64,000 bases of DNA from positions 78,902 through 142,901 of the forward strand of contig CAVWKA010000020.1 in the NCBI GenBank assembly GCA_963755515.1, written 5' to 3'. The notes under the pieces were generated by a model that was not told where the DNA came from, made no database searches, and saw only the letters and a list, made by a program, of their open reading frames with translations. The number at the start of each line of letters is the position of its first letter. Position 1 is the first letter of the stretch. Positions 1 through 64,000 of the stretch are shown here, in pieces. Source of the stretch: an uncultured Verrucomicrobiae bacterium (GTDB lineage Bacteria > Verrucomicrobiota > Verrucomicrobiia > Limisphaerales > UBA11358). Made by a program: the position numbers and the translations under genes.

Positions 1-1698
1 AGCGTCACGGATGGGAACGACAATTCGGCGACATATTCTTATGTTGCCAATTCGCCATTGGTGAGCCAGATTACGTTCAAAGAAAGCGGCCTGACGCGGA
101 TGACAACGACCAAACAATGGGATTATCTGAACCGGTTGACGCAGATTTCCTCTGCGCCAGGTGCCGCCTACACTTCCCCATTGACGTACAATTACAACTA
201 TAATTCTGCCAATCAACGCACGAAGGACACGCTGGCCGATGGTTCCTATTGGATTTATGCCTACGATTCCTTGGGCCAAGTGACCAATGGCTGCAAATAT
301 TTCTCCACGGGCACGCCGGTTCCCGGCCAGCAATTTGATTACACGTTCGACACCATTGGCAACCGGACGCAGACGGAGGCCGGCGGCGACACGAATGGCG
401 CGAACCTGCGCGTGGCCAATTATTACGCGAATAACCTGAACCAAATCACCAATCGGGACATTCCGCCGTATGTGGACATCATGGGCGCGAGCATCCTGAC
501 CAACACTGTGACCGTCAATGGGCAGACGGCATATCGGAACCAGGAGTATTTCCGAGAACAGTTGCCGGCGAACAACAGCGCGTCGGCGTTGTGGACGAAT
601 ATCATGGTTTCTGGCGGGCAAAATGTGACTGGGAACGTGTATGTCGCAAGGGAACCTGAAGTGTTCGCTTACGATGCGGACGGGAACCTGACGAATGACG
701 GCCGCTGGGCCTACACTTGGGACGGAGAGAATCGGCTGACAAAGATGGTTGTCAACACGAATGTGGGGCCGCAATACACGCTGACCTTTGCGTATGACCC
801 GAAGAGCCGGAGAATCCAGAAGGTCGCGGCGACCAATGGCGTCACGATTTATACGGACAATTTCCTTTACGACGGATGGAATCTGATCGCCATTTTGAAT
901 TCAGCCTTTAGCCTTCAGAATTCGTTTCTGTGGGGCAATGATTTGAGCAGTTCGCAACAGGGGGCTGGCGGCGTGGGCGGATTGTTGGAAGTCTCCTATC
1001 ATGGATCGTCAACGACGAATTGTTTTCCGGCGTTTGACGGCAACGGGAACGTGATGGCACTGGTGAATGCGGCGGATGGAACACCGGCGGCCAATTATGA
1101 TTACGGCCCCTTTGGCGAGCCGATACGCATGACTGGAGCAATGGCGAAATCGAATCCCTTCCGGTTCTCAACTAAATATGATGATGACGAATCGGATTTG
1201 CTGTATTATGGGTATCGCTATTACAAGCCGTCAACTGGGACGTGGCCAAGCAGGGATCCATTACGTGAAAGTGCATTTGCCGCCCTTAATAATTTGTTTG
1301 GTGCGGATAATGACACAAGTGAGTATTTGTTCGCAAAGGATAATTCTATATATAATATTGATTTACTTGGTGATGATGTATGGAATGGATTTACCTGTTA
1401 CTCATCATATAACTGTCAGAAGAATAGGCCAATTAGTAACTATAACACCTCTGGCAAGCCCAATATGGACGGAGGGGCAATCTGTGGTGCCAGCACTCTG
1501 GGAACCACGGCTTGGGTGACACATACTTCGGCTTGCGCAAACCAGCCATGGATTTTTGGCTGGTGTTATAATTGTTCAAAGAAAACATTGCACTTCGCAT
1601 GTCAATTTAAGTGTTCCAAGGGAACTGCCGTAGGCGGAGGATATGGTTACTGGTGGGTTTCGACCGGCACAAGCAAATTAATTTCAGGATGTAAATGA
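1..1698 (+). CDS. RHS repeat-associated core protein with Cys-rich C-terminal toxin domain (5'-partial, frame open from base 1)
   Basis: YD-type repeats, core NPFRFSTKYDDDESDLLYYGYRYYKPSTGTWPSRDP, DLLG cleavage-like motif, then an AT-rich variable tail with 9 Cys. Confidence 0.92.
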   Translation, partial: SVTDGNDNSATYSYVANSPLVSQITFKESGLTRMTTTKQWDYLNRLTQISSAPGAAYTSPLTYNYNYNSANQRTKDTLADGSYWIYAYDSLGQVTNGCKYFSTGTPVPGQQFDYTFDTIGNRTQTEAGGDTNGANLRVANYYANNLNQITNRDIPPYVDIMGASILTNTVTVNGQTAYRNQEYFREQLPANNSASALWTNIMVSGGQNVTGNVYVAREPEVFAYDADGNLTNDGRWAYTWDGENRLTKMVVNTNVGPQYTLTFAYDPKSRRIQKVAATNGVTIYTDNFLYDGWNLIAILNSAFSLQNSFLWGNDLSSSQQGAGGVGGLLEVSYHGSSTTNCFPAFDGNGNVMALVNAADGTPAANYDYGPFGEPIRMTGAMAKSNPFRFSTKYDDDESDLLYYGYRYYKPSTGTWPSRDPLRESAFAALNNLFGADNDTSEYLFAKDNSIYNIDLLGDDVWNGFTCYSSYNCQKNRPISNYNTSGKPNMDGGAICGASTLGTTAWVTHTSACANQPWIFGWCYNCSKKTLHFACQFKCSKGTAVGGGYGYWWVSTGTSKLISGCK

Positions 1699-2081
1699 AA
1701 TATCTCCGCGCAGCAATATGGATTGCCATACTGGTAATTGTTATTTATGCCTGTTATGGAATCAGCGTTGGCTATGTTCAAAAAAGAGCATTGCAAATGC
1801 GCTTCGAAGATGTGGAAATGCTAGCTAACGCCTACAAGACTTTATCAATATCAAATCAATCACTGACAATGGATGATTTAATTTCGGAAATTAATCGACG
1901 AGGGTTTAAGCTAAACAATCCAATACCATTAAATAGACATTTACCATGTTATAAAGTTGCGGCAAGCAGCGTAAATTTAAATGATGCTGCTACAATAATT
2001 ATTGAAGAGACTGATAATGTTAATGCAAAGAATAGAGTAATGGCATTTTCTGATGGCGCTATAAGTGTAGAAAATAAATAA
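1695..2081 (+). CDS. Putative immunity protein, N-terminal membrane anchor
   Basis: Overlaps the RHS stop, AT-rich like the toxin tail, hydrophobic N-terminal helix. Confidence 0.65.
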   Translation: MKYLRAAIWIAILVIVIYACYGISVGYVQKRALQMRFEDVEMLANAYKTLSISNQSLTMDDLISEINRRGFKLNNPIPLNRHLPCYKVAASSVNLNDAATIIIEETDNVNAKNRVMAFSDGAISVENK

Positions 2082-2149
2082 TTGAACTAGTGAACTTTAC
2101 ACGCCGACCAACGCGCTGGGATTTACGAATTACGATTGGCGATTGCCGA

Positions 2150-2491
2150 ATGTGAGTGATGGGAACAACAATCCCGCAACGTATTCGTATCTTGCCAATT
2201 CGCCATTGGTGAGCCAGATTACGTTCAAACAAAGCGGCCTGACGCGGATGACGACGACAAAACAATGGGATTATCTGAACCGGTTGACGCAGATTTCCTC
2301 TGCGCCAAGCGCCGCCTACACTTCCCCATTGACGTACAATTACAACTATAATTCTGCCAATCAACGCACGAAGGACACGCTGGCCGATGGTTCCTATTGG
2401 ATTTATGGCTACGATTCCTTGGGCCAAGTGACCAATGGTTGCAAATATTTCTCCACGGGCACGCCGGTTCCCGGACAGCAGTTTGATTACA
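2150..2491 (+). pseudogene. Orphan RHS fragment truncated by transposon end
   Basis: Near-identical to ~10-340 (VSDGNNN...GQQFDY); similarity stops at TGTTACG (2492). Confidence 0.85.
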
Positions 2492-2506
2492 TGTTACGCA
2501 CTTTTT

Positions 2507-2768
2507 TGACATCGTAAAAACGGCCAAATTGGGGTCGTAGGTTTTTTGGAACTTTTTCCACACTGACATCGTAATTTGTGGCCGAATAGCCACGCTCTGA
2601 TCGTAAGGTTGTGATCCGGCTGGTTCATTTTCGGATTTTCAGGCGTTCCGGGATTTTTTCACCACACTGACATCGCAAGCGGCGGCTTCCGGCTGGATTC
2701 CCACACTGGCATCGTAAGGGCCGATTTTTGCCGTTGCAGCGGCTTTTGGCCGGACTGACATCGTAAGG
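2507..2768. repeat. Six subterminal direct repeats (CCAC)ACTGACATCGTAAG, probable transposase-binding sites
   Basis: Copies near 2507, 2564, 2598, 2668, 2707, 2756; repeated again at +5437. Confidence 0.75.
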
Positions 2769-2788
2769 TGACGACGCCAGCGGTGTTA

Positions 2789-3064
2789 TCAAGTGCCGGT
2801 GATGTGGCGCATGGCATCATGGAAAGACAGGCCGAGGACCTGGACGTGGAAGTCAATGGCGTTGCCGGCCAGATTGCGTTGGGGCCAGCGCCAGTAACTG
2901 TCCTTGACGATGAGACCAGGATAGGCGGGCAAGCTAAAATTGCCCGCCTCCCGCTCCACGAGTTGGAGACCGCGCTTTTCGAGCAACGGAACCAGCGGGG
3001 CGAGCCGGGCGGCGCGGATTTGCTCACGCGACCACCGAGTGCGATTCGGGGAGGGGGTTGTCAT
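2789..3064 (-). CDS. Small transposon protein resembling a primase N-terminal (CHC2-like, Cys-less) domain
   Basis: 91 aa, YWRW...AGNAIDFHVQVLGLSFHDAM motif; identical copy at 8226-8501. Confidence 0.55.
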   Translation of the reverse strand: MTTPSPNRTRWSREQIRAARLAPLVPLLEKRGLQLVEREAGNFSLPAYPGLIVKDSYWRWPQRNLAGNAIDFHVQVLGLSFHDAMRHITGT

Positions 3065-3845
3065 AATCTTTTCGCCAGTGGGGTTGGATGAGGACGTGGT
3101 TGACCTGCTTGAGATCCACGAAGCGGGTCTGGTCGCGGACGGCCTCGATGAGTGAACCCAGGCAGAGGTTGCGGGTGCGGCGCAGGAGACCTTCGCCGGA
3201 GCGGACGATGAGCGCCAGCGCTTCCGGGGTGAAAGTGTTATGACCCAGGCCGGCGCGATCCAGTTGATCCAGGATAAATTGTTCAACGGTTTCGGGAGCC
3301 AGGCGTGAGAGCAGCGCCGAGTAAGTGACACGGGAGCGGATTTCCTCATTGATGGACAGCGAGAGTGATTGCAACAGCGGCGGCTGGCCGATGAGCGCCA
3401 GACAGTGCGAGCGCGGGAAGTCTTCGCAGAGCAGGCGGAGTTTGCGCAGAGAGTCCGGTGGCATGAGGTGGGCGTCGTCAATGATGGGCACGAGCATTTT
3501 GCCGGCGCGATGGACGCTGAAGGCCTGTTGCACCAGGAGGCGTTCGCAGTGATGGTCGCGACCTTCAAACTCGATCTGAAAGGCTTCACACAAAATACGG
3601 AGGGTATTGTGGTAAGTGTGCAGCGTGCGGTTGACGACCGGCGTGATCATGCGTTTGGGGTCGTGCTGGAGCAGCGCCTGTTTCAAAACGCTTTTGCCGG
3701 TGCCCGGTTCACCCAGCACCAGACACAAGCCGCCTTGCTGGGCGTGGACGCGGAGGATGTCGAAGATTTCCTGCTGGTGGGCCAGCAGCGTGACGGCTTC
3801 AGGGTCGAAAGGATTGCGTTGGAGGCCAAAGTGGGAGCGGATCAT
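3024..3845 (-). CDS. ExeA/GspA-family AAA ATPase (transposition helper)
   Basis: MIRSHFGLQRNPF start, Walker A GEPGTGKS, Walker B IIDDAH, LIGQP. Confidence 0.88.
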   Translation of the reverse strand: MIRSHFGLQRNPFDPEAVTLLAHQQEIFDILRVHAQQGGLCLVLGEPGTGKSVLKQALLQHDPKRMITPVVNRTLHTYHNTLRILCEAFQIEFEGRDHHCERLLVQQAFSVHRAGKMLVPIIDDAHLMPPDSLRKLRLLCEDFPRSHCLALIGQPPLLQSLSLSINEEIRSRVTYSALLSRLAPETVEQFILDQLDRAGLGHNTFTPEALALIVRSGEGLLRRTRNLCLGSLIEAVRDQTRFVDLKQVNHVLIQPHWRKDYDNPLPESHSVVA

Positions 3846-3919
3846 AGGATTTACGATTTGGGATTTACGATTGACGATTGAAGCGTGAAGGGGTCAGTTA
3901 ATGATATTGTATTATTTTA

Positions 3920-3949
3920 TTGACGGATTGGGGAGGGGCGGGATAGGAT
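3920..3949 (+). promoter_or_regulatory. Sigma70-like promoter, likely leaderless transcript of the Y1 transposase
   Basis: TTGACG-N18-TAGGAT, 6 nt before GTG 3956. Confidence 0.45.
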
Positions 3950-3955
3950 CTGGGC

Positions 3956-4954
3956 GTGGCTCGGAAACTGCGCATTCAATATCCCGGGGCGATTTATCAT
4001 GCTGTCCGGTCGTAGCCTCGGCGAAGCCGGATGATGAATCGCGGTGACCGGCGCGAGGCCATCTTTGCCGACGAGGCGGATCGGCGGAGGTTTTTGGAGA
4101 CCCTCGCGGAGGCGTGCCAGAAGACCGGCTGGCAGGTGCATGCCTATTGCCTGATGAGCAACCACTTTCACTTGGTGGTGGAAACCCCCCAGCCCAATTT
4201 GGTGCTCGGAATGAAGTGGTTGCTGGGCACTTATACCAGCCGGTACAACCGGCGGCACAAGGAATTCGGACACTTGTTCAGCGGTCGGTACAAGGCCCTG
4301 GTGGTGGACGGGAGCGGGGACGGTTATCTCAAGACGGCCTGTGACTACGTGCATTTGAACCCGGTGCGGGCCAAATTGATGAAGGCGGATCAAGCTTTGG
4401 AGGCATTTGCCTGGAGCAGCTATCGGTGGTATCTGAGTGGGCCCTCGCGCCGACCGTCCTGGCTGCGGGTGGACCGGCTGCTGGGGGAGTGGGGCGTTCC
4501 CAAGGACAGCATTGCGGGGAGGCGTGAGTTTGCGGAGCGGATGGAGTGGCGGCGGGGGGAGAACGCAGGGGAGGAATTCAAGCCGATGAAGCGGGGCTGG
4601 TGCCTGGGGCGGGAGGAGTTTCGGCGGGAGTTGCTGGAGCAGGTGAGCACGCCGGCCGGTCCGAGCCATTTCGGCGAGGCGATGCAGGAGGCGGCGCAGG
4701 CCCGGGCGGAGCGGATGGTGAAGGAGGGACTCCAGCGTTTAAGGTGGAGCGAGGCCGATTTGAGGGGGCGGCGCAAGGGCGAACCGGGGAAGGTGAAGTT
4801 GGCGCGCGCCTTGCGGGCAAACACGACGATGCCGCTGGCATGGATTGCGGAGCGGCTGAACATGGGTGGTCGCGGATATCTAGCCTGGCTACTGGGACAG
4901 GGCGCAAAAACCAAACGCCCGCAATCAAATGATCAAGCCATGTTGAAAATATGA
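3956..4954 (+). pseudogene. REP-associated tyrosine transposase-like (Y1_Tnp) with C-terminal HTH-like extension; 30-bp insertion with in-frame TAG near the 5' end
   Basis: MARKLRIQYPGAIYH..MNRGDRRE, AYCLMSNHFHL (HUH), GHLFSGRYK, YVHLNPVRA; ORF from 4031 still open. Confidence 0.85.
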
Positions 4955-4973
4955 CAATATCATTAACTGACCC

Positions 4974-5197
4974 GAATGGCCCTTAGATAAGGCGTAAATC
5001 AATGAAATACAGCCAGTTACAATCGCACTTAAAACTCGCTCCTTCATGTGCCGCCTGCGGCCGGTCGGACTGAGCGCGGAGCAAGAAAGCGTTTGATTTT
5101 GCTGGCTTTGCCGACATCCATTGCGGTAAAAGCTTTCCGATTCCCGCGGTTTTCAATGAAAACCGCCATTTTGTTGAGCCTTATCTAAGGGCCATTC
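4974..5197. mobile_element. 224-bp MITE related to the IS4 elements at 30.7-34.5 kb
   Basis: Perfect 20-bp TIR GAATGGCCCTTAGATAAGGC; 11-bp TSD TTAACTGACCC (4963-4973, 5198-5208). Confidence 0.9.
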
Positions 5198-5212
5198 TTA
5201 ACTGACCCCTTT

Positions 5213-7213
5213 ATGACCTATAATCTGGCCGGCCAATTGCAGGTCGAATCGTTCGCCGGGCGGGCCGTTAAACGGCCTTTCTGTGACCAACGGCTACGAC
5301 CAATTCATGCGCCGGACGAATCTCGTGGCGTTGGATTCCAGCAGCCCTTTGCTCCAGCAATCCTTCGGCTACGACAACGCTTCCCGCTTGCAAATGGTGA
5401 GCGATGGCAACAACAATTCGGCGACATATTCTTATGTTGCCAATTCGCCATTGGTGAGCCAGATTGTGTTCAAACAAAGCGGATTGACGCGGATGACGAC
5501 GACAAAACAATGGGATTATCTGAACCGGCTGACGCAGATTTCCTCTGCGCCGAGTGCTGCGTACACTTCGCCGCTGACGTTCAATTACAATTACAACCCG
5601 GCAAACCAGCGCACAAAGGACACGCTGGCCGATGGTTCCTATTGGATTTATGCCTACGATTCCTTGGGCCAAGTGACCAATGGCTGCAAATATTTCTCCA
5701 CGGGCACGCCGGTTCCCGGCCAGCAATTTGATTACACGTTCGACACCATTGGCAACCGGACTCAGACCATGTCTGGTGGCGACACGAATGGAGCAAACCT
5801 TCGTGTGGCCAATTATTACGCGAATAACCTGAACCAAATCACAAATCGAGACGTTCCGGCTTATGCGGACATTATGGGCGCAAGCATTCTGACCAACACG
5901 GTGACGGTCAATGGTCAGACTGCATATCGCAACCAGGAGTATTTCCGGCAGCAGCTGCCGGCGAACAACAGTTCTTCCGCACTATGGACGAACATCATTG
6001 TGGCTGGCGGGTTGGCTGTGACGGGGAACGTGTATGTGGCGCGGGAGCCGGAGGTGTTCAAATACGACGCGGATGGGAACCTGACGAATGACGGGCGCTG
6101 GGCTACACATGGGATGGCGAGAATCGGCTGACGAAAATGACGGTCAACACAAACGTGGGGCCGCAATACACCCTGACGTTTGCGTATGATCCCAAAGGCC
6201 GGAGAATCCAGAAGGTGGTGGTTACGAACGGAGTGACGATCTACACGGACAATTTCCTTTATGATGGATGGAACCTGATCGCCGTTTTGAATTCTTCCTT
6301 TAGCCTTCAGAATTCGTTTCTGTGGGGCAATGATTTGAGCGGTTCGCCTCAGGGCGCCGGGGGAGTGGGCGGCCTTTTGGAGGTAAGCTATCACGGCAGC
6401 TCAACGACGACGAATTGTTTCCCTGTTTATGATGGCAACGGGAATGTCATGGCCCTGGTCAATGCGGCGGATGGAACACTCGCGGCCAATTACGATTTCG
6501 GCCCCTTCGGTGAACTCATCCGTGCCACTGGGCCGATGGCGAAGGTGAATCCGTTCCGTGAAGGCACCAAATTTTACGATGAGGAGACCGACATGGCTTA
6601 CTATGGGTATCGGTTCTACAACCCATCAACAGGGAGATGGTTGAGCCGGGACCCGATTGACGAGGCCAGCTTCCGCCAAAGCTACTTGAAGACAGTGAGT
6701 ACTGATGAGCGAAATTGGTTGGAAGTCCAGATGCCCGATGGCAACGAATTCGTTTTGGTTCAAAACGACCCTATTGACAATTATGACGTTAATGGACTGT
6801 TGGATCCCGGAACGTGCGTCAAAGGAACCGTGGTTGTGGTCGGAGGAGCAGCCGGAGTGGGGGCGGCAATTGCTGCTTTGCCTGTCGAGGCGATTGTTTT
6901 AGGGGTTGTGATAGTTGGCGAAGGCGCCGTCATCACATACGAAATTTGCCATAAACCGAAATGCGGGACGTGCAAGCCATGTATTCCACCCACTGGAACC
7001 AAAGCGATCAAGCGAACGGATTACCCGCCCAGCAAACCGCACGGCCCGATCCCGACACCTCATAGCCACATAGTGCAAGTAAACCAATCACCTTATCCAG
7101 CCTGCAAATGCTTCTGGAATGACGCTAATCCGGCTGTAGTGCCGGGTGTTCCTTCCTTGCCGCCTTTGTCTCAATTTCCTAATCCGCCCGGTGGCGGAGG
7201 ACCAGCTAATTAA
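5213..7213 (+). pseudogene. Orphan RHS core plus Cys/His/Pro-rich toxin domain; frameshifts near 5258 and 6103
   Basis: High similarity to 1-1250; WLSRDP and DVNGL motifs; ORFs 5283-6131 and 6137-7213 join across a 1-nt deletion. Confidence 0.85.
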
Positions 7214-7260
7214 CGCATTGTGCAGAGGCGCGCTTTCTGCTGCTTGCCCGTAATCCAATC

Positions 7261-7730
7261 ATGAACGACGAAGACATCGAAGTTGATACCGGAACTTGCC
7301 GATTGGAATGGCGGCACCGGAATCACTCTGGAGGCGTGGATAAGCGGCGTCGGCAGATTCGATCACGCACTCGGCTATTCTACTATCTTCTGGCCGAGTT
7401 TTATCGAGTACGAATCCTGCGTTTTTCGCGCGATTCCTGATCGTGAAGCATACCAACAATGGATGAAAAGCACGGACGGAGAGCGCACAAAAGTGGAGGC
7501 CAGCGATGAATCATGTGCATCTGATTGACTTGTTCACCGGTTCAGAGCACCAACCAAACAGGGCGTTGCTTTTGCGTTTAGGGCAGATCATGAAAGAGGC
7601 GTGGTCCTGCAAACTTGCACGGGACTTCCCAACCAGGCGTTTTGAAGTTCCTTTTTTCTCGGACGCTGAAAATCTGACCGATCTTGAGTTGACCTTCTAT
7701 CAGTATCCGGGTCCGAAAGCGGCGTCGTAA
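7261..7730 (+). CDS. Putative immunity protein (frameshifted near 7278 and 7503)
   Basis: Directly after RHS2; joined reading LIPELADWNGG..FWPSF..MNHVHLIDLF..KLARDFP looks like one protein. Confidence 0.55.
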
Positions 7731-7928
7731 ACCCTTGATTTTTGGTTTATTCCAGGCTTTTCCAGCCTTTTCCAGGTTAATCGCGTCATCCCTTGGCGAT
7801 GGGCGTGATGCCGATGAAGGCGACGTAGGGCTGTTTGCGCTCCAGTTCGGCGTAGCGTTTGGGCAGGATGCGGACGGCGGCGAGGTTGTTTTCCTGGAGC
7901 CGGTCGGCCAGGGGGCTGAGGCGCCAGC

Positions 7929-8610
7929 TGTTACGCACTTTTTTGACATCGTAAAAACGGCCAAATTGGGGTCGTAGGTTTTTTGGAACTTTTTCCACAC
8001 TGACATCGTAATTTGTGGCCGAATAGCCACGCTCTGATCGTAAGGTTGTGATCCGGCTGGTTCATTTTCGGATTTTCAGGCGTTCCGGGATTTTTTCACC
8101 ACACTGACATCGCAAGCGGCGGCTTCCGGCTGGATTCCCACACTGGCATCGTAAGGGCCGATTTTTGCCGTTGCAGCGGCTTTTGGCCGGACTGACATCG
8201 TAAGGTGACGACGCCAGCGGTGTTATCAAGTGCCGGTGATGTGGCGCATGGCATCATGGAAAGACAGGCCGAGGACCTGGACGTGGAAGTCAATGGCGTT
8301 GCCGGCCAGATTGCGTTGGGGCCAGCGCCAGTAACTGTCCTTGACGATGAGACCAGGATAGGCGGGCAAGCTAAAATTGCCCGCCTCCCGCTCCACGAGT
8401 TGGAGACCGCGCTTTTCGAGCAACGGAACCAGCGGGGCGAGCCGGGCGGCGCGGATTTGCTCACGCGACCACCGAGTGCGATTCGGGGAGGGGGTTGTCA
8501 TAATCTTTTCGCCAGTGGGGTTGGATGAGGACGTGGTTGACCTGCTTGAGATCCACGAAGCGGGTCTGGTCGCGGACGGCCTCGATGAGTGAACCCAGGC
8601 AGAGGTTGCG
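7929..8610 (-). mobile_element. Second, more deleted copy of the TGT-ended transposon end
   Basis: Matches 2492-3173, then jumps to the flank of the Y1 element. Confidence 0.85.
8226..8501 (-). CDS. Copy of the small primase-N-like transposon protein
   Basis: Identical to 2789-3064. Confidence 0.55.
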   Translation of the reverse strand: MTTPSPNRTRWSREQIRAARLAPLVPLLEKRGLQLVEREAGNFSLPAYPGLIVKDSYWRWPQRNLAGNAIDFHVQVLGLSFHDAMRHITGT

Positions 8611-8618
8611 TGAAGGTG

Positions 8619-9740
8619 AAGGGGTCAGTTAATGATATTGTATTATTTTATTGACGGATTGGGGAGGGGGCGGGATAGGATATGGGCGTGGCTCGGAAAC
8701 TGCGCATTCAATATCCCGGGGCGATTTATCACGCCTGTCCGGTCGTAGCCTCGGCGAAGCCGGATGATGAATCGCGGTGACCGGCGCGAGGCCATCTTTG
8801 CCGACGAGGCGGATCGGCGGAGGTTTTTGGAGACCCTCGCGGAGGCGTGCCAGAAGACCGGCTGGCAGGTGCATGCCTATTGCCTGATGAGCAACCACTT
8901 TCACTTGGTGGTGGAAACCCCCCAGCCCAATTTGGTGCTCGGAATGAAGTGGTTGCTGGGCACTTATACCAGCCGGTACAACCGGCGGCACAAGGAATTC
9001 GGACACTTGTTCAGCGGTCGGTACAAGGCCCTGGTGGTGGACGGGAGCGGGGACGGTTATCTCAAGACGGCCTGTGACTACGTGCATTTGAACCCGGTGC
9101 GGGCCAAATTGATGAAGGCGGATCAAGCTTTGGAGGCATTTGCCTGGAGCAGCTATCGGTGGTATCTGAGTGGGCCCTCGCGCCGACCGTCCTGGCTGCG
9201 GGTGGACCGGCTGCTGGGGGAGTGGGGCGTTCCCAAGGACAGCATTGCGGGGAGGCGTGAGTTCCAAGGACTGCATTGCGGGGAGGCGTGAGTTTGCGGA
9301 GCGGATGGAGTGGCGGCGGGGGGAGAACGCAGGGGAGGAATTCAAGCCGATGAAGCGGGGCTGGTGCCTGGGGCGGGAGGAGTTTCGGCGGGAGTTGCTG
9401 GAGCAGGTGAGCACGCCGGCCGGTCCGAGCCATTTCGGCGAGGCGATGCAGGAGGCGGCGCAGGCCCGGGCGGAGCGGATGGTGAAGGAGGGACTCCAGC
9501 GTTTAAGGTGGAGCGAGGCCGATTTGAGGGGGCGGCGCAAGGGCGAACCGGGGAAGGTGAAGTTGGCGCGCGCCTTGCGGGCAAACACGACGATGCCGCT
9601 GGCATGGATTGCGGAGCGGCTGAACATGGGTGGTCGCGGATATCTAGCCTGGCTACTGGGACAGGGCGCAAAGACCAAACGCCCGCAATCAAATGATCAA
9701 GCCATGTTGAAAATATGACAATATCATTAACTGACCCCTT
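8619..9740 (+). mobile_element. HUH/Y1 element copy 2 with perfect 23-bp TIRs
   Basis: TIRs at 8619-8641 and 9718-9740; near-identical to copy 1. Confidence 0.85.
8688..9718 (+). pseudogene. Y1 transposase broken by a 31-bp hairpin insertion and a 31-bp tandem duplication
   Basis: Duplication of CCAAGGACAGCATTGCGGGGAGGCGTGAGTT near 9233-9294 shifts the frame. Confidence 0.85.
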
Positions 9741-9918
9741 TATAACCGAAGCCCCTCGACGTGAGCGCGATGGCAAGAATGCGGACGTGTTGTGACGTAG
9801 ATTGATTCATATTTGTAGTGATTAAGCGGTTAATTTTGTGTAACGGAGGGCGATATCCGAAAGGGTTTGCTGTCTTTTCGGATCAGGTCTCCCATTTTTC
9901 CGGAAGGAAGGTATCTTT

Positions 9919-10035
9919 GCCCGTAAGATCATCGAACTCCTGGTCAAAACTATCGTCATCGGCAATGGCGAAATCACACTAAATCTCTGCTATTTGTCCA
10001 ATTTTGAACAAATGACAGATGGGCAACGCATCTTG
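9919..10035 (+). pseudogene. Possible C-terminal remnant of a large serine recombinase
   Basis: ARKIIELLVKTIVIGNGEITLNLCYLSNFEQMTDGQRIL resembles LSR C-termini; lies at the island border. Confidence 0.35.
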
Positions 10036-10068
10036 TCCGCGACGCCATCGCGTCCCGCGCGCTGCGCA

Positions 10069-10573
10069 TCATTGCAAAAAATCCCCTTGCAGTACCCGCA
10101 TCAAATCGTTGACCGCCAGCATCAATTCCCCGCGCCGTTCGGCTCCGGTTTCGTCGGTCAGCTCAATGGGACCGCTCATCGTTTGGGCGTAACGTTTGGT
10201 CAACGCCAGGATCCTCGTTCCGCTCCCCGGATAAGCGCAGCAACTCTTTCACCCTTCCAGCAAGGACCTTGGCGGCGGAAATCTTTCTTAACGCCGTATC
10301 CGCCCCCATTTCACGTGCCTCAACTTTCTTCAACAGCCCGCATTCGAATAAACGGCAGCGTTTGGGCCGGCCTTCGTAAATCTGGCACAGCGTCCCGTCA
10401 AAGCAGGCGCATGGCTGCGCAAAGGCAATCTTGGTTTTGCCCTTTTTGTGAAGGGACAATCCAAGCTTTTCAAGCCGCTTGGCATCGTCGCCCGCGCGTA
10501 ATTCAACGTCCGCGAACAGTGTGCTGTCGCAGCACAGGCCGCAGTTTGGACAGAGTTGGTCCACGCCGTTCAT
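10069..10573 (-). CDS. YkgJ-family cysteine-cluster (CxxCxxCC) protein, frameshift near 10213
   Basis: CPNCGLCC, QPCACF, CQIYEGRPKRCRLFEC; alternative frame gives a plausible end LQGDFLQ*. Confidence 0.75.
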
Positions 10574-13107
10574 CGCCACAAATGTTTCGGATATTTCCGC
10601 TGCAATTCGGATTTGATTTTGGGGTAATGTTCGCGCCAGAAATTCGCCAGGTCCTGCGTTACCTGGATCGGTTTCATTCCCGGTGTCAAAATATGCGCGG
10701 TAACCGGCACGCGCCCCATGGCGATGCGCGGCGTCTGGTTCACGTCGTAAAGCTCCTGAATCCGCAATGAGATGAAAGGCGATTTGCCCGTTTCGTAACT
10801 GACCTTCGGCGTGCGGCCATTCGGCAGCAACAGTCTTTCTGGCGCGTGCTTGTCCAACAATTCGCCTTGCAATTGGGATAACCAGGACATAACGAGTGGT
10901 TTGATCTCCCGTTCCTTGATATCTTTGTAACTTACCGCCCCATGACAAAGTTGTCCGATCACGTGAGCTTTGTCGTCATCGGTAAACGGCGGCAATTGCA
11001 ATTCAGGACAGTTCGTGCAGAGAAAATTCAGGCGGGCGAGCCATTGCTCAACCGAATGGTCCCAATTCGGCAGCGGCAAGTGGCCCGCCAGGATTTCTTC
11101 GGACAATATTCTCGCGGCGGCATCCGCCGGCGCCGGGTCAACGCGCTTCGCCGAAAGAGCCAGGCCCCGAAATTTCAAAAGTTCCGCGGCAACCACGCGC
11201 TTTTGCGTGGAATCAAATTGCACGCGCAATTCGGATTCCAAATCTTCCGGGAATAATTCGCGCAACCAGTCCTGCTCAATCGCGGTCGCCAATGAGAGAA
11301 TGGTGTTTACCTCCTTGTCCCGCCCTTCCACCTCGCGGATCTCGGCGGCAACCAATAAATCCTTTTGTTGCACGACGCTTTCGCGCGCCAGGACACCGCG
11401 CCGGTTGTGGACCAATTCGCACCGCAAAGTTCCCTGGTCCAGGCGGCGGGCGACGCGGTCGGAAAAACCAATAAGAACGCACTTCTGCAATGCCTCGTCT
11501 TTGACCTCGTGCGGCTGGGCGTCGAGGCCCTCGCGTTCGGCGATCCGAAGAAATTGTTCGAGCAACGGCCCCACCTGCCGCGCGGTGACGGCGTGGATGC
11601 CTAGTTTGCGGCAGGCGTCCATGCGAAATTGATTTTTGGCGGCGTAGCTCCATGCGCGCATCAGGATCCAAAAATCCGAGGAGGCTTTTTCGCCGAGCAA
11701 ATCTTCCCTGAGACCGGCGGTGGCCTTGTCCACGTTTCGCAACAGCAGGTCGCGCCCCTGGGTCAGGGCGGCGACCAGGGCGGCCTGATACACGCAACCG
11801 TATTCCCGGGCGGCCAGCAACATCCGCGAATACCGGGGATGGAGCGGAAACGCCAGCATCTTGCGGCCGACCGCGGCGATGGCGCCGTGCTTGTCGAGCG
11901 CGCCGAGGTCATGCAGCAATTCTTCCGCGTGGGTCAGCGAAATTTCATCCGGCTTTTCCAGCCACCGGAACTTCCGCAAATCGGCGATCCCGGCCGCTTT
12001 GAGCGTCAGCACCACCTCCGCCAAATCGAGCCGCCGGATTTCCGGCAGTTCCTGCGGCGGCCGATGCGAATGCTCCTCGCGCGACCATAATCGCATGCAA
12101 ATGCCCGGCGCCGTCCGTCCCGCGCGCCCGGTGCGCTGGTCGGCGGAGGACTGCGAAACGCGCTCGATCATCAGGGTGTTGATGCCGCGGTGGGCATCGT
12201 ATCGCGCGATCCGCGCCAGGCCGGAATCAATCACCAGCCGGACCCCGTCAATCGTCAGCGACGTTTCGGCGACATTTGTCGCAACCACGACCTTGCGCTG
12301 CTCATAACGCGCCACGGCGGCGTCTTGCAACTTCGGCTCCAGTTCACCGTGCAACGGCAGCAGGATAAATCCCTTGGATTCTGAGGTGTGGCGGATGGCC
12401 TCAATCGTCTGTGAAATCTCAAATCCGCCGGGCATGAATACCAGGGCATCCCCTTCACCGCCTGAATTCACATAGCTGGAAAATGCCTCGGCGGCTTGTT
12501 CCCAGATCGGACGCTTATCGTTGTAAGATGGCTGCGCCGTGTACTCGATTTCGACCGGGAATACGCGGCCCTCGGATGAAAGCGTGACGCATGGCTTTAA
12601 GTAATTTTCCAGTTCGCCGGCATTCAGCGTCGCGGACATGACGACGAGATGCAAGTCGGCGCGAAACTGCTCCTGCAGATCGAGCGCGCGGGCCAGGGTG
12701 ATATCGCCGTAGAGATGCCGTTCGTGAAATTCATCAAAAATCAAAACCGAAACGCCGCGCAGTTTAGGGTCTTCAATCATCTGGCGCAGCAGGACGCCTT
12801 CCGTAACGAACCGGATTTTTGTTTTGGCCGACGTGACATTTTCAAACCGGATTTGATAGCCGACTTCCTCGCCCAGCTTGACGCCAAGCTCCTGCGCGAC
12901 ACGCGCGGCCAGCAGGCGGGCCGCCAGGCGGCGCGGCTGCAGGATGGCCACCTGGCCCTCGCCCAGAAAACCGTGCCGCAACAGCATCTGCGGGACCTGC
13001 GTGGACTTTCCCGATCCGGTCGGCGCGGACAAAATCAATCGCCGGTCGGATTTCACGCGCGAAATGATTTCGCCTTCGATTTCGTAAATGGGCAGACGTT
13101 CAGCCAT
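10570..13107 (-). CDS. hrpB: ATP-dependent RNA helicase HrpB
   Basis: APTGSGKST, DEFHER, MSAT, ATNVAETSLTIDG, QRTGRAGR, C-terminal YPKHLW. Confidence 0.93.
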   Translation of the reverse strand: MAERLPIYEIEGEIISRVKSDRRLILSAPTGSGKSTQVPQMLLRHGFLGEGQVAILQPRRLAARLLAARVAQELGVKLGEEVGYQIRFENVTSAKTKIRFVTEGVLLRQMIEDPKLRGVSVLIFDEFHERHLYGDITLARALDLQEQFRADLHLVVMSATLNAGELENYLKPCVTLSSEGRVFPVEIEYTAQPSYNDKRPIWEQAAEAFSSYVNSGGEGDALVFMPGGFEISQTIEAIRHTSESKGFILLPLHGELEPKLQDAAVARYEQRKVVVATNVAETSLTIDGVRLVIDSGLARIARYDAHRGINTLMIERVSQSSADQRTGRAGRTAPGICMRLWSREEHSHRPPQELPEIRRLDLAEVVLTLKAAGIADLRKFRWLEKPDEISLTHAEELLHDLGALDKHGAIAAVGRKMLAFPLHPRYSRMLLAAREYGCVYQAALVAALTQGRDLLLRNVDKATAGLREDLLGEKASSDFWILMRAWSYAAKNQFRMDACRKLGIHAVTARQVGPLLEQFLRIAEREGLDAQPHEVKDEALQKCVLIGFSDRVARRLDQGTLRCELVHNRRGVLARESVVQQKDLLVAAEIREVEGRDKEVNTILSLATAIEQDWLRELFPEDLESELRVQFDSTQKRVVAAELLKFRGLALSAKRVDPAPADAAARILSEEILAGHLPLPNWDHSVEQWLARLNFLCTNCPELQLPPFTDDDKAHVIGQLCHGAVSYKDIKEREIKPLVMSWLSQLQGELLDKHAPERLLLPNGRTPKVSYETGKSPFISLRIQELYDVNQTPRIAMGRVPVTAHILTPGMKPIQVTQDLANFWREHYPKIKSELQRKYPKHLWR

Positions 13108-13206
13108 TGGAGCGGTTATCTTAGCAGCTAAAGAAGATCGGGAAAAATCAAAACGCTTTAATGCCGGCAATTCAATGTCATTTCGGGCGCTTCCGCTCTC
13201 GCTTTG

Positions 13207-13340
13207 CGTCTTGGAGTGCGGTGGCTGGCGGAGAACAGGGCTGACACCGCTTTCGAGATGCGACCCGCTGCCGCACTTCAGAGTTTGCCGAAATTTACAG
13301 GTGCCTTCCCCACTGCGCTTTCATTTCCGGCGCTTCACTC
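13207..13340. repeat. REP-like element (GCGTCTTGGAGTGCGG family)
   Basis: Same motif at ~23503-23546 and inverted at ~57272-57317. Confidence 0.6.
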
Positions 13341-13343
13341 CTC

Positions 13344-13664
13344 TCAGACAAGTTTGATTTTTTCATCATCCAATGTCCCTTGGATGGTTTCAATCAATTC
13401 CCGGATGCATTGCGCGTCGGCTTTCCGATGGCCGTGACTGGATAGTGGGTCCGTGCCGCCGGATGATTCAATTATAATATCCGACCAGAAGATGCCGGTT
13501 TTGATATGGACCGACGCCACCTTGGACAGGCTGATGCTCATTTCATCCTTGCTGAACCACGAGCGTTTACGCCGGATGATCGCCTTGTCCGTGATTTCGA
13601 TGACCGTGGGAAACAGGAAATTCCCGCGTGTCCAGCGGCTGGCCTGAAACGTCTCCGGTGGCAT
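13344..13664 (-). CDS. Bacterial PH-domain protein
   Basis: 106 aa, EMSISLSKVASVHIKTGIFWSDIIIESSGG pattern. Confidence 0.65.
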   Translation of the reverse strand: MPPETFQASRWTRGNFLFPTVIEITDKAIIRRKRSWFSKDEMSISLSKVASVHIKTGIFWSDIIIESSGGTDPLSSHGHRKADAQCIRELIETIQGTLDDEKIKLV

Positions 13665-13711
13665 GAAGGGAATTTAATCCGCAATTCGTTTCAGGCAAGA
13701 GGCAAAATCCA

Positions 13712-14137
13712 TCAAATCCGCTTCTCATCGGCGTCAATAAAGTCCACGAAATTCGTGATGTCCGCCCGGTGGGCCATGCCGGCCTGTTCCTTGCGCATTT
13801 TCAATCGCGCCGCCGCCTCGGCGTCGCCGGGGCGCGGGCGGTTCAACATGTCCTGCCAATGCGCTTCTTTTTCGGCCGCTGTTTTTTTAACGTTGCGGCG
13901 CGCCCAATCGCAGACCTGGCCGTCGGTGAGCGAGTCTTTCACCACGTCAACCATTTGCTCGTGCGTGACGCCCGCATTCTTGAGCCAGAAACCGTCAAAG
14001 CCTGTGCCGAGATTTCCCGTGTAATCGGAATGCAATTTGCCCGCCAGATGCAGGCGGATTTTGTCAACGTAACGCGGCAGATGGTGCCAACCGTCCATCA
14101 TCTCGCGCGGGCTGCGGGGATAGATAATGTCGCTCAT
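13712..14137 (-). CDS. DUF5069-family protein
   Basis: PRSPRE..G..HLPRYVDKIR, FD..WL, terminal DADEKR. Confidence 0.75.
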   Translation of the reverse strand: MSDIIYPRSPREMMDGWHHLPRYVDKIRLHLAGKLHSDYTGNLGTGFDGFWLKNAGVTHEQMVDVVKDSLTDGQVCDWARRNVKKTAAEKEAHWQDMLNRPRPGDAEAAARLKMRKEQAGMAHRADITNFVDFIDADEKRI

Positions 14138-14169
14138 GGCCGGTATAATAGTTCAACCGGTTTTAAATG

Positions 14170-15642
14170 TCACCAGGAGTAGTGTACTGTATAGGTGACG
14201 ACTTTTTCGGCATTCGGTTCCACTTGCGCGCGAAATTCAATCGTCCGCGCGTCGGTCTTGGTGAACGGGTCCGAAAATGAGGTAATGTCCCAATTGTTCC
14301 AGCGATATAAATGCTCGACGACGCGGATTTCCACAGCCTCGGTCTTGTGGTTGCGCAATTTAATTTCGAACGACTCGTCCGCCCGGTGATTGTTTGTGTC
14401 CACGCGAAAATTCGTCCGGCGGCGCTCGCCGACGAGGTCGAAGGCGTTGCCTGTTTTCAGGCGGATGGTTTCATCGGCCGGCGTATGGTCAATTTGGTCT
14501 TCGCCGACAAATTCCAATTGACCGTCGCTGTCGCGGCGATAGAAGCGCACTTTTCCCGCCGGCAACGGCATGCCCAGGTGGTTGGTCTTCGAGTTCACAA
14601 ACTCGCGCGTGACCCAGATTTTCCTGTTTGACTGCGTGCCGTAATCGGGATTTTCCCGGATGGTCTCAGGGTCCCAGTCCTGGTATTGAGACAAGTCCGC
14701 GCCGTCATAGATGTAAATCGTTTTGGATTGGACGCCTTCGGCATGGACAAATTCCACCTGCTTGGTTTCGCGATCGCGAAGCGTCGTCGGCCGGTCAAGC
14801 GTGTAAAGATGGTACTCGTCAAAGGCCTTTTCGGAAACGGGCGGGGTGAACGGCGCCATGCCTCCAACAGACTCGTGCGCAAAAATCGGTCGCGGCGGCT
14901 GAACGCGGTTCACTTCGCCGGCCATCAACTTGATTTTGGCGTTTTCAAATGCCTTTCCGCTTTGATTGTCCAGCGTGACCCAACCAACCAAATCCACCGT
15001 ATCGCCGTTTTCGGGCGAAACCAGATTGTAATCCGCCTGCCAGGAAAACCCGCCGGTGATGTAGCTGATTTCCGCGTCGAACCGGGCGGCATCGTCCGAT
15101 TCAATGAGCCAGTTCAACGTCGGCTTGAGAATGGTGTCGTTGCCCAGGTCGGGGAACAAGGGCTTGCCGGGCAAACCAAACTGTGCCTTGCCGTCCACTT
15201 CGACGATGGCCTGCCCGGCCTCGGATGCCAGGGTCATTTGCTGCTGCTGATATTCGTCACCGAAACTGTCCATGGCCGGATAATGCGGCACATAACCGCT
15301 GCGGATGATTTTGCCCTCGACGATTTTGTCCGGGGAAATTTCAAAACCAATCGTCTTGCCTTCAAAGAGTGACAGCAACAAATCCTGCGAGACGGGGTCG
15401 TTCCGGTAATTCTGCTCGAGGATGTCCACGGCGTGCCGGCCGGAGGGGTCGCGTAGAATCACCGAATCGGGCTCGACATGCGCGGTGGCGTCCGAATAAC
15501 TCACGTCGTTGACGCCGGCCTTCAGATCGAGGGGGACGGTGTCGCGAACGACGGCGAAGTTCTGGTTATAAATGGTGAGAGCCGGCTGGGCGGAGGCCGC
15601 GAGCGAAACGATGGAGAGAAGAAAAACCGAAATCAGTTTCAT
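14170..15642 (-). CDS. Secreted DUF4139-domain protein
   Basis: Signal peptide, LTIYNQNFAVVRD, WQADY, LGMPLPAGKVRFY. Confidence 0.85.
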   Translation of the reverse strand: MKLISVFLLSIVSLAASAQPALTIYNQNFAVVRDTVPLDLKAGVNDVSYSDATAHVEPDSVILRDPSGRHAVDILEQNYRNDPVSQDLLLSLFEGKTIGFEISPDKIVEGKIIRSGYVPHYPAMDSFGDEYQQQQMTLASEAGQAIVEVDGKAQFGLPGKPLFPDLGNDTILKPTLNWLIESDDAARFDAEISYITGGFSWQADYNLVSPENGDTVDLVGWVTLDNQSGKAFENAKIKLMAGEVNRVQPPRPIFAHESVGGMAPFTPPVSEKAFDEYHLYTLDRPTTLRDRETKQVEFVHAEGVQSKTIYIYDGADLSQYQDWDPETIRENPDYGTQSNRKIWVTREFVNSKTNHLGMPLPAGKVRFYRRDSDGQLEFVGEDQIDHTPADETIRLKTGNAFDLVGERRRTNFRVDTNNHRADESFEIKLRNHKTEAVEIRVVEHLYRWNNWDITSFSDPFTKTDARTIEFRAQVEPNAEKVVTYTVHYSW

Positions 15643-15747
15643 AATTTATTTCTATTGATAGTTGGCATGGTATTGGCACCACATTTGGATAGACGGGAAT
15701 TCACGGAAAATACTTCAAAAAAAAATTGAAAAGCGCATTTTTAATGA

Positions 15748-17127
15748 ATGCAGCAATTTGATTTTGACGTGGCAATTGTCGGCGGCGGCAGCGCCGGTTA
15801 TGCGGCGGCGCGGACCGCGGCGGCGGCGCGTCTGAAAACGGCGGTCATCGAGGGCGGCGAAGAAGTCGGCGGCTTGTGCATCTTGCGCGGTTGCATGCCC
15901 ACCAAGGCATTGCTTTACATGGCCGAGGTCGCGCATCTCGTGAAAAATTCCAAACCGTTCGGTATCCACGCCCCAAAGACCTCCTTCAATTTCCAAAAGG
16001 TCATGGTCCGAAAAAACGCCCTGATCAAAGACTTCGCTGACTATCGCGTCCGGCAATTGAACGGCAAAAAATTTCAATTCATCCGCGCCCGGGCAAAATT
16101 TCTCGGCCCGCACACGCTGAAATTGAGCAACGGCAAACGATTGTCGGCCGGGAATTTCGTCATCACCACGGGCTCGGTCGTGGCGCCGTCGCCGCTCTGC
16201 CAACTGAATGATTTGGATTGCCTGGACAGCGACAGCGCGCTGGCATTGAAGAAATTGCCCAAGTCCCTCATCGTCCTCGGCGGCGGCCCGACCGCGTGCG
16301 AGTTTGCGCAATTCCTTTCCCGGTTCGGCGTCAAAATCACCGTGATCCAGCGCAGCCCGCACATTCTCCACGATTTCGACGCGGACGCCGCGGCCGTGGT
16401 GGAGGCCGTCTTCCGGCGCGAAGGCATCAGGCTTTTTACCGGGACAAAATTATTGAACGCCCGGCGAAAGGGAAAAATGAAATCGGTTTCCTTTGAACAC
16501 AAAGGCAAAACCATTTCGGTTTCGGCTGAAGAAATATTATTCGCCTTGGGCAGAATCCCAAACACGGCGTCGCTGAATCTGGAAAATGCCGGCGTCAAAA
16601 CGGAATGGGGGCGGATTCTGACCAATGAATTCATGCAGACGAGCGCGCCGCACATTTTTGCGGCGGGTGACTGCGCCAGCCCGCATGAAATTGTCCACAT
16701 CGCCGTGCAACAAGGGGAAATTGCCGCGCGCAACATCGCCGCGCCAAACTCGGCGCGCGCGGATTACCGCCTGTTGATTTCGACCGTCTTCACCGAGCCG
16801 CAACTCGCCTTTGTCGGGCTGACCGAAAAGGCGGCGGCGGCCCGCGGCGTGAAATTCATTTCCGCCAGCCATCCCTTCGCCGACCACGGCAAATCGCTTA
16901 TTATGAACGCCACCGACGGCTTTGTGAAATTGCTGGCCCACCCCCGGTCAGGCGAAATTCTCGGCGGCGAATGCGCCGGCCCGCTCGGCGGCGAATTGAT
17001 TCACGAAATCGTCACGGCGATGGCCAAACGCATGACCGTGCGCGAACTGGCAGCAATGCCGCATTACCATCCGACACTGGCGGAAATCTGGACCTATCCA
17101 GCGGAGGAATTGGCTGACAAAATCTAA
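15748..17127 (+). CDS. Dihydrolipoyl dehydrogenase-family flavoprotein disulfide reductase
   Basis: GGGSAG, GGLCILRGCMPTK redox pair, HPTLAE. Confidence 0.9.
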   Translation: MQQFDFDVAIVGGGSAGYAAARTAAAARLKTAVIEGGEEVGGLCILRGCMPTKALLYMAEVAHLVKNSKPFGIHAPKTSFNFQKVMVRKNALIKDFADYRVRQLNGKKFQFIRARAKFLGPHTLKLSNGKRLSAGNFVITTGSVVAPSPLCQLNDLDCLDSDSALALKKLPKSLIVLGGGPTACEFAQFLSRFGVKITVIQRSPHILHDFDADAAAVVEAVFRREGIRLFTGTKLLNARRKGKMKSVSFEHKGKTISVSAEEILFALGRIPNTASLNLENAGVKTEWGRILTNEFMQTSAPHIFAAGDCASPHEIVHIAVQQGEIAARNIAAPNSARADYRLLISTVFTEPQLAFVGLTEKAAAARGVKFISASHPFADHGKSLIMNATDGFVKLLAHPRSGEILGGECAGPLGGELIHEIVTAMAKRMTVRELAAMPHYHPTLAEIWTYPAEELADKI

Positions 17128-19113
17128 AACCCGCCGTCGAAATACCACTTGCGTTCCGGGTTGTCCTGTCTTAACGCCAGGTTGAATTGCTTGTTGTCTC
17201 CGCTCTTGAACCGGATTTCGTAAGGCACCCAAACCTGCGGGTAACCGGGCTTGGTATAGGGATCGCCCAACGTGACAATTTCCAAACCGTTCAGCATCTC
17301 TTTATGTTGGTCGTTCAACTCGGCGCTCAGCGGGAACCCGGGCGGACAAAGTGCATCCACGTTTTTCCAGTCTCCTTTGCCCATCGCGCTGAAAAAATCC
17401 TGCGCAGCCTGTTTGGCCTGCGCCGAACGTTCCGGGGTCAAAGCCGGCGAGGTCATTGGGGAGCTTTGCGCTTGGTGATGAACCGTGTTGGCCTTCCGAT
17501 GATTCAGCCAGGCCAGCGGCGTGACTATGATGGCGGCCACAACGGCCACGGCGGCGATACTGATGGCGGTGTTTTTTGTCATAATGGGTGTTCTTGATTT
17601 GTTTTTGATCAATACGGTGAGGAAAAATGCAGCCCCGGCGGCGAGGATGACCATGAACAAACCCAGCAGCAGTTTGCCCTGCCATCCGAAAATCTCGAAA
17701 TCACGACCCTGGACATAGGTGGGACAATCAATCCCTTTTGCGGCGAGCAACGCCAGCGTCGCTTTGTCCCCCGGCGCGATAAATTTGGAAAATTTTCCGT
17801 TGTCTTGCAGACGGATCCAAAGTTGGTCAAAAGTATCGGCCGACTGATGAAAGGCCGGGCCGTAATGAAAACGCATGATGAAATATTGGGCGTCCTGGTG
17901 CGGCGAATTAATGATCTTCTGTGCCTCTGCCGGGGAAAGCTGTTGGATGCTCGCATTCGTGTCGGATATGCCGAGCGCGAAGAACGATGCGGCAATAATC
18001 ATTGCCAGGGCCACCGACCACACGAAAACCGTTTTGATCTTTGCTTCCACGGCGGGGGCAAACGAAATCAAACGGCGGGACCTTCGCCGTTGCCAGTATC
18101 CAAAACGCCATCGCGCCGGTGAGGATCGCGTACATCACGTCCAGCCCGATTTTCATTCCCGCGAGAAAATTTTCCTTTGAGCCGGACAGCATCATCAGCG
18201 GCAACCAGAACAGCACCGGCAACAGCACGAATAAAGTCAAACACCCGAACAGAATCTCCCAGAACCGTGCCGCGGATTCGCGTTGCCGCGGCGATTGTCC
18301 GGCGTCGCCGCCCGTTTTGTAGCCGAGCCAGCCGCCCAGGGAAACGAACGCGCCGACCGGCACGATCACTTTGAGGATGGCCTGGCTAACGGCCCCGGCC
18401 GCCGATGCCAGGAGCCCGCTCTTGGCTGCAGCCGTCCAGGCCGTCGCGGCTTTGGCCGTCGCCGATGCCACCGGCAGCGCCGCCAGCACGCTCATCGTGA
18501 ACGCCTCGCGCGGCGCAGTCCTCGCCAGCGCCCCTCCCACAAATGCAAGAAACTGTTCCTGCAACATTTTCCGCCCGCGCGATAGCCGCTGATGCACTGC
18601 GTTTTCACTCAAATCCAGACTCCGCGCCACGGCGTCAACCGATTGATGCTCACGGTAGAATAAAATCAACGGTTCGCGGTAAATTTTAGGAATTTGTTCC
18701 AGGGATCGCCACAGGAGCGCCTCCTCCTCCCGGCTGATGGTCTCCTCGCGCGGCCATGGTCCGGACGATGTGGGTTCGGAAATTTCCTCCAGGGTCTCGG
18801 CGCGATAGGTTGGTTCGCGCCCCTGTTTGCGCAGCGAATTATTAACGAGGTTGCGGGCAATCGCGCACAGCCAGGCGCGCAATTTCTCCGGCTCATGTAA
18901 CGTGCCGAGTTGTTTCCAAGCAGTGAGAAAAGTGTCCTGGGCTAAATCTTCGCTCTGGCTCAAATTGCCGGCGGTGCTGTAGGCCACCGAGCAAATCAGC
19001 GATTGATAACGCCCAACTATCCGGGCAAAAGCATCCCGGTTTCCGTTCCGGCTCTCATTTACAAGGTCGGCATCTGATTGCTCCGCCGCCGCTGTCATAT
19101 TGGCCGTTATCAT
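17124..19113 (-). CDS. ECF sigma factor fused to multi-TM and extracytoplasmic domains (frameshift near 18097)
   Basis: Sigma regions 2/4 (EDLAQDTFL, WLCAIARN, QRLSRGR); removing 1 nt joins 17908-19113 to 17124-18071. Confidence 0.75.
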
Positions 19114-19400
19114 ACCACCCCATAAGTGGCCCGCCAGCCCCGAATCTGACAGACTTTCTTACGAGTGGCTGAGAAGCAGCCGCATTGCTGATAGACAGAC
19201 AAGCGTCAATCCCACAATCACCATCGAGCCAATAATATCGTGTTTGGCGCGAAGCACGTGATTGCAGGGAGCAATCGGGTTTATTGAATGATAAACCCCG
19301 CTCCGTCTTATCTTGCGTTTTCGCATAATGGTTTATCAGCACAAATCGCGCCAGCCCCCTTTTTGCTGGAAAATTGGGGCCAAGACCCTATGTTCTGCCA

Positions 19401-20174
19401 ATGGCCAATCCGCCACCCCTGATTCTCGTGACTCCCGGCATCGAAAAGCGCGGTGTCGAATTTCATGACATGTCTGTCAGCCTATCGGTCAAGTATGAGC
19501 GTTCCATCACCCAAGCCGGCGGCATTCCCATCACCGTGCCCACCACCACCAACCGCACGTTGCTCGCCGAAATCGTCCGCCGTTCGGATGGGGTGATGCT
19601 CACCGGCGGCGACGATGTGACTCCCGAGCTTTACGAAAACCATTTGCCCGTTGCGATTCGCAAGACCGTCTCATGCACCCCCGACGGTGGTTGCCGCGAT
19701 TTGCGCGAATTGATTTTGATTGACGAAGTTTTTCGGCGGCGGAAACCATTGTTGGCGATTTGCCGCGGGCACCAATTGCTGAATGTGGCATTGGGGGGCG
19801 CGTTGTATGCTGACATCCGGCGTCAACTCCCAGGCGCCCTCAACCACCAGCGCCTGGACATGGCCAACGAAATCGTCCACGAAGTTCCATTGACACCGGG
19901 TTCATTGCTGGCCAAAATCACCGGAAGGCGTATTCTCGGTGTGAACAGCTCGCACCATCAGGCCGTCGTCAAACCGGCGGAGTTGCTGATGGCCACGGCG
20001 TCCACCCGGGACGGAATAATTGAAGCGATGGAACTGAGACCCGAAGCCGCGCGATTGTTGCCGTTTTTATTGAGCGTGCAGTTCCATCCCGAACGGTTGA
20101 CTGACCGGCGCGCGGAACACCGCGCGATCTTTGCACGGTTTGTCGCCGCCTGCGCACGGAAACAAAAGAAATGA
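19401..20174 (+). CDS. Gamma-glutamyl-GABA hydrolase family (peptidase C26)
   Basis: LTGGDD, AICRGHQ, VNSSHHQ, VQFHPE. Confidence 0.9.
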   Translation: MANPPPLILVTPGIEKRGVEFHDMSVSLSVKYERSITQAGGIPITVPTTTNRTLLAEIVRRSDGVMLTGGDDVTPELYENHLPVAIRKTVSCTPDGGCRDLRELILIDEVFRRRKPLLAICRGHQLLNVALGGALYADIRRQLPGALNHQRLDMANEIVHEVPLTPGSLLAKITGRRILGVNSSHHQAVVKPAELLMATASTRDGIIEAMELRPEAARLLPFLLSVQFHPERLTDRRAEHRAIFARFVAACARKQKK

Positions 20175-21517
20175 AAGCGAAAATTCTAATTGTGGATGAT
20201 GAAAGGGATTTGCGCGAACTGCTGGCGTCCGTGCTCGAGGATTATTATGACGTGGCGCAAGCCGCCAGCGGCGCCTCCTTGCGGCAGTCCTTGTCCCAGG
20301 ATCCGCCGGATGTCGTCCTCCTCGATGTCAAATTGCCCGACGCCGACGGCCTCGACCTGCTGCCCCAGATCAAAAAGTCCTGGCCGGAGACGGAAGTCAT
20401 TGTCTTGAGCGGCCACGGCACCGTGACCATGGCCGTGGAAGCCGGCCGCCGCGGCGCCTACAATTTCCTTACCAAACCGTTCGAGAATGAAAAATTGCTG
20501 GCGGACGTCAAATGCGCCGTTGACCGCAAGCGGCAAGGCGAGGAAAACGTTACGCTGCGACGGGCGCTGGAAACCATGAGCGGCGCCAATTCGCCGATTT
20601 TCCGCAGCCCGGCCATGCAGGACGTCATCCGCACCGTCGAACGCATCGCGCCGAGCGACGCCCCCATTCTTGTTACCGGCGAGAGCGGCACGGGCAAGGA
20701 AGTCATCGCCGACCTGGTTCATTCGCTGAGCGCCCGCAGCAAGGGCCGGATCATCAAAATCAATTGCGCCGCCCTGCCGCGCGAATTGATTGAAAGTGAG
20801 CTGTTCGGTTCGGTAAAAGGCGCGTTCACCGGCGCGACCTCCGACCGCGAGGGCCTCTTCCGCCAGGCTGAAGACGGCACGTTGCTGCTCGATGAAATTT
20901 CCGAGATGCCCATTGACACCCAAAGCAAGTTGCTCCGGGTGTTGCAGGACCAGGAGGTGCGTCCGGTCGGCGGCAAGACGACGTATCGAACCAATTGCCG
21001 GATTCTCGCCGCCACCAACCGCAGGCCCCAATTGGCCATCAAGGACGGCAAGTTGCGCGAGGATCTGTTTTATCGCATCAGCGCGATTTCGGTCCATCTG
21101 CCGCCGTTGCGCGAACGCCGCGATGACATTGTGCCGCTGGCAAATTCGTTCCTGAAAAAATTTGCGGCCCAGGCCAATCGCGATATCCGGGGCTTCAAGC
21201 CCGCCGCAATGGAGCGGTTGACAGCCTTCGACTGGCCCGGCAACGTCCGGCAGTTGCAGAATGAAATCCAGCGCGCCGTGCTGTTGTGCGAAGGCGCGGA
21301 AATTGACGCCAGCGACCTTTCGGTGGCCGCCGCCCCGGCGGTGGAAACGTCGGAGGAAATGGACGCCAATTTCACCCTGCTCGAAGGCGTCGAGCGCAAC
21401 GCCATCGTCCAGATGCTCAAGCAAAGCAACGGAAACAAACTGGAAGCCGCCAAACGCCTCGGCATCGGACGCCAGACGCTTTACAACAAAATCAAGGCGT
21501 ATGGCATTGACGTGTGA
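20171..21517 (+). CDS. Sigma54-dependent response regulator (NtrC family)
   Basis: REC, GESGTGKE, GAFTGA, Fis HTH. Confidence 0.93.
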   Translation: MKAKILIVDDERDLRELLASVLEDYYDVAQAASGASLRQSLSQDPPDVVLLDVKLPDADGLDLLPQIKKSWPETEVIVLSGHGTVTMAVEAGRRGAYNFLTKPFENEKLLADVKCAVDRKRQGEENVTLRRALETMSGANSPIFRSPAMQDVIRTVERIAPSDAPILVTGESGTGKEVIADLVHSLSARSKGRIIKINCAALPRELIESELFGSVKGAFTGATSDREGLFRQAEDGTLLLDEISEMPIDTQSKLLRVLQDQEVRPVGGKTTYRTNCRILAATNRRPQLAIKDGKLREDLFYRISAISVHLPPLRERRDDIVPLANSFLKKFAAQANRDIRGFKPAAMERLTAFDWPGNVRQLQNEIQRAVLLCEGAEIDASDLSVAAAPAVETSEEMDANFTLLEGVERNAIVQMLKQSNGNKLEAAKRLGIGRQTLYNKIKAYGIDV

Positions 21518-21526
21518 ACGGCGATC

Positions 21527-22306
21527 TTACAGCTGCCCGATCAGTTTGCCCAACAGCAGCGTCAGGAAAAAATTCGTGATCAGTATCGAGATGGACGAAT
21601 ACACCACGGCCTCCGTCGTGGCGCGGCCCACGCCTTCCGCGCCCAACCCGCAGGTCATCCCCTTGTAACACCCGATCAGCGCGATCATCCCGCCATAAAC
21701 GAACCCCTTCGTCAAACCAATGATCACGTCAATGTCGTGCGTGAAATGCAGCATGTTATACCACGAATACACCGGGTCTATCCCGAGCAAATACACGCCC
21801 ACCAGATAACTGCTGCCAATGCCGATGGAAATGGATTCGATGGTCAGCACGGGCAGGGCGATGTGCCCTGCCACAATTCGCGGCACGACCAGATAATCCA
21901 CCGGATGCGTTGCCAGCGTCCGTAGCGCGTCAATCTGCTCCGTCACGCGCATCGTGCCGATTTCGGCGGCGATGGCCGCCCCCACCCGCCCGGCCACCAT
22001 CAGCGCCGTCAGCACCGGCCCCAGTTCGTCGCACATGGATACGCTCACCACCGCCAGCGTGGCGGTGTCCATCTTCACTTTATGGAATTGAAAATAGGTT
22101 TGCGCGCCAAGTACCATCCCGGTGAACGCGCCGGTGACCAGCACGACCAGCTGCGATTTCACGCCGATGAAATAAACTTGATACAACAAATCGCGCCAGG
22201 TGATCCTGAGCTTGAAGAGCGAGGCCAGGACATCGCGCGCGAGCAGCGTGATTTGCCCCAAACCGGCGAGATTGGCGGCGATGCGTTGGTTGGCCGGACT
22301 ATTCAT
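21527..22306 (-). CDS. MlaE-family ABC permease
   Basis: ELGPVLTALMVAGRVGAAIAAEIGTMRVTEQIDAL. Confidence 0.9.
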   Translation of the reverse strand: MNSPANQRIAANLAGLGQITLLARDVLASLFKLRITWRDLLYQVYFIGVKSQLVVLVTGAFTGMVLGAQTYFQFHKVKMDTATLAVVSVSMCDELGPVLTALMVAGRVGAAIAAEIGTMRVTEQIDALRTLATHPVDYLVVPRIVAGHIALPVLTIESISIGIGSSYLVGVYLLGIDPVYSWYNMLHFTHDIDVIIGLTKGFVYGGMIALIGCYKGMTCGLGAEGVGRATTEAVVYSSISILITNFFLTLLLGKLIGQL

Positions 22307-22358
22307 GGTCGCGGCAAGTTACCCATTGTGGGAGATTGGCGCAATTGCTGAATCGGTC

Positions 22359-22468
22359 GGAGCGCGGCTCTGTCAGCCGCGGCACCGTCCGCGTTTTCAA
22401 CACGCCGCCGGTTGTCTCCTCTCTCTTGCGTCTGAGGAAGCTGCTGCGGCTCACAGAGCCGCGCTCCG
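22359..22468. repeat. Inverted REP-like doublet GGAGCGCGGCTCTGTSAGCCGC
   Basis: Two inverted hairpin units between divergent genes. Confidence 0.65.
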
Positions 22469-22515
22469 GAGACAGGGAGAAGTTGACGCGAGCGTTTGTT
22501 TGCTTGTTGCAAAAA

Positions 22516-23317
22516 ATGAAAAAATACTGGCACGTTATCGCCATCGGCATTCAGAACAACCTGACCTACCGCTTCAATTATTTGACGCGGACGCTGTTCA
22601 GTTTCATCCCGCTGTTCGCCATGCTGTCGCTCTGGCAAAAGATTTATTCCGGCGGTAACGCCCAGCATGGGGGATGGACCCGGGCGGAAATGATTTTTTA
22701 TTACCTGTTGGTTGCCGTCATGGACGTCTTCACCGCCGTGAACGAAGACGACTGGCAGATCGCCGCTGACATCCGCGAAGGCGCCATCAGCCAGTTTCTC
22801 CTCAAGCCGATTGATTACCTTTGGTACCGGCTTTGCCTGTTTTTTTCCGGCCGGGCTGACCTTTGTCATGATGGCTGCCGTTCCGCTCGCGGCGTTTATC
22901 CTCCTCTTCCGGGGCTACGTGGTGCTGCCGGCAAATTCCCTGGCGGCGGTGGTCTTTCCCTTTTCCGTTCTGTTGACCGCGCTGCTGCAATTTTTTATTT
23001 CCTATTCCATGGCCATGCTGGCCTTTTGGCTCCTCGAAATTTCCACGTTCATTTTCATCCTCTTCGCCTTTGAATACATCGCCAGCGGGCATTTGTTTCC
23101 ATTGAATCTTTTCCCGCCGCCGATTTTTCACGCGCTGATGTTCACGCCCTTTCCGTATCAAATGTATCTCCCCGTCAGTATTTACATGGGCAAAACTTCC
23201 GGGGCGGAATTATGGGGCGGCTTGGCGATGCAGGTGCTCTGGGTGATCCTGGGCTATGGCTTCGCGCGGTTCATGTGGCGCCGCGGCGTAAGGAAATACT
23301 CCGCATTTGGGGGATAA
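22516..23317 (+). CDS. ABC-2 family permease (DUF990-like), frameshift near 22855
   Basis: YRFNY, DIREGAISQFLLKP, SGHLFPL, terminal YSAFGG. Confidence 0.8.
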
Positions 23318-24137
23318 AGAGACGCGCCTTTTTGTTCAATCCGTCCCTTGGGTCCCTGAACCCGCCGCCGATGGCTAGCCGTTCAAGCGACCGCCCGCAT
23401 TCGCTTGCTATTCCCTCTCCGCTCCCATCCGATGGGAGGGGAGAGGGTCAGGGAGAGGTGAGGATCCGCCGTCTTTACCGGGACTATTCAAACTGCGCGC
23501 CAGCGTCTTGGAGTGCGGCTGCAAGCGAAGCGCGACGCCGCTTTGGCACGGCACATCCGTTTGCCCAGCCATCTGACTCTTGGAAATCGCCGCCCCTTCC
23601 AAAGCGGGACCAGCGTCCACCTCCTTCCTGTCCCGTCGTAGCCCGCCGAACGCGGATCCCCTCTCCGCTCCCATCCAAGAGCGCCTTTTGTTCAATCCGT
23701 CCCTTGGGTCCCTGAACCCGCCGCCGATGGCTGGCCGTTCAAGCGACCGCCCGCATTCACTTGCTGTTCCCTCTCCGCTCCCATCCGATGGGAGGGGAGA
23801 GGGTCAGGGAGAGGTGTGGGTCCGCTGGGTTCGCGGGGAGCACGCGCGCAAAATTCCCAACTATCACTCCCCATCGTCATATTCTCGCCCATCGTGCGTC
23901 CGCATTTGGGGGATAAAGAGCGCCTTTTGTTCAATCCGTCCCTTGGGTGCCTGAACCCGCCGCCGATGGCTGGCCGTTCAAGCGACCGCCCGCATTCACT
24001 TGCTGTTCCCTCTCCGCTCCCATCCGATGGGAGGGGAGAGGGTCAGGGAGAGGTGAGGATCCGCTGGGTTCACGAGGAGCGCGCTCATAACATTCCCAAC
24101 ATCACCCCCCCATTGTCATATTCTCGCCCATCGCGCG
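23301..24137. repeat. Three imperfect tandem copies of an intergenic unit with a REP hairpin
   Basis: Units start near 23325, 23681, 23920; hairpin CCCTCTCCGCTCCCATCCGATGGGAGGGGAGAGGG. Confidence 0.85.
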
Positions 24138-25508
24138 CTCCAACCGGGCGCGCGCCACGTCATAATCGTGCAGCGCCTGAATTTGCGTCGTCCGCGCCTG
24201 GGTCAGCGCCGTTTCGGCGTTCAACACGTCCAATTGCGTGCCCGTCCCCGCCCCGGACCGCGCCCGCGCCTCGCGCAAGGCTTCCTCGGCCTCCGCTTGA
24301 ACTTCCTGCTGCGACACCAAAACTTCCCGGGCCTCCACAAAATCCGAGTAGGCCGTGCGCACTTCCAATTCAATCTGCCGCGACTCGTCGGCCAGCGTGT
24401 TTTGGGATTTTTCGTACAGCGCCTTGGCCTGGACCACTTTGCCCCGGGTCAACAGCCCGTCGAAAATGTCCCATTGCAATTGCGCGCCGGCGTTGTAGCC
24501 GTAAAGGTCGTGGTTCAGCGTGACCGGCGGCGTGAATTGCGCGTTGTTCCACCCGTAACCGGCAAACACCTGCAACGTGGGCTTGTAACCGGAACTGGCG
24601 TTTACCAGGCTCAGCTTTTCCAATTCTTCACCCTCCCGCAGCGCAATCAGTTCCGTCCGCCGCGCCATCGCCGCCTGGATGGCGTCCGGCAAGTTCACGT
24701 CAAATGGCTTCTCGTCCAGCGTATCGGACAAATGCATGGGAATGTCCTCCCAGATGTCCCGCGGTAAATTGTAGCCAAGCAGATTCGAGAGATTATTTTT
24801 GGCAATGCGATAATTGTTGCGCGCCTGGATAAGATTCGGCCGTTCATTGGCCAGGGCCACGTCGGCCTGCAAAACGTTGAAATGAGGCACGGTCCCCGCT
24901 TTGTATCGGCTCTCCTGGTCTTGCAATTCCTTCTGCAACAGGTTCACCGAAGCCTCATGGACGGTGATTTGTTGCCCGGCCAGCAATACGTCGTAATAAG
25001 CCACGCGCGTGTTGAGCAGCGTGTCGGCCACCACGGTCTCAAATTGCGCAATCGCCTGCCGCTTCGTGGCGCCCGCCGCCCGAATCGCCGCCACCAGCTT
25101 GCCGCCTTCGTAGATCGTCTGGACGATTTGCACGTCGGCGTTCCAGTTCTGGTTTGGCTCCGTAATGCCGAAAAAGTTCTCCTCCGCAGTCGGCTGCGTA
25201 TATTTATACTGCCCGCCGGCGGTCAACTGCGGCAGCGCCACCGCCCGCGTCTGAATCACCACCCCCTGCGACGAGCGCAGATCATTCCGCGCTTCGAGAA
25301 TCGTCGCATTTTGCTGGAGTGACAGGTTCAGCGCATTCACCAGCGACAGCGGCTGAGCGCTCCATGCAATCCAATTCGTCGCCGTTTCCTGGGCATAAGC
25401 CGGTAAATTGGTGTCGGCGCCTTGCGCGGAAATGCTTCCGGTCACACCGAAAAGAACTATCGCCAATGGCAGAATCGTTTTCATTTCTTTCATTTCAAAA
25501 ATCCTCAT
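24102..25508 (-). CDS. TolC-family outer-membrane efflux protein
   Basis: Signal peptide, OEP repeats, GTGTQLDVLNAE. Confidence 0.9.
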   Translation of the reverse strand: MRIFEMKEMKTILPLAIVLFGVTGSISAQGADTNLPAYAQETATNWIAWSAQPLSLVNALNLSLQQNATILEARNDLRSSQGVVIQTRAVALPQLTAGGQYKYTQPTAEENFFGITEPNQNWNADVQIVQTIYEGGKLVAAIRAAGATKRQAIAQFETVVADTLLNTRVAYYDVLLAGQQITVHEASVNLLQKELQDQESRYKAGTVPHFNVLQADVALANERPNLIQARNNYRIAKNNLSNLLGYNLPRDIWEDIPMHLSDTLDEKPFDVNLPDAIQAAMARRTELIALREGEELEKLSLVNASSGYKPTLQVFAGYGWNNAQFTPPVTLNHDLYGYNAGAQLQWDIFDGLLTRGKVVQAKALYEKSQNTLADESRQIELEVRTAYSDFVEAREVLVSQQEVQAEAEEALREARARSGAGTGTQLDVLNAETALTQARTTQIQALHDYDVARARLERAMGENMTMGG

Positions 25509-26170
25509 CGCTTGGTCGCGCCCGCCGGCCGCGATTTCATCGCCGCCAGTGAAAAATCGGCTATGTGCTTCGCCAGCCGCTCAATGCCGGCAACGTCCTG
25601 CGGCACTTGCTTGGGAAACAGCCGCGAAACCACGGGGCGGCAATGATGGAAAAAAACACACTGGCTCACAACGCTGAAACCATAACACCAAACCCGCTCG
25701 TCGTTCATCGGGCAGTCGAGAATCTCCGCGATGATTTTCCAGAGCTGCGTGGCCATCGGGCGGATGCGTTCCTCCACCAGCGAATCCAGCGCGCCCGTCG
25801 GCTCGATCATCTCGCGCGAAATCAGCTTCCCATGCCAGGACGTCGGCCCCTTGTCAAATATCCGGAGCAGGAAGGAGTGAATAAACGCGCGCAATTTTTG
25901 CTCCGCCGGCGCGTCTTCCGCCAGCCCCTGCAGCGGCGGATGCTTCTCCAGCGACTTTCCGTGAGCGTAACGCAGCGCTTCCAGGTACAGCGTTTCCTTG
26001 TCGCCAAAATGGTAATTCACCGCGGCTACATTCGCCCCGGCGCGGCCGCAGATTTCCCGTATGGTCGCAGCGCGAAATCCCGTCTCGGCAAACACTTCCC
26101 CCGCCGCCTGCAATAACTGCTGGCGGGTTTCATCCAGGCTTTTCGCCGGGGCGCGGGCGCGCGGCTTCAT
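25505..26170 (-). CDS. TetR-family regulator (CerR/DUF1956-like C-terminus)
   Basis: FAETGFRAATIREIC..AGANVAAVNYHFGDKE. Confidence 0.88.
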   Translation of the reverse strand: MKPRARAPAKSLDETRQQLLQAAGEVFAETGFRAATIREICGRAGANVAAVNYHFGDKETLYLEALRYAHGKSLEKHPPLQGLAEDAPAEQKLRAFIHSFLLRIFDKGPTSWHGKLISREMIEPTGALDSLVEERIRPMATQLWKIIAEILDCPMNDERVWCYGFSVVSQCVFFHHCRPVVSRLFPKQVPQDVAGIERLAKHIADFSLAAMKSRPAGATKR

Positions 26171-26171
26171 T

Positions 26172-26200
26172 TCAAACAAATAATTAAAACATTTGTTTGA
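26172..26200. promoter_or_regulatory. Probable TetR operator
   Basis: Perfect inverted repeat TCAAACAAAT-N9-ATTTGTTTGA between divergent tetR and efflux operon. Confidence 0.7.
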
Positions 26201-26265
26201 CACGTCAATGAAAATCTTTATTTTTCGTTGAGTCGAAAGTCGCCCCTGAAAGCTTGAGTAATGCA

Positions 26266-27120
26266 ATGAAGAAAAGATTCATTTTGTTCCTGGCGCTCCT
26301 GGCCGTGGCCGCCGGCGCGCTCGCCTACGCCTTCACCCGGCCGACTCGTGAAATTGTCCTCACCGGCACCGTCACCACGGATACCGTCATCGTCGCGCCG
26401 GAAATCCAGGGTCGTTTGCAAAAGTTGCTTGTCGAGGAAGGCGACATCGTGACCAACGGCGAAATGCTCGCTCAAATCCTCCCCGCGGAATGGCAGGCCG
26501 ACGCGGAATTTTATGTCCACAGCGAACAGCAAACCACCGCCAACCTCGCCCAGGCCCAGGCCGATTTGGAGAACGCCCGCCTCAATTTCGCCCGTATCGC
26601 CGGCCTTTATTCAAACAACGTCGAATCCGCCCAGGATTATGATGCCGCCCGGACGACCTACGATTCCGCCAAAGCCCATGTGGATGCCGTCAAAAGGCAA
26701 ATCCAGGCCGCCTCGGCCCAAAAACAAAAGGCCCAGATCGTCCTGGGCTATACGCAAATTTTCGCGCCCACCAATGGCATCATTGACAAACGCGTCGCCT
26801 TGGAGGGCGAAATGGTCAATCCCGGCCAGCCCATCGTCACCATTATCAATCCCGATGACCTCTGGGTCCGCGCCGATGTCGAGGAAACCTACATTGACCG
26901 CATCCGTCTCGGCGACCAATTTCAAGTCCGCCTCCCCTCCGGCGCCACCCGTGAAGGCACGGTCTTTTATCGCAGCGTGGACGCCGATTACGCCACCCAG
27001 CGCGACGTCAGCCGCACCAAACGCGACATCAAGACCTTTGAAATCCGCCTCCGCTGCGATAATTCTGACCGCGCCCTGGCCGTGGGCATGACGGCTTATG
27101 TTACCCTGCCGCTGAAATGA
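26266..27120 (+). CDS. HlyD-family membrane fusion protein
   Basis: N-terminal anchor, lipoyl-like halves, coiled coil. Confidence 0.88.
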   Translation: MKKRFILFLALLAVAAGALAYAFTRPTREIVLTGTVTTDTVIVAPEIQGRLQKLLVEEGDIVTNGEMLAQILPAEWQADAEFYVHSEQQTTANLAQAQADLENARLNFARIAGLYSNNVESAQDYDAARTTYDSAKAHVDAVKRQIQAASAQKQKAQIVLGYTQIFAPTNGIIDKRVALEGEMVNPGQPIVTIINPDDLWVRADVEETYIDRIRLGDQFQVRLPSGATREGTVFYRSVDADYATQRDVSRTKRDIKTFEIRLRCDNSDRALAVGMTAYVTLPLK

Positions 27121-28106
27121 ATGCCGACGTTGAAGTCGAAAATCTCACCAAGCGCTTCGGCGATTTCATCGCCGTGGACGCCTTGAATTTTTCCGTCGAA
27201 CATGGCGAGATTTTCGGGTTGCTCGGCCCCAACGGCGCGGGAAAATCCACCCTCATCCGCATGTTGACCACCCTCGTGCCGCCCACTTCCGGCGCCGCCC
27301 GCGTCAATCACTTCGACATCGTCCGCCAGCCCAACAACGTCCGGCAATCCATTGGCGTCATCCCCCAGGCCATGACCAGCGACCTCGAATTGAGCGCCGA
27401 GGAAAATCTCATCATCTTCGCCAAACTTTACGGAATCCCCCACGAGCAGCGCAAACGCGCCATCCCGCAACTCCTCAAGGAAGTGGATTTGACCCAATGG
27501 GCGGACAAACCCGTTAAAATGTTTTCCGGCGGTATGAGGCGCCGCATGGAAATCGCGCGCGGCCTCGTCCATGAACCCAAAATCTTCTTCCTCGACGAAC
27601 CCACCACCGGCCTGGACCCCGTCTCCCGCGTCTCCGTCTGGGAAATGCTCGCCCGCCTGAAACGCGAACGCGATTTGACCATCATCGTCACCACCCACTA
27701 CATGGATGAAGCCGATAAATTGTGCGACCGCATCGCCATCATTGACCAGGGCAGGCTCGCCGCCCTCGATTCCCCGCTGAAATTAAAGGCCTCCATTCCC
27801 GGAAAAAACATCCTCGAAGCGAGCTTCTCCGGCCCGCCGGCCAACTGGGCCGAAACCTTGCGGAGGCTCCCTGAAGTGGCCGAAGTGAAAAACCAGGAGA
27901 ATGTCTTCCGCATCTCCACCAATAACGGCCCCCGCACCACGGTCGAATTGCTTGAAAAGGCCCGCGCCGCAAACATCGCCGTCACCTCGCTCTCGGTCCA
28001 AAGCACCACCCTCGACGACGTGTTTGCCCATTACACCGGCCATCAACTCCGCGATGCCCTCCAGGCGCCGTCAGCCGCCGAAAGCCCCTTTATCATGCGA
28101 CGTTGA
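27117..28106 (+). CDS. ABC transporter ATP-binding protein (DrrA-like)
   Basis: GPNGAGKS, FSGGM, LDEPT, TTHYM. Confidence 0.93.
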   Translation: MNADVEVENLTKRFGDFIAVDALNFSVEHGEIFGLLGPNGAGKSTLIRMLTTLVPPTSGAARVNHFDIVRQPNNVRQSIGVIPQAMTSDLELSAEENLIIFAKLYGIPHEQRKRAIPQLLKEVDLTQWADKPVKMFSGGMRRRMEIARGLVHEPKIFFLDEPTTGLDPVSRVSVWEMLARLKRERDLTIIVTTHYMDEADKLCDRIAIIDQGRLAALDSPLKLKASIPGKNILEASFSGPPANWAETLRRLPEVAEVKNQENVFRISTNNGPRTTVELLEKARAANIAVTSLSVQSTTLDDVFAHYTGHQLRDALQAPSAAESPFIMRR

Positions 28107-28110
28107 TTTT

Positions 28111-29223
28111 ATGCACCGGGTCTGGGCCATCATTGAACGCGACCTGCGCCGCTTCCGGCGCAGCCCGGCGCTTATGTTCGTTTCCATGATCATGCCGCTC
28201 GTGCAATTGGTCGTGCTCGGCTACGCCTTCGGTGGAAAAATAAAAAACCTCCAGGTCGGCGTCGTGGATGAGGACCACGGCGTTCCCGCCATCAAACTGC
28301 ACGAAATGTTCCAGGCCGTCGCCGCCAACGCCAAAACCTTCACCCCCATCTATTATGACGACCGCGCCCTAGCCATCCACGATTTGCGGATCGGAAAAAT
28401 CAACGGCGTGCTCGACATTCCGCCTCAATTTTCACGCAAGGTCCTCGCGGGCATCAACCCCAGCATCGCCCTGATGGAGGACAATTCGGACCAATTCTCC
28501 GCCTCCGCCCTCGAAGGAGTATTGGACAGCCTCGTGCCCTCATATAATTCGTCGCCCGTCCCGCCACGCACCACCAGTGACGTGACTTTGGACGTGGTCG
28601 AAATCTACCCGTATGTGCCTTACATCCAGTTTCTCCTGCCGGGCGTCATCGTGCTGGCGGTTTTCATTTCCGCGATGATTGGCGGCGGCATCATCTTCAT
28701 TGATGACAAGGCGCGCGGACTGCACGAGGGCTATCTCGTGACGCCAATACGCAAATTTGAATTGATTCTCGGATTCACGCTGGCCGGCGCGGTCAAGGCC
28801 ATCATTAGCGGAACGGTTTTAATCACCCTCGGCTCCGTCATTGCCGGAATTCCCGACCCTCTGGATCCACTGCGTATGTTAAGGATGTTTGTTCTGGTGG
28901 TTGCCACCGCCCTGGCGCTCATCAGCATGATGTTCCTCATCATGGTCCGCGTCAGCGATCCGCTGGTGCCCCGCGCGATATTCGGAATGCTCAACACCGT
29001 CCTCTATTTCCCCAGCGGCGCGGTTTACCCGACGCAATCATTTCCCGATTGGATGAAAGCGATTGCCATTGTTGACCCCTTCACCTACGCCGTGCATGGC
29101 TTCAAGCAACTCGTCTTGAAAAACACCGGCCTCATGGCCATCAGCGGCGATTTACTCTTCCTTTTCTGCTTCACCGCGCTGGCCATGGGTATCGCCACCC
29201 TCCTGTTCCGCCGGACGTTGTAG
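28111..29223 (+). CDS. ABC-2 transporter permease
   Basis: TM segments with periplasmic loop, YFPSGAVYP, DPFTYAV. Confidence 0.88.
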   Translation: MHRVWAIIERDLRRFRRSPALMFVSMIMPLVQLVVLGYAFGGKIKNLQVGVVDEDHGVPAIKLHEMFQAVAANAKTFTPIYYDDRALAIHDLRIGKINGVLDIPPQFSRKVLAGINPSIALMEDNSDQFSASALEGVLDSLVPSYNSSPVPPRTTSDVTLDVVEIYPYVPYIQFLLPGVIVLAVFISAMIGGGIIFIDDKARGLHEGYLVTPIRKFELILGFTLAGAVKAIISGTVLITLGSVIAGIPDPLDPLRMLRMFVLVVATALALISMMFLIMVRVSDPLVPRAIFGMLNTVLYFPSGAVYPTQSFPDWMKAIAIVDPFTYAVHGFKQLVLKNTGLMAISGDLLFLFCFTALAMGIATLLFRRTL

Positions 29224-29253
29224 CACCCGCCTCCCGCGGGTTGAGCCGGACGC

Positions 29254-30700
29254 CGGCTGGTTTGGAGTTCCGCGTTTACGCGGCCCGGCCTGAAAAGAGG
29301 CGGCAAGTTCACGGCCCCGATGCGCCCCCTTGCGCCATCCTATCCATTCTTCAGCCCTTAGCCTTTATAGCGTTTCAAGAAAAACTGTAGCCGCGTCCTT
29401 TCCTTCTGGTTCGCTTTGACTCCAACAAAACCTCCGGCGCAGCCGCCGAATAAAACCCTGAAAGGGTGACCGATATTAGCCCAGGGCAAGCGAGTCTGCG
29501 AGCGCCGCCCTGGGTCTCCGGCCACAGTTTTTATCGATACGGTATAATGCCCGGCCAAGTTCACAAAGTCCAATGGCATCCGTGTCGGCATTGAGGGGGA
29601 AGCGCTCGTTACCCGAATAAACGACGAAGCGTTTGTCCGGCTTGAGATCGGCACACGTCTCCGAATGCGAGCATGATTTTGTCGGCTGGTTTGGAGTTCC
29701 GCGTTTACGCGGCCCGGCCTGAAAAGAGGCGGCAAGTTCACGGCCCCGATGCGCCTTCCTATCCAGCCTTCATCCTTCAGCCTTTAGCCTTTGCCGCTAA
29801 TGCCCGGCCAAGTTCACAAAGTCCAATGGCATCTGTGTCGGCATTGAAGGGGAAGCGCTCGTTACCCGAATAAACCACGAAGCGTTTCTCCGGCTTGAGA
29901 TCGGCACACGTCTCCGAATGCGAGCATGATTTTGTCGGCTGGTTTGGAGTTCCGCGTTTACGCGGCCCGGCCTGAAAAGAGGCGGCAAGTTCACGGCCCC
30001 GATGCGCCTTCCTATCCAGCCTTCATCCTTCAGCCTTTAGCCTTTGCCGCTAATGCCCGGCCAAGTTCACAAAGTCCAATGGCATCCGTGTCGGCATTGA
30101 GGGGGAAGCGCTCGTTACCCGAATAAACGACGAAGCGTTTGTCCGGCTTGAGATCGGCACACGTCTCCGAATGCGAGCATGATTTTGTCGGCTGGTTTGG
30201 AGTTCCGCGTTTACGCGGCCCGGCCTGAAAAGAGGCGGCAAGTTCACGGCCCCGATGCGCCTTCCTATCCAGCCTTCATCCTTCAGCCTTTAGCCTTTGC
30301 CGCTAATGCCCGGCCAAGTTCACAAAGTCCAATGGCATCCGTGTCGGCATTGAGGGGGAAGCGCTCATTACCCGAATAAACGACGAAGCGTTTGTCCGGC
30401 TTGAGATCGGCACACGTCTCCGAATGCGAGCATGATTTTGTCGGCTGGTTTGGAGTTCCGCGTTTACGCGGCCCGGCCTGAAAAGAGGCGGCAAGTTCAC
30501 GGCCCCGATGCGCCCCCTTGCGCCATCCTATCCATTCTTCAGCCCTTAGCCTTTATAGCGTTTCAAGAAAAACTGTAGCCGCGTCCTTTCCTTCTGGTTC
30601 GCTTTGACTCCAACAAAACCTCCGGCGCAGCCGCCGAATAAAACCCTGAAAGGGTGACCGATATTAGCCCAGGGCAAGCGAGTCTGCGAGCGCCGCCCTG
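29254..30700. repeat. 253-bp tandem array inside a 259-bp direct repeat
   Basis: Units at 29545, 29798, 30051, 30304; outer repeat 29254-29512 and 30442-30700. Confidence 0.92.
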
Positions 30701-30725
30701 AGCGGGGGTCAGGCCTGAATGGCGC

Positions 30726-31073
30726 TTAGATAATGCGTAAGTCTCTTGTCTTTAACGGCTTGAGGCGTTGCGTGTCAGGCGTTGTTGCGAATAATATCTG
30801 GCGAGATAGAACCTCCATGTCGTGGATGGTCTTACGCAAGCGACGCCCGTTTTGTACGGCCTGTTTCATTTCTTCAAATTGGTCCGCCGACAGGGCCACG
30901 GTTACGGTCTTCCGTCCCACTTTGCGCGTCCACTGGTAACCCGTGCGTGGGGGGGTGAGGGTGGCGCGATCCAAGACCGAGCCATCGCTGATATAACCGA
31001 GGCGCGCCAGCGTCCGCCGGAGTGCGGCGTACTGCTGGAGCCATTGGGGCGGAACTGCCGGAACAGGCTTCAT
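30726..31073 (-). CDS. IS accessory protein, DUF6788-like
   Basis: GSV..YQWTRKVGRKTVTVALS pattern; identical in both IS copies. Confidence 0.65.
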   Translation of the reverse strand: MKPVPAVPPQWLQQYAALRRTLARLGYISDGSVLDRATLTPPRTGYQWTRKVGRKTVTVALSADQFEEMKQAVQNGRRLRKTIHDMEVLSRQILFATTPDTQRLKPLKTRDLRII

Positions 31074-31088
31074 GACGGCATTTTAACA

Positions 31089-31125
31089 TTGACGTCAAGC
31101 CATTGACAAGTATATATACTTGTCA
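31089..31125. promoter_or_regulatory. Divergent control region with palindromes
   Basis: TTGACGTCAA (31089-31098) and perfect 22-bp TGACAAGTATATATACTTGTCA (31104-31125); also in copy 2. Confidence 0.6.
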
Positions 31126-32560
31126 TGCCAGCACTCCATTGTTTCCCGCCTGGCGCGCCCGCTTCGCCAGCCTCGGCCAGCGCGTCCGGCAAATCCGCCA
31201 GCACAGCCTGCTCCAGTTGGACCTGCTGTTTGCTCCGCTCCTGCCGGCCGGACTCCTGTCCCAAGCCGACGAGGGGCCCAACAGCCGCGAACGCGTTTAT
31301 ACCGTGCGCCGCACGTTCTTTGGCTTCTTGTTTCAGGTGCTCAAGCCCGATTGCGCCTGCCGGGAGGTCGTCCGCCAAATCCTGGCCTTGTGCGCCCTGC
31401 ATACCGAGCGACTGCTCCAGCCCGGGCACCAGTGCCTATTGCCAGGCGCGCCAGCGGTTGCCCTGGGATATCCTGCCGCGCTTGCGTTGCGCCTTGGCCG
31501 CGCGCGCCGACCGTGCTGGCCAACGGTGGAAGGGGTTTTGCGTCAAAGTGGTGGACGGCACCGGCATCAGCCTGCCCGATACCAAGAAGAATCAGCGGGC
31601 TTATCCCCAGTCCGCAGGACAGAAGCCTGGCTGCGGTTTTCCACTGCTCAAGCTGGTCGGCGTGTTCAGCCTGGCCAGCGGGGCCTTGCTGGACTATGCC
31701 AAAGGCAACAAACACCGGCACGAACTGGGCTTGCTCCAACGGCTGCTCGACACGTTCAAGCCGGGGGATCTCGTGCTGGCCGATCGGGGCTTCAGCACCT
31801 ACGCGCTGATGGCGCTGCTCTGGTTGCGCAACGTCCATAGCCTGTTGCGTTTGCACCACGCCCGGCGGCGGGACTTCCGCCAAGGTAAACGCCTGGGCAA
31901 GAACGACCGCCTGCTGGTTTGGAGCAAACCGGATCACTGGCAGAAACCCCGCTTTATTCCGCAGTGCCTTTGGCGGCGTCTGCCGCAAAAACTCTCGGTT
32001 CGGATGGTCCGGTTCACATTGGCCGTTCCTGGCTACCGCACCCGATCGGTCACCCTCATCACTACTTTGGTCGATCCGGTGCTCTATCCGGCGGCAGAAC
32101 TGGCCCAGCTTTACGCGCGGCGCTGGCGCATTGAGTTGTGGTTTCGTGATATTAAAACTTCCATGGGCATGGAAACCCTGCGCTGCCAAAGCCCCAAGAT
32201 GGTCCACAAGGAACTGGAGATGTTCTTCATTGCCTACAACGCCATCCGTTGCCTCATGGCCGAAGCCGCCGAGACTTATGACGTTGTTATCGAGCGGCTC
32301 AGTTTCAAAGGCACGGTCGATTCGGTGCGGCAGTTTAGCGCGGCCATCGCACAGGCGCGCTCCGGCAAGAAAAGGAAAAAACTGATTGGCGCGGCTCTTG
32401 GAACTGATTGCCGCGACCGAGTCCCTGAGCGGCCTGGCCGCCGCGAACCTCGCGCGGTCAAGCGCCGCCCTAAACCTTTCCAAAAGTTAAATCGCCCGCG
32501 CCACCTGATGAAGGAAATGCTGCACCGCAGCAAATATCGCAAAAATGGACCGCTATCTAA
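31125..32560 (+). pseudogene. IS4-family DDE transposase with several frameshifts
   Basis: VVDGT, LADRGF, YARRWRIELWFRDIK. Confidence 0.85.
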
Positions 32561-32569
32561 GCGCCATTC

Positions 32570-32632
32570 GGGTCAACCCATAGTTTGGCTAGGAGGGGTC
32601 AACCCATAGCTTGGCTAGGAGGGGTCAACCCA
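32570..32632. repeat. 26-bp tandem repeat GGGGTCAACCCATAGYTTGGCTAGGA
   Basis: Two units plus a third split by IS copy 2 (continues at 34490-34510). Confidence 0.85.
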
Positions 32633-32641
32633 GAATGGCGC

Positions 32642-32989
32642 TTAGATAATGCGTAAGTCTCTTGTCTTTAACGGCTTGAGGCGTTGCGTGTCAGGCGTTG
32701 TTGCGAATAATATCTGGCGAGATAGAACCTCCATGTCGTGGATGGTCTTACGCAAGCGACGCCCGTTTTGTACGGCCTGTTTCATTTCTTCAAATTGGTC
32801 CGCCGACAGGGCCACGGTTACGGTCTTCCGTCCCACTTTGCGCGTCCACTGGTAACCCGTGCGTGGGGGGGTGAGGGTGGCGCGATCCAAGACCGAGCCA
32901 TCGCTGATATAACCGAGGCGCGCCAGCGTCCGCCGGAGTGCGGCGTACTGCTGGAGCCATTGGGGCGGAACTGCCGGAACAGGCTTCAT
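32642..32989 (-). CDS. IS accessory protein, DUF6788-like
   Basis: Identical to 30726-31073. Confidence 0.65.
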   Translation of the reverse strand: MKPVPAVPPQWLQQYAALRRTLARLGYISDGSVLDRATLTPPRTGYQWTRKVGRKTVTVALSADQFEEMKQAVQNGRRLRKTIHDMEVLSRQILFATTPDTQRLKPLKTRDLRII

Positions 32990-33040
32990 GACGGCATTTT
33001 AACATTGACGTCAAGCCATTGACAAGTATATATACTTGTC

Positions 33041-34480
33041 ATGCCTAGCACTCCATTGTTTCCCGCCTGGCGCGCCCGCTTCGCCAACCTCGGCCGGCAC
33101 GCCCAACAACTCCGGCAGCACAGCCTCCTGCAACTGGACTTGCTGCTGGCTCCGCTCTTGCCGGCCGGACTGCTCTCCCAGACCGACGAGGGGCCCAACA
33201 GCCGCGAACGCGTCTATACGGTGCGTCGCACCCTTTTCGGGTTCTTGTTTCAGGTCCTCAAACCCGCCTGCGCCTGTCGGGAAATCGTCTGTCAAATCCT
33301 GGCTTTGCGCGCCCTGGACTGCCCAGCGGATGCTTCCAGGCCGGGCACCAGTGCCTATTGCCAAGCGCGGCTGCGGCTGCCAATGGAGCTCTTCTCGCGT
33401 TTGCGTCGCGCCCTGGCCGCGCGCGCCGAACGTGGCGCCGAACTTTGGAAGGAGTTCTGCGTCAAAGTCATTGATGGCACCGGCGTGAGTATGCCCGATA
33501 CCGAAAAGAATCAGCGCGCCTATCCCCAGCCCGGAGGCCAGAAGCCGGGGTGCGGATTTCCCCTCCTGAAGCTGGTCGGCGTGTTCAGTTTGGCCACCGG
33601 AGCCTTGCTCGACTATGCCAAAGGCAATAAGCACCAACACGAACTGGGCCTGCTCCAGCGATTGCTCGACACCTTCCGGCCAGGGGATCTCGTCCTGGCC
33701 GATCGCGGCTTCAGCACCTACGCGCTGATGGCGCTGCTCTGGCAACGCCGGGTCCACAGCCTCTTCCGCCTGCATCACGCCCGCCCCGGGGATTTCCGCA
33801 AAGGCAAGCGCTTGGGCAAAGACGACCGCCTGCTGGTCTGGCCCAAGCCCGACAACTGGCAGAAACCCCGCTTTATTCCCAAGCGCCTCTGGCAATGCCT
33901 GCCGCAAACCCTGGCCGTCCGGATGGTCCGATTCACCTTGGAGATCCCCGGCTACCGGACCCAATCGGTGACCCTGATCACCACGTTGCTGGACCCGAAA
34001 CTCTACCCGGCCGCAGAACTGGCCCAACTGTATGCGCGTCGCTGGCGCATTGAACTGTGGTTTCGTGATATCAAGACCTCGATGGGGATGGAAACTTTAC
34101 GCTGCCAAAGTCCAGAGATGATTCATAAGGAACTGGAAATGTTCTTCATTGCCTACAATTTAATCCGTTGTCTCATGGCCGACGCGGCCCAAACTTACAA
34201 TGTCGAGATCCAGCGCCTCAGCTTCAAAGGCACCGTCGATGCCCTGCGGCAGTTTAGTGCCGCGATCGCACAGGCGCGGTCCCGCAAGAAAAAGAACCAG
34301 CTGATTGGCAGGCTCTTGGAACTGATCGCCAGCGATCAAGTCCCGGAGCGACCTGGCCGCCGAGAGCCACGCGCCGTCAAGCGCCGTCCCAAGCCTTACC
34401 AGAAGTTAAATCGTCCTCGCCACCTAATGAAAGAAATGCAGCACCGCAGCAAGTATCGCAAAAATCGTGACCTTATCTAA
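33041..34480 (+). CDS. IS4-family DDE transposase
   Basis: VIDGT, LADRGF, Y(2)R(3)E(6)K signature YARRWRIELWFRDIK, RPGRREPRAVKRR. Confidence 0.93.
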   Translation: MPSTPLFPAWRARFANLGRHAQQLRQHSLLQLDLLLAPLLPAGLLSQTDEGPNSRERVYTVRRTLFGFLFQVLKPACACREIVCQILALRALDCPADASRPGTSAYCQARLRLPMELFSRLRRALAARAERGAELWKEFCVKVIDGTGVSMPDTEKNQRAYPQPGGQKPGCGFPLLKLVGVFSLATGALLDYAKGNKHQHELGLLQRLLDTFRPGDLVLADRGFSTYALMALLWQRRVHSLFRLHHARPGDFRKGKRLGKDDRLLVWPKPDNWQKPRFIPKRLWQCLPQTLAVRMVRFTLEIPGYRTQSVTLITTLLDPKLYPAAELAQLYARRWRIELWFRDIKTSMGMETLRCQSPEMIHKELEMFFIAYNLIRCLMADAAQTYNVEIQRLSFKGTVDALRQFSAAIAQARSRKKKNQLIGRLLELIASDQVPERPGRREPRAVKRRPKPYQKLNRPRHLMKEMQHRSKYRKNRDLI

Positions 34481-34519
34481 GCGCCATTCGGGTCAACCCA
34501 TAGCTTGGCTCGTTTTTCT

Positions 34520-34783
34520 TCATTTCGCTGGCTTGATTCGTGTTGGTCGTGTTGGATCATTTCTTTTCATCCATTCGTGCAGCCGGGCGTTGGCGCTTTT
34601 GGACGTGCCCAAGTACATCCGCTGGGCGATGTGTTTGAGCGAGAGCGTTGTTTCCTTGCGCAGCCGCGCCGCGATCGCCAATTTCACTGGATCACTCTTG
34701 CGCCGGCGGCTTAATTCGATTTTGTGCCAGCCCAACCGCCGCAGTTCCCCAGCGATAATCCGTTGCGCCTTGGCTTCCGCGCT
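34520..34783 (-). pseudogene. 3' remnant of another Y1/RAYT-like transposase
   Basis: AEAKAQRII..LGW..RRRKSDPVKLAIAARLRKETTL..IAQR aligns with the C-terminus of 4031-4954; followed by a TGACCC end. Confidence 0.8.
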
Positions 34784-35035
34784 TTAAATGAACCTACGAG
34801 CCAACCAAAGCACCCTTGGTGCCAATGGGAAATAAACGCTGAAACAGCTTCTCGGTTATGAACGCGACACAAGGAAGTAAAGTTCACCTACATCTACTGA
34901 ACATCCCACCAGCTTGCCCGCCTCGCACTGGTGTCCCGGTCAACACAGAGGCTTGGTTTGACGAGTATGTTTCATCTCAGCACGCCCGGTTTGCTCTCGG
35001 TCAGGGATGCGACTGTTCCAGCTATGTTCAATTTT

Positions 35036-37429
35036 TTATTCCGATCCCAATTTCAATTTCGCCTCCGGCAAGCCGGGCGCGGATACTGTCAGCACGATGC
35101 TGCCGCCTTGGCGCAGGCTCTGGACGATGGCCAATGCGCGGCCATGATACAGCATTCGAGAAGATGAGGAGAGCGGGGAGTCGTCCGATTCGTTCCCATT
35201 ATCCACCGCCAGCAACTGTCCTGCCCCGGAAACTTCACATGCGCAGATGGCATCGTCATTGGGAACTAATACGCCTCGTTTATCCACCAACCGCACTTCA
35301 ACATGGGCCACGTCCTGGCCATCGGCCGTCAGCCGAACGTGGTCCGCAATCAGCTCGAGGCGCGCCGGCGGCCCTGCTGTTTGGAGCCGATATTTGACAG
35401 TTTTTCCGGTGTCCGTGGTGCCCACGGCTTTAAGTTCGCCGGGTTGAAAGGCCACCGCCCAGCGACAAATCCGTCCAGGTTGTTCCAACGGCATTTCCTT
35501 TCCAAGCGAACGTCCGTTGAGGAACAGCTCGACGGTTTTGCAATTGGAATAAACCACGACGGGCAGGCGTGGACGCCGGTCATCGGCCCAATTCCAATGA
35601 CTTTCAGGCATGAAGGCGAGGCGGCGTTCGCCCCCTGGTGGCAAAACGGCGGCATAGACCATCGGTCTGTCCGACCAAAGCGATTCACGGAAAAAACCCT
35701 GCGGCTTCTCAAAACCGCACGTATCGAACAGGCCGCCGGCGTAGCCGTGCGACGGCCAGCGTCTGGCCTCACCGAGATAATCGAAACCGGTCCATAAAAA
35801 TTGACCGGCCACACGCGGGTTGGTGGCGCATAGTTCGGCGTAGCCCGCTTCCATGCCCGTCTCGCTTGCAAAAAATTTCCGGTCCGGGTACCGCGCCAAG
35901 TCCCTCGCGTATTGGTCCAATTGATAATTGTAACCGACAACGTCCAGTTCATCGGCCAGGCCGGTCGCGTCTGAGGCGGGAATGTTGGCGAGGGCGGCGG
36001 TCACGGGACGCGTACGGTCGCATTCACGCACATCCTCGACAAGCCGGGGCGCGATTTCTGCTAGAATTTTTGCCGACGGCTTGTTGGTGCCGTAATCCTT
36101 GTCCGTGGGATAGCTGAAAGGATCGCCAGGATAATCAATTTCGTTGCCGATGCTCCAGAGAATCACACAGGGATGATTGCGGTCGCGCAAGACCATTTCC
36201 CGCAAATCGCGGTCGGACCATTGGGCGAAAAATTCCGAATAACCCGGATGATGCGACGGCGTGCCCAGGTTCCAGCCCTCAATCCATTTTTTCTTGGCGC
36301 CGCTCCATTCGTCGAATGCCTCGTCCATGACCAGCAGACCCAGGCGGTCGCACATATCGTAAAATTCAGGCGCCTTTGGATTATGCGAGCAGCGGATGGC
36401 ATTGCAACCAATCGCCTTCAGCAATATCAGCCGCCGTTCAAGCGTTTTATCCGGCACAGCGGTGCCGAGCGCCCCGGCATCGTCGTGGAGACAAATGCCT
36501 TTTATTTTCAATGGAACACCATTTAAGATGAGTCCCCTTTGGGCGTCAAAAATGGCGGAACGGATTCCAAATTTGGTTTGGACCTCGTCAACGACTTTGC
36601 CGCTGACCCAAACTTTGGTGACAGCGGTGTAAAGCCAGGGAGTATTCGGCGACCAGAGCCGGGGATTGGTGATTTCGGCGCTTTGGCTGAAATTATTTTC
36701 ACCATCGGCGGCGATGGCGGCGTCGTTGGTTAAAATTGAAACTCTTTTCCGATTTGGCGCAAAAATCTCCGTCAGCAATTGGGCCTGGGCGCTGTCGCCG
36801 GTTTCATTTTGAATCAGCGTTTGAATGGCCACCCGCGCCTGGTCCACCGCCACTTCCGGCGTGGTGATATAGATTCCATTCTGCGCCACGCGTGTTTTTT
36901 CCGTCGCAATCAGCCAGACATGACGGTCGATTCCCGATCCAGGATACCAGCGCGAATCGTCAATCGCCGAGCGGTCGGCGCGGACGGCAATCACGTTCGT
37001 TCCGCCAATGTCCAGGAATGGCGTGAGGTCGAGATCGAATGTGGAATAAGCGTAGGGCCAGCCGCCGAGAGGATGCCCGTTGATCCAGACCTGGCTTTTC
37101 AGTGAAACGCCATCAAATCGAATGCTGACAAGCTTGTCCCGCCACGCCGCAGGGGCGACGAAGGTTTTGCGGTACCAGCCGATTCCACCCGGCAAAAATG
37201 CAGTGCAACTGGCATTGGTCCGGGAGAAATCGCCCTCGCGGCTGAAATCGTGCGGCAAATTTATCCGCCGCCAATCGGCGTCGTAAAATTGCGGAGCCGA
37301 TGCCGCCGGCACGTCTCCCAAATGGAAGCGCCAGGCAAAATCGAAATTTTCAACCAGGCGCGGAGAATTTGCGGCCCGCGCCGTGTTCCCCAGCAACAAT
37401 AACCCCGCCAACACAGTCTTCAGCCGCAT
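35036..37429 (-). CDS. Glycoside hydrolase family 2 (beta-galactosidase-like), secreted
   Basis: GWYRK, NAIRCSHNP, DRNHPCVILWSIGNE, WTGFDYLGE. Confidence 0.92.
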   Translation of the reverse strand: MRLKTVLAGLLLLGNTARAANSPRLVENFDFAWRFHLGDVPAASAPQFYDADWRRINLPHDFSREGDFSRTNASCTAFLPGGIGWYRKTFVAPAAWRDKLVSIRFDGVSLKSQVWINGHPLGGWPYAYSTFDLDLTPFLDIGGTNVIAVRADRSAIDDSRWYPGSGIDRHVWLIATEKTRVAQNGIYITTPEVAVDQARVAIQTLIQNETGDSAQAQLLTEIFAPNRKRVSILTNDAAIAADGENNFSQSAEITNPRLWSPNTPWLYTAVTKVWVSGKVVDEVQTKFGIRSAIFDAQRGLILNGVPLKIKGICLHDDAGALGTAVPDKTLERRLILLKAIGCNAIRCSHNPKAPEFYDMCDRLGLLVMDEAFDEWSGAKKKWIEGWNLGTPSHHPGYSEFFAQWSDRDLREMVLRDRNHPCVILWSIGNEIDYPGDPFSYPTDKDYGTNKPSAKILAEIAPRLVEDVRECDRTRPVTAALANIPASDATGLADELDVVGYNYQLDQYARDLARYPDRKFFASETGMEAGYAELCATNPRVAGQFLWTGFDYLGEARRWPSHGYAGGLFDTCGFEKPQGFFRESLWSDRPMVYAAVLPPGGERRLAFMPESHWNWADDRRPRLPVVVYSNCKTVELFLNGRSLGKEMPLEQPGRICRWAVAFQPGELKAVGTTDTGKTVKYRLQTAGPPARLELIADHVRLTADGQDVAHVEVRLVDKRGVLVPNDDAICACEVSGAGQLLAVDNGNESDDSPLSSSSRMLYHGRALAIVQSLRQGGSIVLTVSAPGLPEAKLKLGSE

Positions 37430-37441
37430 ACGTTACATGAG

Positions 37442-38413
37442 TTACATGATTTTCAATTTGGGAAGGTCCTGCGAGTCAATCAGGCCGACCGGCTCGTTTT
37501 TGGAATTCACAACGATCAAATCGTCAATGTCGCGTTCGTTAAAAATTTTCAGCGCGTCCACAGCCAGCGCGTCCTCCCCAATGCGAACCGGATTGCGGGT
37601 CATGAAATCCGCCACAGGCCGTGATAGGAGGTCTTCGTCGGAAGTCATGTGGCGGCGAAAATCGCCGTCGGTGAAAACGCCGACAAGCTTGCGGCGCCCG
37701 TCCACGACGCTCAAGCTGCCGGAGCGGGCGCGGGTCATCACGAGCAGCGCCTCCTTGACCAGGAGACTTTCCCCGGCCACCGCATTGCGCTCGCCGCGGC
37801 GCATGATATCGCCCACCTTGAGCAGCATCGCGCGGCCGATCGCACCGCTGGGATGCAGCCGCGCATAATCTTTTTGCTTGAAACCCCGCGCTTGCAGAAT
37901 CGCCATTGCCAGCGCGTCACCCATGACCAGCGTCGCCGTGGTGCTGCTGGTGGGCGCCAGATTGAATGGACAGGCTTCTTTGGGAACTTTGATGTTGAGC
38001 GAAATTTCGGAATGCTTGGCGAGGGACGATTTCAAATTTCCCGTGATCGAAATGATTTTGACGACAAATCGTTTCAAGGGCGGCAGTAAATTCAGCAACT
38101 CTTCCGATTCGCCGGTATAGCTCAAGGCCAGAATCACGTCTCCGTCGTTGACGATTCCCAGATCGCCATGCAGGGCGTCCACGCTGTTGAGGACGACGCT
38201 CGTGGTGCCGGTGCTTGTCAGCGTCGCGGCGATTTTCGCGCCCACATTGCCCGATTTGCCGATGCCGACGACGACGACTTTTCCGCGATTTTTGAGCGCG
38301 GCAATTATGGTTTCCACCGCCAGGTCAAAGGACTTGTCCAACTGGGTCCGGACCTTTCTCAGCGCGGCGATCTCGATGTCAAAGACGTTTGCGGCTCTGG
38401 AGAGATGATTCAC
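37442..38413 (-). CDS. kdsD: KpsF/GutQ arabinose-5-phosphate isomerase
   Basis: GIGKSG, ALHGDLG, NLAPTSST, two CBS domains. Confidence 0.88.
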   Translation of the reverse strand: MNHLSRAANVFDIEIAALRKVRTQLDKSFDLAVETIIAALKNRGKVVVVGIGKSGNVGAKIAATLTSTGTTSVVLNSVDALHGDLGIVNDGDVILALSYTGESEELLNLLPPLKRFVVKIISITGNLKSSLAKHSEISLNIKVPKEACPFNLAPTSSTTATLVMGDALAMAILQARGFKQKDYARLHPSGAIGRAMLLKVGDIMRRGERNAVAGESLLVKEALLVMTRARSGSLSVVDGRRKLVGVFTDGDFRRHMTSDEDLLSRPVADFMTRNPVRIGEDALAVDALKIFNERDIDDLIVVNSKNEPVGLIDSQDLPKLKIM

Positions 38414-38451
38414 ACGTCGAGAATGCTCGGAAGCGCGGCTGATTTCAATCT

Positions 38452-38865
38452 CTACTTCGATTGCGCAAATAGCATAAAGACGCGCGGGCCGCGCGGGGTG
38501 CCGATGGCGAATTTTTCCTCTTCATGGCTGTGCGGCGTCGCCAAGCCGTCACAATGCTTGTCTTGCACAGGCTTGTCATCGGCGAAAAACATGTAATGAT
38601 GCGTGCGATGTCCGGGAATATGGTGCATGGCGAGGTGCCAGGCGCCCGAGACGTCGCGGCTCATCGGCAGTTTTTTCCAGTCGCTAAAGGTGCCGGCCAC
38701 CTCAACTTTGTGCGGGACTTCAGTTTGGCCAGACGGCAGAGTCCAACGGAAGGTTTTGCTGTAGGTTTGTCTGCGCTCCGAGGGTTTGGGGGCATGGACA
38801 TGCGTCCCGGCCCTTTGAGACGGCCTTAAGGCGCTTCCAACATGGTTCGGTATATGGTGCGGCAT
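38452..38865 (-). CDS. Stand-alone glycogen-binding (CBM48-like) protein
   Basis: VEVAGTFSDW..PM..W..Y.F..D pattern. Confidence 0.65.
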   Translation of the reverse strand: MPHHIPNHVGSALRPSQRAGTHVHAPKPSERRQTYSKTFRWTLPSGQTEVPHKVEVAGTFSDWKKLPMSRDVSGAWHLAMHHIPGHRTHHYMFFADDKPVQDKHCDGLATPHSHEEEKFAIGTPRGPRVFMLFAQSK

Positions 38866-38934
38866 ATGGGTACTGATATAATTATAGATACAACATTATG
38901 TCCATATCTCAACAGGGGATTTTGACCCGGAAAA

Positions 38935-39996
38935 CTATTCCGCGTTCGGATATGATCCGAGGATTTTTATAAAATTACAGTGCTCGCCGAGGCGCTGGAT
39001 CGCGCGGGACACCTCTTTGTCCCGCGCGTGACCATCGCAATCAATGAAGAAGAAATACTCCCACGCCTTGCGTTTGCTCGGGCGCGATTCGATTTTGGTC
39101 ATGTTAATGTTGTAACGGCGGAACGCCGCGATTGCCTGGTGCAGCGCGCCCACTTTGTCCATTACACTGATCATCAGGCTGGTGCGGTCGTGGCCCGTGG
39201 GCGGGCTGCATTGCCGGCCCAACACCAGAAAACGCGTCGCGTTGGCCGCGTTGTCCTGGATGTCCTCTTCCAAAACTGCCAGCCCGTATTTTTCGGCGGC
39301 GATGATTCCCGCCACGGCTGCGGTTCCTTTTTCCTTCGCCGCCAATTCCGCCGAGCGGGCGTTGGAGGACGTTTCGACGATTTCCACGCCCGGCAGATTG
39401 TTTTGGATCCAGCCGCGGCACTGGGCGAGTGATTGCGGATGCGCGTAAAGCTTCTTGATTTTGGCTCGCGGCGAATTGCTGACCAGACAGTGTTGCACCG
39501 GCAGAACAATCTGCGAAACGATTTTCAAATCGCTGTCCACAAACATATCGAGGGTGTGGGTGACAACGCCTTCGGTGGAATTTTCCACCGGCACCACGCC
39601 GTAATCAGCACGGCCCTTGCTGACTTCGGTAAAGACATCCGCAACGGTCTTTTGCGGCGCGTATTTCAGGCTGGAACCGAACCGGCGGATGGCCGCCTGA
39701 TGCGTAAAGGTGGCCTCCGGGCCGAGATAGGCGATGCTCATGGCCTTTTCGAGCGCCAGGGCGCTGGACATGATTTCCCGGTAAATGGCGCGAAGCTGGT
39801 CGGCAGTAATGGGTCCGGAGTTCAGGCGGGAGATTCGGTCAAGCACCGCGCGCTCGCGGTGGGGCGCGTAGATTTCCTCGCCGGCCTTGCGTTTGATGTC
39901 GCCAATGGCCAGGACGTGGCGGGTGCGATTGTTCAGGAGCCGCACCAATTGCCCGTCCAATTTATCAATGGCTTTACGATGTTCGGGAATGCTCAA
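38935..39996 (-). CDS. pheA: Chorismate mutase/prephenate dehydratase
   Basis: YLGPEATFT, PVENS, NATRF, KIESRP, LGSYP. Confidence 0.95.
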   Translation of the reverse strand: MSIPEHRKAIDKLDGQLVRLLNNRTRHVLAIGDIKRKAGEEIYAPHRERAVLDRISRLNSGPITADQLRAIYREIMSSALALEKAMSIAYLGPEATFTHQAAIRRFGSSLKYAPQKTVADVFTEVSKGRADYGVVPVENSTEGVVTHTLDMFVDSDLKIVSQIVLPVQHCLVSNSPRAKIKKLYAHPQSLAQCRGWIQNNLPGVEIVETSSNARSAELAAKEKGTAAVAGIIAAEKYGLAVLEEDIQDNAANATRFLVLGRQCSPPTGHDRTSLMISVMDKVGALHQAIAAFRRYNINMTKIESRPSKRKAWEYFFFIDCDGHARDKEVSRAIQRLGEHCNFIKILGSYPNAE

Positions 39997-40112
39997 ACAA
40001 TGAAAGAGTGCAGGTTTATTTAAGAAGAATCAAGGTTTGGGCGGTTAATTTGGAACCATTCCGTGCGAGCCGAAATCCCTTCATTGCGCGCCCTGAATTC
40101 AATTCCTAATTT

Positions 40113-41495
40113 TCAAGTTTTCTCCTCAATCAACTCCATTCTGGCGCCGCCCAGCAATTGCTCCACAAAGGCTGTAGAATAGACCCCGCGCCGGAAATTC
40201 GGGTCCTGCATGATGGCTTGCTGAAAGGCGATGGTCGTCTTCACCCCGGAGATGATGAATTCCGACAGCGCGCGGTTCATGCGGTCAATCGCCTCCCGCC
40301 GGTCCTTGCCGGTGACGATGAGCTTGCCAATCATCGAATCGTAGGTTGAAGGAATGGTATATCCAGCGTAGGCGTGAGTGTCCATGCGAACGCCGCGCCC
40401 GCCTGGCTGGTAATACATTTCAATGCGGCCCGGGCTGGGACGAAAATCATCAAAAGGGTCTTCGGCGTTGATGCGGCATTCGATGGCGTGGCCCTTCATT
40501 TCGATATCGCGCTGCGAATGCTGCAGCATTTCGCCCGCGGCGATCATGATTTGGTAGCGAACCAAATCAATGCCGGTGACTTCCTCGGTTACGGGATGCT
40601 CAACCTGGATGCGCTTGTTGACTTCCAGAAAATAATAATTGCCCTGGTTGTCCACGATGAACTCGACCGTGCCGGCGTTGACGTAATGCGCCGCCTCGGC
40701 GATTCGCACGGCGTCACGACCGATTTTATCGCGGAGTTTGCGGAATTTGTGCTCGAGCAGCGGGGAAGGGGCCTCTTCAATCAATTTCTGGTTGCGCCGC
40801 TGCACCGAGCAATCACGCTCCCCCAAATGGATGATGTGGCCTTTCTGATCTCCTAAAATCTGAATTTCAATATGATGCGGGTTTTCAATGAATTTTTCGA
40901 TATAGACACCGGAATTGCCAAAAGCCTTTTCCGCTTCGGTCCGCGCGGTGTGGAAGCCTTTGACAAGCGCCGGGTCGTTGTGCGCCACTCGCATCCCCCG
41001 TCCGCCACCCCCGGCAATGGCCTTGATCATCACCGGATAGCCGATACGCTTGGCAATTTCCCGCGCGTCCTTTTCGTTTTCAACTGCGCCATCCGAGCCT
41101 GGCGGAATGGCCACGCCAGCCTTTTTTGCCAAAGCGCGACTGATCGCCTTGTCGTTTAATGCCTGCATTGCTCGCGGGCTGGGGCCGATAAATCGAATGT
41201 TGCAGCTCTCACAAACCTCGGCAAAATGCGCGTTTTCAGCAAGAAAGCCGTAGCCGGGATGAATAGCGTCCACATCCATTACCTCGGCGGCGCTAATGAT
41301 TCGGTCGATCCGCAAATAACTTTCCGAGGCGGCGGCTTTGCCGATACAGATGGCCTCATCGGCAATTTGCACGTGCATCGAATTCGCGTCGGCCTCGGAA
41401 TAGACCGCCACGGTGCGAATATTCAGTTCCTTGCACGCGCGAATGATGCGGACCGCGATTTCACCGCGATTGGCGACCAGGATTTTTTCAAACAT
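40113..41495 (-). CDS. accC: Acetyl-CoA carboxylase biotin carboxylase
   Basis: [30 protein letters not shown]. Confidence 0.96.
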
Positions 41496-41543
41496 TTTTA
41501 TTTAGACTTTGACCGCGAATTGGCTCGTTTGAATGCTTGAAAG

Positions 41544-42008
41544 TCAATTGGGACGAACCTTAAAGAGGGGCTGGCCGAATTCGACTGGCTTTCCATTCTC
41601 CACCAGCACTTGGGTAATGGCGCCTTTGACTTCGGCTTTGATTTCATTCATCACCTTCATCGCTTCGATGATGCAGACGACGGTATCGAGACCAACTTCG
41701 CCGCCGATCTCGATATAAGGCGCCGCTTCCGGGGATGGGGACCGATAAAAGGTGCCTATCATGGGAGATTTGATTTCGATTTCGCCGTTTGACACCGATG
41801 TCGGGGCGGGGATAGCGGCTGAGCCGGAAACCGGCGGAAGGGCCACCGGCTGGGCGGGGAAAGGTTCATCCGCCTGTTGGATTGGGGCAGCGCCGCCGTT
41901 CGATCCCCGTTTAAGCCTGATTTTTGAATCCTGTCGTTCCAATTCAAACTCGGTAATCGAGTTTTTCTTCATCAAATCAATGATGGCTTTGATGTCTTTG
42001 AGGTCCAC
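41544..42008 (-). CDS. accB: Biotin carboxyl carrier protein
   Basis: SPMIGTFY, EAMKVMN. Confidence 0.96.
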   Translation of the reverse strand: MDLKDIKAIIDLMKKNSITEFELERQDSKIRLKRGSNGGAAPIQQADEPFPAQPVALPPVSGSAAIPAPTSVSNGEIEIKSPMIGTFYRSPSPEAAPYIEIGGEVGLDTVVCIIEAMKVMNEIKAEVKGAITQVLVENGKPVEFGQPLFKVRPN

Positions 42009-42186
42009 AGGTCGTTTTCGTTAAAGAAATAGGTTTTGAGCTTGTAACCAAAAAAGCAGCAGTCAGATTGACCCTGCTTTGTAACGTATTGTTAAATTTC
42101 TGTGACAGTATCCGGGAACGGAATTGGAGTCAAGCCTCAAAGTCAGAATCTTTTGGCCATCAGAAAAAGCGCCAAAAAACCTCAAA

Positions 42187-42633
42187 CTAATGCGACTTTT
42201 TAGATTCTTTAACGAAAACGGAAGCTTCCACGGCCAAAACGTAGGATTTCGGTCCGAAGCCGCTGATTTGGCCGCAGCACACTGGGGCAATCAATGACTT
42301 TTGGCGGAATTCCTCCCGCGCATGGACGTTGGAAAGATGAATTTCAATTGTGGGAACTCCGACGGCGGCAATGGCATCCCGCAGGGCGATACTCGTGTGC
42401 GTGTAGGCGGCGGCGTTGATGACAATCACATCGAACTTCCCCCGGGCAACTTGAATCCAGCCCACCAATTCACCTTCCAAATTGGACTGACGGAAGTCAA
42501 TTTCCGCCTTCAATTCTTTGGCCCGTTCGCGCACGTTCGCCTCGATCTCTCCCAGCGTCTCCCAGCCATAGACTTCCGGCTCGCGTTGGCCCAGCAGGTT
42601 CAGGTTTGGACCGTTCAGAAAGAGGATTTTCAT
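42187..42633 (-). CDS. aroQ: Type II 3-dehydroquinate dehydratase
   Basis: [24 protein letters not shown]. Confidence 0.96.
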
Positions 42634-42722
42634 TTACCCCACGATTTTCAATCCCGGCCCGCCTTTTGTCGAGTGGATTTCACTCACTCCAATTTGACAA
42701 AACACCATTTTCATCGGATTAG

Positions 42723-42735
42723 TGTAACGGTTACA
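42723..42735. promoter_or_regulatory. LacI-type operator-like palindrome
   Basis: TGTAAC-G-GTTACA just upstream of the RBS of the GH57-treYZ operon. Confidence 0.5.
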
Positions 42736-42744
42736 AAAGGAGCT

Positions 42745-45171
42745 ATGGAAAAATTCATCTGCGTTCATGGGCATTTTTACCAACCCCCGCGCGAAAATCC
42801 CTGGCTGGAAACCGTCGAACTCCAGGATTCCGCCTATCCTTACCACGATTGGAACGAACGCGTCTGCTTCGAATGCTATGCGCCAAATGCCCGGGCGCGA
42901 CTCCTCGATGGCGACGGACGCATTGAAAAAATCGTCAGCAATTATTCGCGGATGAGCTTCAATTTCGGTCCAACGCTGCTTTCATGGATGAAGGACAAAC
43001 AGCCCGAAATCCACCAGTCCATTGTGGACGCCGACAAGAAAAGTCTCGAAAGGTTTTCAGGCCATGGTTCGGCGTTGGCGCAGGCCTATAATCACATGAT
43101 TTTGCCGCTCGCCAATACGCGTGACAAGCATACCCAGGTGGTCTGGGGCATTTGCGATTTCAAATCGCGCTTCGGTCGCGAGCCGGAGGGGATGTGGCTT
43201 CCAGAGACGGCGGCGGACAACGAAACGCTCGATGTTCTGGCGAAACATGGCATCAAGTTCACCATTCTTTCGCCCTATCAGGCCAGCCGTGTCCGTCCGT
43301 TGGAGGGCGAGGGCGATTGGCAGGACGTGAACGGCGCAAAAATTGACCCTAAAAATCCCTATTTGGTTAAGCTTCCCGAAGGCCGTTCGATCGTCGTTTT
43401 CTTTTACGACGCGCCCGTTTCCCAGGCGGTGGCTTTTGAAAAATTGCTCGTTAACGGAGAATCCTTTTCCGGACGATTGCGGGCTGCTTTTGACCAAGGT
43501 CTTGAACGGACTCAGTTGGTCCATATTGCCACGGATGGTGAATCTTACGGTCATCATTTTCGATACGGCGACATGGCGCTGGCCTATGCGCTGCATCAAA
43601 TCGAAGCCAGTGATGACACCAGACTGACAATCTATGCGGAATATCTTGAGAAAGTTCCGCCGACCCACGAAGTGGAGATTCACCAGGGCAGCGCGTGGAG
43701 TTGTCCTCATGGCGTCGGGCGCTGGAAAGAGGATTGCGGCTGTTGTGCCGGCGGCCACGGTGGCTGGAACCAGCAATGGCGTGCGCCTCTGCGCCAGGCG
43801 ATGGATTGGCTGCGGGACAAACTCGCCCCGCTTTATGAAACCAAGGCCGGGGGATTCTTGAAAGACCCATGGGTGGCTCGCGATGGCTATATCTCGGTGA
43901 TTCTGGAGCGGTCGCCGGAAAATATCCGCAAATTTTTCGCCGCGTATGGCGCGCGGGAGTTGAGCGAGGCGGAACAAACCATCGCCATTCGCCTTCTTGA
44001 AATGCAACGGCACGCAATGTTGATGTACACCAGTTGCGGCTGGTTCTTTGATGAAATTTCCGGCCTCGAAACGACCCAGGTGATCCAATATGCCGCGCGT
44101 GCGCTCCAGTTGGCCGGGGACCTTGGCGGAGAAGACCTGGAACCGCAGTTCGTTCGGATCTTAGAGCAGGCCAAAAGCAATATTTCCGCAAACCAAAACG
44201 GTCGCGTCGTGTACGAACGGTTTGTCAAGCCAGCCATCATGACGCGCGAAACGGTCGGCGCCCATTATGCCATCAGTTCGCTGTTTGAATCCTATCCAGA
44301 GGAAGCCAGGATTTATGCCTATCTCATCAAGCAGGAAGACCGGCAACTCTGGACCGCCGGTAACGCGCGCCTGGCGGTGGGACGCATCAAGGTCACCTTC
44401 GGGGTCACCCGCAACTCGGACATCATCACCTACGGCGTATTGTATATGGGCGAGCATAATCTGAATTGCGGCGTGCGCTATTTTGAGTCGGCGGAAAAAT
44501 ACAATGCCCTTGTGAACGAAGCCCGCGCCGCGTTTGAACGGGCTGATTTTCCTGAAACCATCAGGGCGCTTGACCGCCACTTTGGCGAATCGCACTACTC
44601 CTTGAAGAACCTCTTTCGGGACGAACAATTCAAGGTGCTCCACCAGATTCTCGGTGCCACTCGCGAGGACATTTACAACACTTACAAATCGTTGACCGAC
44701 CGCTATGCGCCGCTGATACGCTTCCTCAATGACATCCACGTGCCCCCGCTTAATGCGCTGGCTCCCGCGGCGGAGTTTGTCCTGAACGCCGAACTCCAAC
44801 GGCAATTTGAGAACGGTCCGCCCGATCCCGAAAAGGTCCGCTCTTTGATCGCCCAGGTTACGGAAGCCCATGCCAGCCTCGAGGAAAACGCGCTCGCTTT
44901 CGCCGTCAAAAAACATCTCGACCGTCTAAGCGACGAACTCATCAAGTCCCCGGACGACTTCGAATTATTGCAACGGTTTTCCAATTCCGCCGCGTTGCTG
45001 CCGTCGCTACCGCTTACGGTCAATCTTTGGAAGGCGCAAAATGTTTATGACCAACTGCGCGCCAAGGTGCTTCCGGAGATAAAAGAGCGCCCGGATGAGA
45101 AATCAAAATTGTGGGCGGAAAAATTTATCAAGCTTGGCGAACAACTTGGGTTTCACGTCCAACAGAACTAA
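42745..45171 (+). CDS. GH57-family glycoside hydrolase with DUF3536
   Basis: HGHFYQPPRENPW, GMWLPE, ATDGESYGHH, MYTSCGWFFDE. Confidence 0.9.
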   Translation: MEKFICVHGHFYQPPRENPWLETVELQDSAYPYHDWNERVCFECYAPNARARLLDGDGRIEKIVSNYSRMSFNFGPTLLSWMKDKQPEIHQSIVDADKKSLERFSGHGSALAQAYNHMILPLANTRDKHTQVVWGICDFKSRFGREPEGMWLPETAADNETLDVLAKHGIKFTILSPYQASRVRPLEGEGDWQDVNGAKIDPKNPYLVKLPEGRSIVVFFYDAPVSQAVAFEKLLVNGESFSGRLRAAFDQGLERTQLVHIATDGESYGHHFRYGDMALAYALHQIEASDDTRLTIYAEYLEKVPPTHEVEIHQGSAWSCPHGVGRWKEDCGCCAGGHGGWNQQWRAPLRQAMDWLRDKLAPLYETKAGGFLKDPWVARDGYISVILERSPENIRKFFAAYGARELSEAEQTIAIRLLEMQRHAMLMYTSCGWFFDEISGLETTQVIQYAARALQLAGDLGGEDLEPQFVRILEQAKSNISANQNGRVVYERFVKPAIMTRETVGAHYAISSLFESYPEEARIYAYLIKQEDRQLWTAGNARLAVGRIKVTFGVTRNSDIITYGVLYMGEHNLNCGVRYFESAEKYNALVNEARAAFERADFPETIRALDRHFGESHYSLKNLFRDEQFKVLHQILGATREDIYNTYKSLTDRYAPLIRFLNDIHVPPLNALAPAAEFVLNAELQRQFENGPPDPEKVRSLIAQVTEAHASLEENALAFAVKKHLDRLSDELIKSPDDFELLQRFSNSAALLPSLPLTVNLWKAQNVYDQLRAKVLPEIKERPDEKSKLWAEKFIKLGEQLGFHVQQN

Positions 45172-45173
45172 AC

Positions 45174-47609
45174 ATGGAAGTTCCCCGGGCGACCTACCGG
45201 CTGCAATTCAACGAGCGCTTCCAGCTCGTGGACGCCCTCCGGCTCGTACCTTATTTCTTCCGGCTGGGTATTTCCCACCTCTACGCTTCGCCGCTGTTCA
45301 AGGCCCGTCCTCACAGTGGCCATGGCTATGACGTGTGCGATTTCGGCGAATTGAACCCTGAACTGGGTTCGGAGGCGGATTTGGAAAAACTGTCCACTGC
45401 ACTGCGGGAACACGGCATGGGACTGGTTCTCGATGTCGTTCCGAACCATATGGGTATCGGTCCGCCGGAGAACCGCTGGTGGTGGGATGTGTTGAAAAAC
45501 GGCCGTGCCAGCCGGTTCGCCAACTATTTCGACATTAATTGGCGCGCAAACGGAGCGAACTCACCTGGAAAAATTCTTCTGCCTGTCCTCGGTGACGAGT
45601 ACGAGCGCGTCCTTAAACGCGGCGAGTTGAAAATCGAAGAAGACCAGGGAGAGCCGGTGCTGGTTTATTTCGAAAATAAATTACCTCTTGCGCCGGGAAC
45701 TGTTCCAAAAGCTGACGTTGTTGTGAAATCGGACGCCGCGGTGGATGAGCTTGTTCAAAAGCAACATTATCGCCTCGTCTGCTGGCGTCACGCTGACGAA
45801 CAACTGAATTACCGCCGTTTCTTCGCCATCAACACTCTGGCCGGACTGCGGATTGAGGAAGAACAAGTCTTCAACGATGCGCATGCCCTTCTGCGTAAGT
45901 GGCTGGAAAGCAAGTTGCTGGATGGCCTTCGTGTGGACCATCCCGATGGCTTGCGCGACCCGAAACAATATCTGGAGCGCTTGCGCTCACTCGCGCCGGA
46001 TAAATGGATCGTGGTCGAAAAGATTTTGCAGCCAAATGAAATGTTGCCGGCCAATTGGCCGATCCAGGGTACCGTCGGCTACGACTTTCTGAATCAAGTC
46101 AATGGGCTTTTCGTCCAATCGAAAAACGCGCGGGTCTTGACGGATTTTTATGCGGAGTTCACCGGCCAACCGTCCGACTCAAAAGAGGCTGTTCAGGAAA
46201 AGAAACGGCTGGTCCTGCAAACGCTCTTTACCACTGAAGTCAACCGGCTCGTTGACATTCTGCTCCAAATTGCCCCATGCCATTCGTGTCAAAAAGTTCC
46301 GCGCGAGCATTGGCGCGAGACCCTGATCGAGTTTATCGCGAGCTTTCCGATCTACCGCACTTACATCCGCCCCGCCGAAAATGTCGTTGAAGAGGATGAT
46401 TTTCATTTTGTCGAACAGGCCGCCGCAAAAGCAAAGGCGTCGCGCCCGAACCTTTCCCCGGAGCTTTTTGATTTTATCAGCGGCCTGATGCTGTTGCTCT
46501 TTCGCGGTGAACGGGAAGGCGATTTTGTCGCGCGCGTCCAGCAATTGACCGGACCGGCGATGGCGAAAGGCGCCGAGGACACGGCGTTCTATTGCCTCAA
46601 CCGCCTGATTTCGTTGAATGAAGTCGGCGGCGATCCGGGGAAGTTTGGAGTCGGCGTGGAAGAATTTCATCAGTTCTGCAAGGCCCAACAGACGGCGTGG
46701 CCGCACTCGATGCTCGCCTCCTCGACGCACGATACAAAACGCGGCGAAGACGTCCGTGCGCGAATCAATCTGCTGTCGGAAATTCCGAACGAATGGCGGG
46801 CTGCTGTTTTGCGTTGGTCAACGATGAACGGGCGCCATCGCCAAAACAATTTTCCCGATCGCAACGCCGAATATTTTTTTTACCAGACCCTCGTCGGGGC
46901 ATGGCCTCTTCCGCTTGACCGCGCCCTCGCCAATATGCAAAAAGCGTCCCGTGAAGCCAAACAGCACACCGGCTGGAATCATCGCCATGCCGAATACGAT
47001 CAGGCACTGAAACATTTCATCGCCGGCGCCCTGGCCGACGAGGAGTTTATCCGGGATTTGGCCGAGTTCATCTCGCCGCTGGCTGACGGCGCGCATATGA
47101 ATTCATTGTCACAGACATTGATCAAGCTCACTGCGCCGGGTGTGCCGGACATATATCAGGGCAACGAGATTTTGGATTACAGCCTCGTTGACCCGGACAA
47201 TCGGCGCCTCGTGGATTTCGAATTCCGCAACGCATTGCTGGATGAGGCGGAAAACCTTTCTGCGGCCGAAGCATGGAAAGAACGCGACCGTGGCCTGGCG
47301 AAACTTTGGCTGACGGACAAAACGCTGTCGGTCCGCGCGAGATTCAAGGCGGTTTTCGAGGGGGACTATCAGCCACTCTTTGCGCGCGGCGAAAAAGCAA
47401 ATCACCTGGTCGCATTTCTCCGCGGCGCCGCCATCACCGTGGTTCCCCGCTTTACGTTGGAATTGAACGGCGACTGGAGTGATTTAACCCTGGAATTACC
47501 GGACGGAAACTGGCGCAATACGCTCACGGATGAGATTGCTTCCGGCAAAGTTGCCGTCGCGGACCTATTCCAAAAATTTCCGGTCGCGCTGCTGCTTAAA
47601 GGAGAATGA
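45174..47609 (+). CDS. treY: Malto-oligosyltrehalose synthase
   Basis: ATYRLQ, DVVPNHM, NYRRFF, LRVDHPDGL, STHDTKRGED. Confidence 0.95.
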   Translation: MEVPRATYRLQFNERFQLVDALRLVPYFFRLGISHLYASPLFKARPHSGHGYDVCDFGELNPELGSEADLEKLSTALREHGMGLVLDVVPNHMGIGPPENRWWWDVLKNGRASRFANYFDINWRANGANSPGKILLPVLGDEYERVLKRGELKIEEDQGEPVLVYFENKLPLAPGTVPKADVVVKSDAAVDELVQKQHYRLVCWRHADEQLNYRRFFAINTLAGLRIEEEQVFNDAHALLRKWLESKLLDGLRVDHPDGLRDPKQYLERLRSLAPDKWIVVEKILQPNEMLPANWPIQGTVGYDFLNQVNGLFVQSKNARVLTDFYAEFTGQPSDSKEAVQEKKRLVLQTLFTTEVNRLVDILLQIAPCHSCQKVPREHWRETLIEFIASFPIYRTYIRPAENVVEEDDFHFVEQAAAKAKASRPNLSPELFDFISGLMLLLFRGEREGDFVARVQQLTGPAMAKGAEDTAFYCLNRLISLNEVGGDPGKFGVGVEEFHQFCKAQQTAWPHSMLASSTHDTKRGEDVRARINLLSEIPNEWRAAVLRWSTMNGRHRQNNFPDRNAEYFFYQTLVGAWPLPLDRALANMQKASREAKQHTGWNHRHAEYDQALKHFIAGALADEEFIRDLAEFISPLADGAHMNSLSQTLIKLTAPGVPDIYQGNEILDYSLVDPDNRRLVDFEFRNALLDEAENLSAAEAWKERDRGLAKLWLTDKTLSVRARFKAVFEGDYQPLFARGEKANHLVAFLRGAAITVVPRFTLELNGDWSDLTLELPDGNWRNTLTDEIASGKVAVADLFQKFPVALLLKGE

Positions 47610-47612
47610 ATC

Positions 47613-49349
47613 ATGCACTTGTTTCGTGTCTGGGCTCCGTTGCCTCAAAAGGCCGAGCTTCATCTTAACGGAAAAAATTTTCCAATGACGCGCGACGACA
47701 ACGGTTGGTGGTCCAGGGAAGTCGAATCGGCAAAAGCCGGCGACGACTACGGCTTTGTGCTGGACGGCGACGGCCCTTTTCCCGATCCCCGCTCGCCGTC
47801 ACAGCCCCATGGCGTCCATAAACTGTCACGGTTGGTGGACCCGAGCGCCTATCCGTGGATGGACCGGAAATTTCAGGCCCCCCCATTTCCATTCGCCGTC
47901 ATTTACGAATTGCACATTGGCACGTTTACGCCGGCGGGAACTTTTCTTTCGGCGATCGAAAAGATCGAGCACCTGGTTGCCCTCGGCGTCACTCACGTGG
48001 AATTCATGCCCATTGTCGAATTCTCCGGCAATCACGGCTGGGGATATGACGGGGTGGATTTGTTTGCCCCGCACCATGCGTACGGTGCGCCGGACGACCT
48101 GAAAAAATTGGTGGATGCCTGCCATGCGCGCGGTCTCGCCGTGATTCTGGATGTCGTCTATAACCATCTCGGCCCTGCGGGGAATTACCTCGCCAAATTC
48201 GCGCCTTACTTCACCAGCAAATTCCGCACTTTCTGGGGCGAAGGCGTCAATTACGACGACGCCGACAGCGGGGAGGTGCGGCGATTCTTTTGCGACAACG
48301 CCCTGATGTGGCTGCGCGATTTTCATTTTGACGGTCTGCGCCTGGATGCCGTGCATGGAATTTTCGACACCTCGGCGACGCATGTTCTCGAGCAGCTCGA
48401 GATCGAGGTCGAGAGACTCTCCGCGCAAATGGGCCGTCATCTTGTTCTGATCCCTGAAAGTGACCTGAACAATCCCCGCCTGCTCTGGTCGCGCGAGCGC
48501 GGCGGATTCCAACTGGACGCCCAATGGAGCGACGATTTCCATCATTCGCTCCATACCATTTTGACCGGCGAGCGAGCGGGATATTATTCCGATTTCGGGA
48601 GAATTGAGGACCTGGCCAGGGCTTTGCGCCACGCGTTTGTGTATGACGGCCGGTATTCAAAACATCGACGGCGCGTTCACGGGCGTTCTGCGGATGGCTT
48701 GAGCGGCCATCGCTTTCTGGGCTATCTGCAAAACCACGACCAAATCGGCAACCGCGCTCGCGGCGACCGCAGCAGTCATCTGATGAGCGTGGGCAAGTTG
48801 AAAATTGCCGCGGCGTTGGTCCTGACTGCGCCGTTTGTGCCGATGCTCTTTCAGGGCGAAGAGTGGGGCGCCGAAACGCCCTTCTGTTATTTCACGGATT
48901 TTCAAGAATTGGAATTGGCCCAGTCGGTCCGTGAAGGCCGTTGCCGCGAGTTCGCCGCCTTTGGCTGGAAGCCCGGGGACACTGCGGATCCCCAGGCGGG
49001 CGGGACATTCGAAAAATCCAAATTGAACTGGACTGAGGTTTCCCGCCCGCCGCACGCCGAAATGCTCGACTGGCACAAACAGTTGATTCAATTACGCCGC
49101 AACGAGCCGGATTTGTGCGATGGTCGAATGGATGCCGTGCGGACAAACGTGGATGAAATGAGACGTTGGATGACGATTGAGCGTGGTTCCATCATCACGC
49201 TCTGCAATTTCTCGAACGAACGTCAGACTCTCTTCCCCGGCGCCGGGGAATGCCATTCGTTGCTCGTTTCCAAACCGGAAACAAAGATTTCCGACGGCAG
49301 GATCACCCTGCCACCGGAATCGGTCGCCATTTTGAAGCAAGATAAGTGA
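47613..49349 (+). CDS. treZ: Malto-oligosyltrehalose trehalohydrolase
   Basis: WGYDGV, DGLRLDAVH, QNHDQIGNR. Confidence 0.95.
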   Translation: MHLFRVWAPLPQKAELHLNGKNFPMTRDDNGWWSREVESAKAGDDYGFVLDGDGPFPDPRSPSQPHGVHKLSRLVDPSAYPWMDRKFQAPPFPFAVIYELHIGTFTPAGTFLSAIEKIEHLVALGVTHVEFMPIVEFSGNHGWGYDGVDLFAPHHAYGAPDDLKKLVDACHARGLAVILDVVYNHLGPAGNYLAKFAPYFTSKFRTFWGEGVNYDDADSGEVRRFFCDNALMWLRDFHFDGLRLDAVHGIFDTSATHVLEQLEIEVERLSAQMGRHLVLIPESDLNNPRLLWSRERGGFQLDAQWSDDFHHSLHTILTGERAGYYSDFGRIEDLARALRHAFVYDGRYSKHRRRVHGRSADGLSGHRFLGYLQNHDQIGNRARGDRSSHLMSVGKLKIAAALVLTAPFVPMLFQGEEWGAETPFCYFTDFQELELAQSVREGRCREFAAFGWKPGDTADPQAGGTFEKSKLNWTEVSRPPHAEMLDWHKQLIQLRRNEPDLCDGRMDAVRTNVDEMRRWMTIERGSIITLCNFSNERQTLFPGAGECHSLLVSKPETKISDGRITLPPESVAILKQDK

Positions 49350-49351
49350 CC

Positions 49352-49570
49352 TTACGGCGGCGTATTGGTGGTCGCCGCCGAATTCGTCGCACCCATGTTT
49401 GGTGTCGGCGCGTTTGTGTTCGCTGACATGCCGGCGCCGGACGAGTTTGTGTTCATTTCATTTGACGCGGGCATGTTTGTGGATTCAGCGCCGGTGTTCG
49501 GCTGGTTATTGCATCCGGCAAAGAAGATGGGCACGGCAAGCAATGGAATGAGTTTTTTTATGTTTTTCAT
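49352..49570 (-). CDS. Small low-complexity lipoprotein
   Basis: MKNIKKLIPLLAVPIFFAGC lipobox, Asn/Thr-rich tail. Confidence 0.7.
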   Translation of the reverse strand: MKNIKKLIPLLAVPIFFAGCNNQPNTGAESTNMPASNEMNTNSSGAGMSANTNAPTPNMGATNSAATTNTPP

Positions 49571-49580
49571 ATTATTGATA

Positions 49581-49920
49581 TTACTGCTGCGGTTTGAGCG
49601 TGATGTTGTTGACGACATTCTGGACGCCCTGAACTCCCTTGGCGATGTCTTCGGCCTTGGATTTCTGGTCATCGGTATCCACAAAGCCGCTCAATTGCGC
49701 GGTGCCGCGGAAGACATCCACGTTCACCCCGCTGAATTTGTATTCCGGATTATTGTGCAACGCGTCTTCAACGCGGGTTTTGGTTGCCGAATCGTCAATG
49801 TACTGGCCGGTGCTGCGATTATACTGGCCGCCCGGCGCAACCGGTGGTTGCCGTGACGGCGGCGGTGGTCAACAATCCCAGGCAGATGGCGAGATTTAAC
49901 GTGCTGGCGCTCATTTTCAT
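49581..49920 (-). CDS. BON-domain lipoprotein (1-nt frameshift near 49832; absent from ORF track)
   Basis: TTGCAG..RSTGQYIDDSATKTRV..VQLSGFV-like..VNNI after removing one G. Confidence 0.8.
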
Positions 49921-49958
49921 ATACTACTCCTATTGCTCCTTTGTTGTCTTTCTTGAAC

Positions 49959-50165
49959 CTACGTTTTGCGCGACGGCAAAAACAACATGACCGCTCCGAC
50001 AACGGCGGCGCCGATGCCGCCGGCAAGCAGCCAGATGGTTTTATTCGTCGGCGAACCCGTGAAAAAATTCGAAACGTGCGAGGCGGCGGAACTTGATGAT
50101 TGTGCTCCATAGACAATCAACGCAATGCCCACGGCCAACAGTGCCAGTCCAATTCCTTTGTTCAT
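49959..50165 (-). CDS. DUF3185-family membrane protein
   Basis: Two TMs flanking SNFFTGSPTNKTIWLL. Confidence 0.8.
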   Translation of the reverse strand: MNKGIGLALLAVGIALIVYGAQSSSSAASHVSNFFTGSPTNKTIWLLAGGIGAAVVGAVMLFLPSRKT

Positions 50166-50801
50166 AATTCTCCTTTGCCGGCGGCCGATTTTCTTCGTTT
50201 CCAAATTTCCGCCACGCTGTCGCTCAATTGAAAAAGCGGGCCCGTCAACACCCAGGCCAGGACCAATATGGCTGCGAGGACGAACGTCGCCACGTGTCCC
50301 GTCACCTGCACGCACAGGTGTCCCAGTCGTTGTCTTAAGGCGATCTGCCCGGAAGAATTCATCGCTTTAAGCAGCTTCAGCCGCCGCATTGGCTGTGCCG
50401 AACGGATGATATTGCGCCGGACGCGCCCCTCGTCCAATTTTTTTGATCCGGCGGGCGATTTGGAGCAGCGGTTGTTTGGCCACGCGTTTGGCGGCAGACG
50501 CCCGCCGTTTCTTTATTTCCGACAATCTGGCGTTCAACGCGCGCTCAAGTTTTTCGCGGCTGAAGTTCCAATCGTCCAGCGGCAGGCGGACAAAAGGCGT
50601 TTTGCCCGCCGCCGCCGGAGGAAAGTCATCCAGGCTGGCGGCGATGTGAAAAAGTGACGGCATTGCGGGTTTGGGCGGCAGGGAGGTTCTCATGGGGTGA
50701 TTCTTAATTTCGAGTTGGATCGGCAAGGACTGGAAGAATTCAACCGGCACACGGCTGGTTTTCGGAACGGCGCGTTCATCGTTTGAAAGCGGAATGCTCA
50801 T
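50162..50801 (-). other. Uncertain ORF(s); 3' part resembles the N-terminus of low-affinity iron permease-family proteins
   Basis: FVLAAILVLAWVLTGPLFQLSD, then divergence; probable frameshift near 50440. Confidence 0.35.
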
Positions 50802-50818
50802 AGTCGTTTTGAAAGTCT

Positions 50819-50834
50819 TGCAAGTGCCATGCCG
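50819..50834 (-). promoter_or_regulatory. Sigma54 -24/-12 promoter
   Basis: Minus strand CGGCATGGCACTTGCA (GG-N10-GC). Confidence 0.6.
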
Positions 50835-51123
50835 TTGGGGGAGGCGGTGAATTTGAAAATGCGAAAAGAAGCTGAAATGGCTGAAATGCGACGGCGATGA
50901 AAGTAGCTGAAAGAAGCTGAAAAATGGGGTGAACTCAGCAGAAAAGAATCCGGAATGCCGATTGAAACCATTGAGAGAACCCATGCCCGGCGGACGGCAG
51001 GGGACGTTGCAAAGTGCAAAGGAAACCCAGGCTCGTTTGCAGTTTGCATCCTGCAAGACTCTTTCACGGAGGATGGGGCTTCATTTTTGCTTTCATTTTC
51101 GCCTGAAAAAATCTTATCGGGCG

Positions 51124-51139
51124 CGGCATAACTTCCGCT
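51124..51139 (+). promoter_or_regulatory. Sigma54 -24/-12 promoter (weaker)
   Basis: CGGCATAACTTCCGCT (GG-N10-GC). Confidence 0.45.
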
Positions 51140-51207
51140 TGAGAGGGGATAGGAACGTTGTTCTGATTTGGGAACAATCGGGATAAAAACTTAACGGGTA
51201 TAAATTT

Positions 51208-51527
51208 ATGAAAAGAAATACGACAATGGGAACCGTGCCTTCTGAAATCGCCGAGCCGCGCAAAATCTGGTGGACGACGCGAAGGAGTTGATGAACGCCA
51301 CAGCCGGTGTGGCCGAGGAAAAAGTAATTGAAGCCCGCCGCCGTCTGGCGGCCGCCCTGGAACGGGCCAGGGACGCCGGAGCGGAGGCGTGGGACAATGT
51401 GCAGGATAAAGCCGTGGCCGGCGCGCGGGCGGCGGATGCGACCATCCGGGAATATCCCTATCAATCCATCGGGATCGGGTTTGGATTGGGCGCGGTGATT
51501 GGATATTTGTTGAGCCGCCGCACGTAG
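51208..51527 (+). CDS. DUF883/ElaB/YqjD-family protein (frameshift near 51257)
   Basis: IREYPYQSIGIGFGLGAVIGYLLSRR tail anchor. Confidence 0.85.
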
Positions 51528-51531
51528 GCCT

Positions 51532-51918
51532 ATGCAAACGCCGCAGGATTTCAGCCCGCACCCGGCGGAGGCCTCCAAACGCGTCGCCCAACGCTTGCTG
51601 GTGATTTGCGAGAACCGGATCCACCTGCTGTTGGTGGAGCTGGAGGAGGAGCGCGAGCGGTTCATGGGAGCGCTCATAGTGGCCTTTGCGGCAATGGTTC
51701 TGGGAACGCTGTCCATGTTCACCTTGACGGCGATTATTGTCATTGCCTTCTGGCATTGGTCGCCGTTAATCGTGCTGGGAATATTGACGTTGGTTTATGG
51801 GGGAACATCGGGTTTGCTGTACGTCCGCCTGGCGCGATGGCAACGCGACTGGCGACTTCTGGCGGGGACGCTGGAACAAATAAGAAAAGACCGCGAATGC
51901 CTTGCCAATCTCGTTTAA
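51532..51918 (+). CDS. YqjE/holin-X-like membrane protein
   Basis: RIHLLLVELEEER, two TMs, TLEQIRKDR; follows DUF883. Confidence 0.8.
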   Translation: MQTPQDFSPHPAEASKRVAQRLLVICENRIHLLLVELEEERERFMGALIVAFAAMVLGTLSMFTLTAIIVIAFWHWSPLIVLGILTLVYGGTSGLLYVRLARWQRDWRLLAGTLEQIRKDRECLANLV

Positions 51919-52232
51919 AATCCCTGGAGGCGCAACGCCGGATTTTGCTGGCCGAAAGCGACCTCAACCGCGTCCATCTGCTTCGGGAACTGGCCCAGAT
52001 GAAAGAGGAGACGCAGGCCTTGATCAAACCGCTAAAGACGCTCGCCGGCATCGCCTCGACTGCGGCGAAAATCGGCCTTGTCCTTTCTCTCTGGCGCCGG
52101 TTTCGGCCGAAAGACCGGCGCGCGGGAAATTCCGACCATGACCGTTCTCATCATCCCTTCGTGACCAATTTATTTCGGGGCATGAGGACGGGGCTTTTCC
52201 TTTGGCGCACACTGCGCTCCCCACGCCGCTAA
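51897..52232 (+). CDS. YqjK-like protein
   Basis: RRILLAESDLNRVHL; third gene of a yqjDEK-like set. Confidence 0.6.
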   Translation: MPCQSRLKSLEAQRRILLAESDLNRVHLLRELAQMKEETQALIKPLKTLAGIASTAAKIGLVLSLWRRFRPKDRRAGNSDHDRSHHPFVTNLFRGMRTGLFLWRTLRSPRR

Positions 52233-52310
52233 ACCATCCTCGAAAGATCATCAAAATTATTTAACATTAGGGTATTGCTTGAAGAACTGCCCCTGACTGG
52301 GGCACGAAAA

Positions 52311-53633
52311 ATGAAAAGGCAGGCCGGGCGGCAATTCTACAAAGTCGCGCTTATTGCATGGATCGCGTTCTCACTGGGCGGGGTGGCCCTGGCGCTCATT
52401 TTCCGGTCGCGCCTCTCGGCAGGCATCAGCGCCGGCCGCCGGATGGCTGAATCGCATTCGAACGAGGCCATGCTTTTTGCGGGTATCTTCGGGATTGGCG
52501 CGGGGATTTTGGCCCTATGGTTTTGTCAGATGGCGGCCGGTCACCGGAAGCGCGAACGCGACCTGACAGAGGCCAAACTCCACGCCGAGCACAGCAACCA
52601 GGAGAAGACGATATTTCTCGCCAATATGAGCCACGAAATCCGCACACCGATGAACGCGATCCTTGGCTTCAGCGAGTTGCTTGGACAGGAACTGGAAAAC
52701 CCGCGGCACCGTCAATACCTGCAATCCATTCGCACGAGCGCCAACTCGCTGTTGCAACTGATCAATGACGTCCTCGACGTGTCGAGGATTGAAACGGGCA
52801 TGACGGAACTGCGGCCCGAGGCGACGAATTTGCGTGAAATAACCGAGTTTGTCCAAACGCTCTTTTCCCAGGCAGCGGCGAAAAAGGGCATTAAATTGGA
52901 CTGCCATTTGCGGGAGGATTTTCCGGCGGCCATTTTGATTGATCGCCTCCGGCTGAGGCAAATTCTCGTGGACCTGGTCGGCAATGCCATAAAGTTCACC
53001 GACCGGGGCGAGGTGAAGTTGTCAGTATCCTGGGAAAAACAATCCGACGACCGAATTACGCTGGTCATCGAAATCCAGGACACGGGCGTGGGCATACCGC
53101 GGGACAAATTGGCGGCCATTTTCAAGCCATTTGTCCAATCCGGGGCGCATCAGAAGAAGGGAAAACAAGGGAGCGGACTCGGGCTGGCGATTGTGAAGCG
53201 GCTCACCGAGATTTTGGGCGGCACGGTCACCGTGGCGAGCGTTCTGGGAGAGGGTTCGGTGTTTCATTTGCGGTTCCCGAACGTGCCGGTTTCGGGGCGT
53301 TTTGCGGCTTCCGGAAAAGAGGGAGCCGTACCCGAACTGAATTTCAACGGACTTCGGCCTTCGAGGTTGTCGGCATCCCCGGAGACGGTGGCGGAATTGC
53401 GGGAACTGCTGGCGGGGCCGTGGCCGGCGATCCGTGACAGTGTGGCGGTGAACGAAAGCAAGCGCTTTGCGCAACGGCTGGAAGAGATCGGGCGGAGGCG
53501 GCAGTGCCAGCCGGTGATAGATTATGCTAGAAAATTGCTGGAAGATGCGGGAAATTACTCCGTAACTGACTTGGAGCAACATTTGGGGGAGTTCTCCACA
53601 TTGGTGGAACGATTGAATGGAGGCGGCAAATAA
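52311..53633 (+). CDS. Membrane histidine kinase
   Basis: FLANMSHEIRTPMNAI, N/G1/F/G2 boxes. Confidence 0.9.
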   Translation: MKRQAGRQFYKVALIAWIAFSLGGVALALIFRSRLSAGISAGRRMAESHSNEAMLFAGIFGIGAGILALWFCQMAAGHRKRERDLTEAKLHAEHSNQEKTIFLANMSHEIRTPMNAILGFSELLGQELENPRHRQYLQSIRTSANSLLQLINDVLDVSRIETGMTELRPEATNLREITEFVQTLFSQAAAKKGIKLDCHLREDFPAAILIDRLRLRQILVDLVGNAIKFTDRGEVKLSVSWEKQSDDRITLVIEIQDTGVGIPRDKLAAIFKPFVQSGAHQKKGKQGSGLGLAIVKRLTEILGGTVTVASVLGEGSVFHLRFPNVPVSGRFAASGKEGAVPELNFNGLRPSRLSASPETVAELRELLAGPWPAIRDSVAVNESKRFAQRLEEIGRRRQCQPVIDYARKLLEDAGNYSVTDLEQHLGEFSTLVERLNGGGK

Positions 53634-54807
53634 CATGACAGAGGCAACGAACGCGCCGGAACGCAAAGGCGATTCCGAAGCGAACGGCCCCGGTGCGGGC
53701 ATTTACCGCCAATTTGCCAATTTTCCCGCGGCCCGTGTCCTCGTCGTGGATGACCAGCCTGCGAACATTCAAATCATCGGTGCGGTGCTTGGGGGCCTTG
53801 GCCACGAGATTGTTCCGGCCTCGGACGGGCCAACGGCGCTCAAAAGGATGGAGGTGCGGCCGCCGGACATTGTTCTGCTCGACGTGTTGATGCCGGAGAT
53901 GGACGGCTACGAAGTCTGCCGCCAGTTGAAGGGCAACGCCAACTGGAAGGACATTCCCATCATTTTTCTATCGGCAGCGGACGACAAGGATTTGATTGTG
54001 CGGGCGTTGAACGCCGGGGGAGTGGATTATATCACCAAACCGTTCAACCACGCGGAATTGGTTTCGCGCGTGCATACGCAACTTTCGCTCAAGACGGCGC
54101 GGGACCGGCTCAAGCAGCTTGCCGAGGACAAGGATGAACTGCTGGGCATTCTGGCGCATGACTTGAAGAACCATCTTGGCGGCATGAATATGAGCGCTGA
54201 GGTGATGCGCGGACATGTTGAGCGGTTCGGCGACGAGCGATTGACGCGGCTATCCGATAATATCCTTCGATCGAGCGCGCAACTGCTATATTTTTTGAAG
54301 GAGTTTCTCGCCAATTCGGCCTCCGACAACGCCTTTGTGGCCAAACCGGGCGTGGTGAATTTCACGGATCTGGCGGCAGGCGTCGTGCGGCAATATCAGG
54401 AAGCGGCGCGGCGAAAGGACTTGAAGCTCCAGACGTTTTTTCCGCCGGAAGAGACCCGGGTGGTGGCTGACGCCTCGGCGCTGGTGCAGGTATTGGATAA
54501 TTTGCTGTCCAACGCGCTCAAATTCTCGCCGTCGGGCAAAAAGATAATGGTTTCAGTGCGCGCCGCCGACGGCCAGGTGGAGGGGACCGTTCGGGACGAG
54601 GGGCCTGGATTTACGGAGGCGGACAAGGCCAAGATGTTTCGGCGCTACGCGCGGCTTTCGGCGCGTCCGACTGGCGGAGAGCCGTCAACTGGGTTAGGAT
54701 TGAGCATCGTCCGCAAGCTGATGCGGGCGATGGGAGGAGAGGTATCCTGCGAGAGCCAACCGGGGAAGGGAGCCACATTTGCGATACGGCTCCCGAAAGC
54801 AAAATGA
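53617..54807 (+). CDS. Hybrid receiver-histidine kinase
   Basis: VLVVDD REC, AHDLKN, NALKFS, STGLGL. Confidence 0.92.
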   Translation: MEAANNMTEATNAPERKGDSEANGPGAGIYRQFANFPAARVLVVDDQPANIQIIGAVLGGLGHEIVPASDGPTALKRMEVRPPDIVLLDVLMPEMDGYEVCRQLKGNANWKDIPIIFLSAADDKDLIVRALNAGGVDYITKPFNHAELVSRVHTQLSLKTARDRLKQLAEDKDELLGILAHDLKNHLGGMNMSAEVMRGHVERFGDERLTRLSDNILRSSAQLLYFLKEFLANSASDNAFVAKPGVVNFTDLAAGVVRQYQEAARRKDLKLQTFFPPEETRVVADASALVQVLDNLLSNALKFSPSGKKIMVSVRAADGQVEGTVRDEGPGFTEADKAKMFRRYARLSARPTGGEPSTGLGLSIVRKLMRAMGGEVSCESQPGKGATFAIRLPKAK

Positions 54808-54819
54808 ACGACATGATAT

Positions 54820-56184
54820 ATGGATTTTCTAGTAATTGACGACGACAAGACATTTCGGGACGCGACCTGCTTTCTGATTGAGGAGGCGGACCATTACGCG
54901 GAGGGGGTTGAGTCGGGCAGATTGGCGATCGAATGGCTCAAGGACGAAAAATGGGATGCCGTGCTCCTGGATTTGAATCTCGGCGCAGAGAACGGTTTGG
55001 ACGTGCTGACGGAGATTCAGAAAAAATATCCGCAAATGCCGGTGGTGATGTTCACGGCACAGGGAAGCATCAAACATGCTGTTGAAGCGATGCGGCGCGG
55101 CGCCGTGGATTTCCTGGAAAAGCCCTTCCAGCGGGAACAGTTCACCACGGTGCTGGCGCGATTGCAGCGTCTCCGTCAAATGAGCCAGCGCATCGAGCGG
55201 CTGGAACAGGAAGTGGTGGAGACGAAATCACAAAGTGTGGAGCCGATTTTCGATTTCACGACGCCGGTGATGCAGGCGGTGATGGACACGCTGATGCGGG
55301 CGGCGAAGACCCCGGCATCCATCCTGATTTTCGGTGAAACGGGGACGGGCAAAAGCGTGGCGGCGCGGGCGATTCACGAGAAGAGCCATTTGGCGGACAA
55401 GCCGTTTGTGACGGTGAGTTGTCCGAGCCTGTCGAAGGAGCTTTTGGAGAGTGAACTATTCGGGCACGTCAAAGGGTCGTTCACCGGGGCGATCAAGGAC
55501 CATTGGGGCAAGGTGCGCGCCGCCGAAGGCGGGACATTGTTTCTGGATGAGATCGGGGACCTGCCGATGGAAATTCAACCCAAACTGCTGCGCCTGCTGC
55601 AGGAACGGGAATACGAGCGGCTGGGGGAAAATGTCACGCGCGGCGCCAGTGTGCGAGTGATTGCCGCGACGAACCGGGATTTGAAAAAGCGCGTGGCGGA
55701 AGGCGCCTTTCGCGAAGATTTGTATTTTCGTCTGAACGTGATTTCCGTGGAGATGCCGCCGCTCCGCGCGCGGGATGCCGACCTGGTGCATTTCGCCGAG
55801 CACTACGAAAAATTCTTTGCCGAACAATGCGGCCGCAAGATGGAGGGGCTGTCTCCCGAAGCGATGTCGCTGATACTGAATTATTCCTGGCCGGGGAACC
55901 TGCGCGAATTGCGCAATGCCATCGAGCGGGCGGTGATCCTGGCCCGGAGTGAAAAGCTGGCGCCGGACGATTTTTCCGCGGAGATGCGCGGACAAACGTC
56001 CGCGGGCGCCTCCAACGGCGGGGGTGTGCCGCAGGTTGGCTCGCTCGTCTCGCTTGACCAGCTTGAGGAAGCGCATTTGCGGAAGATCTTGGAGCGGAGC
56101 AAGAGCCTGACGGAGGCGGCGGACATTCTGGGCATTGATCAGGCGACACTCTATCGCAAGCGGAAGAAAATTGGATTGGAATAA
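54820..56184 (+). CDS. Sigma54-dependent response regulator
   Basis: REC, GETGTGKS, GSFTGA, HTH. Confidence 0.93.
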   Translation: MDFLVIDDDKTFRDATCFLIEEADHYAEGVESGRLAIEWLKDEKWDAVLLDLNLGAENGLDVLTEIQKKYPQMPVVMFTAQGSIKHAVEAMRRGAVDFLEKPFQREQFTTVLARLQRLRQMSQRIERLEQEVVETKSQSVEPIFDFTTPVMQAVMDTLMRAAKTPASILIFGETGTGKSVAARAIHEKSHLADKPFVTVSCPSLSKELLESELFGHVKGSFTGAIKDHWGKVRAAEGGTLFLDEIGDLPMEIQPKLLRLLQEREYERLGENVTRGASVRVIAATNRDLKKRVAEGAFREDLYFRLNVISVEMPPLRARDADLVHFAEHYEKFFAEQCGRKMEGLSPEAMSLILNYSWPGNLRELRNAIERAVILARSEKLAPDDFSAEMRGQTSAGASNGGGVPQVGSLVSLDQLEEAHLRKILERSKSLTEAADILGIDQATLYRKRKKIGLE

Positions 56185-56904
56185 ATGCCGCCGAAAAAGA
56201 AATCCAGAGATGATCTTGAAGGACTTGAGCGCGAAAACGCGCGATTACGGGGCGATTTGCTGGCGATTGGGCGCAGGGTGAGCCACGATTTGCGCACGTC
56301 CCTCGGCGGCATCTCCGTTTCGGTGGAATTGCTCAAGGAAACAATGGGCAAAGACGAGACGGCGATGGAAGCCTTCCACGCGTTGACGCAATCCGTGGAC
56401 GAACTCAACCGTCTGATCAAAACCTTCAGCGTGCTGGCGAAAGCCACGGCCAATCCGCCGCCGATGGAGCGAGTCCCGATGGGCGAGATTGTCTGGGGCG
56501 TCAGGGAGCAATTGGAACGGCAGCGCGCGAGCCGTGGCGCCACGGTGACCGCGCCGGATTCCTGGCCGGAGGTGGCGGGAATCCCCGGGTGGCTCGAGTT
56601 TATCTGGTGGAATTTCCTGGCCAACGCCCTTCGGTACGGCGGATTGAAGATTGAACTGGGCTGGGCGCGCGAAAAGGACGGATTCCGGTTCTGGATTCAC
56701 GACAACGGCAAGGGTGTCACGGGTCCGGGCCGGGGGCAGTTGTTTCAACCGTTCGATTCGATGCATCGGTCCGACAGCGCGCGGGGCCTGGGATTGTCGG
56801 TTGTGCAACGGCTGGTGGCATTGCAGCACGGCGAATGCGGGTATGAAGAGGATGCCGGCGGGGGTCCGCGCTTTTATTTCACCTTGCGGGAGAGCCTTGA
56901 ATAA
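56185..56904 (+). CDS. Sensor-less histidine kinase
   Basis: SHDLRT, NALRY, DNGKG, GLGLS. Confidence 0.85.
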   Translation: MPPKKKSRDDLEGLERENARLRGDLLAIGRRVSHDLRTSLGGISVSVELLKETMGKDETAMEAFHALTQSVDELNRLIKTFSVLAKATANPPPMERVPMGEIVWGVREQLERQRASRGATVTAPDSWPEVAGIPGWLEFIWWNFLANALRYGGLKIELGWAREKDGFRFWIHDNGKGVTGPGRGQLFQPFDSMHRSDSARGLGLSVVQRLVALQHGECGYEEDAGGGPRFYFTLRESLE

Positions 56905-57720
56905 ACGAAGAATGAAGAATGAAGAATGAAAAAATGCCGATTGCCGATTGTCGATTGGGCTGAATGACTGATGACTAAACCGTAATAACGAAGGAACGAC
57001 TAATGAATGAAGAATGAATTGTGGGCGAGGATGGAGGATTGAGGATGGGAGATGGAAAGGGACAATCGTCTGTCGTCAGTAGTTCGTAGTCAGCAGATTT
57101 TAGAAATGGAAAGCGGAAACGCGCGGTGTGTACGAGGATTGGATTTGAAATTAAGAGTATTTAAAAATCGCCTCCTCTCCCCAGCCCTCTCCTCCAATAC
57201 GAATTGGAGGAGAGGGAGACGAAGGGGACGCCGATCGTGTTTTGGAAGGTTTCGCCAAATTCTGCGCCTTCCCAAAAGCGGCGTCGCGCTTCGCTTGCCG
57301 CCGCACTCCAAGACGCTTCCGGAGGATTTATGATTTACGATTTATGATTTATGATTTACGGGGCCATGTTTTTTAGAATCGCCTTCTCGCCATGAATTCA
57401 GGGGACCCACACCTCACCCTGACCCTCTCCCCTCCCATCGGATGGGAGCGGAGAGGGGATCCGTCTTAGGCGCGCTACGACGGGACAGGCAGCAGGCGGG
57501 CGCCGATCCGGAGGATTTACGATATACGATTTGCGATTTGTGATTTACGAGGCCATGTGTTTTTTAGATCGCCTCCTCTCCCCGACCGCATGGATTAGTT
57601 TTTTCCCTTCGGCCCTCACCCGGTCCCGCTGTGGGACCACCCTCTCCCGCTCCCCGCGGGCGAGGGACAATCTCCTCCAATAGGAATTGGAGGGGAGGGA
57701 GACGAAGGGGACGGGTCTTG
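56905..57720. repeat. Mosaic of heptamer tracts and nested REP-like hairpins
   Basis: GAATGAA, GATTTAY, GATTGCC tracts; several CCCTCTCC..GGAGAGGG hairpins. Confidence 0.8.
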
Positions 57721-57847
57721 CAGTTTCGTCGTTCTGGGGTACGGTTCACGGGACGGAACCGGGTCCATCGGCGGCTGAACAGTTCAAGAAGACCGGGTGT
57801 CAATAGAGAGGTGGGGAAGGGCGATAAACCAGGCGGTTCCGCAAACG

Positions 57848-59701
57848 ATGCGATTTCAAAATATAACACTTAAGCGGAAGCTGACGGGAATCATATTTCT
57901 CACCAGTTTGTCGGTGTTATTTTTGACGTGCCTGATGCTGTTGTACTATGAAATTCACAGCTACCGGCAGGTCATGGCGCGCAACATGTCCACTTTGGCG
58001 GATGTCATCGCCGCGAACAGCTCTGAAATTTTAATTTTCAACGATCAAAAACTGGCCCGCGAGATTCTTTCAGATTTGCAGGTTGAGCCGCAGATCACGG
58101 CGGCGGCGCTGTACGACAACAACGGGAAATTATTTGCCACGTATCCGGCGAGCCTGACGCCCGGGGATTTTCCGGGGGCGGTCAGCGCCAATGGCGTTCG
58201 TTTCAAGGGTGAATATTTGACGCTTTACACGCCAATTTTCCAGAGCCAGACGCGGGTGGGGACGCTGTATCTCAAGGGCAATTTGAAATTAAAGGAACAC
58301 TTAAAGGTTTATACGGTGGTCCTGCTCATCGTTTTGGCAGGCTCGGGCGCGGTGGCCTGGCTGCTTTCCATATATTTTCAACGGCAGATTTCCGAGCCGC
58401 TGCTGGCGCTGGCCGACGTCGCCAGGGCCATTTCCGTGAAAAAAGATTTTTCCGTCCGCGCCCTGAAAACGAGCAGTGGCGAACTGGGGGTATTGACGGA
58501 CGCCTTCAATTCGATGCTGAACCAAATCCAGAAGAGCCACGAGGAGACCCTGGCCGCATCGCGGGCGAAAGACGATTTTCTGGCGGCGCTTTCGCACGAA
58601 CTGCGCACGCCGCTCAGCCCGGTTCTGCTCGCGGCGAGCGACGCGGCAGGCAATGCGCGATTGTCCGCCGAGACGCGGGCTGACTTTGAGATGATTCGGC
58701 GGAACGTGGAACTCGAGGCGCGGTTGATTGACGATTTGCTCGATCTCACGCGGATCACCCGGGGCAAGCTGGCGCTGGAGCGGCTGGGGATCAATGTACA
58801 CGATGTTCTGCGCGAAGCCGTGGCCACCGTGAGCGCCGATGCCGGGAGGAAACAAATCGAATTGGCATTGGATTTTGGCGCTGCTCCATCAGTGGTGGTG
58901 GGTGATTCTGTGCGGTTGCAACAGGTTTTTTGGAATGTCCTCAAGAACGCCGTGAAATTCACGGCTGAAGGCGGCAAAATCACGGTCAAAACTTCCACCC
59001 AAAATCACGCGATGGCGGTAAAAATCATTGACACAGGAATCGGCCTTAACGCCGGGGAGATCGCGCGGGTTTTTGACGCTTTTTCGCAGGGGGACCATGC
59101 CACCGGCGGCGGCTCGCATCGCTTTGGCGGTTTGGGGCTGGGTCTGGCCATATCGCGAATGCTGGTGGAAATGCACAAGGGGACCATCCGCGCCGAAAGC
59201 GCCGGGCGCGGGAAAGGCTCGACGTTTGTCATTGAATTGCCGCTCGCGCCATCTCCCGCCGGGGCCGAAGCCGCGCCGGCGGTTGTCCCGCCGGAAAAGT
59301 CATTGACGGATGGGGCGGCAAAACCACCGGGGCAATCGGTTTCGATATTGTTGGTGGAAGACCACGAACCGACGCGGGCCACGCTGGCGAAATTGCTTCG
59401 GCGCCGGCAATATCAGGTGGCGACGGCTGCGACGGTGGCGGAGGCGCGGGCGGTGGTGGGTGCCAACGGGAAAAAATTCGATCTGCTCATCACGGACATC
59501 GGGCTTCCTGATGGCAATGGTTACGAATTGATGGTTGAATTGCGGCGGCATTATAAGGGTCTCAAGGGGATTGCGCTGACGGGATATGGGATGGAGCAGG
59601 ACCTGGCGCGGAGCGAGGCGGCGGGATTTGCGGAACATTTGACCAAGCCGGTGCGGATGGAATCTTTGGAAAAGGCGCTGGCGCAAATGAATGAGGAATG
59701 A
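57848..59701 (+). CDS. Hybrid sensor histidine kinase (periplasmic sensor, HAMP, HisKA, REC)
   Basis: Two TMs, LSHELRTPL, GLGLGL, ILLVED..DIGLPDGNG. Confidence 0.92.
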   Translation: MRFQNITLKRKLTGIIFLTSLSVLFLTCLMLLYYEIHSYRQVMARNMSTLADVIAANSSEILIFNDQKLAREILSDLQVEPQITAAALYDNNGKLFATYPASLTPGDFPGAVSANGVRFKGEYLTLYTPIFQSQTRVGTLYLKGNLKLKEHLKVYTVVLLIVLAGSGAVAWLLSIYFQRQISEPLLALADVARAISVKKDFSVRALKTSSGELGVLTDAFNSMLNQIQKSHEETLAASRAKDDFLAALSHELRTPLSPVLLAASDAAGNARLSAETRADFEMIRRNVELEARLIDDLLDLTRITRGKLALERLGINVHDVLREAVATVSADAGRKQIELALDFGAAPSVVVGDSVRLQQVFWNVLKNAVKFTAEGGKITVKTSTQNHAMAVKIIDTGIGLNAGEIARVFDAFSQGDHATGGGSHRFGGLGLGLAISRMLVEMHKGTIRAESAGRGKGSTFVIELPLAPSPAGAEAAPAVVPPEKSLTDGAAKPPGQSVSILLVEDHEPTRATLAKLLRRRQYQVATAATVAEARAVVGANGKKFDLLITDIGLPDGNGYELMVELRRHYKGLKGIALTGYGMEQDLARSEAAGFAEHLTKPVRMESLEKALAQMNEE

Positions 59702-59966
59702 GGATTGGGGATTGAGGAATGGGGATTGAGGAATGAGGAATGAAGAAGGAAACGACGAAGACGGGATTTAACCGCGAATTAATGCGAATGGATGCGAATG
59801 GAAAAGGGGAAAAGAACGTTCTCACGCAACGATCGCAAAGGCCGCGAAGAAATGGGAAAGGATGGTCTTTTCAAGAAAAACAGCTTGCGCCATCGGTGAG
59901 GTTTTTTGGCCATTTGTGTGAGGCTCTGCTTGAATGAATCCAAAGGAACATCCAGACTCAAACCCC

Positions 59967-60434
59967 ATGCAAATTCAAAATCCTTCCCTCAATGAAAATG
60001 AACTTTCCAAAATCATTCTCGACGCCGCGTTCAAAATTCACAACCGGACCGGTCCGGGATTGTTTGAAAGCGTTTATGAAGTAACGCTCGCGCACGAACT
60101 GCGCAAGCAGGGGCTTCACGTCGAGCGTCAGGTCCCCGTCCCGATTCGCTACGATGACCTCACTTTTGACGAAGGCTTTCGCGCGGACCTTCTGGTCGAA
60201 GACAAAGTGATCGTGGAATTGAAGTCCATCGAACAACTCGCCAAGGTCCACAGCAAGCAGGTCCTCACCCAGCTTCGTTTGAGCGGCCACCGTCTGGGTT
60301 TGTTGCTTAACTTTGGCGAAACACGGCTCAAACACGGCATCGAACGGATCGTCAACGGATTGCCTGACGAAAAACGGACCGGCATTGTTGCCAGACTTAA
60401 TTCTTTCTTTGCGACCTTTGCGAACTTTGCGTGA
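59967..60434 (+). CDS. GxxExxY protein (PD-(D/E)XK nuclease family)
   Basis: GPGLFESVY, FRADLLVEDKVIVELKS, GLLLNF. Confidence 0.92.
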   Translation: MQIQNPSLNENELSKIILDAAFKIHNRTGPGLFESVYEVTLAHELRKQGLHVERQVPVPIRYDDLTFDEGFRADLLVEDKVIVELKSIEQLAKVHSKQVLTQLRLSGHRLGLLLNFGETRLKHGIERIVNGLPDEKRTGIVARLNSFFATFANFA

Positions 60435-60831
60435 GGCCATTTTTCAAGATGGGAAGCTGGAAGAGTCTGAACAACCACATTACCTGGCGCGCCGGACAAA
60501 GGCCAAATCATGCGGATGGGAACTTGCGAGGTGAAAAGTCATGGGTTGATCCCTTTGCCCACCTGTAGTTACAACCGCGAATGGACCGGTCTTCGCTCAG
60601 AAGCTACGACCCGGCACGCGCGGATTGACACGAAGGGACCGGTCTTCGCTCAGAGCTACGGCCCGGCACGCGCGAATTTGACACGAGCAACGGGCCGGAC
60701 AGAGACGGATTTTGGATTGAAACAAGGAAGGCTCTTGTTTCAGTTCTTGCCTTCAGAATGAAATAAGCATTTCCTGTCAGGCGTGGTGATTGTAGCTTGC
60801 ATGACCCGTATTTTTATGGAAAATTAGGAAC

Positions 60832-61023
60832 GTGAGCGCACTGGAAATCATTGAACAAATTAAAGCGTTGCCATCGGACGAGCGGGCGCAGGTGGCTAAA
60901 TTCGTAGTCGAATCCGATGATTCATGGGTTCCGGAAGAGTTCAAACAAGGCATGGCTGACATTGCCGCAGGTCGCGTGGTGGATTTGGATACCGCTTTGA
61001 ATGAGCCATATCCGGGCGACTAA
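60832..61023 (+). CDS. Putative antitoxin
   Basis: 63 aa, acidic, IIEQIKALP..ERA; TAATG-coupled to a RelE-like gene. Confidence 0.7.
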   Translation: MSALEIIEQIKALPSDERAQVAKFVVESDDSWVPEEFKQGMADIAAGRVVDLDTALNEPYPGD

Positions 61024-61298
61024 TGAAGTATCGTTTTCGCGCTGCAAAGTCCTTTTGGCGCAGTTGGAGCAGGCTGTCAGAAGTGCAGCAGCGGGCGGCG
61101 GGGCAGACGTTTCCGATTTTCAAAGCCAACCCATTTGATGCGCGCTTGCGGACGCACAAGATTCACAGGCTTTCCGCCCAATACGGCCGCGCAATCTACG
61201 CCGTGGACATCGCGGGCGATTTGAGGGCGACGTTCTACGTGGAGGGCGAAACCGTTTGGTCCGTGTCCATTGGCACGCATGACATCTACAAGGGATAG
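61023..61298 (+). CDS. RelE/ParE-superfamily toxin
   Basis: 91 aa, basic, NPFDARLRTHK, DLRATF, IGTHDIY. Confidence 0.8.
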   Translation: MKYRFRAAKSFWRSWSRLSEVQQRAAGQTFPIFKANPFDARLRTHKIHRLSAQYGRAIYAVDIAGDLRATFYVEGETVWSVSIGTHDIYKG

Positions 61299-61486
61299 AT
61301 TCTGATACTGACATAGGATACTGTTTGCCATTTTTCCCGCAAACCACAGTCAAATCATTGTGGAAGAAGATGAGACTTCATATTCAACAGCAGTTGTTCA
61401 TTGGCGTTTATTGGCGGTTAAATTATTTTCTCCACCTGTAGTTGCAACCGCGAATGGACGCGAATGGAAAAGGGGAAAAGAACGTT

Positions 61487-61726
61487 CTCACGCAAAGGTC
61501 ACAAAGGCCGCGAAGAAATGGGAAAGGATGGTCTTTTCAAGAAAAACAGCTTGCGCCACCCAGCTTCGTTTGAGCGGCCACCGTCTGGGTTTGTTGCCTA
61601 ACTTTGGCGAAACACGGCTCAAACACGGCATCGAACGGATCGTCAACGGATTGCCTGACGAAAAACGGACCGGCATTGTTGCCAGACTTAATTCTTTCTT
61701 TGCGACCTTTGCGACCTTTGCGTGAG
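61487..61726 (+). pseudogene. Internally deleted copy of the GxxExxY element
   Basis: Matches 59821-59892 joined to 60267-60435. Confidence 0.88.
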
Positions 61727-61903
61727 GCCATTTTTCAAGATGGGAAGCTGGAAGAGTCTGAACAACCACATTACCTGGCGCGCCGGACAAAGGCCAAATC
61801 ATGCTGAGAGGAACTTGCGAGGTGAAAAGTCATGGGTTGACGCCTTTTCTGCATCGACACATGACGAAGGCGGTGAACCATGAACCGGCTTCGACTCGTC
61901 GGC

Positions 61904-62398
61904 TCAATCGAGGAATGCGACGTTGCCCGGCGACACGTCCAGCAAATAAATGCCGCGTGCCTCAAACGCCGCCAGTATTTTTTCAACCGTCGGCCAGCGC
62001 CATTCAAATTGCTCGCGCTTTTCCACCTCCCAATCGCTCCAGATTTCGGCGGCGAATTCAGGGCGGGCGTCCAAATGGGCACCCGCGAAATCCAGGACGA
62101 AGGGACGCCGAACGATGGTCATTTCAATGACCATCAAATCGTCGGCGCAGCCGAGGAATTGCGGCACATTGAATCCCATGACGCTGCGGATGGCCGCTGC
62201 TTGAAGGCGCTCATAGACCCGCTTCTCCCGCAAATACGCCTCGTTTTCTTTGAGCAGTTTGACAGCACTTTCACCCGGTTTGTCCTTGTTTTTTGCCACC
62301 AAAATGATACCGTCTTTGCCAGAGCCCAGCGTTTCGGCTATTTCGAGTTGATGTCCAGCGGCATAGAGCCGGGCGCGGGGAATCAAATTTTCGTTCAT
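61904..62398 (-). CDS. Small protein-kinase-like protein
   Basis: LGSGKDG, AVK, YLREKRVY, VLDFAG, IYLLDVSPGNV. Confidence 0.7.
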   Translation of the reverse strand: MNENLIPRARLYAAGHQLEIAETLGSGKDGIILVAKNKDKPGESAVKLLKENEAYLREKRVYERLQAAAIRSVMGFNVPQFLGCADDLMVIEMTIVRRPFVLDFAGAHLDARPEFAAEIWSDWEVEKREQFEWRWPTVEKILAAFEARGIYLLDVSPGNVAFLD

Positions 62399-62645
62399 GA
62401 TTGTGGAGAAAAATTACAACGGCCACTCGGCGCATGTGCAAATGCGGCTCCTGGTGAATGGTTCAACCATCGGCGTCACGCAGATGGGGCCGGATTTTCT
62501 CTTCATCGAACCCGCGGCCGACCATCCGCCGGGCGAGGCCACCATTCTTATCAAAGTGGACGACAGCGAACGCCGCTGGAAGGTCAGATTGCCGGAAGGC
62601 ATTTCCGCCGAATCCGAACGGGTGGTGATCGCCGCGAGCGAATAA
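62397..62645 (+). CDS. Small hypothetical beta-rich protein
   Basis: 82 aa, QMGPDFL..HPP motif; starts at the same CATG as the kinase-like gene. Confidence 0.6.
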   Translation: MIVEKNYNGHSAHVQMRLLVNGSTIGVTQMGPDFLFIEPAADHPPGEATILIKVDDSERRWKVRLPEGISAESERVVIAASE

Positions 62646-63321
62646 CCGGGCCGCGTCAAAGTTTTGGGCCGTGGCTTCAAGACGCAGGTTCGCATAGAGC
62701 CGAATCTTCAAAGGGGCCGCGCTCGTTTGAGCGCGGAATGTATTCATCATTTCGCCAATTGACCGCGGACAACCATGCCTCAATGGGGCGGCAGGCGAAA
62801 AGGAAATAATGTGCAAATATCAAGAACCGCTCACGCCAGCACAAATCTTCAGCCGCAAAAATGCGCAAAAGGCTCAAAAAACATCAACCGCAAAAGACAG
62901 CCGGACGACTATGGTTTGTCATGCACCCAAACTGTAGTTGCAACCGCGAATGGACGCGAATGGACGCGAATGAGTTGAACAGAAGGGAACGAAGACGGGA
63001 TTTAACCACGGATTTCGCTAATGGACGCGGATGAAGCAAGCGGGGAGCGGAGGAGTCTGGCGCGGGGGCGGGTGCTATTTCAACGCGACGGAACGAGCAA
63101 ACAAACGAAACGGCAAGGGGTCAGCCATCAGGGCGTCTGTCCGCAAGAAAAAAACGTTGCCGCACGATTGGCGGAGGCTGAAGGCGTTCGCATGAAGGCT
63201 AAAGGCTAAAGGATGAATGCTGAAGGCCGACGGGGGCGACGCGTGCCAAACCCGCCGGAAGGACCGCAAGATCGGGGGTAAACCCTTGACAACGGGCCTT
63301 TTTAAGGTAATAAATCCTTAC

Positions 63322-63597
63322 ATGAAAAAGACGATGACCATGACCTTGACCAGCAAACGCCAGACGGTTTTCCCGCTGGAGTGGTGCCGCCGCGAAGGGT
63401 TGGAACGCGGCGGGCCTTTGAATGTGTTCGACTTGGGCAAGGATGGCTTGTTGATCCGTCCCATCAAGGCTCCCGGCCAGGAGGCCGTCCGCAAACTTTT
63501 GCGACAAACCCCTGTGGGCGCGCATTCACCACGCCAGGCGACAGCCATTGTTAATCAGGCGTTGCGCCACGTGCGTGAAGAAGCTGGCCGTCATTGA
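63322..63597 (+). CDS. AbrB/MazE-like antitoxin
   Basis: TLTSKRQTVFP..CRREGL..G; overlaps the PIN gene; TAAGG-N8-CCTTA repeat just upstream. Confidence 0.75.
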   Translation: MKKTMTMTLTSKRQTVFPLEWCRREGLERGGPLNVFDLGKDGLLIRPIKAPGQEAVRKLLRQTPVGAHSPRQATAIVNQALRHVREEAGRH

Positions 63598-64000
63598 TAC
63601 CGGCGTCTTCGTGTCGGGCGTCTTCTGGCGTCACGAGCCGCACCTGTGCCTCAATGCCTGGCTGCGCGGCATGATGACGCCGGTGATGAGCGAGGAAATT
63701 CTCGCCGAATACGAGGCGGTATTGGAGCGGGTAAAGCGGGAGCAACAGTTCACCATTGATACCGCCCCCTGGGTGAATACCTTGCGAACGTCGGCGTTGT
63801 GGGTTGAGCCGATTCCGTTTGAAGAAAAGGTGTGCCGTGACCCCAAGGACAACAAATTCATTGAAGCGGCGTTGGCAATCCAAGAATGCGATACCATCAT
63901 TGCCCGCGACCGGGATTTGACGGTGTTGGAAAAACCGTTCGGGATTGAGATGCTGACGCCGCGGGCTTGGCTGGGCACGTTGACGCGACCACAGCGAAAA
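63575..64000 (+). CDS. PIN-domain toxin (3'-partial; absent from ORF track)
   Basis: AVIDTGVFVS, EILAEY, CRDPKDNKFIEAA, ARDRDL. Confidence 0.88.
   Translation, partial: MKKLAVIDTGVFVSGVFWRHEPHLCLNAWLRGMMTPVMSEEILAEYEAVLERVKREQQFTIDTAPWVNTLRTSALWVEPIPFEEKVCRDPKDNKFIEAALAIQECDTIIARDRDLTVLEKPFGIEMLTPRAWLGTLTRPQRK

Follow-up and report, generated by a model that had tools for sequence, protein, structure and literature searches.

IS231A, a member of the IS4 family, has its natural hot spot in the terminal inverted repeats (TIRs) of Tn4430, a Tn3-family transposon, and the target consensus of IS231 is GGG(N)5CCC. According to PMC2266710, the IS231 elements are target-specific and generate direct repeats of 10-12 bp. 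The REP-seeking insertion sequences (IS) comprise the IS4-family element ISRm22 of Sinorhizobium meliloti as well as ISPpu9, ISPpu10, ISPa11 and ISPsy8 (Tobes and Pareja, 2006, PMC1525189). Their target is the symmetry axis of the REP hairpin, with reported direct repeats of 6 bp (PMC1525189). The IS4 subgroup as given in Table 1 of De Palmenaer, Siguier and Mahillon (2008, PMC2266710) has the end signature -AATR--------WTW and direct repeats of 10-13 bp, and is typically 1400-1650 bp long with one ORF. TIRtrons, which encode TIRYT proteins, were described by Di Nocera et al. (2013, PMC3733652) and correspond to subclass 2.1 of Quentin et al. (2018, PMC6006769). Their Y1 gene encodes an HTH-like tail at the C-terminus, and TIRs sharing the motif GGGGWSAS flank it at fixed distances; copies of the TIR also occur single, paired and clustered (PMC3733652, PMC6006769). 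The available parts of these descriptions give low copy numbers and do not mention IS insertions in the TIRs.

The locus described here lies in a 64-kb window, i.e., the whole stretch of DNA that was analysed, and combines an IS4-type element with TIRtrons. The nesting of IS4-type elements in TIRtron ends is a new pairing, while the insertion of one element into the end of another is a known behaviour. The window IS and IS231A are both DDE elements of the IS4 family; each duplicates about 11 bp, has a short G/C-flanked target and finds a hot spot in the ends of another transposon, and the palindromic 11-bp target within a foreign TIR is likewise found here. This resemblance is functional only, since IS231 belongs to another subgroup, has CAT ends, lacks a DUF6788 gene and uses a Tn3-family rather than a Y1 host element. 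As in the REP-seeking IS, the place of insertion is the same for all copies, within repeats of a family associated with a Y1 transposase (PMC1525189). The window IS differs in that it strikes the outermost part of a long TIR that bounds an autonomous TIRYT element, duplicates 11 bp and has a target made asymmetric by one strong half-site. In contrast to the published TIRtrons, the source genome contains 12 full-length copies, and these show repeated IS4-type occupation.

IS and MITE copies in the window

The TIR GAATGGCSCTTAGATAA was found six times in the window with at most two mismatches, compared to no match in 100 shuffles, and the six matches pair into three elements, one MITE and two IS copies. 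MITE-A (4974..5197, plus strand, 224 bp, TIR GAATGGCCCTTAGATAA) was identified by TIR search, direct reading and repeat search. It is flanked by a perfect 11-bp target site duplication (TSD), TTAACTGACCC (reverse complement GGGTCAGTTAA), which was read directly at 4963..4973 and 5198..5208. Elsewhere in the genome, an identical copy is located on contig C41 and a partial copy on contig C15.

IS copy 2 (IS2; 32633..34489, plus strand, 1857 bp) has a perfect TSD as well, GGGTCAACCCA at 32622-32632 and, read directly, at 34490-34500. It contains two intact ORFs, a transposase gene (33041..34480, plus strand, 479 aa) and a DUF6788 gene (32642..32989, minus strand), and is probably the active copy. 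IS copy 1 (IS1; 30717..32569, plus strand, 1853 bp) was delimited by TIR search and copy comparison and is a mosaic, in which the initial 400 bp match IS2 and a third copy (IS3, contig C32) at 100% identity and the remainder at 77-89%. Its transposase ORF (31125..32609, plus strand, 494 aa) runs past the right TIR into the adjoining spacer, and its DUF6788 ORF (30726..31073, minus strand, 115 aa) has its 3' end inside the left TIR. The IS1 flanks, GGGTCAGGCCT at 30706-30716 and GGGTCAACCCA at 32570-32580, form no TSD with each other; the partner of the left flank is the right flank of IS3. Such hybrid flanks may result from recombination between copies, the same account that was given for hybrid direct repeats of the REP-seeking IS (PMC1525189). 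Between IS1 and IS2 lies a 63-bp spacer (32570..32632), made up of the 26-bp unit GGGTCAACCCATAGYTTGGCTAGGAG in two copies and then GGGTCAACCCA; IS1 has its right flank in this spacer, and IS2 its left TSD.

In a profile search, both transposases matched PF01609 (3e-28 and 8.5e-29) and scored 175.6 and, for IS2, 198.4 bits with NF033592 (cutoff 115), and the enzyme is therefore of the IS4 family, DDE_Tnp_1-type DDE. The Y(2)R(3)E(6)K motif as defined in PMC2266710 was read from the IS2 translation as YARRWRIELWFRDIK. The IS end GAATGGCGCTTAGATAA, with AATG at positions 2-5 and ATA at positions 14-16, fits the signature of the IS4 subgroup, and the 11-bp duplication is within the subgroup range. 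In size and gene content the window IS departs from the subgroup, with 1853-1857 bp and a second conserved ORF, whereas smaller relatives without this ORF measure 1517-1540 bp (L115, L117, L125). The accessory DUF6788 ORF is real and conserved; it adjoins the transposase gene in 10 relatives with 41-64% amino acid identity.

An earlier interpretation of the DNA letters, referred to here as the sequence-only reading, had proposed an IS4-family transposase, 11-bp TSDs of the MITE and IS2, a TIR common to MITE and IS that is followed by GCGTAARTC, and GGGTCA-N5 at every 11-bp flank. All of this was borne out: the shared TIR and the subsequent GCGTAA[A/G]TC were recovered by reading both elements, and GGGTCA-N5 is present in 6/6 flanks of the window. 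Its comparison with IS231 proved apt.

TIRtrons as the target element

The elements that had been addressed as Y1 elements are TIRtrons, in which a gene for a tyrosine transposase (TIRYT) lies between inverted repeats. TIRtron copy 1 (3888..5211, plus strand) has its left TIR at 3888-3918 and a right TIR split by MITE-A, and is 96.8% identical to the intact copy 2 (8619..9740, plus strand), whose unoccupied ends served as empty-site comparator. The right TIR of copy 2 reads AAAATATGACAATATCATTAACTGACCCCTT, which allows the MITE to be placed inside the right TIR of copy 1, as the sequence-only reading had done. The TIRs in the window comprise 31 bp and begin with AAGGGGTCAG; the published end motif GGGGWSAS (PMC3733652, PMC6006769) equals GGGGTCAG in these elements. 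The TIRYT gene of copy 2 is in two parts because of a 31-bp tandem duplication (9233-9294), and the TIRYT search match falls into two pieces.

The TIRYT gene of copy 1 (4031..4954, plus strand) encodes 307 aa, in which HFH represents the HUH motif and YVHLNP the Y-motif; the C-terminal tail is putatively HTH-like. PF01797 matched at 8e-12, and HFH and YVHLNP, read from the translation, give a Y1 HUH core with the class-2 signature Y---NP (PMC6006769). A Pfam search of this protein revealed no Bac_DnaA_C, HTH_23 or HTH_28 match; the remnant next to IS2 has a conserved counterpart of the tail. A classification as RAYT in the strict sense was rejected, because NF047646 yielded 45.2 bits, below its cutoff of 80, and the gene is flanked by long TIRs and not by REPs, which for a RAYT would be GTAG-type hairpins.

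Next to IS2, a right-end remnant of a second TIRtron family is located at 34490..34783 (minus strand), consisting of the terminal GGGTCAACCCATAGCTTGGCT and a C-terminal TIRYT coding piece (ORF 34520-34735). The piece is 41% identical over 41 aa to the TIRYT tail of the window and 60% identical over 60 aa (E 3e-16) to the TIRYT of L163. Judged from these alignments, the adjoining stretch is a genuine C-terminal Y1 remnant, in agreement with what had been noted before.

TIRYT is encoded in 67/121 genomes of the host's order. For TIRYT loci from other genomes of the order, (A)AAG|GGGTC[AG] was found upstream of 28/29 at a distance of 96-155 bp, and an inverted downstream copy was found at about 22/29. 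Exact inverted repeats of at least 12 nt start at or just outside this motif at 17/30 loci; at 2 of these 17, the exact repeat begins only past a one-base variant of the motif. At L160, one of the loci from other genomes, an IS4-type end is present at the same register. The inverted repeats of the Y1 (TIRYT) elements thus have GGGTCA as their conserved outer tip.

As GGGTCA adjoins every IS and MITE end, it might be regarded as part of the mobile unit, through longer true ends or a carried flank, and the co-occurrence of TIRYT elements and MITEs might suggest that the MITEs are moved by TIRYT instead of the DDE enzyme. Both variants are very improbable. The five bases past GGGTCA vary by site and are duplicated on both sides of the copy, a single GGGTCAGTTAA is already present in the unoccupied TIRtron ends, so that the empty-site comparison contradicts a carried motif, and the combination of TIRs and 11-bp duplications characterises an IS4-type DDE transposase and not Y1 (PMC2266710).

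Target register in the source genome and beyond

Throughout the source genome, 17/18 flanks of 10 IS, MITE-A and MITE-C copies have GGGTCA in register, and the 18th has the one-base variant GCGTCA. The hexamer as such shows no enrichment in the window (39 sites, 29.5 expected), so the signal is its fixed register beside the TIR. The genome contains 2,339 GGGTCA in total, and only 108 occurrences of AGGGGTCA, which is present at 7/9 insertion sites (P = 1.5e-8). The family-1 TIR holds 3/9 insertion sites while supplying 37 sites (P = 3e-4). At 5/9 insertion sites, Y1 coding sequence or remnants of it are located on the expected inner side. The second MITE copy (G000:C41:484379-484602) occupies the same TIR position of another TIRtron in opposite orientation, as expected from the earlier statement that both orientations occur. 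Occupied TIRtron ends in this genome are right ends only (right 3/14, left 0/17; Fisher P = 0.08), a bias that weighs against the explanation favoured below.

Outside the source genome, 137 ends from GTDB genomes and 132 ends from metagenomes were analysed among the matches listed; these rows are not phylogenetically independent, and all counts in this paragraph refer to the matches listed. Exact GGGTCA was found at 28/137 GTDB ends (21 + 7) and at 42/132 metagenome ends (25 + 17), in both samples compared to 0-1 at shifted registers, and at least 5/6 matches to GGGTCA at 67/137 and 76/132 ends, respectively. GGGWSAS is in register at 30 GTDB ends versus 0-1 at each of 8 shifted registers. An AAG prefix precedes 26/48 type-1 flanks versus 1/56 others. 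The TIR interior beyond the TSD scores as a TIRYT terminus in 17/28 metagenome and 6/24 GTDB flanks, and about half of the metagenome GGGTCA-type sites are TIRtron-type ends by sequence. The fixed register claimed for the window therefore holds in the rest of the genome, the relatives, the GTDB genomes and the metagenomes.

A near-random insertion, with copies being kept only where they are harmless, e.g., in selfish elements, would agree with the abundance of mobile DNA in the region of the window and with the host neutrality that insertions into TIRtron ends should have. It leaves the single-base register unexplained (28-42 ends in register versus 0-1 at shifted registers, among the matches listed), as well as the motif or its one-base variant at 18/18 genome flanks. 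Moreover, in the comparison of the own-genome copies, the 1.1-kb TIRtrons showed no insertions at any other place within them. Such survivorship is considered highly unlikely as the source of the pattern.

From the flanks, the target logo AAAG|GGGTCAG-N-CCY was recovered, a degenerate 11-bp palindrome, which answers the proposal to derive a logo from further copies. The second half-site is conserved: among the flanks of both outside samples (matches listed), 65-83% have G at -5 and 55-70% have C at -3 and -2. Among 60 paired insertions, the two flanks match at 11/11 positions in 19 and at 10/11 in 9 cases (28 with at least 10/11).

Target recognition

The observations comprise the elements with their TSDs, the register and the motif, the identity between this motif and the TIRtron termini, and the recurrence across genomes. 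The explanation that we consider likely is that of an IS4-subgroup IS with its MITEs and a palindromic target chosen by the transposase, for which TIRtron ends are the main landing pads. The 1.85-kb IS, with its DDE/YREK transposase and the divergent 115-aa DUF6788 gene, and the MITE derivatives would move by the ordinary IS4-family DDE route, with target cuts staggered by 11 bp. The transposase itself would select the degenerate palindromic 11-bp target GGGTC-A-G(N)CCY, preferably with AAAG in front, and would always cut immediately 5' of GGGTCA, so that the insertion splits the TIRtron TIR. TIRtron ends and gene-less TIR derivatives would serve as main landing pads because the tip carries the target and because this genome has multiple TIRtrons, which are also frequent in the order. 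The insertions are presumably tolerated since selfish DNA is struck.

The sequence-only reading had suggested guidance by the accessory protein or the bound Y1 protein. In its full form, DUF6788, a TIR-bound TIRYT or a hairpin or cruciform of the TIR would bring the IS4 transpososome to the TIRtron ends, and the element would be a true obligate hyperparasite. Since the AAAG prefix and the TIR interior, both beyond the TSD, are conserved as well, it is equally possible that such a feature specific to TIRtron ends is recognised, be it bound TIRYT or a hairpin. The logo, however, is palindromic and centred in the TSD, as is typical of direct dimer recognition, and this favours an intrinsic specificity of the transposase. 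The maintenance of DUF6788 beside the transposase in the 10 relatives would fit a guiding role, and exact GGGTCA targets were not seen in three relatives without DUF6788 (n = 3). Against this role, L074 has a DUF6788 gene and nevertheless the target CCC-N5-GGG, and no DNA-binding fold is recognisable in the predicted structure of DUF6788. Proximity to Y1 genes, which had been put forward as a check, gave a divided result: Y1 coding sequence within 2.5 kb is enriched at GGGTCA-like ends (9/143 versus 0/126 other ends, P = 0.004; both outside samples, matches listed), but at most struck sites among these matches a TIRYT gene is absent within this distance. In addition, the relative G025 (90%-complete assembly) has MITEs in GGGTCA-type sites and no Y1 gene found with the query used. 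Guidance thus remains unsupported and is regarded as unlikely, and recognition by the transposase alone, as in IS231 and ISRm22, appears to be the better reading.

The specialisation on HUH termini that had been proposed stands insofar as the tip motif is that of TIRYT ends; it is not exclusive, as sister lineages in which the 17-nt TIR is identical have different palindromic 11-mers as targets (CCC-N5-GGG and TATCG-S-CGATA). In view of these targets, the palindromic logo, the few nearby Y1 genes and G025, the specialisation on TIRtron ends is real, sequence-mediated and not exclusive.

Inverted flanks, GGGTCA-N5 [element] N5-TGACCC, were found in 7/60 paired insertions and could, in favour of guided targeting, arise from synapsed TIRs being struck. 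The furthest-reaching version of that idea is quite improbable: the IS4 lineage as an obligate TIRtron hyperparasite, with DUF6788 or end-bound TIRYT delivering the DDE transpososome to synapsed or hairpin-folded termini and the inverted-flank copies as one-step replacements of the TIRtron interior. If it were true, one transposon family would disarm another and take over its sites across several phyla. Seen in this way, the IS or MITE of an inverted-flank copy would lie between both outer 16-nt stubs of a TIRtron. Inverted flanks are not a product of simple one-site insertion and thus weigh against the favoured explanation.

IS4-family elements and the register of their target

The terminal inverted repeat (TIR) GAATGGCSCTTAGATAA is matched six times in the window and not once in 100 shuffled versions, and pairing of the matches yields three elements, namely the 224-bp derivative MITE-A (4974-5197) and two copies of the insertion sequence (IS), IS1 (1853 bp, 30717-32569) and IS2 (1857 bp, 32633-34489). 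The junctions were read directly: MITE-A is flanked on both sides by TTAACTGACCC, the reverse complement of GGGTCAGTTAA, IS2 is flanked on both sides by GGGTCAACCCA, and the left and right flanks of IS1 are GGGTCAGGCCT and GGGTCAACCCA, respectively. Every 11-bp flank listed in the sequence-only reading, each of the form GGGTCA-N5, was thus confirmed. The hexamer itself shows no unusual excess in the window (39 copies, 29.5 expected); what stands out is its constant register relative to the TIR.

The transposase of the IS is a DDE enzyme of the IS4 family, as indicated by matches to PF01609 and NF033592 (176 and 198 bits, cutoff 115) and by a YREK motif present as YARRWRIELWFRDIK. The ends match the signature -AATR--------WTW of the IS4 subgroup, and the 11-bp duplication falls within the 10-13 bp direct repeats of that subgroup (De Palmenaer et al., 2008, PMC2266710, Table 1). 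The size range of the subgroup is exceeded by 200 bp due to an extra ORF, which encodes a DUF6788 protein.

In the window's own genome (5.29 Mb, 41 contigs), a third IS copy (IS3, C32:1977-3830), a second MITE-A (C41:484379-484602), a partial MITE-A on contig C15 and four copies of a related 196-bp element, MITE-C (two on C8, one each on C15 and C32), were identified. GGGTCA stands in register in 17 of the 18 flanks of the 10 IS, MITE-A and MITE-C copies, and the remaining flank, GCGTCA, differs by one base from its own duplication partner. The second MITE-A occupies the identical position in the right TIR of another Y1 element in reversed orientation, and therefore represents an independent insertion. 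The genome contains 2,339 GGGTCA sites and 108 sites of the longer motif AGGGGTCA, which is present at seven of nine distinct insertion sites (binomial P = 1.5e-8).

IS2 is intact, and IS3 contains two frameshifts. The left flank of IS1, GGGTCAGGCCT, is the missing duplication partner of the right flank of IS3, and the first 400 bp of IS1 are 100% identical to IS2 and IS3, the remainder being 77-89% identical. The flanks were therefore probably swapped by recombination between copies; Tobes and Pareja (2006, PMC1525189) account for imperfect ISRm22 repeats along the same lines.

Further repeats were observed in the window. Four tandem copies of a 253-bp unit occupy 29545-30603, and an exact 259-bp duplicate (29254-29512 and 30442-30700) ends directly upstream of IS1. 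Genes of RHS-repeat proteins, whose modules recur at 80-95% identity, alternate with the window's two Y1 elements, with an AAA-ATPase gene alongside (58-1698, 5283-6131, 6137-7213 and also 3024-3845); this stretch looks like a rearranging RHS cassette region.

TIRtron termini as targets

The host of MITE-A is a 1.1-kb element (3888-5211) whose right inverted repeat contains the insertion, and an intact second copy (8619-9740) provides the empty site for comparison. Both have 31-bp TIRs starting with AAGGGGTCAGTTAATGATATTGT. The element codes for a 307-aa Y1 protein (PF01797, 8e-12) with the HUH motif HFH and the Y-motif YVHLNP. The gene of the first copy is intact and its TIR is broken by the MITE; in the second, the gene is split by a 31-bp tandem duplication (9233-9294) in an otherwise intact element. 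The names TIRtron, for a Y1 gene between long TIRs, and TIRYT, for its protein, were introduced by Di Nocera et al. (2013, PMC3733652), who describe a roughly constant distance between TIR and gene and the common motif GGGGWSAS, to which GGGGTCAG conforms. TIRtrons form subclass 2.1, with a C-terminal HTH-like domain (Quentin et al., 2018, PMC6006769).

The own genome holds 12 full-length copies of the window's TIRtron, here called family 1, and a survey of 121 genomes of the order detected homologues of its TIRYT (E <= 1e-10) in 67. In 28 of 29 foreign loci the motif (A)AAG/GGGTC[AG]G (slash, cut position) is located 96-155 bp, mostly 96-118 bp, upstream of the TIRYT gene, and in about 22 of 29 an inverted copy follows 27-122 bp downstream. 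Of 30 TIRYT loci, 17 have inverted repeats that are identical over at least 12 nt; in 15 of them the repeat begins at or just outside the motif, and in the other two (L156, L158) it begins immediately past a single-base variant of that motif.

On the expected inner side of the insertion, Y1 coding sequence or remnants thereof were found at five of the nine own-genome sites (both MITE-A sites, IS2, IS3 and C8:257414). At IS2 this is a remnant of a second TIRtron family, and its identification from the sequence alone holds: ORF 34520-34735 (minus strand) aligns to the TIRYT C-terminus, with 41% identity over 41 aa to the window protein and, over 60 aa, 60% to that of locus L163 (E 3e-16), and the terminal GGGTCAACCCATAG follows at the usual distance, about 30 nt past the stop codon. 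The family-1 TIR, which supplies 37 sites, holds three of the nine insertion sites (P = 3e-4). Occupancy of family-1 ends in the own genome amounts to 3/14 right ends, 0/17 left ends and 0/6 solo TIRs; among foreign loci it is likewise low, with 1/29 loci occupied (L160).

Tandem duplication of the terminal AAAGGGGTCA block is common at TIRtron tips, with a period of usually 11 and sometimes 12 nt (L158, L170, L176, L178, L007, G000:C29:71926, C41:406816); N5 mostly differs between the copies. Between IS1 and IS2 (32570-32632), about 2.4 tandem repeats of a 26-bp unit were observed, consisting of 5 nt outside, the target 11-mer and 10 nt inside. An origin of these units and of the tip duplications as IS excision footprints was rejected for most cases, as N5 differs between copies; at L007, where a MITE is flanked by three identical 11-mers, the duplication is compatible with such a footprint. 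The family-1 ends of the own genome read ..TG/AAGGGGTCAG on the left and ..TA/AAGGGGTCAG on the right, and no clear target duplication of the TIRtron itself was found there. A 53-bp piece of a family-1 right end abuts MITE-A position 166 at G000:C15:131845-131900, a junction that may reflect the reverse nesting, a TIRtron into MITE-A.

To our knowledge, mobility of TIRtrons has never been shown, and the finding leaves knowledge of how such elements move unchanged. It does provide a natural marker, as IS4-type insertions flag functional termini, and it makes the conserved GGGGTCAG tip a candidate TIRtron cleavage or recognition site.

Recurrence in other genomes and metagenomes

The TIR was found with at most one mismatch in 13 of 41 genomes (own and 40 relatives), with AAAGGGGTCA-N5 again at many flanks of the relatives; in L005, a 92-bp MITE lies within the right TIR of a 1.0-kb TIRtron. 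A GTDB scan with a slightly widened TIR pattern revealed at least 119 loci, giving 137 distinct ends among the matches listed, of which 21 have GGGTCA at -11 to -6, 7 have TGACCC at -6 to -1 and 67 match at least five of the six motif positions. GGGWSAS occurs in register at 30 of the ends listed, compared with 0-1 at each of eight shifted registers. The metagenome scan with the exact TIR pattern of the earlier reading covered at least 120 loci and 132 distinct ends among the matches listed, with the exact motif at 42, at least five of six positions at 76, and again 0-1 at each of eight shifted registers. The resulting logo is AAAG/GGGTCAG-T-CCY; in the metagenome matches listed, A reaches 62%, 72% and 79% at -15, -14 and -13, G 70% at -12 and 83% at -5, and C 68% at -3 and 70% at -2. 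GGGTCA thus recurs in the same register in further genomic and metagenomic copies. Among 60 insertions with both ends, the 11-bp flanks match perfectly in 19 and at 10/11 positions in 9.

By gene content, the proposal that the targets are Y1-element ends stood for the own genome, with its five of nine sites, but elsewhere few sites have a Y1 gene nearby. Among the matches listed, TIRYT coding sequence lies within 2.5 kb of 2/67 GTDB ends with a GGGTCA-like motif (30 TIRYT queries; 1/67 with query P0001 alone) and of 7/76 such metagenome ends, many of them on short contigs, compared with 0/70 and 0/56 of the other ends (combined Fisher P 0.004). This rules out that insertions are always inside a full Y1 element. 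Outside the own genome, the link between target and TIRtron is weak by gene content and much stronger by sequence. A TIRYT-terminus matrix was built from 47 termini found independently of IS4 elements and was scored on the 14 nt of TIR interior outside the duplication; the control 95th percentile is exceeded by 17/28 inner-side flanks among the metagenome matches listed and by 6/24 among those listed from a broader GTDB sample. The prefix AAG precedes 26/48 outer-side flanks compared with 1/56 others (metagenome matches listed). An inverted partner of the occupied TIR within 4 kb was found for 9/43 flank rows, only 8 distinct sites as L005 and L018 overlap, many loci being too short for this test. 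Some insertion sites are ends of short palindromic TIR pairs, 53-213 bp apart, which correspond to the TIR dimers of Di Nocera et al. (2013, PMC3733652).

Locus L189 (G145:C33, approx. 1250-2260) contains a short Y1 gene with a degenerate IS4-type end on either side, each abutting TTTCGGGGACAGGCGC, in inverted orientation. Either the locus is a TIRtron whose two TIRs both hold a decayed MITE, or it is a cassette with IS4-type ends that carries a Y1 gene.

IS4-family elements are already known to nest site-specifically in other repeats. IS231 inserts into the ends of Tn4430. ISRm22 nests site-specifically in REPs (Tobes and Pareja, 2006, PMC1525189), and a spectacular apparent insertion specificity is noted for the IS4 subgroup (PMC2266710). 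In the literature searched, neither the pairing with the ends of TIRtrons nor its repeated occurrence in different genomes nor the conserved DUF6788 gene is described, a point on which Figure 3 and the supplements of PMC2266710 may bear; searches combining TIRtron, GGGGWSAS, tyrosine transposase and IS4 returned nothing relevant. The finding is real and places two unrelated transposition systems, a DDE IS4 element and a Y1/HUH TIRtron, in a stable, sequence-defined relationship that recurs across a bacterial order and, with motif variants, in other phyla.

Target choice and its variants

The first reading was largely right on what is hit and in which register; its suggestion of guidance by the accessory protein or the bound Y1 protein is probably wrong. 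A degenerate palindrome, GGGTC-A-G(N)CCC, is seen in the logo, centered within the 11-bp duplication, as would be produced by a transposase dimer contacting both target arms; it is very similar to the IS231A consensus GGG(N)5CCC. Judged by this symmetry and by the further target classes described below, target choice is likely to be intrinsic to the transposase, and TIRtron tips would owe their use to being the most frequent, and a harmless, source of the best site. Something beyond sequence choice by the transposase is favored by the conserved context outside the duplication, by the conserved accessory gene and by inverted target copies as flanks (GGGTCA-N5 [element] N5-TGACCC) in 7 of the 60 insertions (L081, L137, L059, L080, L013, L063 and G000:C15:132992-133187). 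In the latter, the entire interior of a TIRtron or TIR dimer seems to have been exchanged for the element; they are most simply explained by insertion in both TIRs followed by recombination, and an attack on synapsed TIRs would also fit. That GGGTCA is part of the element end is ruled out by the variation of N5 between sites and by the existence of empty sites.

The accessory gene codes for a 115-aa DUF6788 protein on the strand opposite the transposase, with its stop codon within the left TIR, and is conserved in 10 relatives (41-64% identity). The AlphaFold2 model is confident (pLDDT 84.8) and has the order helix, three strands, long helix. A Foldseek search against the PDB gave no match at E <= 0.001, with weak dsRBD-like and SRP14-like rows, and a wide VIA-align search gave helical-hairpin rows only (Z <= 6.9), which are not informative. 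The protein atlas holds DUF6788 in clusters of hypothetical proteins only, and no mention of it was found in the literature searched. The role of this conserved accessory gene is easy to test.

Ends with the identical 17-nt TIR occur in at least two more target classes, CCC-N5-GGG and TATCG-S-CGATA, each in its own repeat family; therefore, the TIR does not set the target, and the enzyme variant probably does. As three palindromic targets are in use among sister lineages that have the same ends, the system lends itself to a compact test of how IS4-family transposases recognize an 11-bp target. In the own genome, MITE ends with the same or nearly the same TIR lie in CCC-N4/5-GGG sites (G000:C19:27360, C24:93808, C26:68268 and C41:299510-299705), one with the duplication CCCTTTCAA[A/G]G. 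These sites fall within another repeat family, GCGCAGCCGCCGAATAAAACCC..GGG, of which an unoccupied example is found in the window at approx. 30640-30660. The third class, TATCG-S-CGATA, comes from metagenome loci.
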